From assembly GCF_001194135.2 (NCBI RefSeq), contig NC_068982.1, positions 137,763,067 to 137,827,066 on the forward strand: a stretch of 64,000 nucleotides of DNA, read 5' to 3'. Positions within the stretch are counted from its first letter, which is position 1; every line of letters starts with the position of its first letter. Made by a program: the position numbers and the translations under genes. Positions 1-64,000 of the stretch are shown here, in pieces. This DNA comes from Octopus bimaculoides. Taxonomy: Eukaryota. The notes beneath the pieces were generated by a model that searched no databases, was not told where the DNA came from, and saw only the letters and a list, made by a program, of their open reading frames with translations.

Positions 1-290
1 GCGTGTGTCTTGTGTGTGTGCGCGCATGCACGTGTGTGTCTTGTGTGTGTGTTGTATGTGTGTGTGTGTGTGTGTATGTGTGTGCATGTGTGTGTGTTGT
101 GTGTGCGCAGGTTGTGTATGTGTGCATGCACATGTGTGTGTTATGTGTGCACAGGTTGTATGTGTGTATGTGTGTATGGGCATGCATGTGTATGTGTATG
201 TGTGTGCATGTGTGAGTGTGCACATGTGTTATATGTGTGCTGTATGTGTTTTGTTTGTGTGTGTCTTTGTGTCAGTCTTTGTCCCCTGCC
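1..290. repeat. Degenerate (GT)n/(GTAT)n microsatellite
   Basis: Direct reading; it produces the CV-rich ORFs in the track. Confidence 0.95.
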
Positions 291-671
291 ACTTCTTGAC
301 AAGTGGCATTGAAGCATCTACGCCCCCATAACTTAGTGGTTTGGCAAAAAACAGAATAAATATCAGGAAGCCCTGGGATTGATACCATCATCATCATTTA
401 ACGTCCATTGTCCATACTGGTATGGATTGCATGGTTTGACCAGGGCTGGTAAGCTAGAAGGCTACACCAGACTCCAGTCTGATTTGGCATGGTTTTCTAC
501 AGCTGGATGCCCTTCCTAATGCCAACCACTCTCAATGCATGCTTTTACATGCCACCAGTACAGGTGTCATTTACGTGACACCAATATCAGCCACAACTGT
601 GATTTTGCTTGGCTTGATGGGTCTTCTTCTCAAGCATAACATAATGCCAAAGGTCTTGGCCATTGCTTCTG

Positions 672-1258
672 TGAGGCCCAACACTCAAAAGCTCAGCCAC
701 CTCACCTTCGTGAGGCTCAATGCTTGAAAGGAACTCAGCCATTTTGTCTCCGTGAAGCCCAACACTCAAAAGGAACTCAGCCACTTTGTCTCTATGAGGC
801 CCAACACTCAAAAGGAACTCAGCCACTTTGTCTCTATGAGGCCCAACACTCAAAAGGAACTCGGCCACTTTGTCTCTATGAGGCCCAACACTCAAAAGGA
901 ACTCAGCCACTTTGCNNNNNNNNNNNNNNNNNNNNNNNNNNNNNNNNNNNNNNNNNNNNNNNNNNNNNNNNNNNNNNNNNNNNNNNNNNNNNNNNNNNNN
1001 NNNNNNNNNNNNNNNNNNNNNNNNNNNNNNNNNNNNNNNNNNNNNNNNNNNNNNNNNNNNNNNNNNNNNNNNNNNNNNNNNNNNNNNNNNNNNNNNNNNA
1101 GCCCAACACTCAAAAGGAACTCAGCCACTTTGTCTCTATGAGGCCCAACACTCAAAAGGAACTCAGCCACTTTGTCTCTATGAGGCCCAACACTCAAAAG
1201 GAACTCGGCCACTTTGTCTCTATGAGGCCCAACACTCAAAAGGAACTCAGCCACTTTG
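672..1258. repeat. 42-bp minisatellite GAGGCCCAACACTCAAAAGGAACTCAGCCACTTTGTCTCTAT, interrupted by an N gap
   Basis: Near-identical contiguous units on both sides of gap 916-1099, with no spacers. Confidence 0.95.
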
Positions 1259-1900
1259 CCTTTGGTCAAAAATTATTCAAGGTGGTGCTCTGCCTGGCTT
1301 TGGACTAATGACTGAAACAAGCAAAAGACAAACGATTGAAGATGAAAGGTGTATATATGAAAGTGTGTGTGTGTGTGTGTGTACGTGTGCCATTTATAAT
1401 GCATCTACAAACTCAGAACAGCACTTGTCCCTCTTTTAAGGGACTTGGTGTGTTAGAAACACATCTCACTCAGAAGTGACATCAATAAATCATTTGATAC
1501 CTGAATGTTGGTCTGTTTTGGACTCCACAGCAACAAATACCCGAGACATCCTTAGTTAATTCAGGATCTTTGTTCCAATATAAAAATATCAACAAACAAG
1601 ACATTCACTGATTTATTCAGGAGTTTGCCAGGTTTAAATTCAATCAATACATACACTTGAAACAGCCGTAGAGTAGAATAATTATATTTATAACATTTGT
1701 GAATTAAATGCAAATGCAGAATAGGTCAAGTTATAATATTTTGTCATAGGACCCTGTTATAACACATCAAGTCCCTTAAGAGAAATTTCTATGAGACACA
1801 CATACACATATGCACACATACACAAATGCTCTTGCTTTCCCCCCATGCTCTCTCTCTCTCTCTCTCTCTTTCTTCCTTTCCCTCTCTCACACTCACATAG

Positions 1901-2005
<105 letters not shown>

Positions 2006-2239
2006 AACACACACATACACACACAAACACAAAAACATATGATGTCAGCATTGTTTTAAGATTCATTTTTCCATGCTTGCAAAGGTTAGGCAGGATTCCT
2101 TGTGCCTGATTTCCAGTTGCTAACCCTCTCTTGTTTCAAACAAGGTAGTCTTTCCTTGTGGCTTGACATGTTTATATGACCATGATGCTTTTATGACCAT
2201 GATGACCACTTATATGACAATGATGCTTTTTCCCTAGCA

Positions 2240-3479
2240 TATGAACTCTTCAAAACTATAAAGCTACCATTCCAGATTGTTTCGGAAAATATTCAACTCA
2301 GTCGTATTCACTGTGATCCAGATGACATTTTCAGTATGCCTAAAGCTACAAGGCTTTCCGAAATTGAACAAGAGAAGATTCTTGCTCTGAAAGTGGAAGG
2401 AATGAGTAACTGGAAGATTGCCGAGAAGATTCAGCAAAGCAGAACACTTGTGGACAAGTTTCTGAAGACCCTGATAGCTACTACAAGGGGTTCGTGTTGG
2501 TAGACATCCCAAGGTTGCATTGGAAAAGGATGAAAGGGCCATTGTCAGAGTTGTGAAGAAGTCATGCTGCTCTTCTGTTTTCAAAATCAAAACATCAGCC
2601 TTGATATCCACCGTATGAAGGGTGATTTTGAACCCTGGTTTCCACCTGTATAAGTGGTTCGGACATCCGTTATTGTCCCCTTCCCACGAAGCTGTTACGT
2701 TGAAGTTTGCTAGGCAGCATTAGTGGGATGGTGAATGGACCAGGGTTCTGTTCTCTGGTGAGAAAAAATGGAATTTGGATATCCCTGACGGTTATATGTA
2801 TTACTGGACAGGTAAATGTATTGGAGGAGGTCTTATGGTATAGGGAGCAATAGCTGCCAATGGGAAGCTGCCGCTCATCATCATGGGTGGCCATTTCAAT
2901 TGCTGTGTGATACATCGATATGTTGGATGGAGCTGACATCGACAAAGAAGGAAGAAGGTTGTGTGGAGAAAACTTCATATTTCAAGAGTCCTATAGAGAA
3001 TGCCTGGAGTTATCTCATGAACGTTGTGTACAGTGAAGGCAAGCAGTATTCATCTGTTGACGAACTCAAAATAGCAATAAAGAAGGCCAGGGAAGATCTT
3101 TTACTTGTCTGCAGCAGAAGGGGATTGAGAGACTGAAATCACATGTTTTTGAAGTAATTCAGAAAGGTGATGGTCAAACACACTATTGTTGATGTATTGC
3201 ATGAGAATATCATTGAAATATATCATAATTTCCCCATTTTGCATCATTTTTGCAACATTATTCAACTTGGCATTATAGTTTTGTACCCGGGTTTCTGGCT
3301 TTGTATGTTCTTTTTAATTATTATCTTATTTGTCTTTGGATTTCAATAAATTTGAAGACTGCAATGGCTTCTTCAAGTCCATTTCCTATTTAGAGGTGAG
3401 TTTCATGAATTTGAGTTGTAAATTTTGCCAGAAAAAAAAAGAAGCACTGTGTTCTGGCTTTATAGCTTTGAACAGCAGT
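2240..3479 (+). mobile_element. Tc3-like (Tc1/mariner) DNA transposon relic
   Basis: From ATG 2336: MPKATRLSEIEQEKILALKVEGMSNWKIAEKIQQSRTLVDKFLK (Tc3-like N-terminus), later 'VLFSGEK(K)[13 protein letters not shown]'; frameshifted. Degenerate TIRs ctcttcaaaactataaagc / gctttatagctttgaacag. Confidence 0.75.
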
Positions 3480-3567
3480 TTACAATGACACAGACGTTTC
3501 ATCCTTTAACAATGCCTTAAACTCTTCTATTGGTTAAATTAGTTTATTTAATGACTTCTCTTTACAG

Positions 3568-3696
3568 GTGATACAAACATCTTCTACCAAAGAATATAGC
3601 AAAATTACCAGTCATATTATTTCTGCAAATGTTCTTAACATTCAGATAACTAACCTTGAAGAACCAGTAAAAATATCATTCAATTTAGTATATCAG
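3568..3696 (+). CDS. Adhesion GPCR exon A (GAIN domain, C-terminal subdomain): VIQTSSTKEYSKITSHIISANVLNIQITNLEEPVKISFNLVYQ
   Basis: Acceptor ttctctttacag| and donor CAG|gtaaca; 129 nt, phase 0-0. 'S.IISA.V....ITNL.EPV.I.F' is typical of the GAIN domain just upstream of the GPS. Confidence 0.9.
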
Positions 3697-3852
3697 GTAA
3701 CACCTAAATATTATATTTCTCATAGCTGTTGTTTGTGTTGTAAATGTTGTAGTCACTGTTTCATTTGAAGGCTCTCTCTGATTCCTCCTGAAAAAAATAC
3801 AAACCACAGCAGCAGCAAAAACATAATTGCATTAATATTTGCTGTGATTAAG

Positions 3853-4295
3853 GCAGCGAGCTAGCAGAAATGTTAGCATATCAGGCAAAATGCTTAGTGG
3901 TATTTCGTCTGTCTTTACGCTCTGAGTTCCAATACCGCTGAGGTCAACTTTGCCTTTCTTCCTTTTGGGGGTCGATAAATTAAGTGTAAGTTACGTACTG
4001 GGGTTGATTTAATCGACTGGCCCTCTCCCCACAAATTTCGGACCTTGTGCCTAGGGTAGAAACGAATATTTCTAAGACTCTTAAGGCAGGGAGCTGGCAG
4101 AAATGTTAGAATGCCAGACGAAATGTTTAGCGGTATTTCATCCGCCTTTATGTTCTGAATTCCAATTCCGCCAAGGTCGACTTTGCCTTTCATCCTTTCA
4201 GGGTCGATAAATTAGGTACCAGCTGCATACTGGGCTCGATCTAATTGACTGGCCCTCTCCCCCAAATTTCAGTCCTTGTGCCTAGAGTAGACAAC
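3853..4295 (+). mobile_element. Two tandem copies of SINE family B (ggcggcgagctggcagaa...gtcgactttgcctttcatcctttc...)
   Basis: Copies at about 3853-4075 and 4085-4295. More copies at about 15200-15325(-), 17095-17240(-), 24655-24885(-), 38387-38525(+), 41130-41345(-), 53400-53640(+), 63680-63855(-). The core resembles the Meta-domain of MetaSINE-type elements (recalled, not verified). Confidence 0.8.
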
Positions 4296-5569
4296 AAAAA
4301 AAAGGAAAAAAAAAATATTTGCTGTGATTGTTATTGAGTTTTGCATTCAGGATCATCCTTGCTCTGGTCCCTGATACATAGGTAATCCCTGTTAAACAAG
4401 GTACAATTCACAAATCTAGAGTTCCAGAAACATCATCTTCACTTAGTTGAGGGATATACTCCACATTTCCATATATACAAGAGGGTGCTGAAAAGTTCCT
4501 GGCTTTGGTTAATTATGATCTTATTCTACATATTCCCCTCTGAGATTCACACACTTATTGCAGCAGTCCTTCAGTTTTCTAAACCATGTAAAAGAACTTG
4601 GAAGGTTGGGCCTCCAACCAGGCCTTTCACAATACCCTTAAAGCCAGGAATTGCTTAATACCCCTCATATGTATATATGTATCATCATCATCATCATCAT
4701 CGTTTAACGTCCGCTTTCCATGGTAGCATGGGTTGGACGATTTGACTGAGGACTGGCAAATCAGGTGGCTGCACCAGGCTCCAATTTGATCTGGCAGAGT
4801 TTCTACAGCTGGATGCCCTTCCTAATGCCAACCACTCTGAGAGTGTAGTGGGCGCTTTTGCGTGCCANNNNNNNNNNNNNNNNNNNNNNNNNNNNNNNNN
4901 NNNNNNNNNNNNNNNNNNNNNNNNNNNNNNNNNNNNNNNNNNNNNNNNNNNNNNNNNNNNNNNNNNNNNNNNNNNNNNNNNNNNNNNNNNNNNNNNNNNN
5001 NNNNNNNNNNNNNNNNNNNNNNNNNNNNNNNNNNNNNNNNNNNNNNNNNNNNNNNNNNNNNNNNNNNNNNNNNNNNNNNNNNNNNNNNNNNNNNNNNNNN
5101 NNNNNNNNNNNNNNNNNNNNNNNNNNNNNNNNNNNNNNNNNNNNNNNNNNNNNNNNNNNNNNNNNNNNNNNNNNNNNNNNNNNNNNNNNNNNNNNNNNNN
5201 NNNNNNNNNNNNNNNNNNNNNNNNNNNNNNNNNNNNNNNNNNNNNNNNNNNNNNNNNNNNNNNNNNNNNNNNNNNNNNNNNNNNNNNNNNNNNNNNNNNN
5301 NNNNNNNNNNNNNNNNNNNNNNNNNNNNNNNNNNNNNNNNNNNNNNNNNNNNNNNNNNNNNNNNNNNNNNNNNNNNNNNNNNNNNNNNNNNNNNNNNNNN
5401 NNNNNNNNNNNNTAAAGCCTACATACAGTTTGTGAAATTCCTTCCTAAAGATTCGTACCATTCTACTCTCCAAGAAGTTTTTTTCTTAATTGTAACTTTT
5501 TGAAAAACGTTTTCTCTAAATAAATATATATATATATATGTATATATATGTATATATATATATATATGG

Positions 5570-5664
<95 letters not shown>

Positions 5665-5674
5665 GATAGATAGG

Positions 5675-6130
5675 CACAGGAGTGGCTGTGTGGTAAGTAG
5701 CTTGCTTACCAACCACATGGCTCCAGGTTCAGTCCCACTGCATAGCGCCTTTGGCAAGTATCTTCTACTATGGCTTTGGGCCACCCAAAGCCTTGAGTGG
5801 ATTTGGTAGACGGAAACTGAAAGAAGCGCATCATGTGTGTGTGTATTTGTCCCTTCACCATTGCTTGACAACCAATGTTGGTGTGTTTACATCCCCATAA
5901 CTTAGCAGTTTGGCAAAAGAGACCAATAGAATAAGTACTAGGCTTTAATTCCTGGCTTTAAGGGTATTGTGAAAGGCCTGGTTGGAGAGGCCCAACCTTC
6001 CAAGTTCTTTTACAGAGCTTAGAAAAAGAGACCAATAGAATAAGTCCTGGGATCAATTCATTCGACTAAAGGCTAAATGCTCCAGCATGGCTACAGTCAA
6101 ATGACTGAAACAAATAAAAGAATAAAAGAA
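5675..6130 (+). mobile_element. SINE family A (tRNA-like head ggctgtgtggtaag...ggttcagtccc; internal (TA)n/(TG)n; taaaaga tail)
   Basis: Pol III A/B-box-like head. Further copies or fragments at about 23525-23935(-), 24365-24990(-, split by family B), 25080-25490(+), 29815-30215(-), 40090-40245(-), 44265-44500(-), 44550-44975(+), 45225-45440(+), 49640-50160(+), 54310-54415(+), 63860-63990(+). Confidence 0.85.
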
Positions 6131-6349
6131 TATAGGATGCAGTGTAAATTATGAGAATATACATAACTCTATAAATGAGATGGAATGTTCCATTAAACTA
6201 TCACAGCCTGTGATATGGGATATCTCAATAATAACCAAACACAAATGACAATGGTCTGTTCTGATGTTTTCTATGCCAAATAAACCGACATTCTAATTAC
6301 TAAGCAAGTTGATTAAATTATCAGAATTAAATTTTTTTTTTTCTTTCAG

Positions 6350-6487
6350 AACCAACAGTGTGCTTATTGGGATGAATCCTCTGGTCAGAAACCACGTTGG
6401 TCAACCAATGGCTGTAATACAACCACCAATGGTCCTGGAGATAAAGTAGTTTGTTCCTGTAATCACCTTACAAGTTTTACTCTACTG
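6350..6487 (+). CDS. Adhesion GPCR exon B (GPS motif): NQQCAYWDESSGQKPRWSTNGCNTTTNGPGDKVVCSCNHLTSFTLL
   Basis: Acceptor ttttctttcag|. Full GPS consensus C-x2-W...W...GC...C-x-C-x-HL|TSF. Donor CTG|gttggt is the only one in phase with the next exon; 138 nt, phase 0-0. Confidence 0.93.
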
Positions 6488-6849
6488 GTTGGTAATATTA
6501 TGACAAGTCATAAGTACCAGTAATTCAGCAGTTATGTTTATGTATCAATAATTTTAAAGAGTTGTATATACTAACACACCTACTGGACTTTGTGTTGATT
6601 GGTAATATAGGAATATTAATAGGGGTTATTGTATTTTTATTTTTAAACTTTGGATTGAAATGGGAGTTGCGTTTGTGATATATAATGATTTTTAGATTTA
6701 TGAGATAAAAATATTTAAAGCTTGATTATAGGGGGATAAGAGAATTTTACTTTTTTTTAAATAAAATATCAAGAGTTTTAATTTTATTAAGGTTGATAAA
6801 TGGTAAGACAGCATTGTTCTTGTTGCTATTTCTGTTATTAGTTTAAATT

Positions 6850-7925
6850 TAGGATGGTACCTTTTAGATGTATCGAACTACCATTCTCAATGAAATACAT
6901 AGGAATTCCTCCAGCATTGATATGAATTGGAGGGAGGCAGAATCATTTCTCCTGGTTTTGAAATTCATTGTGCTAAAACTATCCGAATAGTTGAAGTAGT
7001 TGTATGCTGTCAACTTAATGTGTCAGCCCACTGAAGGGAATAATACTGACCTATGATTGGCCCTTTTCTATTGACCAATCTGGGATGGAGGAGTAGCAGT
7101 TTTTCATTTTGGCAATTTCATGGCAATATGTTTCTGCAGTAATGGTTTTGCTGGGTTTTAAGAAGTTATAGTGGATGAATCCAGCAGTACACCACCAAAC
7201 AATCACCATAACCTTCTTTTTGAAGAGCTTGGGTTTGGGGAAGGTTTTCGGTGCTTCATTCTGGTCCAACAAGTGCAAAGAACATTTTTTTTATTATTGT
7301 ACAGAATCCTCTTTTCATTGCAAGTTATAATGAATCAGTCTGGATATGGAGAAGAAGCAATGAGTGAATTTCATATCTGCGCATTTTCTGATTTTCATTC
7401 AAATCGTGTGATACCCATTTGTTGAGCCGTTTTAGTTTTCTGATTGCATGTAAATGGTTTCAGGCAGTTTTCTGGCTAATTTGAAGTTATTTTGCCAGAT
7501 CTAGAGTGGTTTTATGTGGATCTTTCTCAATGATGGTCTTCGATTGACTGTCATCAATGACAGATGGATGTCCAAGGCTCAGGTTTCCACTGTGAAATCG
7601 TTTAAACCATTTTTGTGTTGACCACACACTGGTCATTTCCTCACCAAACATTTCGTTGATATTGTAAGCAGTTTCATCTGCTCTACATCCTCTTTTGAAG
7701 TTGAATAGCAAAATTGCTCGAATATCGCGCTTTGACAACTCCATTTCAGATGATTGTAACAACGGTGAAAAAATACCAATAGTAGTTTATTGATGCATTT
7801 GGGCAAGTCTATGTCTGTATTATCAAACAATTGCAAAAACAATGTTTAAAAAAAATTCAAAACTGCCAAAATCCGGAACAAATTCTTCATGGTTCAAAAC
7901 ATTGCTTACTTTTTACTCAACCTGA
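6850..7925 (-). mobile_element. mariner transposon relic
   Basis: Minus-strand ORFs MELSKRDIRAILLFNFKRG...TQKWFKRFHSGNLSL and PKPKLFKKKVMVIVWWCTAGFIHYNFLKP...YCHEI; frameshifted; boundaries approximate. Confidence 0.85.
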
Positions 7926-8137
7926 TATACATTATGACGGCAGTGAAACTTCATATTAGAGTTGTGCAACACGTAATAGAAGATAACCCAATAATACATT
8001 GTTTCTAATACAGTTTACTGTAGTCCTCACCTTCTTCATCAATGCTATATCCACTTATGATTTATATAAGTATTGATTGACACAGATGAAATGAAGTGGA
8101 GGGGGAGTTAATATGTTGTTGTTTGTGTCTGTTTCAG

Positions 8138-8232
8138 GATGTCGAGCAGCCCTCATTTGTTTTGTCACACGTTAGCTGTGGAATATCATTAGTCTTGCAC
8201 ATTCTTATAGCAATTTTTTATGGTTGTATCAA
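8138..8232 (+). CDS. Adhesion GPCR exon C (TM1): DVEQPSFVLSHVSCGISLVLHILIAIFYGCI(K)
   Basis: Acceptor gtctgtttcag| and donor AA|gtaagc; 95 nt, phase 0-2; hydrophobic TM1 with the 'CGISL' motif. Confidence 0.9.
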
Positions 8233-8921
8233 GTAAGCATTTCAATTTCTATTTTCTTTTAAAAACTGTTTAAATACCAAGAGACAGCATCCATCACTTT
8301 GTAGGGTTCTCACAGGCTGGTAAGATCAATGTGGTTGATGTCTATAGGAAAAAACACGAATGAACGGACAATTTCGAAATGTTGTCACTCTGATGAGGAT
8401 TGACAGGACAAATATGGTAGTGTAGGTTTTTTGAGTGACTCTCAGTAAGGATGACATAAAAAAGAGAAAGGGCTAGGGATGAGGGAAGTCTATCATGTGT
8501 ATTTAGTTTATAGCTTGTTAATTCAGAAAATTACAGACCAATAAGGTAGTAACAGTAATGACTCTGTCTCTACTACTACTACTACTCTACCGCTCTCTAC
8601 TATTTTTATGCATTATAATGGTAAGCAAGTTGTTATAGTGTGTTGGTGAGTTAAGATTGATGCTATTCACCCAGATCAACTTCTTTTGAGTGTGGTCTAC
8701 AATATGTGTGTGTGTGTGTAGATAGAGGCAACACCCTCTCATAGAAGTGAGCAGTGCTCTATTTTGAAACTGACTTGAGATTTGTAGAATATCAGCATTT
8801 GCTTAAAGTTAGTCAGTATCGCCTGACCCTAAACAGCAATCTAAGTTTTCCTGACACAGTGTTAGCAATGGTCTATACATACATAATACATACATACATA
8901 CATATATACCTACCTACATAA

Positions 8922-8949
<28 letters not shown>

Positions 8950-8952
<3 letters not shown>

Positions 8953-9165
8953 TGGGGCCCTGGGATATGTAACACACTGCCTAAATACCAATCTTGAGAA
9001 ATTAGGCTTCTCAAAACCAGAAATGAGAAAGCTAATTCGAAGACTACAGATCCAATCCATCACTGGAACTGTAAAAATCTGTAAAACTTTACAAAACTTT
9101 GTCATTTAAATATATATGAGCATGTCTAGATATGCAACTATATGCATGAAACAAAACATAGAAAT
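8950..9165 (+). mobile_element. 3' end of R4/Dong-like (RLE) LINE
   Basis: 'GALGYVTHCLNTNLEKLGFSKPEMRKLIRRLQIQSITGTVKICK' is homologous to the termini at 26700-27430(-) and 30600-30840(-). Confidence 0.7.
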
Positions 9166-9169
9166 TTGC

Positions 9170-9590
9170 ATCACCAGTCTGGAACCCCTATCTTGCTTAG
9201 GACATTGACTTCCTGGAAACTGTTCAGAGATGTGCAACCATGCAAATACCTTCCATCCAGTATCTACCATACTCTGTACATCTTGCTTCCCTGGGCATAG
9301 ATAATTTGAAGCTCTAATGTCTGGCAACACTCACAAAATTATTAACCATTGTGCCAACCAACCTCCTTGAGAACTTTTTCGAGCTCTATGTGTCTAACAC
9401 ATGTGGGGCATGTCTACAAAGTCAGAAAACAGCACAGCTCCCATGACTTTCGGAAACATTTTTTCACACTCAAAGTTGCTGAAGCATGGAATAAACTGCA
9501 TCAGTTGTTAGCTGCTTAGACATTGCATCCTTTAAAACTTCCATGCTTCCTGAAATTCGCCAACACTACACCTGATAATACAGTTCTATA
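9170..9590 (+). mobile_element. CR1-like LINE 3' relic
   Basis: Degenerate 'SPVWNPYL..DIDFLETVQRCAT' and 'HVYKVRKQHSSHDFRKHFFTLKVAEAWNKL'. Confidence 0.7.
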
Positions 9591-9598
9591 TTTAAGCG

Positions 9599-9913
9599 AT
9601 GAGGAATTATGTACACTATTTACATTATTTACATTATTTACATTTGACGGATATTTGTCCTCATTTGCATGCTGTTAACACAACATTTCGGCTGATATAC
9701 CCTCCTGCCTTCATCAGGTGTCTTGGGGGAAAGTTCTCATTCCTAAGGTATTTTTCAATGTTATTATTCAGGTTACTGCTTGGAATCGAACTCGGAATCT
9801 TGGGGTTTGTAGCCCGCACTCTTAACCACTACACCATATGCCCATAAGCATAGTAGTTAAGAGTGTGGGCTACTAAGCCCAAGATTCCAAGTTCGATTCC
9901 AGGCAGTGACCTA

Positions 9914-9945
<32 letters not shown>

Positions 9946-10670
9946 TAATAATAAAATGTCCTGATGTAGTACCAGGCAGTGGCTCTCGTGGCTTCTGATC
10001 TTAATTGATTGGAAGTGTTATCATGTACATTGTTTTGTCTTGGTATAAAAGATGGGCTACAGCAAATATTCTGCTTAATACCACAGATTTGCTTGTCAGT
10101 TGCTTGACCTTAACCAGTTGAGCATGTTTCTTGGTGGCTGACGATATGTGCATCTCTGATCATGAGCAGGAGTAGTTGGGGAGCATCATAGCCACGTGTT
10201 GAGAGAAATTCTTTGGGGTTTGAATAATTCACCTTTGGAAACATGGGTGTTTTGCTCAACATCCTTAAACAAACCTTATTCAGGGACCTTTTGAGTGAGA
10301 TGGGCTACTCGACCTGAAGAAAATTCTAACTGGGCCCCACCTGTGAGGTCATGCGCCATTTATCTTGATATGAGATCACCATGTCACGCACATATGGTTG
10401 TGATGCATGTGCCTTGTGTACCCTTATCAGACGGGTAGTCATGATGGGTATACTGAGCTTCATATATTTTACCCCAGTGTCACTTTGATGGCATGCCCTG
10501 CTCTCTCACTCAATAATAATAATAATAATAATGATAATCGAAAAATACCTTAAGAATGAGAACTTTTCCCCAAGACACCTGATGAAGGCTGGAGAGTATA
10601 TCAGCTGAAACGTGTTAACAACAAACAAGACAAGGACAAATATCAGTCAAATGTAAAATAATGTACTACA
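9599..10670. mobile_element. Head-to-head pair of a tRNA-derived SINE (third family); the right copy is split by a ~550-bp insertion
   Basis: Inverted heads at 9773-9833 and 9850-9910; the tail of the right copy (aaaaataccttaagaatgagaac...) resumes at about 10540. Confidence 0.75.
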
Positions 10671-12379
10671 CTTGATATTTCCCCTTCCATGTGCATGCAC
10701 ACATGTATATCATGACTCATACACTGTTCACTTTCCTGACTTTTGTACATAATTCTATGTACTGTACATGCACCTTTGATGAGTCATAGTGCACCTGAGG
10801 ACTATACACAATCATTTCATTATTATTATTATTACATACAAGCCTTGAATCAAGGTCAGAACCTGGCTCTTTCTCTATTGGCAGGGAATCTTGAAATAGA
10901 ACTGAATAATGACATACATACAAACATGCATACATACATACATACATACATACATATAAACAAAAATACCCTGTTGTTGATGTTGAAATTCCACTGAAGG
11001 GGCTTTGGATCTAGGTTAGAAACCAACTCTCTCTATTGGCAAGAAATCTTGAAATAAAACTGAATACATACTTACATACATACATACATACATTCTCTTC
11101 TTGCTCACTTTCCCTCCACTTTTCACTTCACTGTGTCCCTGTCATTTTTTCTTGCTCCTCCTTAATTCTTTTGACCCTCTGCCTCTACCTCTCTCTCTTC
11201 TCTTCCCACATGACCAGTGTTTGGCCAAGCCTGATCTTTCTTTCTTGGCTGGCCGTTGTGCGTGCAACATCGATATACCTCCCTGTGCCTGTGAAATCTT
11301 GTATCCCTGTCATAAGGCTTTATTTCCACACACGCCAGCTTAATTTAATTCGTCCTTAGTCAAAAGACACCTGTTGTTATGTCCTGTTATTTTTATTGTT
11401 TTTGTGCAACATTGTTCGTTTTTTCCGTCCTTGTTTTTGTATACATTCGCTGCTTTCTTCCAAGGAATCTAATGCTCTTAGCTTAGTTTTTCCTTGGGGC
11501 TGGCCAGATTGGAGCAATATCAAGAATAACCAGCCGAAATTGCAAAGATAATCTGGATCTCGACTGAGGTAAGAAAACTCCGAATGACCTGTCCGTGTTT
11601 TTTTTTGTATCGTCTATCTGGATGTTTTGTTTCCCTTTCTTGTATCACCTAACTGTTTGGATGTTTTGCATTCTTGTCCCATTTTGTATTATTTATATAC
11701 ATACATACATACAAAGGAGAAAGAAAGTGTCTTGGATCAACTGTTGATTAATCATGCTATCATTCTTCATCATATCAGAGTTGAAATAATCCTTCTGTCA
11801 GACCAAGACTTGGTACTTTGTAGCCTCATCCTTCAACATTCTAAGATTAGACCAAAGTTGCTGACCTTAATGCCCCCATTTGACAACTTGAACCTACAGA
11901 AAAGTTTTTGTTGACTGTTCCTTCACTGAGATAAGTGACTTGACAGTTACCTGAAGACACAATTACTCACGTGTTTATTTCGTCCCATCATGACTACCAC
12001 TGGTAAATGCAAATTCCCCACAAAGATAAAAACACACATCAGAAAAATAAACAAAACTCACAAAAATCAATGGTTAAAAGACTGTGAGCCACAACAAAAT
12101 CCCCCTCTCAGGGGGCAATAACTACACCATAATTGTATAAACTATATTTCCAGAATTGCATGAAGTTTCTTGTTAATTACCAAAAGGCTGCTGAAGAAGA
12201 CAGGGTGGTTGAAAAAATTTCATCCCAATCCCAATGTCTTTTATTCCTTTACAAAATAGAACAGGACTGCTTTTTCATCTCTCAGCCCCTAATCAATATA
12301 CTGTGTTAGGCCCACTTCTATTTATTATTATATATATATATATATATATATATTGTTTGTTGTTGTTGGTTGCCTCTCG

Positions 12380-12815
12380 TGTTTCTGAGCTTGCAATCCA
12401 GTTCACTTTCCTGGATGTTTGAACCGCAGATGGCTCCGCAATCCAAGGGTTGCATGAAACATACGGGGACGTTGTAGACAAGGGATAGAAGGGGCTGGTT
12501 TGGGAAGGAGAAGGCGCTGCTTTCTCTCCCATCTCTTGAGTTCAGCTCTTGCGACTCAGGCTTTCTCGAAGTCCACTGAACCCATTTTAATGATGTGTCT
12601 CCAGAAGGGTCTATTTGCCGAGATATCTTCCCAGTGTGCGGGGTCGATGTTGGTGCTTTTTAAGGTTGATTTGAGTTGGTCCTTGTTCTGCCTCAAGGGG
12701 GCTCCACGAGGACGTTTTGCTTCAGACAGTTCACCATAGAGACAGATCTTAGGAAGGCGGTGTTCATTCATCCGACAGATGTGACCTGACCATCAGAGAC
12801 GATTTTCAATGATCA
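12380..12815 (-). mobile_element. RTE-like LINE C-terminal relic
   Basis: MNEHRLPKICLYGELSEAKRPRGAPLRQNKDQLKSTLK...WEDISANRPFWR. Confidence 0.85.
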
Positions 12816-12848
12816 AGGCTTCGATATATACATATAAATTTAAATCAA

Positions 12849-12980
12849 GAAAATGATGGAGAAATATTTATCAACAACAATTGACTAACATCGATTATTA
12901 CTTTTTAATACAAAAACTTCTATTAAAAAGGAGAAAATCGATGTTAGTCAATTGTTGTTGCTCAATATTTCTCCATTTTC
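12849..12980. repeat. Foldback hairpin (about 45-bp outer stem, 10-bp inner stem, 10-nt loop)
   Basis: Perfect 25-bp core caacaacaattgactaacatcgatt with its reverse complement; inner ctttttaata/tattaaaaag. Confidence 0.9.
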
Positions 12981-13169
12981 TGCTGAATTTAAACTTGATT
13001 CCTGATAAACTCAAGTTTCTTTTTGTCATTGCCTATATCCTATAAGCATAATATGTTTGCATATGTATGCCCAGGGTTAACATAGGTAATTTATACCTGT
13101 AGTTAAATGGATATTCTTATCCCTTAGATGGTTATTCCAACTGCTAACTCTACTAACCATATATATATA

Positions 13170-14132
13170 TGTAGTGAAACTACCTATCGCCATTAGATAC
13201 AAAACTACTATCGCCATTACATACAATCTTCTCATTTAAATATAAATAAATGCGAGCGTAGTAGAGAACCCATTCCTTGTCATCACGTGACTGATTATTA
13301 TTCGAATCGGCAACTTCTTCGAACCGTTCCCGCCAGAACGCAAACTGACCAATCACGGCCCCTAATAAGGTCATGTGATAGAGTATATTTCTACCATCTG
13401 GTGAGCCAATAGTTTGTTATAAATAGCTTTAACTCAGCGGCCAAATTTGTCTCGGTCCAGTTTCTCTTTGAGAACTGTTCCGTGTACCACACGACNNNNN
13501 NNNNNNNNNNNNNNNNNNNNNNNNNNNNNNNNNNNNNNNNNNNNNNNNNNNNNNNNNNNNNNNNNNNNNNNNNNNNNNNNNNNNNNNNNNNNNNNNNNNN
13601 NNNNNNNNNNNNNNNNNNNNNNNNNNNNNNNNNNNNNNNNNNNNNNNNNNNNNNNNNNNNNNNNNNNNNNNNNNNNNNNNNNNNNNNNNNNNNNNNNNNN
13701 NNNNNNNNNNNNNNNNNNNNNNNNNNNNNNNNNNNNNGTGTACCCAAGAACTGGTATAATTGTTCACGTGTTATTGACTCTCTTTTTCTCTGCTGTAATA
13801 TTTCTCATACACACATGTATCACTCACATACACACTTTTCTTTGTATGACGGCCTGTCTTTGATTATATTATTATATGTCGCATTCACACTCTCACACAG
13901 ACATACATCTTTAACGCTACAATAAATATCTCTGTTATTCATCTAATACGGTTGTGGTCTTTCATTACTGGTCATCTATGTTATCGTCGCATAACATATC
14001 ATAACATATCATCATCTTCGATATATATCTATTTTGTGTTCGACCGTGTGACGCGTTTAAATAAAAGGAGTCCTCTGTTTTTCCATTCGTCACCATTTCT
14101 CCTTTTTGAGTTCGCACGGTCGTTCCCTTACA
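13170..14132 (+). mobile_element. Solo-LTR-like element, copy 1 (TG...CA, internal N gap)
   Basis: Starts TGTAGTGAAACTACC, ends GTTCCCTTACA; flanked by (TA)n; contains CACGTG, CCAAT, TATAAATA and AATAAA; reverse-complement homolog at 48196-49317. Confidence 0.7.
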
Positions 14133-14169
14133 TATATATATATATACATATATATATATACACACGCAC

Positions 14170-14208
<39 letters not shown>

Positions 14209-14289
14209 TACAGAAGGGTATTAAAATATCACTTGCATAACAGAGATATCTTTCTGAAACCACAATTTGCTCACTATAAAAATACACAT

Positions 14290-14875
14290 GGTGGAATCGA
14301 AATCGAACCAAATTCGACAACTGGCACCCATGCCAACCTTTCCTTCATTGGACTCTAAACTCTGCTTGCGAAGAACTGTTGGGTCAAGTGAAATCGAAAT
14401 CGTAATTCAACCATATTCGATGACTGGCACCTGTGCCAGTGGAGCACTAATAACACTGTCCGAGCGTGATCATTGCCAGAGCAGCTGTCTGGCTTCCGTG
14501 CCAGTGGCCCATAAATAGTACCATTTGAGTGTGATTGTTACCAGCGTCGCCTTACTGGCACTTGTGATGGTGGCACGTTAGAAAATCATTTGAGCGAGGT
14601 CGTTGCCAGTGCCGCTGGACTGGCACATAAAAAACACCATTTTGAGTGTGGCCGTTGCCAGTACCGTGTGACTGGCCCTCGTACCAGTGGCACGTAAAAG
14701 CACCCACTACACTCTCGGAGTGGTTGGCGTTAGGAAGGGCATACAGCTGTAGAAACTCTGCCAGACCAGATTGGAGCCTGGTGCAGCCATCCGGTTCACC
14801 AGTCCTCAGTCAAATCGTCCAACCCATGCTAGCATGGAAAGCGGACATTAAAGAAAGATGATGATGATGATGAGG
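14290..14875 (+). mobile_element. Family C: 5'-truncated RTE-like LINE 3' region with (ATG)n tail
   Basis: Ends ...ccaacccatgctagcatggaaagcggac(g/a)ttaaa(tga)n. Copies at 20110-20970(+) and 33540-34400(-) extend into RT-terminal 'GRGRPRKTWDEVV.H.LRTLGLTEAMT.DRDLWKYAV'. Others at about 388-660(-), 4685-4868(-), 19080-19410(-), 21575-22175(+), 25715-26010(-), 39095-39600(-), 39780-40050(+), 41395-42030(-), 53920-54305(-). Confidence 0.85.
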
Positions 14876-15370
14876 AGGAGGATGATGATGATGCTATAAA
14901 CATAACAGAAATAGGCTTACCTTACATTGAATACAAAAGTAAGTAATGTATATTCCAGGATCAATTGATTTCACTTTCTGTATGTAAAACATACTTTAGC
15001 TCATCAGATGGACCTAACACTATGGCATCTATTTCTGAAATATTCATCACATTACACATCATTCAAAAATGAACCTAACGTGAACTAGTAATATATAAAT
15101 TTAAATAAGTATCCTTAATATTATTAATAATAATAATCATAATAATAGAGTGGCTAGCAAGTTTAGATCTTTATAGGTTATTAATATTATATTACTTAAT
15201 TTATTGACCCCGAAAGGATGAAAGGCAAACTTGACCTTGACAGAATTTGAACTCAGTACGTAAAGAGAGATGAAATACCGCTAAGTATTTTGCCCGGTGT
15301 GCTAACATTTCTGCCAGCTCACCACTTTTGTGTGTGTGTGTATATTTTCATTTCTTTTTCTGTTATTCAG

Positions 15371-15494
15371 AAAGCTGCGGAGATGTTTGGCATCAAAGAT
15401 TTTGATAAGCCTGTGCATTTCATTAGCTGTTGTTAATATCATCTTCCTCATTGGGATGCAGCCTTATGCCTTAAAAACAACAGCTGCTTGTAAG
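15371..15494 (+). CDS. Adhesion GPCR exon D (ICL1-TM2-ECL1): KLRRCLASKILISLCISLAVVNIIFLIGMQPYALKTTAACK
   Basis: Acceptor tgttattcag| and donor AAG|gtaagt; 124 nt, phase 2-0; class B2 TM2 pattern 'I..SLC.SL...N..FL.G'. Confidence 0.93.
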
Positions 15495-15637
15495 GTAAGT
15501 GGAAGCATATTTTAGCAAGTAGATATTTTTCTTATATTAAATATCATGTTCAACAGTCTTTTACTTCAAATAGATTTAATCCATCAAAATTCAAAATTGT
15601 ATCAATAAATGTTAAATTTACATCCTGAATGTTACAT

Positions 15638-15865
15638 TTAACCCTGTTGTTACCATATTTCTACTGAGATGCTCCACGTTTCTTTCAATTAATTCTAAAT
15701 TTAACAAAGAATCTAGTAAAATAACTTAGTTATCATTAAGCTAGTGTTAGGAACATAATTTGTGACTAAGGTGTGTTGGAAAATTTTAATTCAGAACTTT
15801 TGAAAACAAGACATTTGCACTACAGCCAGAGGTGGTTTCAGCCAGGTTGGCATCAAAAGGGTTAA
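15638..15865. mobile_element. piggyBac-like MITE (TTAA CCCT...AGGG TTAA)
   Basis: TTAA at both ends, short TIRs, 228 bp; homologs at 50395-51113. Confidence 0.8.
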
Positions 15866-17739
15866 TGTTTGCATTGATCATCCTTGTGTTCTTTCATTTA
15901 TTGTCAAATGATGACATCCATTTTTATAATTGGAAATACCATGTAATAAATGATCCTTTTTTAACTTGTGGAATTGCATTTTGTTTCATGTTCTCCATCT
16001 TACCCTCACCTCTATGTAGCCCTTCAACATGTCTCTGTTAGGTTCCTATTCAACATTCTTTGAAATTTGTTGTATCTCTTTAAACCATTCTATCTAATAG
16101 GACAGCAAATATTTATTGTTGTTGTTGTTTCAAATTTTGGTACAAAGCCAGAAATTTTCAAAGATTACATTGACTTCACCACTTGACTGGAACTTAAATT
16201 TATCAACCCCGGAAGGATGAAATGCAAATTGATTCTTTTCATCCCTCCAGGGTTCATAAATAGCATACCAGTCAAATATTGGGGATGATGTAGTTGACTA
16301 ACCTCTTGCCCCACACCATAGGAAAATATTCAACCAAACTACATCGTTGTTACTTTCCCTCGCTCTCCAGCTTTTTCAAACACATGGAGTTAGACACACG
16401 CAAACATACTTCAACTTCCTCCTGCATCAGATATTCCCAATATGGAATACCATCTTATGAGGCAACCTAGCATATAAAAAAAATAGACATAGAAGTTTTT
16501 AAAAGATGCATCAGCACCGAACAAGCCACACAACTGTGACATCATGGAAACCACATCCATATTGGACAAGTCCATGACAAATCCACCACCACCACCACCA
16601 GCAACAATAATACACATCTCAACTGAAAAAAAAAAACACAGTAGACTGATACACAAACACAATATAAACAAAACATCTCCAGTCCAAACATTTTGGTGGT
16701 TAGGAATACAAACAAAAGGCTGATGCTCTTTATAGCACATAAGGAAAATGCTGAAATAGAGGGATAAGTTATCATGACCAGCACTTCTAAAGAGCCACAA
16801 AATTTGAAAATAATAAAATTGGACTTGGTGACATACAAAATACTGAGGGAGGATTTCCCTGATGTTCTGTGAAGTCCAAATGAAAGGGCCAACTGTAGGC
16901 TTCTAAAGGATTTCCCTAAGGAAGCTCAAAAGCCTATGGAGACCAAGTCATTTGGTTACTGGTACCACGAAATAGTTAAGTAGTCTGTTTCCTTTTCTCC
17001 TCATTATCTTTTAGCCAACACGGTGGCCCCGAGAATGGAATGTATAAATGCATGTGGATTGGGGTCATTCTGGAAGCAGAGTTGCCTGCTCAATGGCCTC
17101 AGATAACTGGGTTTGGATGTGAAAGCCATCAGTGAGACCAAAATTTCCAAGGTTTCATCCATCCTTACATTCTGAGTTTAAATCTGCTGAGATCAATCTT
17201 GCCTTCATCTCTTTGGGGCCTTGTACCAAAATTTGAAATTATCATTACTATTGTTGTTGTTGTTGTTGTTGTTGTTATCACCATTATAAGTTTAAAAGGA
17301 TTAACGTAACTCCTCACAAAGGTAATTAGACAATACGAAGAGCACAATACAATTACAATAGATATTTTATTTGTTTGAACAATATTTTCGACAGCTTGCC
17401 TGTTTTTGTCGAGTACAAAATGAAAAGTGAAACATAGAAATTCAAAATTTTTGAAATTCAAATTCAAAAATTTAAACGAGGGCAACTTGCATTCCCACAT
17501 TAACGGAATGATATCATCTTTGCTGTACTGAAATATGTGTTCCCATGTTCTGTGATGAAATTTCAGAAGGTTCTCTTTTAATTTTCGACTTTCTGGATTC
17601 AAGACTATAAAATATAAAACTAATACTGATATCAATATAGTTGACTCCACCTCCACCCCTACCCCTCAAATGCAATATATATATTTGAAGCCAAACATGT
17701 CAATGTTAAAAACTTTTATTGTTGTTGTTGTCATTCAAG

Positions 17740-17884
17740 GCAGTGGCTGCTCTGTTACACTACTCCCTTATAGCAACTGTCATGTGGATGGGTATCAAAG
17801 TTTTTCATGCTTATATAGTTTTGGTTACTGAAGGGGAAAGCTACGAAAAATATTTTATGATCGTGAGTTCAATTTTGGCCTGGG
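17740..17884 (+). CDS. Adhesion GPCR exon E (TM3-ICL2-TM4 start): AVAALLHYSLIATVMWMGIKVFHAYIVLVTEGESYEKYFMIVSSILAW(G)
   Basis: Acceptor tcattcaag| and donor TGGG|gtaagt; 145 nt, phase 0-1; 'C.AVAALLHY......WM' TM3 signature. Confidence 0.93.
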
Positions 17885-17929
17885 GTAAGTATAATTTCTA
17901 TCTTCAGTTTTCTATCTTCAGGACACTTT

Positions 17930-17974
17930 ATCTCTCTCTCTCTCACACACACACACATACACCATCTCTCTCTT

Positions 17975-18039
<65 letters not shown>

Positions 18040-18046
18040 TACACCA

Positions 18047-18088
<42 letters not shown>

Positions 18089-18141
18089 CATCTCTCTCTC
18101 ACACACATACACCATCTCTCTCTCACACACACACATACACC

Positions 18142-18178
<37 letters not shown>

Positions 18179-18438
18179 CATCTCTCTCTCTCACACACAC
18201 ACACACCATCTCTCTCTCTCACACACACATACACCATCTCTCTCACACACACATACACACACACCATCCCTCGCTCTCTCTTTCTCTCTCACACACACAT
18301 ATACACCATCTCTCTTTGTCTCTCTCTCACACACACACATACATGCACCATCTCTCTCTCTCACACACACCATCTCTCTCTCACACACACACACACACAT
18401 ACACCATCTCTCTCTCTCTCACATACACACACACACCA

Positions 18439-18471
<33 letters not shown>

Positions 18472-18555
18472 TACACCATCTCTCTCTCTCTCACGCACAC
18501 ACACCATCTCTCTATCTCACACACGCACACACACACACGCACACACACACACATT
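17930..18555. repeat. Compound (CT)n(CA)n-CCAT satellite
   Basis: Repeated units CACCAT(CT)n(CA)n just downstream of exon E. Confidence 0.9.
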
Positions 18556-18883
18556 TCTTTGTGTTTAATATTTGTACTTGAATGTTAGTTGATGGGAAAA
18601 AGTTCACTTGAATGATTCAAACCCAGAATATCACTCATTTGTATTCATTTCATTGAACCAAAAATGTTGAAGAAAAAGTTAACTTTGATGGGATTTGAAC
18701 TCGGGACACTAACTAAACATTGTAAACCATGTTCTTTGACATTATCTCAGTGAATGTTGCCTAGTAAGAGTTCAATTTATTTTTCTCGATCTTGTTATTC
18801 TGTTCTGATGTTGCAGAAAGTATTGACAATCAATCACTGCTGTAAAATATCTCAGGAAGGTGCTCTATATCACGAATCCCCTT

Positions 18884-21800
18884 CAGTGGTTCCAAAAGTA
18901 GGTGGTACCATCCCCTTGAGGCAGTGGAAAGATCCAGAGACAGTGGAAAGATCTGGTGGGGTGGGCGCTGGAATAAAATAGGGCAATAAGGGAGTTATGG
19001 ATGGCATTGCTAGTATCTATTTTTCAATGGTACACTCAAGTTTAAAAAATAGTGTTTAGTAAAACTAACTTAAAGAACATCATCATCATCGTTTAACGTC
19101 CGCTTTCCATGCTAGCATGGGTTGGACGATTTGACTGAGGACTGGTGAACCAGATGGCTACACCAGGCTCCAATCTGATTTGGCAGAGTTTCTACAGCTG
19201 GATGCCCTTCCTAACGCCAACCACTCTGAGAGTGTAGTGGGTGCTTTTATGTGCCACCGGTACGAAGGCCAGTCAGGTGGTACTGGCAACGGCCACGCTC
19301 AAAATGGTGTATTTTACGTGCCACCTGCACGGGAGCCAGTCCAGCGGCCCTGGCAGCGACCTTGCTCGAATGTCTTTTCACGTGCCACCGGCACAAATGC
19401 CAGTAAGGCGGCAAAATAAATTTTAAAAAAACAAAAGTTCTCTAATAAAGCTGGTCATAAAATTCACAAGAGAATTTCCCAAAAAGACAAAAAGCATACA
19501 ACACTGAACATATGACATTTTTTCATCATGTATTTTTTCAACATTTTGAAAATTTATAATTCGTATTCTTTCAGAAAAAATTTTTCAAAAGGCTATCATT
19601 TTTTGGTGGTAGGGTTTCCAGATTTTAATTGTGAAAATCAAAATGAAATGGATGTATGAAATTTTTTCTCTAACAATGCATACTACAAATGTTTCAAAAT
19701 GTGGAATATTATAGCATTGAAAATTAATAGTGCAACCTACTTAGAACCTCCAAACTTAGCTTGCAGTTAGATTAGTTCTCCTTGCCAAGCAGTAAAAGTA
19801 TATTTCTTGCTTATGTTTGCTTCGTCAAAGATTAATGTTTTGTTCAAGAGTAATAATTTGTAAGACAACTAGAAACAGATACACAAGAGGAATCAATATT
19901 TTGTGTTTGAGCAATAGAAGGGACACCATCGATGGTAGGTTGTCATTGCAGCTTTATCAGTTTATTGTAAAAGTTATACCTAGCATGTTTAGTGCACACT
20001 CTACAATCTTCAGGCAACATCTGGCTGCAATAACAAATCAATGAGCACTGTTATCACAGCAGTTAATAAAATGAACACACATGCTTACAATTCCTCAGTT
20101 TCAACTCCTCTGTACTGACAATGATAAAGATTTGGTTGAGGGAACCTGTGGAAGAGGTAGACCCAGGAAGACCTGGGATGAGGTGGTGAAGCACAACCTT
20201 CGAACATTAGGCCTCACCGAGGCAATGACTTGTGACCGAGACCTTTGGAAATATGCTGTGCATGAGAAGATCCAGCAAGCCAAGTGAGACCATAATCCAA
20301 GGCCTCTTTCAGGGATGTAGTCAGCCCACTTATACGTACCTTTCCTTCATTGGACACTAAATTTCGCTTGCGAAGACCTGTTGAGGCAAGTGAAATCGAA
20401 ATCGAACTAAATTCGACGACTGGCACCCATGCCAACGTCTCCTTCACTGGACACTAAACTCGGCTTGCAAAGACCCGTTGGGACAAGTGAAAGCGAAATC
20501 GTGATGGCACTTGTACCAGTGGAGCGCTAAGAGCACCATCCAAGCGTGATCGTTGCCAGAGCAGCTGTCTGGCTTCCGTGCCAGTGGCACGTAAATAGCA
20601 CCATTTGAGCGTGATCGTTACCAGCGTCGCCTTCCTGGCACTTGTGCCGGTGGCACGTGAAAAGACATTCGAGCAAGGTCGTTGCCAGTGCCGCTGGACT
20701 GGCTCCTGTGCAGGTGGCACATAAAATACACCAATTTTGAGCATGGTCATTGCCAGTACCGCCTGACTGGCCTTCGTGCCAGTGGCACGTAAAAGCACCC
20801 ACTACACTCTCGGAGTGGTTGGTGTTAGGAAGGGCATCCAGCTGTAGAAATTCTGCCAAATCAGATTGGAGCCTGGTGCAGCCATCTGATTTGCCAGTCC
20901 TCAGTCAAATCATCCAACCCATGCTAGCATGGAAAGCAGACGTTAAATGATGATGATGATGATGATGATGAACATTTGTTGTTGCACACAGAAATTCAAT
21001 GGCTGTCAAAGGGAAACTGCCTGGAAGTTTCTATTCCCTTTTTAAAACAGTTGTTGCATTCAGTTGTTGAGACTCTTATTCTGTTCATTATTTAGATTAT
21101 TTACATCATTTACATTTGATGGATATTTGTCCTCATCTTGTTTGTTGTTGACACAAATATCTATCAAATGTAAATAATGTAAATAATGTACATAATTCCT
21201 CATCTCTTAAATATAGAACTGTCTTATTCTGTTCTTTGTGATGAACCAAGAAATATCAAGTATGGCATTGCTTATATGGCAGATATATTCACAAAGTTCA
21301 ATGAAGTTAACTTGCAACTGCAAGGAAATTAGGTTAAACCTTATCAAAGTAAAACCAACAATTCAAATGTAACATAAGCCTCCAGTTTCGGAGCCTCTCT
21401 GAATTGGAGAAGGAAAAGTGCACACCAGAAGATGGCATTCAAGTAGATTGTTCACACCTGGATGAGCTGTACTGAGACATGTCTGATAGGTTTCAGGATA
21501 CTACTTTTAGTTACATTACCAAGATATCAGCAACGAGGAAACAAGAATAGTGGAGGAAGAGCTGGTTTCACTTAAAGTTAAATGACAAGACCTGTTGAGG
21601 CAAGTGAAATCGAAATTGAAAATTGAACCAAATTCGTTGACTGGCACCCATGCCAACCTTCCTTCATTGGGCACTAAACTCAGCTTGCGAAGACCTGTTG
21701 GGGCAAGTGAGATCGAAACTGAACCAAATTCGATGACTGGCACCCGTGCCAGTGGAGCGCTAACAGCACCATCCGAGCAGGATCACTGCCAGAGCAGTGG

Positions 21801-23078
21801 TCTTGCTTCTGTGCCAGTGGTACGTAAAAAGCACCATTTGAGCACGATCTTTTCCAGCTTCGCTTTACTGGCACTTGAGCTGGTGGCATGTGAACAAAAC
21901 ATTGGACTGGCTCCTGTGCAGGTGGCATGTAAAAAACACCATTTGAGTATGGCCATTGCCAGTACCACCGGACTGGCCCTCGTGCCGGTGGTATGTAAAA
22001 AGCACCCACTACACTCTCGGAGTGGTTGGCGTTAGGAAGGGTATCCAGCTGTAGAAACTCTGCCAGATCAGACTGGAGTCTGGTGTAGCCATCTGGTTCA
22101 CCAGTCCCCAGTCAAATCGTCCAACCCATGCTAGCATGGAAAGCGGATGTTAAATGATGATGATGATGATGATGATGACACTGAGCTGAAGCCAAAGTTT
22201 AAAAAATCACATCAAGAATTTTGATTACAAAAACACATTCTTGACTGCTACCCTGCACTGAAGAACAAAGCCAAAATGTACTCTATTGCTATCCCAACAT
22301 CATATTTTGTAGAGTAGAGCTTCAGTGCAGACTGAAAATTATTAAATGTGATGACCTACGACTACGTTTTAGGACCTTTCAGCCAGATGTTGAGAAGCTA
22401 GTATCCCTGCACAATATATATCCATCGCATTAAAAATATGAAAATAAAGTACCGTAAATCTTCGAGTATAGTCTGCCCTTGAGTATAACACGCAGGGGAT
22501 TTCTAGGGGACTGTACCTCTGAAAAACCTAAGCCTTGTATATAATACACACCCCTTCTCTAACTTGAGTCAAGGAGGTCTATATAACATCCTTGGTTTGT
22601 AAACATATATACGGTAGTGTCCTTTATTATTATTGTATATATAACATAATGCAAACATGTAGATTTTTGTGCACTTTGTTTGCAGAAAATAAAGAAATAA
22701 CTGTAATAACGTCAGTGAAAAATAATTATTAAGTAAATTGCCTTTACATATTTATCACTTAGAAAATTTTGCTTAGAAAATATGTTTCATTTTTATCCTC
22801 GTATATAGTACGCATTAGAAAATTTGACCTTTAAATTTTGGGAAAAAGGTGCGGATTATACTCAAGGATTTACGGTATTTACAAGTGAGATGTAAATTTA
22901 CTCTTTCATGTTGTAAAAGCAACAAAGCAATGGGTTAAGTTTATTTGTGAAATACACTTGTTTTGAATTTGTAGCTGAAAGAGGTTTGTGTTTGCGGTGG
23001 TGAGTGTTGGGGAGAGACACTAGGAATGTGGTATGGGTGCCAAGGGGGTGGCAGTCTGAAAAAATTTGGGAACCACTG
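18884..23078 (+). mobile_element. hAT (Buster/Charlie-like) transposon relic with nested insertions
   Basis: TIRs CAGTGGTTCCAAAA (18884) and TTTGGGAACCACTG (23078). Transposase remnants 'HTEIQWLSKGNCL', 'IAYMADIFTKFNEVNLQLQGN', 'IPTSYFVE.SFSA', 'DLRLRFRTFQPDVEKLVSLH..PSH*' at about 20985-22432. 8-bp TSD not matched. Confidence 0.75.
22452..22875. mobile_element. pogo/Tigger-like MITE
   Basis: TA|CCGTAAATCTTCGAGTATAGTCTGC ... GCGGATTATACTCAAGGATTTACGG|TA; about 25-bp TIRs and TA TSD. Confidence 0.8.
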
Positions 23079-24060
23079 CTCTACACCATTATCGATCCTA
23101 CCATCTTTAAAGATACTTTTGAAACTAGAAATTAAAATTTTGTTGCTTAAAACAACCCAAACTTAGATTACAGATCTGTTTCACAGTAAAATCCAAGTTT
23201 ACAAAACCAGGAGCGTTAAATCCTGAGTGAAAAGATGACTGTCCTGCTACTTCTGTCTCATCTTGTCTCCAGAAGGAACCCAATAGTTACCCGTTATGCA
23301 CTTTCACCAAATAATAGTCGAGGAGGGTGAATTCCTGTTGTCATCCATGTCATTCTGTCTTCTTACCGGTGTCCAGAACTTCCATGATTTTTCACTTTTT
23401 GCAGCCCTCTGAAACATATAATTGATAGGATCGAAATAGTATATTAGTCGTAGCTATTTCTAGAAACTAAAGAAGTAAATGGCAAGAAGTGAATTGTGTG
23501 TGGTAGGAAATAAAATATTGATTCCTTTTGAACTACTCTTTTACTTGTTTCAGTCATTTGAGGGTGGCCATGCTGGAGCACCGCCTTTACTCGAGCAAAT
23601 TGACCCCAGAACTTATTCTTTGTAAGCCTAGTACTTATTCTATCGGTCACTTTTGCCGAACCGCTAAGTTACGGGGACGTAAACACACCAGCATTGGTTG
23701 TCAAGCGATGGTGGGGGAGCAAAGACAGACACACAAACACACATACATATATATACATATACATATATATGACGGGCTTCTGTCATGTTTCCGTCTACCA
23801 AATCCACTCACAAGGCTTTGGTCGGCCCGAGGCTATAGTAGAAGACACTTGCCCAAGGTGCCACGCAGTGGGACTGAACCCGGAAACAAGTGGTTGGTAA
23901 GCAAGTTACTTACCACACAGCCACTCCTACGCCTATAACTAGACAATTTTCTGGACAAAAACATACTAAACTAAATCAATTCACATATCATGTATTTATG
24001 ATTTCAAATGTTAATTAATATCTAAAGATTCATATTCGTTTCTGTAAATATTATTGTCAG

Positions 24061-24124
24061 GTCTTCCAGCTCTCATTACTCTGGCAGTTAACTTCACAAA
24101 CAATTACATCAGAGTTGCACAAGT
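24061..24124 (+). CDS. Adhesion GPCR exon F (TM4 end-ECL2): (G)LPALITLAVNFTNNYIRVAQ(V)
   Basis: Acceptor ttattgtcag| and donor GT|gtaagt; 64 nt, phase 1-2; joining restores 'WGLP' and 'VCWL' across the junctions. Confidence 0.9.
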
Positions 24125-26117
24125 GTAAGTATTTCGCAGTTTCGTTTACCTCTTTTTTCTCTGATCTTCAAAATTAATATTTTTCTAGACTCATTTATAT
24201 TTTGAAAAACTATAAAATAATGGATAAGCTACCATCACGCTAAAGTCATGACCTTCGCTGTTGATAGTGATCCTACTTCACTAACATTGTTAATGTATTT
24301 TTTTGTTTTTTTTGAGAAACATGGGTCTCAAAGATCACATTTGTCCCTCCTTTCCACTCAATAAGAAATCATAAATATCTCTTTTACTCTTTTACTTGTT
24401 TCAGTCATTTGACTGTGGTCATGCTGGAGCACCGCCTTTACAGTCGAGCAAATCGACCCCCAGGACTTATTCTTTGTAAGCCTAGTACTTTTTCTATCGG
24501 TCTCATTTGCCAAACCGCTAGGTTACAGGGACATAAACATACCAGCATCGATTGTCAAGCGATGTGGTGAGGGGACAAACACAGACACACAGACATATAT
24601 ACACTCACATACATATGTATATACATATGTACAACTGGCTTCTTTCAGTTTCTTATTTCTTTATTGCCCACAAGGGGCTAAACACAGAGGGGACAAACAA
24701 GGACAGACAAAGGGATTAAGTCGATTAGATTGACCCCAGTGTGTAACTGGTACTTAATTTATCGACCCTGAAAGGATGAAAGGCAAAGTCGACCTCGGCG
24801 GAATTTGAACTCAGAACATAACGGCAGACGAAATACTGCAAAGCATTTCACCCGGCGTGCTAACGTTTCTGCCAGCTCGCCACCTTGTTTCAGTTTCTGT
24901 CTACACTCACAAGGCTTTGGACGGCCCGAGGCTATAGTAGAAGACACTTGCCCAAGGTGCCATGCAGTGGGACTGAACCTGGAACCATGTCTATTGACAG
25001 ATAACTTCAAACATGAATACAATCAACATATAAGAATAAAACAAAGCATCATACATTTTTCAACTTAATTATTTACATGGGCGTAGGAGTGGCTGTGTAG
25101 TAAGTAGCTTGCTTACCAACCACATGGTTCCGGGTTCAGTCACACTGCGTGGCATCTTAGGCAAGTGTCTTCTACTATAGCCTCAGGCCGACCAAAGCCT
25201 CGTGAGTAGATTTGGAAGCCCGTCGTATATATGTATATATATATGTATGTGTGTGTATATGTTTGTGTGTGTGTCTGTGTTTGTCCCCCCAACATCGCTT
25301 GACAACTGATGGTGGTGTGTTTATGTCCCTGTAACTTAGCAGTTCGGCAAAAGGGAACGGTAGAATAAGTACTAGGCTTACGAAGAATAAGCTCTGGGGT
25401 CGATTTGCTCGACTATAAAGGCAGTGCTCCAGCATGGCCACAGTCAAAAGACTGAAACAAGTAAAAGAGTAAAAGAGTAAAGAGTACGATACAAAAGATT
25501 GCATTGATTACTAATTATTATTTTTCTTGTATTTTTACAATAATATTAGGAATATTTGACACATAAGCTATTGAAATTTGTTACAACAAACAACTAGCTT
25601 CTCTTTTATCATTGCAAGTGTCAATGAGGAAACAGTCATATAATTAGGTGACAGCCTCAAAGGCTGATAAGTTACTATTTCATCACTTCTGAGTATTCAA
25701 GGCTCTATAGTAATTATCATCATCATCATCATTTAACGTCCGTTTTCCACACTAGCATGGGTTGGACAATTTGACTGAGGTCTGGTGAACCAGAAGGCTG
25801 CACCAGGCTCCAATCTGATCTAGCAGAGTTTCTACAGTTGTATGCCCTTCCTAACGCCAACCACTCCAAGAGTGTAGTGGGTGCTTTTACGTGCCACTAG
25901 CACAAGGGCCAGTCACACGGTACTGGCAACAGCCACACTCAAAATGGTGTTTTTTTACATGCCACCTGCACAGGAGCTAGTCCAGCGGCACTGGCAACAA
26001 CCTTGCTCATGTATGTATGTATGTATGTATGTATGTATGTATGTATGTATGTATGTGTGTGTGTGTATGTGTGTGTGTATGTATGCATGCATGTATGTAT
26101 GTATGCATGTATGTATG

Positions 26118-26583
26118 TAATTGTGAGAGGGAGGCACAAGACCGTGATGGATGGAAGAAGATAGTGCATGATGGTTGTTTAAGGTTTGAGAGGGAGAGAG
26201 TGAAGTATGAGAGAATTGAGAGGGGGCTTAGAAAGGGGAACCTGTGGAAAGTGAGAGTGTTGCTTTCTATATGTGTGGTTTGTGGGCGGAGGTGTTTGAG
26301 TCATGCAGGCCTGGTGAGCCATCAAAATTCTCATAGAAATCGACCCATGATAAACAATGATGTGACTATTAAAATTCATAACAGAACGTGTATAAAATGT
26401 GGAAGGGTGTACCTCTCAGTTGGAGATCTAAAAAGACATTTTAAGGGAGTGCATATGGTGGCACCTGTTTCTCCTGCCAGCCAGCACAGTTGTCTAGTAT
26501 ATAATAAAATGTATAAAAGCTTGGCCGGGCTTAAAAGTCATATAAGGGCATCACATGGAAACAATCAGGAATCATTTCAGTAA
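26118..26583 (+). mobile_element. RTE-like LINE C-terminus with three C2H2-like motifs
   Basis: 'AQDRDGWKKIVHDG' (RTE terminal motif) followed by CVVCGRRCLSHAGLVSHQNSH, CIKCGRVYLSVGDLKRHFKGVH and CLVYNKMYKSLAGLKSHIRASH. Confidence 0.65.
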
Positions 26584-26689
26584 GTCTTCTTGGCAATGGC
26601 TTTTCTTGTGTAACGAGGATGCAAGTGTGACATGTATGTATGTATGTATGTATGTATGTCTCTTCTGTATTTAATCATTTAAATTATTC

Positions 26690-27430
26690 CTCTGAAGAAG
26701 GAGCTGGTTTCTAACAAAGATACAAAGCACCATATTTAGCATGTAGATAACAAAAGCAATATCGCATTTTAAACCTAAGAAAAGTCTTGCATAATTTTAC
26801 TGTTCCACTTACAGATTGTATTTGTAATGTGTGAATCAGATAGTTGATTTCTTTTACTGAAAATCCATGCTTATCCAGACAAACAGTTAGGCATTTACTT
26901 ACAAATCCAAATGCTTCAATTATTATTGGTATAAATGTGAATTTGTGATCCGGATATAAAAGCTGGAGGTTTTGAAGCAGTTGTCCATAGTTATCTTCTT
27001 TAATTTTGATTTTCAAGGAGATATTCTCATCAGCAGGACAGCTAACCTCTTGACTGTACATATTTTCTCTAGGCTCTCCCAAACAATATCTGGCCTGCTA
27101 TATTTACAGTTGATAGATGTTTTGATGGGAATTTTCCACCAGTATTCTTTGCAATGGTATTTGTGTATGTATTCAATAACAGGGGGATTCTCTATATTTA
27201 TTCCAGGACAGTCCTTTTCCAAATGGCATTTTATATTGTTTTTGAGTCAATGTCATGTCCCATAAGGAAGTAGTACCTTGATGACAATTTTGGGCAGCTG
27301 CTAATCATATGTGTGATGCCTTCCACAGAAATGTGACATGATCTATATTCACAGTTGCATCATGGAACTCCAAGGGTTTCACTGTCTCTTTTGTTGATTA
27401 GGTATTTAACGATTGCAAATGCATAGCCAT
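26690..27430 (-). mobile_element. R4/Dong-like LINE 3' relic (zinc knuckle and RLE endonuclease)
   Basis: 'CHISVEGITHMISSCPKLSSRYY', 'YWWKIPIKTSINCKYSRPDIVW', 'SCPADENISLKIKIKEDNYG'. Confidence 0.85.
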
Positions 27431-27762
27431 CAAAGTGGGATGTAATGTGACAATTATGAGTCCAAGAGAAGCTTCACATCATGTCAATGTTACCATCTTC
27501 TTTTTTTGTTTGTATGTATGTATGTATGTATGTATGTATGTGTGTATGTATGTATTCATGTATTCATGTATGTGTGTGTGTATGTATTTCCCTTGTGAAA
27601 TAATTGATAGATGTCTTAGATAACAATGTACAACCAGTAATGAAATGTCTTCTTTCATTTTGGATGAAAATCACATCCCCATAATGCCTCTTTGATTTAT
27701 CAGTTTATTAAGTGAATATTTGGTAAGTTTCCTTTCTTAATTGATTTTCTATTTCTTTGTAG

Positions 27763-28139
27763 CTGTTGGTTATCCAAGACAACTTTTTACATTACTTTCC
27801 TGACACCTGTGGTGATAGTGTGCATCTTCCATATTATCTTCAGTTTTCTTATACAGAAAATTATGCGAAGACACACCATACAAGAACAGAAAAGAACAGC
27901 TTTTCTTAGCTTCATTTGTGTGTTTTTCCTATTGTTCCTGCTCAGATTCTCATGGTTATTAACATTCTTAGCTTTTGATGAAGCAGCCGAAGTGTTCGAC
28001 AAGCTCTTCAGTATATTCAACCTCTTACAAAGTCTCCTTATCTTCTTATTTTACTGTATAAACGAGAAATATATCAGACATCTCATCTGCAAGTGTGCAT
28101 GGAATCAAGAGGAAGAGAAAACTATGAACAGCAGCCAAA
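27763..28139 (+). CDS. Adhesion GPCR exon G (TM5-TM6-TM7-proximal tail): CWLSKTTFYITFLTPVVIVCIFHIIFSFLIQKIMRRHTIQEQKRTAFLSFICVFFLLFLLRFSWLLTFLAFDEAAEVFDKLFSIFNLLQSLLIFLFYCINEKYIRHLICKCAWNQEEEKTMNSSQ
   Basis: Acceptor atttctttgtag| and donor CAAA|gtaagt; 377 nt, phase 2-1; three hydrophobic helices with 'CWL', 'F..P' and 'FN..Q...IF.FYC' motifs. Confidence 0.93.
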
Positions 28140-28315
28140 GTAAGTGAAATTAAGTACTTTTTTCATTCTTACCACCACCAAAATCATCATGACACCAAAA
28201 TTATCATGATGAGGATAATCACAAACATCACATCTAGCGACACAACCAGTATCGACACCACCTTAGGGTAGACATCATCATAAATACCAACTCTACTGTG
28301 TGTGCATGTGTGCGC

Positions 28316-28353
<38 letters not shown>

Positions 28354-28430
28354 ATATGTATGTGGGTGGGTGTAAAATATACATACACTCATACTTTGAG
28401 TTCTATTTCTCCTGTTTGCACCAACATACC

Positions 28431-28462
<32 letters not shown>

Positions 28463-28999
28463 TAATATGTAATTATATGCATATATCCATACATATATGT
28501 ACATACCTACATCTATATGTATACATACATGCATATATGGGTACAGGACATTAAAAAAAACGTTAAACACAATGAGAAACGAGACANNNNNNNNNNNNNN
28601 NNNNNNNNNNNNNNNNNNNNNNNNNNNNNNNNNNNNNNNNNNNNNNNNNNNNNNNNNNNNNNNNNNNNNNNNNNNNNNNNNNNNNNNNNNNNNNNNNNNN
28701 NNNNNNNNNNNNNNNNNNNNNNNNNNNNNNNNNNNNNNNNNNNNNNNNNNNNNNNNNNNNNNNNNNNNNNNNNNNNNNNNNNNNNNNNNNNNNNNNNNNN
28801 NNNNNNNNNNNNNNNNNNNNNNNNNNNNNNNNNNNNNNNNNNNNNNNNNNNNNNNNNNNNNNNNNNNNNNNNNNNNNTATATATATATATAGCAAGATTA
28901 AAAGAAGATAGAGATATACAATTAACATATTTTAAATTTGATTTATTAAGATTATAATATAATTATGCTATAATATAAAATAAAAAAATAAGAATACAA

Positions 29000-30530
29000 A
29001 AGCAAATATTAGTCCTTCAAGTTGTTTTGATTCATACCCAATAATGAATTTATGGAAACATTCATATTTATGGGTATGAATCTCATCAGGGCAATATTTG
29101 CCAAAAAGAAGCAGACATCTAAGGATTGCTAAATCATAGAATTGTGTTTCTCCAAAATGGATAAACATAAAATCTCATTGAATTCATGAAGATTCTTGTA
29201 AAGAAAACAATAAGTCAAGGGGCTCTTGGATGACATCTTTTGAGTGGTTATCTCCCCTGGATTTGACTTTTGGGCAAACAGTTATGTCGGATGGTAAATT
29301 GTTTGCATTACATTGTATTATATACTGTGTGTATGTGATGTTCATATGCTTGTGTGCTGAGGTAGTTCGTCATGGAGAAATATTTCTTCTGTGTGTGGAG
29401 TTCATGTGTTATGTATATTCAAATTTCACTTTCAGGAAAGGAGCTATCCTTGTGGGATTAGCAGCACAGGTGGTGGTTCCTTTTTGAAGTGTTTAAGTGT
29501 GAAATATTGCTTGTGTATGCAGGGAGAGAACATTTCATCCCTAATATTTAGGATATTATCTATTGGCTGTATTATATTTAATTTTTCAGCGATATGTCTT
29601 TGTATGAAGCTTCTTCATTTGGTTTACTGTAGGGTTCGAATTTGCCTGTGCTAAGGTTCATGTTAATATTTAGAAAATTGACTTCTTTAAGGTTGGTACA
29701 AATTGTGGTTCTCAGACCTAGTTGGCTAAATACTTTGTATAATTTTGTCCTTACTCTATGCATATTATGTCCGTTTTGATTGTGTACCACTCCCAGGCAA
29801 CCTTCCCTATATAAAGCTATACTCTTTTACTTGTTTCAGTCATTTGACTGTGGCCATGCTGGAGCACCGCCATTAGTCGAGCTAATCGACCCCAGGACTT
29901 ATTCTTTCTAAGCCTAGTACTTATTCTATTGATCTCTTTTACTGAACTGCTAAGTTACGGGGACGTAAACACACCAAGTGATGTTGGGGGGGGGGGCGAC
30001 AAACACAAACACATACACACGCATACATATATATATATACATATATACGATGGGCTGCTTTCAGTGTCTGTCCACCAAATCCATTCACAAGGCTTTGGTC
30101 GGCCTGAGGCTATAGTAGAAGACACTTGCCCAAGGTGCCTTGCAGTGGGACTGAACCCGGAACCATGTGGTCCATAAGCAAGCTACTTACCACGCAGCCA
30201 CTCGTACGCCTATGTATGTTAGCTTTTTTTTTTTTTTCTTTTCTAAAGATATCTAAAATATAGAGATCTACAAGATCAGCTATTTCTATGCTCTCATAGC
30301 TCCCCATTGCCACATGAAATAATTCATCCCCCTTCTTCTTTACCCAATAAGAATTATCATAAAAACGTCATGGCTTCCTTGCCTTCATAATTATATTTAT
30401 ATCAGTGTTTGTTATGATAACGTAAGCCTTACTAAATTTACGTGCCTTCTGAAGCAAGCTTTTGGAGACTGAGATGTAAAACTCTATATCAAATTGTATA
30501 AATTTGTATTTGAGTTTACCTTCTATTTTC
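29000..30530 (-). mobile_element. Penelope-like element RT relic, split by a SINE at 29815-30215
   Basis: 'KFIQFDIEFYISVSKSLLQKA...WVKKKGDELFHVAMGSYESIEIADLVDLYILD', then across the SINE 'ANIALYREGCLGV...GLRTTICTNLKEVNFLNINMNLSTGKFEPYSKPN'; left boundary approximate. Confidence 0.8.
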
Positions 30531-30839
30531 TTAAAGTGTTCAATAGTGTGTGTGTGTGTGTGTGTGTGAATGTATGCATGTATACATGCAGATTTGTATG
30601 TTTTGTTTTATATATGTATTCTCATGCATATACTTTCACATCTAGACATGCTCATATAAATTAAAATAATAAACCTCTGGAAAGTTTTACAGATTTTTAC
30701 ACTTCCAGTGATGGATTGGATCTATAGTCTTCGAATCAGTTTTCTCCTTTCTGGTTTTGAGAAGCCTAATTTCTCAAGATTGGTATTTAGGGGTAGTGTG
30801 TTACATATCCTAGTGCCCCAATAATTACAGATATAAACA

Positions 30840-30896
<57 letters not shown>

Positions 30897-32387
30897 AAGC
30901 AAGTACAAATGTGTATCTCTATGTGCATATATGTATGTGAGGTCGATGAAAACGATTTACCCACTGCCCCGAAATTGTTGGTTTTGTGCCCAAATTTGAA
31001 ACCAATATTACTGAAATCTCATAAAGTATCTACTGAGGTTAGCACAGTTGGTAATATGGATAAATTAGAATACAATAGAGTTAATAATAGGGCAAAAAAA
31101 GAGAAATATGTTATTATGTTGGTGTAAACAGGTGAGTTAATGACAATATTTCTGTTTTGTTTTACAGGTGAGTTCATAACAATATTTTTGTTTTACATCT
31201 TTACTAGGTTTACTGATAGGTTATTAATATTATTGGTTTTTAGCCAGATATCTGTCATAATCTGGCAGACTTATGATAAAAAGTGTTCCAAGTGTGACCA
31301 TCCTGTCTTTTTCACTTATTGTAAATCAGTAAATACATTAAACATATCTTCATATCAAAGTATCAAACTTTGGTTTGCTACTAAGATAACCATTCTCTTT
31401 CTGTCTTCAAGATTAGATACAGGCTGCAAGATACAAAATAATAAATACGAAATAACAAATGATAGTGTCATTATCTTTCATCATCTTCTTCCATGCTTCA
31501 ATCGATTACCATGAGTCATCAATGTCCAAGTCAGTTCTTATTCAGAGTTAACATCCACTTTGACTGTTTGAGGTACACATCTCACTTAAATACTTTGGAT
31601 TTTCTATGACAAGATACCCTTCTTAACACCAGCCACTTTATAAAGGATCTTGGGTACGTTTTATTGCAACACAGGCATTAATAAGATTGTCATCATCATT
31701 ACTATTTAACGTCCATTGTCCATGCTAGGATGGGTTGGACAGTTTGACCAGAGCTGGCAAGCTGAGGGGCTGTACCAGACTCCAAGGTCCACAATTAGAT
31801 TGAAGGTTCCACTGAAAATTACAGTGTCTCCTCTCATTCACCAGTCACTTCCAAGTGTGTACTGGGGCCATTTTCTCATAGTGCAAGCACTGGTCAGGTT
31901 GTCTTGCATCTCATATTATTATACAATTCTCATTGCTCTTTGATGTGTTTTTACAATCATGTTGAGAAAGTGAGAAGTTTAAGTGATAACGGAAGAATAA
32001 TGAGGATGCAGGGACTGAAAGTTACAAGAAAATGAGGATAAGAACAATGACTTGAAAGCGAGGTGGAGAATGACATGACTGAATGGTTGAAGCTAAGATA
32101 CAATTATTTATGAGATGGTTAATGATTTACTAACATCTTGAGAATCCAATAATCAAAGACAGTGTTACTTACTACTAGAACATTAGTGTTGGCTTTGGTA
32201 AAGTATGAGGCTCAATCACAAAATCTCAACAAGCATTAGAAAGTCTAACTGTCAAATCATTTGGTCAGTGTTGCTGTGAATGTTCGTAATTGGTAAAAGT
32301 GTAGATTAATAATTATAGCTTTGTGTGTGGATGTGAATGTTGGTAAATTTTACTATAAATTATAACACTTGAAATTATGAATTTCAG

Positions 32388-32654
32388 ACTTACAAATGCA
32401 GGGACAACCAAGGATATCGAAGCAAAGTACATCACCGCAAAGTACATCACAGCAAAGTACATCACCGCAAAGTACATCATCGCAAAGTACATCATCGCAA
32501 AGTACATCACAGCAAAGTACATCACAGCAAAGTACATCACAGCAAAGTACATTACAGCAAAGTATATCACTGCAAAGTACATCACTGCAAAGTACATCAC
32601 AGCAAAGTACATCACAGCAAAGTACATCACAGCAAAGAACACCTCAGCCAGTTG
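32388..32654 (+). CDS. Adhesion GPCR exon H (Ser/Thr/Gln-rich cytoplasmic repeat exon): (N)LQMQGQPRISK(QSTSx)14QRTPQPV
   Basis: Acceptor atgaatttcag| and donor GTTG|gtgagt; 267 nt, symmetric phase 1-1, open in the frame required by exons G and I; splice flanks homologous to those of exon I. No transcript evidence. Confidence 0.72.
32423..32647 (+). repeat. 15-bp coding minisatellite CAAAGTACATCACAG x14 plus 1 degenerate unit
   Basis: Units counted directly at 15-bp spacing from 32423; lies within exon H. Confidence 0.95.
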
Positions 32655-33213
32655 GTGAGTATAAAAGTGAAGTACCAAATTGATTTCTATAAGTCTTCCC
32701 TTCAGCACTAGCACTGGTCAGGTTTTCTTGCATCTCATAAAATTAGACAGTTCTTACTGCTCTTAAGATGTGTTTTTTCATTCAAGGTAACATGTTGAGA
32801 AGTGATGACAGAAGAATAATGAGGATGCAGGGACTGAAAGTTGTGAGAAAATGAGGATAAGAACAATGACTTGAAAGCGAGGTGGAGAATGACAAGACTG
32901 AGTGATTGTCAGTTGTAAGCCAACAGAGATGATTAATGATGTATTAACATCTTGGGAAACTGATAATTAAAGTCAAAAGTACTTATAAGAACATCATTCT
33001 CAGCTTTCTAATGTAGGAGATTCAATAACAAATCTCAACTGAAAATGTTTTTAACTGGTTAAAATTGTTAAAGATAATTTCATTTGTTTACAAAATCATT
33101 CTCCTGAAGTTCTTGATTTATCATCTTATGAAGATGTCAGATGTTCGGTATGAGATATCATCTCTCGTTGGAGTATCTTCTCAGAAGGTCTCAGGTTAGA
33201 ATATATATTATAG

Positions 33214-33249
<36 letters not shown>

Positions 33250-36130
33250 ACTGAGAATGCATGTGTGTGTGCATGTAAATGTGTGTCTGTTTGTGTGTGT
33301 GCATCACTAAAACTCAGGAACTACTCAAACGATTTCATTCAAATTTTACACACGCCCTATTTAAGGTCCATGCAGTGTCATGGGCCAAAAAGATTTTCAA
33401 CTTCTTGCCTAATGTGAGCCTGGAGCAATCTCTTATCTCTTACACTATTTCGGTATTACCTGTCAAAAGTGAAACAATAAAATCGCTATTGTAATGTGAG
33501 AGAATACTTTCACTGTGATATATTTTTGTATGTATATGTATCATCATCATCATCATCGTCGTCATTTAACGTCCGCTTTCCATACTAGCATGGGTTGGAC
33601 GATTTGACTGAGGACTGGTGAAACCAGATGGCTACACCAGGCTCCAATCTGATTTGGCAGAGTTTCTACAGCTGGATGCCCTTCCTAACGCTAACCACTC
33701 TGAGAGTGTAGTAGGTGCTTTTACATGCCACCGGCACGAAGGCCAGTCAGGTGGTACCAGCAACGGCCACGCTCAAAATGGTGTATTTTACGTGCCACCT
33801 GCACAGGAGCCAGTTCGGCGGCACTGCCAATGATCTCGCTCGAATGTCTTTACACGTGCCATNNNNNNNNNNNNNNNNNNNNNNNNNNNNNNNNNNNNNN
33901 NNNNNNNNNNNNNNNNNNNNNNNNNNNNNNNNNNNNNNNNNNNNNNNNNNNNNNNNNNNNNNNNNNNNNNNNNNNNNNNNNNNNNNNNNNNNNNNNNNNN
34001 NNNNNNNNNNNNNNNNNNNNNNNNNNNNNNNNNNNNNCAATGAAGGAGACGATGTTGGCATGGGTGCCAGTCGTCGAATTTAGTTCGATTTCGATTTCAC
34101 TTTCCTCAACAGGTCTTCGCAAGTGGAGTTTAGTGTCCAATGAAGGAAGGTACGTATGAGTGGGCTGCCTGAGGCCTTGGATTTAGGTCTCACTTGGCTT
34201 GTCTGGTCTTCTCACGCACAGCATATTTCCAAAGGTCTCGGTCAGAAGTCATCGCCTCGGTGAGGCCCAATGTTCGAAGGTCATGCCTCACCACCTCATC
34301 CCAGGTCTTCCTGGGCCTACCTCTTCCACAGGTTCCCTCCAATGCTAGGGTGTGGCACTTTTTCACACAGCTATCCTCATCCAATGCATGTATATGTATG
34401 TTTATATGTCTATGCATACATATCAGATCAGACTGGAGCCTGGTGCAGCCTTCTGGCTTGCCAGCCCTCAATCAGACCTCCAATCCCTGCCAGCATGGAA
34501 AGCGGATATTAAAAGACAATGATGATGATGGGACTTCTACAATATAGATCTGTGCTGAGACACAATCATATTCATTGTAATGAAAGTCACTGATTTTTTT
34601 AGTCAGATTATATATAATCTATATAGATATCTAGTATTGCAAGGTCAGACAGTGTAATTTTGTATTATATATATACCCTGTTAACATGATAATGAATCAG
34701 ATATTATTCATTAACTGTTTTACATTTGTATGTCTGAAATTTAACCTTATTTTGTCATAGCATCATCTTGTACCCTCACCCAACAGGTTTAAACCTTGTT
34801 ACCATTTGTGTAAGTAATTCTAATGTTTTTCTTGGGCATGCAACCACTTCTCTACAAACTGGGATTATTGACTTCTATAGTCCAATAAGGTCCAGATGTT
34901 ATTGTGTCCTAGCTTCATTCCAAATGAAACAAAATGTGAAGCATTTCTGTATATTTATGATACTATTTAGGTATATTTTATAAAGTATTACGGTGACTTT
35001 TTGTAATTAGTTGGTCTTAATTAACATTAGTGACAAATGTAGTATAACAGAGGTAATGTGAATGGGATTACACATTCCTCGTGATGTTGTTCTTATATTA
35101 ACAATAACATCACAAAGACAAGTTTCTGTCAGTCAGACCCTTCTACACAGGTGTAAGTTCCAAGTCCAAATTTACTGGTTACTCGGTTTCTACCCTATCA
35201 ATGTCAACCACATTGATAAAGGAGATATCAAAGAGGAAGGTAACTTTGTTTGATGTATAGATGAGATTTAAATAGAGGTAACCTATATTCTTGAGAATAA
35301 GTTCTTTTGTACCATTCCAGATATCTTTGTCACAATATATGGATGATCGCTTATATGCAGTTTATGAGATTGAGTGCAAGTGCACAGTGTTTTATGGCAC
35401 ATTACCACTGTCCATTTCACCTGTGTAGATCTAATCATTGTTCACCTGAAAAGAAACTGCTTTATTAAGGAGGATGAATGACAAGCAAATGTTTTCAAAT
35501 ATTTCAAGAATCAGATGACATTCTGGTGAACTGTAACGTGGGCGGTTAAAATTAAAGATTACCAGTGGCAACCTTTAACAGAGAGAGAGAGAGACAGACA
35601 GAGAGACAGAGACAGAGAGATATATATATAGAGAGAGACAGAGAGAGACACAGAGAGAGAGCAGGTATATGATGATCCTAAATGAAGTGGTGTGTCATGT
35701 GTTTGTGGCTAGATCTTAGATGGACAACCTGGTTGACATTGGAATTAAGCAGATGATGAGAAGAATATTGGTTAGTAAAGTCTAGAAGTGAGAGGATATA
35801 GATATGACTGAAATATAATAAATGAAAGACAAAACTAAATGATAAAAATCCTTAACAATTGGTAAATAAATTAGATAATTGCAACATTGTTAGATTAAGT
35901 AGGATGTCTTAATATAGAGAGGAGATTTAGGAAGACTAGTTTGCTCTGTTGTAGACCTAAATATCAAGTTATTACATGGTACCACTGTAGAAAGTATAAA
36001 AATGTTGACTGAAATCACAGTGGTCACCAGTTGACCATTAATGATAGGAATATCTCACAACATTGAAATATGAATTCCAATAGAGATATAGAAATTTAAC
36101 TATTAAGTGTAAAACTTGGAAATATTTCAG

Positions 36131-36202
36131 AGAATTCAAGGCTGACCGAATCGGATCTCCTACAGGTGGCAAAACATTTAGGACCAAACTGGAAGCATGT
36201 TG
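36131..36202 (+). CDS. Adhesion GPCR exon I (Death domain, N-terminal part): (E)NSRLTESDLLQVAKHLGPNWKHV(G)
   Basis: Acceptor aatatttcag| and donor GTTG|gtaagt; 72 nt, phase 1-1; 'L..VA..LG..WK..G' Death-domain helix 1-2 pattern. Confidence 0.85.
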
Positions 36203-36659
36203 GTAAGTATAAAATAAGAATACTTAATTGATTTCTATAAGTTTTACCTACAGTTGAACTTTTGTTTGCTAGAATGACTGTGAACTGGTTCCATTCCTAA
36301 TTTCCAATTGAAAGATTAACTGTAATGTAATTCTATAAAAGATACTGATATTACTGAAATTTCATAAAATATCTACGGAGGTTAGTAATGAAACAACACA
36401 ATACAGTTGATATTGTCTTTTGGAATTGGGAACTGAAATACACCATTGTGTTGGTATAAGCAGGCGAGTTAATGGTAATGTCTTTGTTTTACATTTTTTT
36501 CTGAGTTTGTTGATGTTATTGCTGTTTAGCCAGATGTTTATTGTAATTTGGTTGACATATGATAAAAAGTCTTCTATTTGTGAAATCCCCGACTTGTTTG
36601 TGGGAGCATGTTATCAAATGTATCCTTTATAACACGATAGGGTGTATTTTGAGTGAAGT

Positions 36660-37100
36660 ATGCTTACCTTATTTCTTGCCAGTTTTTATACATCCTCCAC
36701 ACTCAATGCAACATTACACTTTACAAATACACATCATACAATCTACTCTTCATCTAGGGATGGAATCCCTTAGTTGCCAGTGGACATAATAGCTTTCAGT
36801 GCATTCTTCACTTAATTTTTTTCTCTAACTACAATGCTACATGCAAAGTCCTTTCTCTCTGTCAATCTACCTCTGATCCAACTACACCTCTAATGTGTAA
36901 TGGGTGCACCATACAGAATTCCTGTCAACCCTCCCCTCCCCACCACCATCTTTCTTGCATGTCAAATATGGTAACTCTCCAGATGATATAGATACTGATT
37001 GACGTAGTGGTTCCTTCAGGACTTAACTGTTTTAGATGTAAAGTCCAGATGTTGGTACCTCCTATCTTCTTTCCTATTAACTAAAATTCTTTTCATTGCT
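36660..37100 (-). mobile_element. RTE-like RT relic
   Basis: Degenerate 'TKGFHP.MKSRLYDVYL.SVMLH', resembling the RTE motif 'KGRLYDACVR.AMLHG'. Confidence 0.5.
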
Positions 37101-37770
37101 TGGTTTTCTTTCAGACCTCTCCATTATCAACTTCTCTATAAATTGTGGCCTTGATCCAGTGAGTCACGAACCCTAGTTCATGTTTATAGCTAGTGTGTTT
37201 TATAATATGCGATGTGTATCTGACAATATTATATTTTGCATTTTGTGTAGCTGAGATTATTCTGGTATCATATTTGTATTTCATTGGTCCTGCTGCACCC
37301 AATATTACCAGTATTGTTTGATAGTCCAATCCCTGCTGTCTACATTTTGATACATTATAAATATTAAATAGCCAGAAAAGGAGAGGCATTACACATGCCC
37401 TTTTAGGAATTAATCATGTGATGTTATCAGGTGATCATCAGTATTTGGAGCAAATGGTGTGACTGTTGGCGATCTATGTTGATTCTTTTGGCTCTGATAC
37501 ACTTTTGCCAACACAAACACTTCTCCTTCCATTTGTTTACCAGAAATTTTCCCAAAAGTAATTTTCAATTAATCCTTAATTTCTTCTCCACCTTCATCTT
37601 TTATTTCAACCTCTGATATTTTTACTAACATCTTTAAAAACAGAGAACAATGTCTTATACTTTTCGTGTTTCTTAACAATGGTTATTTCTCTACAGATAT
37701 AGTTTCTTTATTATATTTATGTTACTGTTAATGTTGTTGCAATTAGTTCTTGTTTTTGTGTCTTTTGCAG

Positions 37771-37976
37771 GTATCTTTCTGGGCATTGATTTAGTCAGCC
37801 TAGAAAATATCAAGCATGATCATGCTAATAACAGTCGAGAACAGAGCTTTCAGATGCTAACAACATGGTTTAGAGGCTCCGATTGTAAGACAGATAGAGT
37901 TGAAATACTCAGAGAAGCTATTGAAAATGCTGAGTGTTACTATGCACTTGAACATCTACCAAAAGACATAAAGTAA
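37771..37976 (+). CDS. Adhesion GPCR exon J (rest of Death domain, stop): (G)IFLGIDLVSLENIKHDHANNSREQSFQMLTTWFRGSDCKTDRVEILREAIENAECYYALEHLPKDIK*
   Basis: Acceptor tgtcttttgcag|, phase 1; 'LG.....E.I......EQ..QML..W.......L..A' Death-domain pattern; TAA at 37974-37976 and AATAAA at 38123. AA|gtaaat at the end could instead be a donor. Confidence 0.87.
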
Positions 37977-40264
37977 ATTTCTGTGTAAATGCAGATGTTG
38001 TTTAGCCCCAGGCCAACCTTGGCTAGACAGAAACCTATGATCTAATGCATTCCAGCCAGAATCGATTTTCACAGATCATTGCTCATTTTTCTATAAAAAA
38101 ACTTTATGAATGTATATTTCAAAATAAATCCATAGATTTAAAATTTAATAACCATGTTGGAAAATTCTGTAACATAAAAATGATGACACAAGGCATTGGG
38201 ACAATATATTACTTACTTTTTCCTTCTTTTTTGTTTTGAGTAGGCAGTACTGTTTGTCTAATGCAATGAAAGAAAAGTTTTTCATGTNNNNNNNNNNNNN
38301 NNNNNNNNNNNNNNNNNNNNNNNNNNNNNNNNNNNNNNNNNNNNNNNNNNNNNNNNNNNNNNNNNNNNNNNNNNNNNNNNNNNNNNNCAAATTCTGCCGA
38401 GGTCGACTTTACCTTTCATCCTTTCAGGGTCAATAAAGTAAGTACCACTTGCGTACTGGGGTCAATCTAATCAACTGCCCCGCTCCCCCAAAATTTCAGG
38501 TCTTGTGCCGAGAATAGAAAAGAATATCTACCTTCATTCATATTTTTGTTAAAAATTGCATTATGAATTCAGAAAGTAAAAATCTCTTCCTGACAAAAAT
38601 TTTTCTTTTGAAGAAATTTTTACTTTCTAAATTCATAATGCAATTTTTGTTATTGTAAAACATGAATGAAGGTAGATATTGTAACACGTGTAGGTGTTAT
38701 GAAATTGATTGCTATGTGTTTGTGTTTATGAATTTGTGTTTCAAGATAACTGATGTGAAATTGTCTGTTGAAACAAATAATGTTATATTTCAGGCAGGTG
38801 ATTTTTTTTTTGTCAAATAAACACTCACACTACATACTCGTTCTTCACTCATTTATCATTTTTCTTATTTTAACTAATATCCATTGTCTGCAAATCTTTT
38901 TATCACACATCTGTGACCTATTCAATGACCCTTTCTGTCATGGAAAGGGTCACTGAAGAGATCGCAGATGTGTGACTAAAGATTTGTAGACAATGGACAT
39001 CAGTTATAATAACAACAGTGATAAATGAGTGAAAATGAATATATAGAGCATGATTTTATTTGGCAAAAAAAATGACCATCCTGAACTATAACAATCATCA
39101 TCATCATTTAACGTCCACCTTTCATGCTATCATGGGTTGGACGATTTGACTGGGGACTGGTGAACCAGATGGCTACACCAGGCTCCAATCTGATCTGGCA
39201 GAGTTTCTATAGCTGGATGCCCTTCCTAACGCCAACTACTCTGAGAGTGTAGTGGGTGCCTTTACGTGCCACCGGCACGAGGGCCTGTCAGGCTGTACTG
39301 GCAACGGCCATGCTCAAATTGGTGTATTTTACGGACCACCTGCACAGGAGCCAGTCCAGTGACACTGGCAACGACCTCGCATGAATGGAAGCCAGACAGC
39401 TGCTCTGGCAATGATCACGTTCGGATGGTGCTCTTAGTGCTCCACTGGCACAGGTGCCAGTCATCGAATTTGGTTCAATCATGATTTCGATTTCACTTGT
39501 CCCAACAGGTCTTCACAAGCCGAGTTTAATGTCCAATGAAGGAGAGGTTTGCATAGGTGCCAGTTGTCGAATTTGGATCGATTTCATTTGCCTCAACAGG
39601 TCTTCGCCTGTTTATAATTTTCACCTTTAAAAGTATTTTAATATGCTGGCCAGTTTGATGAAATTTTTTGGAAAAAAAAATATTTATACTCTGTGCAGGC
39701 TGTTCCGTTGATCGGATCAACTGGAAGCCTCGACGTCGTAAGCGACGGAGTGCCAACAACAACATATATATATATACATACTGTGCAGGTAGCACGTAAA
39801 ATACACCATTTTGAGCGTGGCCGTTGCCAGTACCGCCTGACTGGCCCTCGTGTCAGTGGCACGTAAAAGCACCCACTACACTCTCAGAGTGGTTGGCATT
39901 AGGAAGGGCATCCAGCTGTAGAAACTCTGCCAAATCAGATTGGAGCGTGGTGTAGCCATCTGATTTCACCAGTCCTCAGTCAAATCGTCCAACCCATGCT
40001 AGCATGGAAAGCGGACGTTAAACGATGATGACGATGATGATGATGATGATATATATCTATATATTTATATATATACACACATATACATATACAATGGGCG
40101 TCCTTCAGTTTCTGAAATTACCAAATCCACTCACAAAGCTTTGGCCTGCCCAAGGCTATTAGAAGACACTTTCCCAAGATGCTACGCAGTGGGACTGAAC
40201 CTGGAACCATGTTGTTAGAAAGTAAAGTTCTTACCACACAGCCACTCTTACATATATATATGTA

Positions 40265-40325
<61 letters not shown>

Positions 40326-40371
40326 GTATATATATATATATATAGATATATGTATGTATGTAAATGTGTAT

Positions 40372-40409
<38 letters not shown>

Positions 40410-42341
40410 AGAAAGAGAGAGAAGAGGAAGAGGAGCAGAGAGTTTATTTGCAATATTTGAAACAATAAAATGTTGAAGGAATAAAAGTAGTGGCAGCAAC
40501 CATTACTTTTATCGTCCAAATATTAGCTCTCTTTTGTGTGTTGGTTAATAAATCACAGAGTCAAATTTAATTAAATCTCACCTAATTACTACCTTTGCAA
40601 AATGTTCAGGTTATTTCCTAAGTTTTACAATATGCGTGTGTGTGTCTGTGTGTGTGTATGAGAGAGAGAGATAGTGTGTGTGTGTGTGTGTGTGTGAGTG
40701 AGTGAATATGTGTGAGTGTGTGTGTGAGTGTATGTGCGTGTGTGTGAGTGTGAGAGTGTGCGTGTGTGTGAGTGTGAGCGTGAGTGTGTGTGTGAGTGTG
40801 TGTGTGTGAGTGTGTGTGATTGAGTGTGTGTGTGATTGAGTGTGTGTGTGATTGAGTGTGTGTGTTTGGGTAAGTGAGTGTGTGTGTGTTATTTTGTGTG
40901 TGTGTGAGTGAGTGTGTGTGTGTCTGTGTGTGTGTCTGTGTGTCTGTGTGATTGTGTGTCTGTGTTTAGGTAAGGAACAGGAGTCAAGTGAAAATGTTGC
41001 CAGTCCTTGGTCTGCTTTCTTTTGTGTAGTTTTGTCCCTTCTAGTTTTGAGATCAAATCCTGCTAGCACCTATCTAGTGATTTCCAAATAGACGAATTTA
41101 TTCAGTTAGCTATGTCACACATCGAAAATATTCCTTTCAAATCTTGACACAAGGCTGGCAATTGTGGGGGGAGGCGGTGCAAGTTGATTGCATCAAACCC
41201 AGTGCTCAACTGGTACTTATTTTATCAACCCTCAAAGGATGAAAGACAAAGTCAGCCTTGGTGGAATTTGAACTCAGAACATAAAGTTGGACAAATTGTT
41301 ACTAAGCAATTTGTGAGGTACACAAACGATTCTGCCAGCTTGCAGCCATTTTGTCATCCATAATATTGACTCCTTGCTCATTAGAATGAAGTGCATCATC
41401 ATCATCATCATCATCATCATAGTTTAAACGTCTGCTTTCCATGCTGGTATGGGTTGGACGATTTGACTGAGGACTGGTGAACCAGATGGCTGCACTAGGC
41501 TCCAATCTGATTTGGCACAGTTTCTACAGTTGGATGCCCTTCCTAATGCCAACCGAGAGTGTAGTGGGTGCTTTTACGTGCCACCGGCACGAGGGCCAGT
41601 GAGGCGGTACTGGCAACAGCCACGCTCAAAATGGTTTTTTTATGTGCCACCTGCACAGGAGCCAGTCCAGCGGCACTGGTAACGACCTCACTCGAATATT
41701 TTCTAACGTGCCACCGGCACAAGTGCCAGTAAGGCAACGCTGGTAACGATCATGCTCAAATGGTGCTATTTACATGCCACTAGCACGGAAGCCAGACAGC
41801 TGCTCTGGCAATGATCACACTCAGACAGTGCTGTTAGTGCTCCACTGGCACAGGTGCCAGTCATCGAATATGGTTCAATTACGATTTCGATTTCTCTTGC
41901 CCTAACAAGTCCACAAGCAGAGTTTAGCGTCCAATGAAGGAGAGGTTGGCATGGGTGTCAGTTGTCGAATTTGGTTTGATTTCAATTTCACTTGCCTCAA
42001 CAGGTCTTCGCAAGCAGAGATTAGTGTCCAAAGGGCCAAATCATCATTCTTGTCTGGCCCCAGTCAGCCCGGATTAAGCAATCCTATGATTAAAGGCTTC
42101 TCAAAACAGCTTTCACTGCTGGAAAAAATCTTTGTCAAAAATTAGGGATTATGGCAAACTTGGAAAATTCAGCAGACTTCAAAAATGGGAATCATTCCTC
42201 ATAAAGAAATAATATTTTCACACATTGACAACTTAGAACAGAATACTTAATTTCAGATAGTGACTTCGACTATGACACACCCTAGTGTATCAATAATATG
42301 TCAGGAATATTAATAAGTTTATTATAAGGAAAAACATCATA

Positions 42342-42546
42342 TTAGGTTGGTGCATAATTATTGCGGGTTTTTTTCCAATAAATTTTATTCAACAAAGACA
42401 ATTACAACATTTAACAAAAACATCTTTAAATGATTATTCCGAAGCATATTCACCATCTACTTCAATTTCTGTTTGGTGTTTTGTTTAAATTTTTTGTTGA
42501 ATAAAATTTATTGAAAAAAAGCCGTAATAATTATGTACCAACCTAA
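42342..42546. mobile_element. mariner-derived MITE (205 bp)
   Basis: TA|TTAGGTTGGTGCATAATTATTGCGG ... CCGTAATAATTATGTACCAACCTAA|TA; a related partial copy at about 49491-49630. Confidence 0.85.
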
Positions 42547-43582
42547 TATATTGTGACTCTATGCATATGTGGTTGTGATTTCTTTTTCTAGCCAAAAACT
42601 GTGGAGTTAAGTATAAAAAGATTAATAGAAACGATACTTTGAAATGGAAGAGACATTATTCCCATATATATATTGGCACTACAATTATCATGATGTAGGC
42701 TTGAACATTCTGAAACAGTGGCTCTCTACTGGGGTCCGTATGACTCAAGTGGATCCATATAAGATTTTGTTGTTAAAGTTTATCTACCATTAATTTTGTT
42801 GTCTGGGGAGAGTCCTTTCCTTTTTGTGCCTTATTATTTAACACACTCACCGGTAAGATTTCCACTTATTTTTTTTTTTATTTTTCTAAAATTTTCGTTG
42901 CGTCGAACTCAAACTCACATAAAGAATCTTGCAAACCAAATCCAAAAATGAAATACCATAAATTTGTTATACTTCTACAATTCGCAAAATATTTTAACAC
43001 TTTTTATACAATTCCTAATAATATTTAATGGCAAAAATACAATAAGGTTTTTTTAAAGATCGAATGGCTATGAGTAAAACAAAAATGAAATGGGTCCGTA
43101 GATGAAAAATGGCTGAGAACTACTTCTTTGTAACATCAACAGGTGATGACGAAGTGGAGATAACTCACAAGACTTATGAGAAATTGGAAAACGTCGTTAA
43201 AGGGAGACAACAAAAAGAAGGGGGTGACGAGACACGGAAAGTTTATAGGGAACATGAAAGGTTTGAAATGTTCCTGAATAAGGTTTGTTTAAGGATGTTA
43301 AGCAAAACACCCCAAAGAATTCCTCTCAACACATGGCTATAATGCTCCCCAACTACTTCTGCTCATGATCAGAAATGCACATATCATCAGCCACCAAGGG
43401 ACATGCTCAACTGGTTACGGTCAAACAACTGACAAGCAAATCTCTGGTATTAAACAGAATATTTGCTGTAGCCCATCTTTTATACCAAGACAAAACAATG
43501 TACATGATAACACTTCCAATCAATAAAGATGTGAAGCCATGAGAGCCACTGCCTGGTACTGCATCCGGGCATTTATTATTAC

Positions 43583-43613
<31 letters not shown>

Positions 43614-43660
43614 GATAATATAGGACTGCTATGACTCCTCTGGATGGAACATGTAAATAA

Positions 43661-43845
43661 AGAAGAAGAGTTCCAGAATTAAATTTGCGGAACAATATTT
43701 CGGTATCTCGGTACCTTCAACAGGTTCGAAATTTGATATGTCAGTCTACTTTATTTTTTTTATAGATATCAAATTTCGAACCTGTTGAAGGTACGCAAGA
43801 TACCGAAATATTGTTCAGCAAATTTAATTATGGAACTCTTCTTCT
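43661..43845. repeat. Long near-perfect inverted repeat (about 79-bp arms, 26-nt loop)
   Basis: Arms 43661-43739 and 43766-43845 differ at only about 4 positions. Confidence 0.95.
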
Positions 43846-43846
43846 C

Positions 43847-43885
<39 letters not shown>

Positions 43886-44481
43886 CATCATTATTATTAT
43901 TTGTGAGAGGGAGTGGTGGGGATTACGGTTTCCAAATATGCACTGATACCAATTTTCAAAGTAAAGTCTGAACACAGAATGTGGCCTGACCAGCAATGAC
44001 TGACTATTGAATAAAGGACATGATATATGGGACTTGTAGAGAAATGCAAATTTCAAACATTTTTTTGCCAATTATGAAATCAATGTTTCTTCCATCATAT
44101 TCCAGATATTGGTAGGCAGACATAAATAAATTAAAATTCTAATTAGATATCAATAAATTAAAATAAACTGTAATTGCTTCTACGGCTGTTGTATAATTCC
44201 ATGTTTGCATATTAATTCCATTTAATTATGGAGTTGTTTATCTCCAAATTTTTTGGATCTTTTTATCCTTTTCATTTTACTTGTTTCAGTCATTAGACTG
44301 TGGCCAAGCTGGGGCACTGCCTTGAAGAATTTTTAGTCAAATGAATCAACCCCTGTACCTATTTTTTAATTTTTTAAGCTCGGTATCAATCAGTCTCTTT
44401 TGCTGAACCACTAAGCTACAGAGATATAAACAGACTAGCATTGGTTGTCAAGTGGTGGTAGGAGATGAACACACACACAAA

Positions 44482-44529
<48 letters not shown>

Positions 44530-44702
44530 GTAAATAATATATAAATGTAGGAGCAGGAGTGGCTGTGTGGTAAGTAGCTTGCTTACCAACCATATGGTTC
44601 TGGGTTCAGTCCCACTGTTGAGCAAGTGCATTCTACTATAGTCTCAGGCCGACCAAAGCCTTGTGAGTGGATTTGGTAGATGGAAACTGAAAGAAACCCA
44701 TC

Positions 44703-44736
<34 letters not shown>

Positions 44737-45898
44737 GTTTATCTGTGTTTGTATGTGTGTGTATGTATGTTTGTGTGTCTGTGTTTGTCCCCCACACCAC
44801 CATCGCTTGACAACCGATGCTGGTGTGTTTATGTCCCCGTAAATTAGTGGTTCAGCAAGAGAGACCGATAGAATAAGTACTGGGCTTACAAAGAATAAGT
44901 CCTGGAGTCGATTTGTTTGACTAAAGGCGGTGCTCCAGCATGGTCACAGTTAGATGACTAAAACAAAAGAATATATATATAAATGCAGAGGAAATCACCA
45001 GCGGGGCAAAAAATATGAAATACATAAACAACAAGTAAAAAATGGAAAACAGGACAAAAAAAAACACAGAGAAAGGACCCTTCATCAATTGTCGGCTGTC
45101 TATCTATTCCTCATTGTGAGCATTCAGCGACAATATGAGTCTTCAAAGACAGTTGCTCCCATAAATTCTAAAATAAAGTTTAAGATTTTTGTCTGTTACA
45201 TACATTCGTCCTTTAATGGCTAGTGGCTGTGTGGTAAGTAGCTTGCTTACCAACCACATGGTTCTGGGTTCAGTCCCACTTCGTGGCACCTTGGGCAAGT
45301 GTCTTCTACTATAGCCTCGGGCCGACCAAAGCCTTGTGAGTGGATTTGGTAGACGGAAACTGAAAGAAGCCCGTCGTATATATATATATACATATATATA
45401 TATTCAGTCAAATGACTGAAACAAGTAAGAGTAAAAGAGTATATCACCATCACCATCATCATCATTGTCCTTTAATGGCTGTTTCCCATACAAAAATGTA
45501 TACTTATATCATCATCACCATCACTTGTCTATGCTGGCATGGGCTGGACAGTTTGACCAACGCTGGCAATGATGATGATGATGATGACCAGCACTGGCAT
45601 CAGTGGTGGTGGTGGTGGTGGTGGTGGTGATGGTGGTGGTGGTGGTGGTTGTCGTCGTCGTCGTCGTGGCAGTTCATTTTTGTCTTTGAGACTGTCAACT
45701 CAGACATTTGTCTGCCAATATTAAATAAAAAAAAGTGGAAAGGAAAGAAACAATGAAAAAAAGCACAGAGAAATAAATAAATTTCCTTTGTTAACAGAGT
45801 TTGTCATGCGACATAAAGTTGACAACTTCTCTCACCTTATCACTAACAGCTCACACACACACACACAGTGGCACACAAAAGCATGTATTCTTGTGTGC

Positions 45899-45930
<32 letters not shown>

Positions 45931-46101
45931 ATTCATAATATATATATTCATAATTAGTTTTCGATTTCCAATAATTTCCTCTTCAAATGTAACTTTTATG
46001 TGTGTGCATGTGTGTGTGTGTGTCTGCATGTGCACACGTGTGTCTGCGTGTGCACACGTGTGTGTGTATTTGTGTGTACACATATATATACACACCTAAA
46101 C

Positions 46102-46133
<32 letters not shown>

Positions 46134-46167
46134 GTATATACATACATGCATACATACATATATATAC

Positions 46168-46210
<43 letters not shown>

Positions 46211-46308
46211 TCGATGAATACATACATGCATCTAACCTTAAGCGTAATACATACATATATATATAACTCTTTCTGATTTACTTGAAAGCCAGCCACATAT
46301 TCACAACA

Positions 46309-46399
46309 ATGATGGTTTGCTTCAATGCCCACACTTTCCTGTTTATAGTCATCATCGTTGCCCTCCAAAAGAAATGTTCTTGTTATTTTGAAGCATTAG
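46309..46399 (+). CDS. SVWC-like secreted protein exon 1 (signal peptide): MMVCFNAHTFLFIVIIVALQKKCSCYFEAL(G)
   Basis: ATG at 46309; hydrophobic core FLFIVIIVAL; strong donor TTAG|gtaagt in phase 1, matching exon 2. Confidence 0.8.
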
Positions 46400-46680
46400 G
46401 TAAGTCCAAGATTCTTTTAGCTTTTTTCAACCAATTTTCTACAGATTTTCATGAAAGAATAAATGGAAGAATACATCTAGTTCTAATATGATTTCAAATT
46501 TTTGCATTAGGACAACAATTTTAATGTGATGGGTAAACTGATTGTATTGGCCATAGTAGTCATCTGGTGCTTATTTTATCAATCTTGAAATACATATATA
46601 TATAAATACACACATATACATATATACACACACACACACACACACATACACACATATATATATATGTACATACATATATA

Positions 46681-48012
46681 CAGGGTGTGAAGGGTAAATT
46701 GTCGCCAGTTTTTTTTGTTTTTTTTTTCGCACATGCGCTTTGTTTGTTTTTGATTTTGTCGATAGGCTTGGAGTTGGCCTTCCTCTATTTTCTCAAATAG
46801 ATGTTTTCTATTTGATTCAAACAGTCCATTCTGTTCGAAACCTTTGCATCTTGCATCATATCTTTTTAATTTGGCCTTTAATGTTGTCACCTTTTGTGTA
46901 GTTTGTTTTCTCCTTTCTTCTAAACCTGTACTGTCCATTCAATTTTCTGATTACTACCTTATTCTTGAGCACTCATCTCATTATCCTATTCAATCGCCCC
47001 CAGTCCTCTCCATGTCGTTTCTAGCTTCATTCATATTCTCTTCCTCGAATCTGGTTCTTTCTTTTCATTCAATTTTACATCTTCAGTTTTTCACTTGTAA
47101 CCTACCATTAGCTACAACATTAGCAGCAGCTATGATTAGCTGGTTGTTTCATTTGTTGTTTCACTGATGTTTCCTGTCTTAATGAAGCTTAAAACATAAT
47201 TAACTTTGCCTGTGGCTCTCCTCACCTGTTTTCTGTCCATAAATCTTACATTTGGCGGAACTTCATTGTTCCTATCAGTCATTTTACCTTGCAACATTTC
47301 TAAAACCTCCTTCTCATCATTCAAGCCTTGTGCAATATTTACTGTCACTTGTCCATCTAGATCATCTTCATTAATTACTTAATCAGTATTCTCTGGTACT
47401 CTGCGGTTTCCCTCTCTCTCATGTTCCTCATCTCTTACTCCTTCATTATCGCTTTCTGCTTCTGCTGTTTCGCTCTCCTTCTGCTGTTTTATGTTTCTCT
47501 GAATTTCTTCAATCTCTACTTCCGTAATCCAATCATTCCTATTGTCAGACATAGGGTCTTCTAATAACCACCCTCTTGACCTAGGGCAGCACTACCTCCT
47601 CCAGGCACTTGATATAGGCCTCCGTATTGAGTTTGAAGCCATGTTGAGTGTGAAGCCTTGTGGGAAGATGAATGAAGGCATAATGTCGCCATCATTAGTG
47701 ATCACTCCAAACACCATGATGTTGACTGAATGCTTGATTTTTATCACTCTCGGTACATGTCCTCAGATTGGACTGTCCTCAGACTGACACCTAAACACTC
47801 AGAAATGTTCATATTGGAGCTTCCGGCATAAATGCCAAGTGGAGCAGCATGTCATTTCCAAATTTCTGGCAGAGTGAATTGCATCATGGTGCTGTTTTTC
47901 TCACAGACGATGCCCAACTGACCCTACTATACTGTGTAGTGGGCAAAATCAAAAACAGTGTACACACATGAAATAAAAAATATAAAACGGCAACAATTTA
48001 CCAAGGACCCTG
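46681..48012 (-). mobile_element. Tc1/mariner (maT-like) relic carrying a nested R4/Dong-like LINE fragment (about 46720-47540)
   Basis: TA|CAGGGTGTGAAGGGTAAATTGTCGCC ... GGCAACAATTTACCAAGGACCCTG|TA. Minus strand 'KHSVNIMVFGVITNDGDIMPSFIFPQG'; nested 'KVTTLKAKLKRYDARCKGFEQNGLFESNRK'. Confidence 0.65.
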
Positions 48013-48017
48013 TATAT

Positions 48018-48059
<42 letters not shown>

Positions 48060-48195
48060 GTATATATATGTATATGTATATATATTCACAATCAAGGTCA
48101 ATAAATTAAGTACCAGTTGGGTACTGGGGTCGATATAATCGACTTAACCCCTCCCCCAAAATTTCAGACCTTGTATCTATAGTAGGAAGGATATA

Positions 48196-49317
48196 TGTAA
48201 GAACGACCGTGCGAACTCAAAAGGAGAAATGGTGACGAATGGAAAAACAGGACTCCTTTTATTTAAAATGCGTCACACGGTCGAACACAAAATATTATAT
48301 CAAAGATGATATATAAATATGTTATACTACGATAACATAAATGGCCAGTAAAGGAAGACGATAAACACAACCGTATGAGATGAATAACAGAATTATTTAT
48401 TGTGACATTAAAATGTATGTCTGTGTGTAAGTGTGAATGCGACATATAAAAACATAATAAAAGACAGGCCGTCGTATAAAGAAAAGAGTGTGTGTGAGTG
48501 ATACATGTATGTGCATGCGTTATATACAGCAGATAGAAAGAGTCAGTGACACGTGTGAGCATTTATACCAGTTCTTAGAGTACACGATAGGAAGAGTCTG
48601 TATATGAAAGAAGTTGAGGCTGTGTGTGTGGCAGAGCGATCACTAGTTGTGATGTTGTGGCTTCCATGCCGGGCCGGGTTCTTGTTATACAGATGTTCGT
48701 CGCTGGCTGAACTCTTGTCTGTTTATTTATCGTGGTGAAGCTGAAACACCTAACAGAATCGAAGAGAGAGAGATGTGCCGCGATTACTGTTTGGTTAATG
48801 GTGTACGTAGAAATCATGTTGATGATATTGGCGAATCTTGTAGTTCATAGTTAAAGTCGCGTTGACTATGTTGGCGAATGCTGGTGGCGATGATGCTGGT
48901 GGCGATGATGCTGGTTAATAGTCGTAGACTTGTGTTGCTGATGGCGACGTCAGTGGTAGTCGTAGCTGGACGAAGCTGTTGATGTAGTCGCTGGAACTGC
49001 TGCTGCTGTGTGGTACACGGAACAGTCTCTAAGAGAAACTGAACCGAGACCAATTTGCCAGGTATCTAGCAGGCTATTTAAAGCAAAATAGGGGCTCCAA
49101 GAAAGGTTAGAAAAACACTATCACATGACCTTATTAAGGGCTGCGATTGGTCAGTTTGCGTTCTGGCGGGAACGGTATGAAGCAGTTGCCGCTTCAAATA
49201 ATAATCAGTCACGTGATGACAGGGAAAGATGTTTTCCACTTCGCCCGCGCTTGTTTATATTTAACAGCGGGGAAGATGGCTTCTTTGTGTATAATGGCGA
49301 TAGGTAGTTTCACTACA
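48196..49317 (-). mobile_element. Solo-LTR-like element, copy 2 (1122 bp, gap-free)
   Basis: Reverse complement starts TGTAGTGAAACTACC and ends GTTCTTACA; (TA)n flanks; homologous to 13170-14132. Confidence 0.72.
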
Positions 49318-50254
49318 TATATATATATATACATTCGCAATGCATTGGTTGACCCAGGGCTATTGTAGAAGGCACTTACCCAAGGTACCATGCAATGGAA
49401 TTGAACCCAGAACCACATGATTACAATGTGTGCTTCTTAATCTCATAGCCATGCCTACACCAACCACAAGGTATTTTGCTACTCTTATACTATTGGGTTG
49501 GTGCATAATTATTGCGACTTTTTTTCAACAAGACATCTTTAAATGATGGTCTGGCAATCTGCCAAGCAAATGGGAAGCAGTAATTGAAGTAGATGGTGAA
49601 TATGCTCCAGAATAATCATTAAAAGATGTCACTAAGCACAGGATGGATGTGTGGTAAGAAGCTTGCTTCCCAACTGCATGGTTCCAGGTTCAGTCCCACT
49701 GCATGGCACCTTCGGCAAGTGTCTTCTACTATAGCCTCGGGCCAACCAAAGCTTTGTGAGTGGATTTGGTAGACGGAAACTGAAAGGAGCCTGTTAGCCA
49801 CTACACATTCTTTTTTTTTTTCTTTCTGTGTTCCTTTCTGTGGAAGAGCGTAGGCTTGAAACGTTAAAGACTTTTTCACTTCCTGAGCGTTAAACTAATA
49901 CAGCTGTCTTCGTCTTTTGTTCTTTTATGAATTCTGTGTGTGTGTGTGTATGTTTCTGTGTCTGTGTTTGTTCCCCCACCATCGCTTGATGACAGATGTT
50001 GATGTGCTTACATCCCTGTAACTTAGTGGTTTGGCAAAAGAGACCGATAGAATAAGTACTAGGTTTATAAAGAATAAGTCCTTGGATTGATTTGCTCAAC
50101 TGAAGGCAGTGCTCCAGCATGGCCGCAGCCAAATGACTGCAACAAGTAAGAGAATAAAAGCATCAAAGCATTTCACCTGTCACTCTAAGAATTCTTCTAG
50201 CTCTCTGCCTCTTTTACAAAATCTAATATCAACTTTAATTTCTCGTTGTTCTAG

Positions 50255-50363
50255 GTTGTCCTTCAACTGTGCCTGAGGGTCAATTTTGGCAAGAAGCAAA
50301 CTGCCATTACTGCTTATGTATCTTCAACAAAAATGTGAATAAAACCACACGTTTTTGCTCAGA
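50255..50363 (+). CDS. SVWC-like protein exon 2: (G)CPSTVPEGQFWQEANCHYCLCIFNKNVNKTTRFCS(D)
   Basis: Acceptor tctcgttgttctag| and donor GA|gtaaga; 109 nt, phase 1-2; VWC pattern 'C....G..W....C..C.C'. Confidence 0.88.
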
Positions 50364-50394
50364 GTAAGAATACTTTTTGTTTAATGACCACTCT

Positions 50395-51113
50395 TTGACC
50401 TTTTCCTTACTGTATTTATTTTGAGATGCTCTGTCTTTCTTTCAATTGATTTTAAATATAACAAAGAATTTAGTAAAATAACTCAGTTATCATTCAGCTA
50501 GTGTTAGGAACATACATTGTGACTAAGGTTTGGTGAAAGATTTTAATTCAAAACTTTTCAAAACAAGACATTTGTACTCAGAGCCAGATCCGGTTCCAAC
50601 CAAGTTAGTAACAAAAGGGTTAATGTCCACTCTTTAACCTTTCTGTTATTGCATTTATTTTGAGATGCTCTGTCTTTCTTTCAATTACTTTAAATATAAC
50701 AAAGAATTTAGTAAAATAACTCAGTTATCATTCAGCTAGCGTTAGGAACATAAATTGTGACTAAGGTTTGGTGGAAGATTTTAGTTCTAAACTTATGAAA
50801 ACAAGACATTTGTACTCAGAGACAGAGCCGGTTTCAGCTGGATTGGTATTGAAAGGGTTAAGATTGTTTCTCTGTTATATATTTTAACCCTTTTGTTACC
50901 ATATTTCTTTTGAGATGTTCTGTGTTTCTTTCAATTAATTTTAAATATAACAAAGAATTTAGTAAAATAACTCAGTTATCATTCAGCTAGTGTTAGGAAC
51001 ATAAATTGTGACTAAGGTTTGGTGGAAGATTTTAATTCAAAACTTATGAAAACAAGCCATTTGAACTACAGAGCTAGAGCTGGTTTCAGCCGGGTTGGTA
51101 ACGAAAGGGTTAA
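50395..51113. mobile_element. Three adjacent piggyBac-like MITE copies (about 50395-50623, 50634-50861, 50884-51113)
   Basis: Each about 228 bp and ending AAAGGG TTAA; same family as 15638-15865. Confidence 0.85.
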
Positions 51114-51339
51114 TTATAATCTGTTCATTTCCCTATTTACCTGCTGGTAAATGTATCCATGTCTCTCTATTTATCTACCTATCCCTGTGACATTTTACTC
51201 GTCTCTTTCTCAATGTATGCCTGTCCATTACTTTGTTTACCTCTCTACCAGTTTAAATTTAGTCTCACCACTACAACCTTTTATTTACGTGGTCTTTTCT
51301 TTCTCTTTCTTCTACTTTCTTCCCTTTGTTGTTTGACAG

Positions 51340-51496
51340 CTGTGGTGACCTCAAAGTAAAGAGGATACGCGATTGTTATCCAGCCAGAGTAAAGCCAAAA
51401 GCTGCTTATCCAGGTTGCTGTAAATATAAATATATTTGCAAAGGAGATCCGGAGTTTGACGCAAAGAAACTTATCACGAATAAAATTGTTTTTTAA
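51340..51496 (+). CDS. SVWC-like protein exon 3: CGDLKVKRIRDCYPARVKPKAAYPGCCKYKYICKGDPEFDAKKLITNKIVF*
   Basis: Long pyrimidine tract and acceptor tttgacag|, phase 2; 'CG...C...YP.CC....C' is the SVWC C-terminal signature; TAA at 51494-51496. Confidence 0.88.
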
Positions 51497-52179
51497 AACA
51501 TTTTGATTCAGGCACCATTTGTCTAGGAGAGAGGGGGGGGAGGGGAGACAGAGGGAGATATACAGACAAAGACAGAGAAAAGGGAGAGAGAGCGAGAGGG
51601 AGAGAGAGCGANNNNNNNNNNNNNNNNNNNNNNNNNNNNNNNNNNNNNNNNNNNNNNNNNNNNNNNNNNNNNNNNNNNNNNNNNNNNNNNNNNNNNNNNN
51701 NNNNNNNNNNNNNNNNNNNNNNNNNNNNNNNNNNNNNNNNNNNNNNNNNNNNNNNNNNNNNNNNNNNNNNNNNNNNNNNNNNNNNNNNNNNNNNNNNNNN
51801 NNNNNNNNNNNNNNNNNNNNNNNNNNNNNNNNNNNNNNNNNNNNNNNNNNNNNNNNNNNNNNNNNNNNNNNNNNNNNNNNNNNNNNNNNNNNNNNNNNNN
51901 NNNNNNNNNNNNNNNNNNNNNNNNNNNNNNNNNNNNNNNNNNNNNNNNNNNNNNNNNNNNNNNNNNNNNNNNNNNNNNNNNNNNGGAAGTATGCCTCTTT
52001 CCTGATTTTACTTTTCTGATGAATTCTGTCACAATCTTTCAAGGGAGAGCAATCTTCAAAGAGGATTTCTTTCTTCTCTCCAAAGAAACTATAAAGTTGA
52101 TTATATCATTATTATTCTGACTCCTGTCAAGCACCTTTATGAAAACAAAATAAATAATTATTAATATTATTCAGTTGTC

Positions 52180-52185
52180 TTATTA

Positions 52186-52216
<31 letters not shown>

Positions 52217-52620
52217 TATTATTATTTATTGTCTTTGCACAGCTTCTAACGCTGCAGATGTACTACGGTGCTAGCTGTTCACTACAAGTGAACTAAGGTA
52301 ACACCCCTTATTTTTCGAGCACATTCCGGAGTATTCGAGCGGTTCGAAGCAGTGCTGTTTTCTGCAAGTGCTCCGCCATTATTGCAGCCCCTATTTGTTC
52401 CCCGTACTTCTCGAGATTTTTTGCTCACTGTTCCCAGGGCTCCAGCAATTATTGGTACTACTGCTACCTTTTTCATCAACCACAACTGCTTTCCTTCCCA
52501 AGCTAACCTACCATATCTCTCGACTTTTCTTTCTTCTTTATTGCATACCTTGTTGTCAACTGGGCATGCTATATAAATGATCCAGTATAGTTTGTTTTCT
52601 TTCTCAATTAAGACTATGTC
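52180..52620 (-). mobile_element. RLE-type LINE 3' end with (TAA)n tail
   Basis: 'KEKVERYGRLAWEGKQLWLMKKVAVVPIIAGALGTVSKK'. Confidence 0.75.
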
Positions 52621-52879
52621 TGCCTTCCTATTCTCTCTCTATATATATATATATCATTGTCATCAACATCATTTAGTGTCTGCTTTCCATGCTGGAATGG
52701 GTCAGGCAGTTTGACTGAAACTGGTAAGTTGGAGAGATGTACCGGCTTCCAATCTGAATTGGCATGGTTTCTACAACTGGATGTCCTTTCTAATGCCAAC
52801 CACTCCACAATATTAAAGAGATTAGTCAGTGCTAACTTATATCATACTTCAATGTTGATGGGAAGGTTTATAGTGTGTT

Positions 52880-53225
52880 TAAAAAGCACAATTCACATAA
52901 TATGTAAACTACTTTCTAAAAGGTTTGTGGAATTCTGTTATGGGAAATTGAGCCCTAGACATTAGCTAACTCTAACCAGATGACATCAATGTATCCCTTG
53001 TTCTTTTTATACCACTGAATGGATTGCCAAACCCTCAGTATAAGCTCAATGCTTCCTAAAAATTCAAGAACCCCAATTTTGTATACAGATGTATCAACAA
53101 ACCTGTTCTTCACAATAATATCCTTCATCCTTCATTCTAATTCAAAACCTTCCCACCAATGTTGAAGTGTTGCATTAGTCGGTACTGACGAATCTCTTTA
53201 ACATCCTTCTCAGGAATCCTTGTCA
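52880..53225 (-). mobile_element. Degenerate RLE-clade LINE RT fragment
   Basis: 'RIPEKDVKEIRQYRL...NIGGKV' and 'DVIWLELAN'. Confidence 0.45.
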
Positions 53226-55304
53226 TCATTGTCATCATCATCATCATCATCACCATTATTTAAAATTCATGTTGCATGCTGGTTCAATGGTTTGACAGGC
53301 TCTGATGGATCCAAGGACTACACTATGCTCTACTATCTACTTTAGCATGGTTTCAATGGCTAGATACCCTTCTTAACAAAAACAACTTGTATTGGGTTAC
53401 ATAAGGTGGTGAGCTGGCAGAAACGTTATCCCGCTGGGCGAAATGCTTAGAAGTATTTCGTCTGCCGTTACGTTCTAAATTCAAATTCCGCCGAAGTCAA
53501 CTTTGCCTTTCATCCTTTCGGGGTCGATAAATTAAGTACCAGTTACATACTGGGGTCGATGTAATTGACTTAATCCCTTTGTCCGTCCTTGTTTGTCCCC
53601 TCTATGTTTAGCCCCTTGTGGGCAATAAAGAAATAAGAAACAACTTGTATTGGGTACTTTGTTTTTCCATGCCAACAGCACTAGTGAGGTTGCCAGGCAG
53701 CTTTCACCACTAAGAAACCTGTGAGTGGTAGCTTTATGCATGGATAGGAGAGAAGAGCCCAGGGTAGAAAAGCTTTCTTGCTGTGGAAGAGCTGCATGGC
53801 ATGATCTGAGAAGAGATAAAAATAGTGGTGAGGCTGGTAGACTGAAACTTGTGAGTGGATTTGGTAGACGGAAACTGAAAGAAGCCCATCGTATATATGT
53901 ATATATATATCATCATCATCATCATTATCATTTAACGTCCGCTTTCCATGTTAGCATGGGTTGGATGATTTGACTGGGGACTGGCAAACCAGATGGCTAC
54001 ACCAGGCTCCAATCTGATCTGGCAGAGTTTCTGCTGCTGGATGCCCTTCCTAATGCCAACCACTCTGAGAGTGTAGTGGGTGCTTTTTATGTGTCACTGG
54101 CACAAGGGCCAGTCCGGTGGTACTGGCAACGGCCACGCTCAGATGGTGTTTTTTACGTGCCACCTGCACAGGAGTCAGTCCAATGTTTTGTTCATATGCC
54201 ACCGGCACAAGTGCCAGTAAGGTGACACTGGAAATGACCACACTCAAATGGTGCTTTTTACGTGCCACAGGCATGGAAGTGAGACTGCTGCTCTGGCAGT
54301 GATCCCGATATAATAAGTACTAGGCTTACAAAGAATAAGTCCTGGGGTCGATTTGCTCGACTAAAGGCGGTGCTCCAGCATGGCCGCAGTCAAATGACTG
54401 AAACAAGTAAAAAAAGAAGGTGTTTGGGTAGACCATTTAAAAAGAAATTAAAAAAAACAATGAAGAAGAAATATAAAAAAAATTACTTTATCGAAATAAT
54501 ATTTTCTGTTACAAATATTTAATTTCAACTGTATTTTTTTCACAGTAAGAGAGTTGGTTTTTCTTTTTTGTTTAAATTTTTCAAATTGGTTTTGTAGACG
54601 TAATAAAATGAAAATGCTTTCCTTTCATTTGTGATTCCTCCACCATTTTCTTACATTTCCTACAAATGGAAAAACAAAATTTCATAAATTTTAATATAAC
54701 GAATATGTGTCTATGTTTGTGACTGTCAAAATAAACGAACTTAAAAGGTAAGGTGCATTTAAGACAGCAAAAACAGGTATCAAAATCACACAGTCATTAG
54801 TGAAAGGCCAAGGAATTATTATTATTATTATCAATATTCTTTTATTCTTTTATTATTATTATCAATATTCTTTTAATTCTGTATCTGTCTTGGCATTCAC
54901 ATCCTTTGCAAACTGACCATACATTTTCTTTTCTTTCCATGCTTTTTCTTTTTTTTATTCATTTCTTGTTTAAATTTTTCTTTTATTATTACTATTATTA
55001 TTATTATTATTATTATTATTCATCGTTTAACTTCCGCTTTCCATGCTAGCATGGGTTGGACAATTTGACTGAGCACTGGTGTAGGACTGAACCCAAAGCT
55101 ATGTGGTTAGCAAGTGAATTGCTTAACCACCCAGCCATACTTGTACCCCTAGTGACTCAGCCTTATTATTACAAATGGTGGTAAGTGTACTTACTTTCAA
55201 ATACTCCAGGGTTTCTGAAATTTGGTCTTCTTTCTGTAACACAAAACAAAGAATCATGTTGGCTTTTTTTAACTTTCATTAGATACATATAAATCCCTGT
55301 ACAA

Positions 55305-55678
55305 ATAAACAGCACTCCTACACTTGAATATCACCCTTACACTTAAACAGCACCCCTACACTTAAATAGCACTCCTATACTTGAATAGCACCCCTACACT
55401 TGAATGGTACCCTTACACTTGAATATCATCCTTACACTTAAATAGCACTCTTACACTTAAATAGCATCCCTACACTTAAATAGCACCTCTACACTTAAAT
55501 AGCACTGCTACACTTAAATAGCACTGCTACATTTAAATGGCACTCCTACTCTTAAATAGCACCCTTACACTTAAATAGCACTGCTACACTTAAATGGCAC
55601 ACCTACACTTAAATAGCACTCCTACACTTAAATAGAACTACTACAGTTAAAAGCATTGTTACACTTAAATGGCACTGA
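55305..55678. repeat. 19-bp minisatellite ACACTTAAATAGCACTCCT (about 19 diverged units)
   Basis: Direct reading; contiguous units. Confidence 0.93.
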
Positions 55679-56653
55679 AAGCAAGGATTATGGCAGCATT
55701 CACCAACTTAAACAAGGACACCATCCAGAAGAGTTGCAGGATATTCCAAAATTGTCTGGAGGCCATGGTTGAAGACAATAGCAATTTTATTGAATAAATT
55801 TACTTTTTAGTATTTCCAGATATTTTTATGTAATTTTGGTAAATATATTTGTTAAAATGAGATGTCAGTGTTATTTTCATTTTTTGCACAATTTAAATGA
55901 CAATTTATTCAGTGCACCCTGTATGTCTATATCTATATATATNNNNNNNNNNNNNNNNNNNNNNNNNNNNNNNNNNNNNNNNNNNNNNNNNNNNNNNNNN
56001 NNNNNNNNNNNNNNNNNNNNNNNNATATATATATATATATACACAGACACACACATACATAAGTGTATGAGTGTGCGTGTGTGTCTGTCAGTTGGGTGAC
56101 AGTGTGACATATGAACTGCATTTAAACTTAGGAGGACATTCTATGTGTAGCAATGAAGACAAGAAGGTTATTATTTATATTTTGTCACTGAAATAAAGAT
56201 AGAAAGAAAGAAGAAAGAGGAATAACTGTAGACAGGATATCCATGAATAGATATGCCCATCTAGGATTACAGACATACATATATAATCATTAGTGTTTTA
56301 TTGTTTACATTCCACATTTGTTTCGGTTGGATGAAATTGAGTCAGATTTTCTACGAATGGATGGTCTTCCTGTTGCTAACCCCCACCTGTTTTGAAGAAA
56401 GATAAAATTTTCCCTACTCCTCTGAACACATCAAACTGTCTTGTTCTTCCTTGATGTAGCAGCCTGCCTGGGACCCCAAAGGGAAATTAAAATCCGTATC
56501 AAGATCCATATGTTCAAGACACTGAACCACTTTATTCTACTGTATAACAGTAAAATTTTATTGCTATAGACTGAAGATCTGTTACTTAATAACTGGCGAA
56601 CAAGGTTACAGGAATATTGCATATAAATAGTGCAGTTGTGTGTGATCTCCAAG

Positions 56654-57951
56654 TATTGGATCATTCCATAAATAATATGGTTTTTCTCAATTGCATGAAC
56701 TAAAAGTCGGATGGGCATGGGATAAAGTACCTGCGTCAACTTGCAATAAAAACAGGTATTAATTTTACCTTGTACTTATTCTTAGTGCAAGTTTTGAAGA
56801 GTACAGTTCGATTTTAACAGTTATTTTTTCAAAGCTATAATAGAAGTGACAAATGAGCATATTCGGCAAATTTTGCTTTATGAGTTCAATAAAGGCAACA
56901 ATGCAATGGAAAGTGTGAGGAATATTAATTCAGTATATGGCGATTGGGTAGTAAGCATAAGTGAATGTCAACAATCACTCCAGAAATTCCAAGCTGGAAA
57001 CTACAGCCTAGAAGACGAGCCTCATCCTAGAAGATCTGTAGAGCTTCGTAAGGATATCCTGCAAACCCTGGTGGAACAAAATCCCATCATAACTGCTGAA
57101 GAACTAGCAAAGAATCTTGGATTTGGTCGTTCAACAATTTGTCGATACCTGCATACCATCAGAAAAGTCAGTAAATTGGGTCAATGGGTTCCTCACAATC
57201 TTTTCGAGTCTAATCACATGCAAAGAGTGAACGTGTGCTCTTCTTTGCTGTTCCATCTAATGAATAAACCTTTTTGGGATTTAATAGTGACTGATGACAA
57301 GAAATAGGTTCTCTATAAAAATGTCAAGTGCCGAAGACAGTGGGTAGGCAAAGGAGAAACACTTGGCACCCCAGGCTAAAGAAGGTCTTCACCCACATAA
57401 GGTGTTGTTATCTGTTTGGTGGGAAATGAAAGGTTTAGTCCACTTTGAACTTTTAAACCCAAACCAAACGATAACAAAGGAGATCTACTGCAAGCAGTTT
57501 GAGGGGCTTAAGCCAAAGCTAGAAGAAAAATAACCATCTTCGGTTTTAAGACGAAAGGTGTTCTTCCATCAGGATAATGCTCGGCCACATACAGTGAGGA
57601 TGACATTCCAAAGGCTGGAGCAGTTTGAATGGGAAAACATGCTCCACCCACCATGTTTGCCAGACATTGCCCCATCTGATTATCGTTTATTCTGCAGTCT
57701 TCAAAATTATTTGGACAGAAAAAATATGAATTCTATAGACAAGGTCAGAACAATACTGGAGGAGTATTTTTTGTCATGGACAAGTGAATTCTGGAAGAGG
57801 GCTCTTGCAAGTTTACCAGATAGATGGAAGAGCATTGTAGAAAATGAAGGAGAGTATATTTTAGATCTAGAAAAAAAGAACATTTTTTATCTTAATTTTG
57901 AAAAATAAAAGAAGTATAAAAAAGCTGCATTATTTATGGGATGACTGTATA
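56654..57951 (+). mobile_element. Near full-length mariner (DD34D-type) transposon, disrupted
   Basis: ORFs 56846-57307 (HIRQILLYEFNKG...KLGQWVPHNL...IVTDDKK) and 57558-57908 (FHQDNARPH...HPPCLPDIAPSDYRLF); stops and frameshifts; degenerate TIRs TATTGGATCATTCCATAAATAAT / ATTATTTATGGGATGACTGTATA. Confidence 0.9.
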
Positions 57952-59399
57952 TATTGCTGTGTCAGAACACTTCAGTCTCCACTCAGGTTCATTAATCTTC
58001 ATCAGTTTGGCTCTGTGTGTCACCTTTGTGTTCTATTATAATTCCATTCATATCTAGGATGCTTCATATGAATATTACATCAATGTAAATGCTTAACTAG
58101 TTCTTAAATTTTGCTGACTCTGGAATGAGGAAATGTGAAGCTGAACTTGGCATGATTTGAACTCAGAATGAAAAGCAGAAGGTTGGCTTGCATGACTATA
58201 CAGCAATTCCAAATAACGCCAATGTCCAATGAGTGATCTGTGCATGTGTGTGCGTGCGTGTGTGTGTGTGTGTGTTTGTGTGTATGTACACGCATGTATG
58301 TGTGTGTGCGTGCAAGTATACGTACGTGTGCGTGTCTGCTGAAAATTCAACTGAATATATGTGTCTTGTATTGAAAGACCAGCTAAAGAGTGAAGAATTC
58401 GGGGTGAGAGTGAGTTACTACAAATAATGGGGACATTAAAGAAATGCTAACTGTTCAATCGGTTCAGAAATAAAATCAACTTCATTTTATGTCCATAACG
58501 CCATGTTTGTATAGGTTTGATGGGTCATCTCCATGTTTTTTTTAATGGAATATTGCATATGAACATCAATGCATATATGGCTGTAGCATTTTGTTTATGA
58601 CCATCATACAGTGTCAAGACAAAAAGACATTAACACACAGAGCCATACTCACACATATACATAAAAACATGGTACCCAAAATGCCATTCAAACACTTTCT
58701 TCTACAAACATGCTAACTCCTCCAGCTTCAATCAGAAACTGGTTTATTTCTTTCAGTTACAAATAAGAGAAACACCTTTTACTTACCAACTTAGCTTTAT
58801 TCAGACTGGATTACAAAATATATCTTACGCCATGTAGAATTTCACTTTTATGACCACAGCTGATATTAGTATGAACACCAACACCGATACCACTGCAATC
58901 AGTACTATAACACCTGTAAGTTATTTAAGACGACGTAAGTACTCTTCTCACTTCACTTGGTCTTTACATTTAAATCAAGATCTACTTCGGTGCTATGTAA
59001 AAAAGCCTTCAATGACCCTTCTATCAGTTAATATGAAGTAGCTAAAATGAGACTAGGACAAAGCTCAACAAAACTTAAGCTATCTGATGGCAAAACAGCT
59101 TTGGTGACAAGCATTTTGCTTGTATATATTTATACACACACACACACACACTTATATATATACATTATGCATCATTGTTTAACGTCTGCCTTCCATGCTA
59201 GCATGGGTGGGATGGTTTCACAAGAGCTGACCAAGCAGCAGCCTGCATCAGATTTCTGTGACTGTTTTGGCCTGATTTTTACAGCTGGATGCCCTTCCTA
59301 ACACCAACCACTTAGTGGACTGGGTGCTTTTTACGTGGGACAAGCAGAAGCAAGGTCATTAGTGCTCTTTATATGGCATACACACACGCACACACACAT

Positions 59400-63660
<4,261 letters not shown>

Positions 63661-64000
63661 AAGAACAAGGCTTGAAATTTTGGGGGAGGGAATAAGTTGA
63701 TTACATCAACCTCAGTGTTTCACCAGTACTTGTTTTATCGACCCTGAAAGGATGAAAGGTAAAGTCGACCTCAGCGGAATTTGAACTCAGAACGTAAAGA
63801 CAGACGAAATACCACTAAACATTTCACCCGGCGTGCTAACGTTTCTGCCAGCTTCCCAACCTCAGGATTGTGGATTCAGTCCCACTGCATGGTACCTTGA
63901 GCAAGTATATTTTACTATAGCCTCAGGCCAACCAAAGCCTTGTGAATGAATTTGGTAGACAGAAACTGAAAGAAGCCCATTGTATATATGTATATGTATA

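Follow-up and report, generated by a model that had tools for sequence, protein, structure and literature searches.

The death-domain tail of LOC106882527, an octopus adhesion GPCR gene model, seems to be a captured exon block

The closest solved 7TM and GAIN sequences to the receptor described here are those of the vertebrate adhesion GPCRs ADGRG2 and ADGRG6 (GPR126), with which it shares the GPS HL/T motif (cleavage site at the slash); this closeness is one of sequence and not of established orthology. Both vertebrate receptors are without a cytoplasmic death domain (DD), and their ectodomains (CUB/PTX in ADGRG6) do not consist of leucine-rich repeats (LRRs). To our knowledge, no vertebrate adhesion GPCR has a DD. 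The preliminary description of the locus likewise took vertebrate adhesion GPCRs to lack a DD in the tail; this agrees with general knowledge, and no contradicting paper was found in the literature searched. A cytoplasmic DD on a membrane receptor, as predicted for the octopus gene LOC106882527, is found in TNFR1, Fas, p75NTR and the UNC5 receptors. These are single-pass proteins with TNFR Cys-rich or Ig/TSP/ZU5-UPA modules, whereas a Pfam search of the LOC106882527 protein found no TNFR_c6, ZU5 or UPA and its membrane part is a 7TM. Toll-like receptors provide an analogy, with no homology implied, in that an LRR ectodomain is combined with a cytoplasmic innate-immune homotypic-interaction domain; they are, however, single-pass and carry a TIR domain instead of a DD.

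Two octopus families resemble different parts of the gene. The 'group 3' adhesion GPCRs (NCBI ADGRG2/G6-like; Ritschard et al. 2019), an octopus-specific expansion to which LOC106882527 belongs, share its exon structure over the GAIN-to-TM7 part, with 45–53% identity between LOC106882527 and its paralogues. Several members have an LRR ectodomain, and the family and LOC106882527 have in common the phase-1 donor that follows the TM7 exon. The paralogues end approximately 30 aa past TM7 in AETN[TAF], whereas LOC106882527 continues into an STSQ repeat and a DD. The ANK-RING(zf-C3HC4_3)-DD or 'MIB2-like' proteins share with LOC106882527 the DD clade, the STSQ/PSTSQ linker exon, the split of the DD over two exons, the phases, the intron flanks and the 3'UTR. 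Their ankyrin repeats and C3HC4 RING are absent from LOC106882527, in which the DD module sits on a 7TM.

The window, meaning the whole 64,000-nucleotide stretch that was analysed, lies on Octopus bimaculoides chromosome CM046602.1 and contains the ten final exons of LOC106882527 (Table 1). It matches sequence L003 at offset 64949, onto which the complete gene maps with ~36 exons, ~93 kb and 1535 aa, the window covering the 3' third. The encoded protein consists of a signal peptide, ~18 LRRs, a Cys-rich region, GAIN/GPS, an ADGRG2/G6-like 7TM, an STSQ pentapeptide repeat and a death domain. The same 538-residue C-terminus is present in XP_052821851.1 (P0064), XP_014788728.1 (P0032) and A0A0L8FLR8/Ocbimv22014869m (P0065), although a common ab initio logic may lie behind all three models. 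The gene is therefore not new, and the possibility, left open in the preliminary description, that the architecture is undescribed does not hold: the model was released in 2015, and the Death domain of Ocbimv22014869m was listed, in a single-sentence mention, by Ritschard et al. 2019 (PMC6408891). The GPS, 7tm_2 and Death coordinates given there are 644–645 residues above those of the 538-aa model, and Table S3 of that paper reports CDD cd01670 at 2e-14 for the death domain. The literature values for LOC106882527/Ocbimv22014869m, which are gene-level, assign expression shares of 0.71 to skin and 0.17 to sucker. The architecture is unusual and, beyond the single sentence, unstudied; no further description of an adhesion GPCR or 7tm_2 protein with a death domain in other phyla was found in the literature searched.

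Table 1. Features of the 3' part of LOC106882527, in window coordinates (slashes mark splice or cleavage sites).
Feature	Coordinates	Strand	Description
Exon A	3568..3696	+	Phase 0-0; C-terminal part of GAIN domain; starts at acceptor
Exon B	6350..6487	+	GPS motif with 4 Cys, 2 Trp and HL/T cleavage site (CSCNHL/TSFTLL)
Exon C	8138..8232	+	Stachel-to-TM1 linker and TM1
Exon D	15371..15494	+	TM2; +1 frameshift here in O. vulgaris orthologue
Exon E	17740..17884	+	TM3
Exon F	24061..24124	+	TM4 (GLPALITLAVNFTNNYIRVAQV)
Exon G	27763..28139	+	TM5-TM7 and proximal tail; ends at phase-1 donor AAA/GTAAGT, conserved in family
In-frame TGA past unused exon G donor	28145..28147	+	...NSSQSK-stop; would end a DD-less short-tailed isoform
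Exon H	32388..32654	+	Phase 1-1, skippable S/T/Q linker
Exon I	36131..36202	+	72 nt, phase 1-1; DD helix 1 and start of helix 2
Exon J	37771..37976	+	Remaining DD and TAA stop 37974-37976
AATAAA polyadenylation signal	38123..38128	+	147 nt 3' of stop

The ten exons, which had been described as joining in phase, were rebuilt from the sequence and gave 1617 nt encoding 538 aa plus a TAA stop, with consistent phases and AG/exon/GT at all junctions, the donor of exon B (GTTGGT) being weak. Since exon A begins at an acceptor, the N-terminus of the receptor lies outside the window; the preceding exon is located 243–389 bp upstream of the window start. The proposed architecture of GAIN/GPS, 7TM, S/T/Q-rich tail and Death domain was borne out by domain scores, by the predicted fold and by exact match to the three public models. 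In the 538-aa protein, Pfam matched 7tm_2 (PF00002) at 2.2e-24 (86.5 bits, profile positions 6–250 of 250) and GPS at 2.4e-13, the motif C..W...W....C....CSCNHL/TSFTLL standing directly before TM1. Among PDB sequences the 7TM was closest to ADGRG2 (5.7e-42), then ADGRG6 (2.2e-40), and GAIN_ADGRA3 is on record for close relatives of the octopus receptor. The full-length model P0064 has, upstream of the window, a signal peptide and eight LRR_8 matches (2.2e-92). With a secretin-type 7TM, a GAIN/GPS region and an adhesion-type ectodomain, LOC106882527 is an adhesion GPCR (class B2). The cleavage motif is present, and we regard autoproteolysis and tethered-agonist activation as putative; the Stachel reads TSFTLLD versus TSFALLM in paralogues, so that position 7 has lost its Met.

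The tail of the protein is a death domain by profile score and by predicted fold. Pfam matched Death (PF00531) at 1.6e-5 with 25.4 bits in the 538-aa protein and with 31.2 bits in the tail alone, against a curated cut-off of 22.6 bits, so the profile search proposed with the preliminary description recovered all three domains. The structure prediction proposed alongside it, an AlphaFold2 model of the tail with pLDDT 87 and pTM 0.78, had five helices according to DSSP, the first of which (residues 14–34) was unusually long. All of its top 35 PDB fold matches were death domains, the best being the DD of PIDD (TM 0.74, rmsd 1.9 Å), and the fold matched the DDs of PIDD, RAIDD, TNFR1, RIPK1 and ankyrin with TM 0.64–0.74. 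A profile of the DD clade had the RIPK1 DD as its best match (6e-15). The DD differed from its counterpart in sequence L004 by a dS of 0.93 and a dN of 0.50 with an intact ORF; the omega of 0.54 indicates only moderate constraint. The search of representative sequences and the structure prediction used exon J alone and then a substring of P0032. No further 7TM protein was present among 32 DD matches in 1.84 billion representatives, and the fusion therefore appears confined to one lineage. A profile search with the DD alignment retrieved only 10 short octopus proteins, none with a 7TM and none on the O. vulgaris chromosome bearing the orthologue. A word-index search with the 92-aa DD gave no matches and also missed the window's own protein.

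The join between receptor and tail falls at a splice donor that the receptor family already had. Paralogues splice the phase-1 donor of the TM7 exon to a tiny 16-aa terminal exon ending in AETN[TAF] and a stop, as most full-length paralogue models do. Paralogue P0006 has an identical AAA/GTAAGT phase-1 donor, with its terminal exon (SISNHETECKKAETNA, then stop) 2.7 kb downstream, and the O. vulgaris orthologue retains the phase-1 donor as G/GTAAGTG. By this sequence comparison, the exon G donor is the ancestral phase-1 donor of the family. The canonical AETN[TAF] tail exon was not detectable in the window or in the O. vulgaris sequence (L001). The start of exon I (ENSRLTESD) has a weak likeness to paralogue tails (SENSRTAETN) with E = 1.8, which was taken as chance.

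The closest DDs to that of LOC106882527 belong to octopus ANK-RING-DD proteins (34–52% identity). In L004, the gene for P0045 (187 aa) likewise has a repeat exon, then one of 72 nt, then a terminal one, all in corresponding phases, and its splice-flank and 3'UTR sequences are homologous to those of exons H-I-J. Exon H and the PSTSQ repeat exon of this ANK-RING-DD family gene are homologous, exon I equals its counterpart in length, phase and intron-flank motifs, and exon J is homologous to the terminal exon in its intron end and 3'UTR. In a tblastn search of the entire window with 31 ANK-RING-DD family proteins, only exons I and J gave matches, and ANK and RING exons were absent. At the level of DNA, the H-I-J block is thus an incomplete duplicate of the 3' end of an octopus ANK-RING-DD ('MIB2-like') gene. 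Because exons H, I and J are all phase 1, the block joins in frame to the ancestral exon G donor. In place of the usual short tail exon, the receptor gene seems to have acquired a duplicated linker and DD block whose source was an octopus E3-ligase-like gene, and exon capture after segmental duplication seems to be the origin of the DD tail.

The locus may also yield other products. Exon H contains a 15-nt tandem repeat (32421–32641, 14.7 copies, 93% match; QSTSQ). When exon H was omitted, exon G joined exon I directly with the frame kept (A+AG = K), as the preliminary description had noted, to give 449 aa; isoforms of differing linker length are therefore possible. Read-through of the exon G donor meets a stop after two codons, so a DD-less isoform, an ordinary short-tailed receptor, would be easily made. 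A single mRNA encoding both 7TM and DD is a prediction of the gene models, and the expression values are for the gene as a whole.

We consider a fused receptor, with a captured DD block and signalling through it, to be the probable explanation of the locus as a whole. A rather unlikely alternative is that the model is chimeric: the receptor would end at exon G, either by read-through to the TGA at 28145–28147 or in an undetected tail exon, and H-I-J would be an independent gene for a small soluble STSQ-repeat-DD protein, starting at the in-frame ATG in exon H (32396–32398) or in a 5' exon of its own. Such a separate transcript is conceivable, since short DD-only octopus proteins (P0036, P0044, P0045) are annotated in addition to this ATG, P0045 having the same three-exon layout. 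The stop two codons past the exon G donor, the weak polypyrimidine tracts at the acceptors of exons H and I, and the O. vulgaris gene models of the orthologue, which end differently and do not extend to a DD, point the same way. However, the exon G donor is the conserved donor of a family whose paralogues always splice it on to a downstream terminal exon, so transcription normally runs past exon G, and the canonical tail exon that it would otherwise reach is missing. Moreover, exons H and I open at phase-1 acceptors like internal exons, three annotation runs including the 2022–23 RefSeq run unite G-H-I-J, and many short DD-only models appear to be pieces of longer ANK-RING-DD genes. Still less probable is that H-I-J is a dead, untranscribed partial ANK-RING-DD duplicate stitched to the receptor by gene predictors. 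It is a 3' fragment without the ANK and RING exons of its family, the region is repeat-rich with tandem duplications in O. vulgaris, and the orthologue there looks decayed. Against decay in O. bimaculoides, the 278 nt of DD coding sequence contain no stop or frameshift despite a dS of ~0.9 from the nearest available paralogue, and the DD retains 19 of the 21 positions with 90% or higher conservation among 15 relatives, versus 24 of 71 other positions (P = 3e-5), the variable sites having diverged. The splice sites, stop and AATAAA are also intact, the DD scores above the Pfam threshold, and its fold is confidently predicted.

An assembly artefact was considered as well. The region contains four N runs, 4868–5412, 13496–13737, 28587–28877 and 33863–34037, located in introns A-B, C-D, G-H and H-I respectively, and none interrupts an exon or reading frame. 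The latter two, gaps of estimated size, separate the TM7 exon from the DD exons, and a scaffolding error across either could have placed the DD exons of another locus beside the receptor; the v2 chromosome assembly has the same gaps and hence is no independent check. The independent O. vulgaris assembly, in contrast, is colinear with window 28000–35167 on both sides of both gaps. Just 77 bp and 26 bp of that assembly are the counterparts of the stretches that contain the gaps, which identifies these stretches as repeat insertions in the window. The DD exons lie on the uninterrupted piece 34038–38287 together with the colinear stretch 34384–35167. This colinearity speaks for both joins that connect the TM7 exon to the DD exons, and we judge a scaffolding error very improbable. 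The O. vulgaris sequence was compared up to the equivalent of window ~35.2 kb, short of the DD exons, because its intron is tandemly expanded. The repeat body of exon H was absent at the homologous O. vulgaris position, and the frameshifted orthologue looks degraded. A second copy in O. vulgaris is P0022.

If the fused receptor is made, it would be produced mainly in skin and suckers, where its LRR ectodomain could bind a ligand or surface. Receptor clustering, or activation through GAIN/Stachel, might then gather the RIPK1/PIDD/ankyrin-type DDs, and these could nucleate homotypic DD assembly. The prime candidate partners would be the ANK-RING-DD E3 ligases from which the DD came, or MyD88-, FADD- or RIPK-like adaptors, and the outcome could be a ubiquitin, NF-kB or cell-death branch added to or replacing G-protein signalling. 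That adhesion or GPS sensing feeds into DD adaptors is conjectural, and homotypic DD–DD binding is putative. A more specific version, which we put forward only tentatively, is that LOC106882527 is a working skin and sucker receptor in which ligand or microbe contact, or mechanical GAIN dissociation, turns the tail into a DD platform recruiting ANK-RING-DD E3 ligases or RIPK/MyD88-like proteins. If true, this would be a GPCR-based innate-immune or contact sensor made by exon capture, with no vertebrate counterpart.

The significance is limited by the facts that the gene model and Death match were public, that the fusion is seen in one species and that the O. vulgaris orthologue looks degraded. 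The present analysis adds the ancestral phase-1 donor, the partial copy H-I-J, the lack of ANK/RING exons in the window and the confinement of gaps to introns. Should the fused protein be produced, it would represent the first known adhesion GPCR with a cytoplasmic death-fold domain, and it would tie a receptor with seven membrane passes to the oligomeric signalling through DDs that TNFR, Toll and UNC5-type pathways otherwise use, in octopus chemotactile and barrier tissues. The locus offers a clean, datable case of exon shuffling, in which a phase-1 module, duplicated from a neighbouring gene family that has expanded, was paired with a conserved donor of matching phase, and LOC106882527 illustrates the birth of lineage-specific receptor architectures within gene-family expansions.

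The gene was rebuilt from open frames and splice sites in the window (64 kb, G+C 37.6%, eight N runs), with exon F found by a phase-constrained scan. The model comprised ten exons (A–J) bounded by AG and GT, with 1617 nt encoding 538 aa and a TAA stop, exactly as the preliminary description had it. The direct in-phase join of exon G to exon I (A+AG = K) was also reproduced; skipping of exon H, a phase 1-1 cassette, preserves the frame. An acceptor precedes exon A, so that the model represents the 3' portion of a larger gene. The protein matched the Pfam profiles 7tm_2 (2.2e-24), GPS (2.4e-13) and Death (1.6e-5). The Death score was 25.4 bits (threshold 22.6), and 31.2 bits for the tail alone. 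The quoted death-domain (DD) peptide is split on the + strand between two segments that start at 36139 and 37779. With 15 relatives included, the AlphaFold2 model of the tail had a pLDDT of 87 and a pTM of 0.78. All of its best 35 PDB matches were death domains, including those of PIDD (TM 0.74, rmsd 1.9 Å), RAIDD, TNFR1, RIPK1 and ankyrin. The reported adhesion GPCR with a C-terminal, death-domain-folded tail was confirmed as real and correctly read.

An exhaustive phmmer search with exon J returned a 1283-aa protein with 100% identity across the entire exon. Its cluster held three Octopus bimaculoides models: XP_014788728.1 ("GPR126-like"), XP_052821851.1 ("uncharacterized protein LOC106882527", 1535 aa, with signal peptide) and UniProt A0A0L8FLR8 (1183 aa). 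All three share the same 538-residue C-terminus, including exon H. In full, the gene spans 93 kb and comprises about 36 exons; the window lies at about 137.76–137.83 Mb of CM046602.1. The encoded architecture is a signal peptide, LRRs (LRR_8, 2.2e-92), a Cys-rich region, GAIN/GPS, 7tm_2, an STSQ repeat and Death. The nearest solved structures to the 7TM/GAIN part were ADGRG2 (5.7e-42), then ADGRG6. The ectodomain LRRs are mostly encoded one per 72-nt exon, the length of DD exon I; this layout suggests that the LRRs multiplied through exon duplication.

Ritschard et al. 2019 (PMC6408891) placed Ocbimv22014869m/A0A0L8FLR8 in an octopus-specific "group 3" adhesion-GPCR expansion, with GPS at 691–734, 7tm_2 at 742–970 and Death at 1102–1178 (their Table S3). 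These coordinates equal those of our model plus 645, 645 and 644, respectively, and the near-constant offset points to one and the same set of exons. In their Table S2, the gene has a tissue-specificity index of 0.96; skin accounts for 71% of its expression and suckers for 17%. No further paper on an adhesion GPCR with a death domain was found in the searchable literature; the architecture is therefore already public and noticed (annotated, mentioned once) and was never analysed.

The closest death domains (34–52% identity) all came from octopus proteins that combine ankyrin repeats and a C3HC4 RING with a DD at the C-terminus (ANK-RING-DD), annotated as "MIB2-like". In O. bimaculoides, one such gene (P0045, locus L004) has a three-exon 3' end identical in layout to exons H, I and J, with recognisably homologous donor flanks, acceptor flanks and 3'UTR. 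Exon H is a 15-nt array (14.7 copies, 93% match) whose core ACATCACAG is common to the L004 PSTSQ repeat. H-I-J is, on this sequence evidence, a DNA-level duplicate of an ANK-RING-DD gene, and only a partial one because no ANK or RING exon occurs in the window. Its exons are phase 1 and thus compatible with the phase-1 donor of the receptor. One O. vulgaris 'MIB2' model (P0034, CAI9744465.1) combines RING, DD, LRR_8 and DD. The ANK-RING-DD genes P0037 and P0038 and the receptor paralogues P0002, P0008 and P0024 lie on one chromosome (34,562,309-bp contig). The two families seem intermingled, an arrangement that would promote exon exchange or chimeric gene models.

The receptor paralogues (45–53% identity) are without a DD. 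Most full-length group-3 models (P0001–P0012, P0019, P0020) terminate about 30 aa past TM7 in a conserved AETN[T/A/F] motif, which a separate 16-aa exon encodes; the motif may serve as a PDZ-type ligand. Paralogue P0006 of O. bimaculoides has a TM7 exon ending in phase 1 (...TTCAAAA/GTAAGT), and the 16-aa terminal exon follows 2.7 kb downstream. Exon G ends likewise in phase 1 (...GCCAAA/GTAAGT), and the O. vulgaris orthologue keeps a phase-1 G/GTAAGTG donor despite a 24-nt deletion immediately before it. We read the exon G donor as ancestral. No AETN-type exon was detectable past the TM7 exon, either in the window or in the orthologous O. vulgaris locus (L001); the motif is lost from the DD-bearing gene.

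In O. vulgaris, the TM2 exon of the orthologue is frameshifted by +1 (ATTCGGGATG versus ATTGGGATG). Public models (P0014, P0022) skip TM exons, and orthologue models end in a repeat-derived exon. The gene looks decayed and may be a pseudogene in that species. The element serving as terminal exon in these annotations (...LRSDDRRIMRMQGLKVVRK*) has two copies flanking exon H in the window and is probably repeat-derived. The exon H repeat body is missing from the corresponding position in O. vulgaris. There, a different 105-bp stretch (L001 76604–76709 versus window 32183–32653) is open in the same phase (...SVDDEDDNDYEHLDQYSEVYD) and precedes a conserved GTGAGT donor homologous to that of exon H. 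This stretch is similar to acidic linkers of some DD-family proteins (P0039). In the intron past the TM7 exon, a unit of about 2.3–3 kb is present in three to four tandem copies; because of this expansion, the L001 comparison covers the sequence before the expected DD exons.

Features located in the window and in related octopus loci (unprefixed coordinates refer to the window)
Feature	Location	Strand	Remark
Tc3-type HTH transposase remnant (4e-4)	2186-2500	+	just upstream of exon A
Exon preceding exon A	243-389 bp upstream of the window
Exon F	24061-24124		small TM4 exon
200-aa open frame, C2H2-like CxxC...HxxxH spacing	25981-26580	+	intron F-G, after microsatellite
SINE-like element	19135-19416, 25775-25897, 33533-33862, 39093-39387, others	both
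...LRSDDRRIMRMQGLKVVRK* element	31886-32038, 32747-32857	+
AATAAA	147 nt past stop
Mos1/mariner HTH_48 transposase remnant (3.9e-16)	56846-57908	+	then second ORF without Pfam match
Ectodomain LRRs	L003 (chromosome stretch) 20015-41530		upstream of window
Frameshifted TM2 exon	L001 (OX597815.1) 41840-41985		orthologue of exon D, 15371-15494
Tandem-copy intron region	L001 71000-81297		single-copy in window, 31400-35170
Inverted partial copy of exons A-B	L001 261-6694	-
Paralogue AETN terminal exon	L002 (paralogue locus) 60570-60620
P0045 3' exon 1	L004		PSTSQ repeat exon, 15-nt period, phase 1-1
P0045 3' exon 2	L004		72 nt, phase 1-1
P0045 3' exon 3	L004		terminal DD exon

All four assembly gaps inside the gene model are intronic (A-B, C-D, G-H, H-I), and therefore no exon or frame relies on unread bases. 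Two of them, G-H and H-I, fall between the TM7 and the DD exons, so the linkage hinges on those joins. That a misjoin brought the DD exons beside the receptor is unlikely, because L001, from an independent assembly, is colinear with window 28000–35167 across both gaps, and the DD exons (36131–37976) share the uninterrupted stretch 34038–38287 with the colinear segment 34384–35167. Window 28000–28444 and 30547–31750 map 77 bp apart in O. vulgaris, and 33327–33541 and 34391–34797 map 26 bp apart; from this spacing, both gaps are placed within repeat insertions. The chromosome-level O. bimaculoides assembly is no independent test, since its sequence and gaps are identical to those of the window. 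A SINE-like element (translating ...GYTRLQSDLAEFLQLDALPNANHSESVVGAF...), with many copies in the window, L001 and L004, adjoins two assembly gaps. The C2H2-like frame had no Pfam match and is probably part of a transposable element.

The captured module might also be a dead fragment. Against this, the DD exons have diverged from the L004 copy (dS 0.93, dN 0.50, omega 0.54) with an ORF free of stops and frameshifts, canonical splice sites and an AATAAA. Of the 21 positions with at least 90% conservation among 15 relatives, the domain retains 19, versus a consensus match at 24 of 71 elsewhere (binomial P = 3e-5), so that divergence has been filtered for DD function. By itself, this constraint would bear on the survival of the module, not on which transcript carries it. 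The main rival to a fused protein is an independent H-I-J transcript, given the in-frame ATG within exon H and the short DD-only models in octopus annotations. With the exon G donor unused, translation would end two codons on (...NSSQSK*, TGA 28145–28147), giving an ordinary short-tailed receptor. The G>H or G>I junction is taken from three annotation pipelines, and among 32 significant DD matches (1.84 billion representatives searched) there was no second 7TM protein. We lean towards the predicted receptor-DD protein really being made.

If so, the LRR ectodomain could bind a ligand or surface within the epithelium of skin or suckers. Receptor clustering, or GAIN/Stachel-dependent activation (Stachel TSFTLLD, versus TSFALLM in paralogues), would then bring the tail DDs together, and these might seed a homotypic DD complex. 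As partners, the ANK-RING-DD E3 ligases from which the domain came would be the most obvious choice, with MyD88-, FADD- or RIPK-like adaptors as alternative candidates. The DD clade profile was nearest to the RIPK1 DD (6e-15), then ankyrin and PIDD. RIPK1, itself a DD protein, is ubiquitylated by mammalian MIB2 in TNF signalling (PMC5912950); this is context and not evidence on the octopus proteins. Signalling by this route is a tentative proposal that we consider rather doubtful; what the analysis shows is the parts of the receptor, its DD fold and the route by which it evolved. The gene is best described as a lineage-specific adhesion GPCR variant made by exon capture.

Follow-up and report, generated by a model that had tools for sequence, protein, structure and literature searches.

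Coding minisatellites, or variable-number tandem repeats (VNTRs), occur in disordered regions of proteins, as illustrated by the mucin tandem repeats and, in the dopamine D4 receptor, by the 48-bp repeat of the third cytoplasmic loop. An annotated exon which is probably of this kind, called exon A below, lies in the 64-kb stretch of Octopus bimaculoides DNA analysed here (the window). As in the mucin and dopamine D4 VNTRs, its units are arranged head to tail and a multiple of three in length, and the frame is kept when their number changes. Their product is likewise of low complexity and rich in Ser, Thr, Pro and Gln, and the copy number differs between close species. Unlike in these systems, the octopus unit is short (15 bp, five residues), and its array is located in an adhesion GPCR, in the part of the cytoplasmic tail that precedes a death domain.

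Three other described systems bear on the locus. In GPCR C-terminal tails, clusters of Ser and Thr of the PxPxxP and PxxPxxP classes have been described as arrestin phosphorylation codes (PMC8795447, PMC7913897). The octopus array resembles them in lying after TM7 with suitably spaced Ser/Thr residues, but its putative codes are generated by the repeat and are not conserved. Like PIDD1, RIPK1, CRADD, Fas, UNC5 and ankyrin, the octopus protein has a C-terminal domain that passes the Pfam Death threshold; unlike in those proteins, the death domain is joined to a seven-helix receptor via a repeat linker. The third system is the octopus-specific "group 3" adhesion-GPCR expansion (Ritschard et al. 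2019, PMC6408891), to which the very same gene, under the identifier Ocbimv22014869m, belongs; its expression is mainly in skin and sucker.

Exon A belongs to O. bimaculoides LOC106882527 (Table 1). This gene codes for an adhesion GPCR of the LRR-GPS-7TM type which ends in a death domain. A HMMER scan with the contiguous TM5–7 exon gave a 100%-identity match to the protein P0002, which is XP_014788728.1 (named "GPR126-like", 1283 aa), and the corresponding cluster at 90% has three members, all from O. bimaculoides. The longest protein in the cluster, XP_052821851.1 (LOC106882527, 1535 aa), starts with a hydrophobic N-terminus followed by LRRs, and the order of parts is read as signal peptide, LRRs, GPS, 7TM, tail and death domain. 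A third model is the UniProt entry A0A0L8FLR8 (1183 aa), which is Ocbimv22014869m. The Pfam matches to GPS (56.5 bits), 7tm_2 (25.0 bits) and Death (PF00531, 31.2 bits for a cut-off of 22.6) were each above the gathering cut-off. The GPS is directly ahead of the secretin-type 7TM, as in adhesion GPCRs (class B2), and the domain order is the same in the protein P0152. The GPS, 7tm_2 and LRR domains together identify the product as a plasma-membrane receptor. The nearest solved relative of the death domain was that of PIDD (2of5_H, E = 2.5e-7), followed by those of RIPK1 and CRADD. Of the 150 other nearest 7TM relatives, not one carries this C-terminal death domain, and among these the fusion of a GPCR to a death domain looks unique to LOC106882527. 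The host protein is more unusual than the repeat; coding minisatellites in disordered tails are familiar.

Part of this architecture has been published. A one-line mention in PMC6408891 reports that a single sequence from O. bimaculoides carries a death domain, and the tables of the same paper list GPS, 7tm_2, LRR and death domain for Ocbimv22014869m, the GPS–7tm_2 order being given in Table S3. The 7tm_2 domain is placed at 742–970 and the Death domain at 1102–1178, a spacing which requires the 89-residue exon. Table S2 gives the gene a tissue specificity tau of 0.96, with expression shares of 0.71 for skin and 0.17 for sucker. The repeat exon is not mentioned in PMC6408891. Text searches found no paper naming the identifiers of the gene, and returned PMC6408891 only for adhesion GPCRs with a death domain. 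The gene, exon A and the death domain are in public records already; what appears to be undescribed is that exon A is repetitive and that the number of units jumps from one to about 15 between two Octopus species.

Table 1. Features of the host gene and of exon A (coordinates are positions in the window unless stated otherwise).
Feature	Position	Strand	Details
GPS (autoproteolysis motif) exon	about 6347..6487	+	
TM exons	about 8138-8233, 15372-15494, 17737-17886, 24048-24125	+	
TM5-TM7 exon (7tm_2)	27763..28139	+	phase-1 donor CAAA/gtaagt at 28139
Acceptor region (…TATAACACTTGAAATTATGAATTTCAG) of exon A	32340..32387	+	near-invariant in all four O. vulgaris copies
Exon A (QSTS exon)	32388..32654	+	267 nt = 89 x 3, phase 1 at both ends; from sequence and translation
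Exon A in the protein	residues ~1355-1443 of XP_052821851.1		exact match to P0002, P0152 and P0153
14 in-frame 15-bp units	32423..32632	+	consensus CAA AGT ACA TCA CAG (QSTSx)
Degenerate last unit and exon end	32633..32654	+	CAAAGAACACCTCAG CCAGTTG = QRTPQPV
Exon A donor GTGAGT and intron start	32655..32705	+	conserved in O. vulgaris
Death-domain exon 1 (NSRLTESDLLQVAKHLGPNWKHV)	36131..36202	+	phase 1 at both ends
Last exon	37771..37976	+	remainder of death domain and TAA stop

Exactly the same boundaries of exon A were present in the three public models out of three (XP_052821851.1, XP_014788728.1 and A0A0L8FLR8/Ocbimv22014869m), which were produced by two pipelines independent of each other, that of JGI and NCBI Gnomon. 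All three proteins read ...TMNSSQ-N-LQMQGQPRISKQSTSP...QQRTPQPV-E-NSRLTESDLL... across the exon. Exon A is thus annotated as coding, between the 7TM and the death domain, which is where the initial annotation of this DNA had placed it, and the predicted gene models of the two pipelines suggest that it is included in the mature mRNA. Its splice junctions are aatttcAG/AC at 32386–32389 and GTTG/GTgagt at 32651–32660. Phase 1 is found throughout, at the 28139 donor, at both ends of exon A and at the 36131 acceptor, so that the frame is kept with or without the exon. The earlier proposal of a symmetric, skippable exon therefore holds as regards phase. No isoform skipping exon A is annotated: the 90% cluster contains the inclusion form only, and the NCBI name carries no isoform label.

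One array was detected by Tandem Repeats Finder, at 32421–32641, with a period of 15, 14.7 copies, 93% matches, 0% indels and a score of 365. The consensus unit, AGCAAAGTACATCAC, occurred 14 times in the 64-kb window when up to two mismatches were allowed, always at the site of the array, whereas 0.31 occurrences were expected by chance (dinucleotide shuffles). A window-wide search did not find this unit elsewhere as a dispersed satellite or transposon. The units are whole and in register, and since 15 bp correspond to five codons, gains and losses of whole units preserve the frame, as had been anticipated. Read in the phase-1 frame, exon A codes for LQMQGQPRISK, then for the 14 units, then for QRTPQPV. 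The order of the units, where a QSTSx unit may be abbreviated to its fifth residue, is QSTSP, Q, P, S, S, Q, Q, Q, QSTLQ, QSISL, QSTSL, Q, Q, Q. Twelve of the 14 are strict QSTSx units and the remaining two are QSTLQ and QSISL, in agreement with the count of 14 first given for the array. Ser, Thr, Gln and Pro make up 84% of the 89-residue segment, with 30 Ser, 14 Thr and 27 Gln in a product of about 90 residues. The tandem copies are far beyond chance expectation, the unit length is a multiple of three and the copy number differs between species. The array is real and would be a coding minisatellite of young age, of a rather ordinary kind.

The spliced tail of 306 residues was compared to proteins in a word-indexed search, which returned the O. 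vulgaris fragment P0001 alone and no death-domain-bearing ortholog. The tail of P0001, ...GRELPPRLEQLGTTRQSTSPSNEVLLDLSSYEDVTFLR, contains one QSTSP. The O. vulgaris locus of P0001 (L001, in OX597815.1) was treated as the ortholog because it is collinear with the window, with 82–92% nucleotide identity over the whole gene. The O. vulgaris exon A, at L001 39117–39182, measures 66 nt and has a single CAAAGTACATCACCG (QSTSP) unit; its product, ...TTRQSTSPSN, has one unit and no complete arrestin code. The acceptor tract, the GTGAGTATAAAA donor and the phase are the same as those of O. bimaculoides, and the frame in which the homologous exon is annotated in O. vulgaris is also the same. The QRTPQPV-coding stretch which ends the O. 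bimaculoides exon aligns to the lone O. vulgaris unit and its tail (CAAAGTACATCACCG TCAAATG = QSTSPSN). The lengths add up accordingly, to 35 + 14 x 15 + 22 = 267 nt in O. bimaculoides and to 44 + 22 = 66 nt in O. vulgaris, the difference in repeat number being 14 extra units. The length variation suspected at the start was thereby found between species, with 14 units and a degenerate one in O. bimaculoides versus one unit in each of four O. vulgaris copies of the exon.

These four copies belong to a unit of approximately 3.1 kb, amplified in O. vulgaris (L001 35700–52844), which contains exon A together with exon B, a short terminal exon (EVLLDLSSYEDVTFLR followed by a stop codon). The L001 locus, which ends within the tandem array of 3.1-kb units, includes four copies of exon A and five of exon B, and a further unit begins at the locus end; O. 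bimaculoides has a single unit. The copies are 94–99% alike among themselves versus 87–92% to O. bimaculoides, which indicates that the amplification took place after the species split. Their exon A lengths are 66, 66, 65 and 65 nt, and both 65-nt copies break the frame. Further upstream, a 5-nt frameshifting deletion in the O. vulgaris TM3–4 exon (window 17815–17840, L001 9964–9979) would explain the split of the O. vulgaris gene into two models. The O. vulgaris gene may be decaying or a pseudogene, or an assembly error may lie behind the 5-nt deletion. Because of this deletion, conservation in O. vulgaris may not reflect selection.

The array is open in all three plus frames and in one minus frame. 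This openness is a by-product of the repeat and is consequently no evidence of coding, and with all the plus frames open, a gene predictor could accept exon A without RNA support. The exon might in that case be a pseudo-exon, an intronic minisatellite taken up by the predictors on account of its open frame, its AG/GT sites and its phase, and the mRNA would join 28139 to 36131. Skipping of exon A stays in frame, the exon body evolves faster than the adjoining intron, and the frame is broken in two of the four O. vulgaris copies, three observations that agree with such an origin. We nevertheless consider it distinctly unlikely. The exon is present in models from both the JGI and the NCBI Gnomon pipelines, and its homologue is used in the same frame by the O. 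vulgaris annotation. The acceptor tract and the donor are almost invariant across the species and the four O. vulgaris copies, whereas the exon body diverges. The length difference in the 5' part of exon A between the two species is 9 nt, a multiple of three which keeps the frame.

The explanation that we favour, and hold to be probable, is that of a real exon encoding a Ser/Thr/Gln-rich disordered linker, recently expanded by slippage in a frame-neutral manner. The ancestral exon A would have been short (66 nt, one unit), as it is in O. vulgaris. We infer that, in the O. bimaculoides lineage, the 15-bp unit grew to 14 units and one degenerate unit, most likely by slippage during replication or by unequal exchange. 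With two species compared and no outgroup, expansion in O. bimaculoides is the simplest reading of the direction of change, and contraction in O. vulgaris the alternative. The expansion would be tolerable since the unit is exactly five codons and exon A has phase 1 at both ends. The resulting 89-residue segment is almost certainly intrinsically disordered. With it, the cytoplasmic linker that joins helix 7/8 to the death domain would grow from some 40 to some 130 residues. The segment would be chiefly a flexible spacer with few constraints on its sequence, with a possible secondary role as a multi-site Ser/Thr phosphorylation target. If so, the locus offers a clean, datable case of a frame-neutral minisatellite lengthening the cytoplasmic linker of a receptor in a lineage-specific, fast-evolving gene family. 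The repeat alone is ordinary; its value would lie in a natural length series for the effects of linker length and of Ser/Thr content on death-domain signalling. As it marks an unusual GPCR–death-domain fusion expressed in skin and suckers, a functional study may be deserved.

The non-repeat parts of exon A showed 54–73% identity between the species, versus 87–92% for the flanking intron. Within the array, the differences between units are 100% amino-acid-changing (P, Q, S or L at position 5, S to L, T to I). This divergence of the exon parts beyond the flanking intron, together with a unit variation that is entirely amino-acid-changing, points to a weak sequence constraint on exon A. The synonymous versus non-synonymous signal within the array was not significant, the events being too few; in the upstream exons, dN/dS between the species is approximately 0.5, with a dS of approximately 0.13. 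The length and the composition of the segment, supposing that they have any importance, would weigh more than the precise sequence. The regular Ser/Thr spacing could on the other hand be functional and not neutral, which would count against a mere spacer.

Such a function could be that of a phosphorylation array, as suggested in the initial annotation. The QSTSx units would then be multi-site targets of the GRK or CK1 type and constitute repeated arrestin codes, which would regulate desensitisation or the access to the death domain, the number of units representing the dose. The idea appears compatible with the exon A product: the array is in the cytoplasmic tail just past TM7, with 44 Ser/Thr in 90 residues, and 15 PxPxxP and four PxxPxxP patterns are present. 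However, a PxPxxP pattern arises automatically from any Ser/Thr-rich repeat of period 5. The cluster of codes is not conserved, since the O. vulgaris exon, with its single unit (QSTSPSN), is devoid of a complete code, and the unit variants QSTLQ and QSISL hit Ser/Thr positions. We regard a phosphorylation array as the main explanation as unlikely.

Nine SQ dipeptides and no TQ are found in the exon A product. The usual criterion for an SQ/TQ cluster domain is at least three SQ/TQ per 100 residues, which nine SQ in 90 residues exceed. The segment could then be phosphorylated by kinases of the ATM/ATR family, or, being composed of 30% Gln and 33% Ser, act as a prion-like low-complexity domain nucleating death-domain oligomers; death domains signal via oligomeric assemblies such as the PIDDosome, the closest solved relative. 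The SQ dipeptides stem, however, from the derived CAG-ending variant of a unit whose ancestral form has Pro as its last residue. ATM and ATR are found mainly in the nucleus, whereas the receptor is a protein of the plasma membrane, and the single-unit ortholog lacks all these features. The dipeptides noticed at first sight are a by-product of the dominant CAG-ending unit, and their interpretation as ATM/ATR sites is unlikely; that the segment acts as an SQ/TQ cluster or prion-like domain is, in our opinion, hardly credible. A bolder combination can be imagined, in which a fast-evolving, multiply phosphorylated arrestin-code array would work as a species-specific rheostat, the number of units tuning the hand-over from the skin and sucker adhesion GPCR to a PIDD/RIPK1-like death-domain signalosome. 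A GPCR would then signal to a death domain by a direct route, which has not been described elsewhere, and we estimate this combination as highly improbable.

Several minor observations were made along the two loci. The other exons of the gene show 90–95% nucleotide identity between the species. The TM5–7 exon, aligned to L001 33690–34037, has about 68% protein identity, in a surrounding stretch of 81% nucleotide identity, and O. vulgaris has approximately 19 kb of extra intron just upstream of this exon. A SINE-like element is present in many copies in the window, which also has eight N gaps totalling 1992 N. Transposase remnants are located on the plus strand at 56798–57905 and 2186–2500, of Mos1/mariner type (HTH_48, 59 bits) and Tc3-like.

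A relic of exon B (VLDLSSYEDV…) is visible in the window at 33103–33150 on the plus strand; its O. vulgaris counterpart is the terminal exon mentioned above. The acceptor AG of the relic is now TG, but the frame would be kept with an AG located 3 nt downstream. The relic is devoid of a counterpart to the 18 bases, stop codon included, which come after GATGTCA in O. vulgaris. A tail ending in ...VLDLSSYEDVRCSV and a stop, and thus lacking the death domain, is theoretically possible through this relic.

The donor of exon A and approximately the first 50 nt of the following intron (32651–32705) are about 80% identical to the corresponding segment of death-domain exon 1 (36199–36253), with a score of 44 versus 19 +/- 2.5 for shuffles. 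Exon A was considered as a possible duplicate of death-domain exon 1; the exon bodies do not align, the similarity being confined to the donor and approximately 50 nt of intron. The likeness of the donor flanks may stem from an exon duplicated in part, or from an intronic element common to both. Finally, exon A is flanked by two segments of approximately 340 bp (31886–32230 and 32710–33039) which are 78% identical to each other. The same duplication is present in every O. vulgaris 3.1-kb unit, and it therefore predates the species split.
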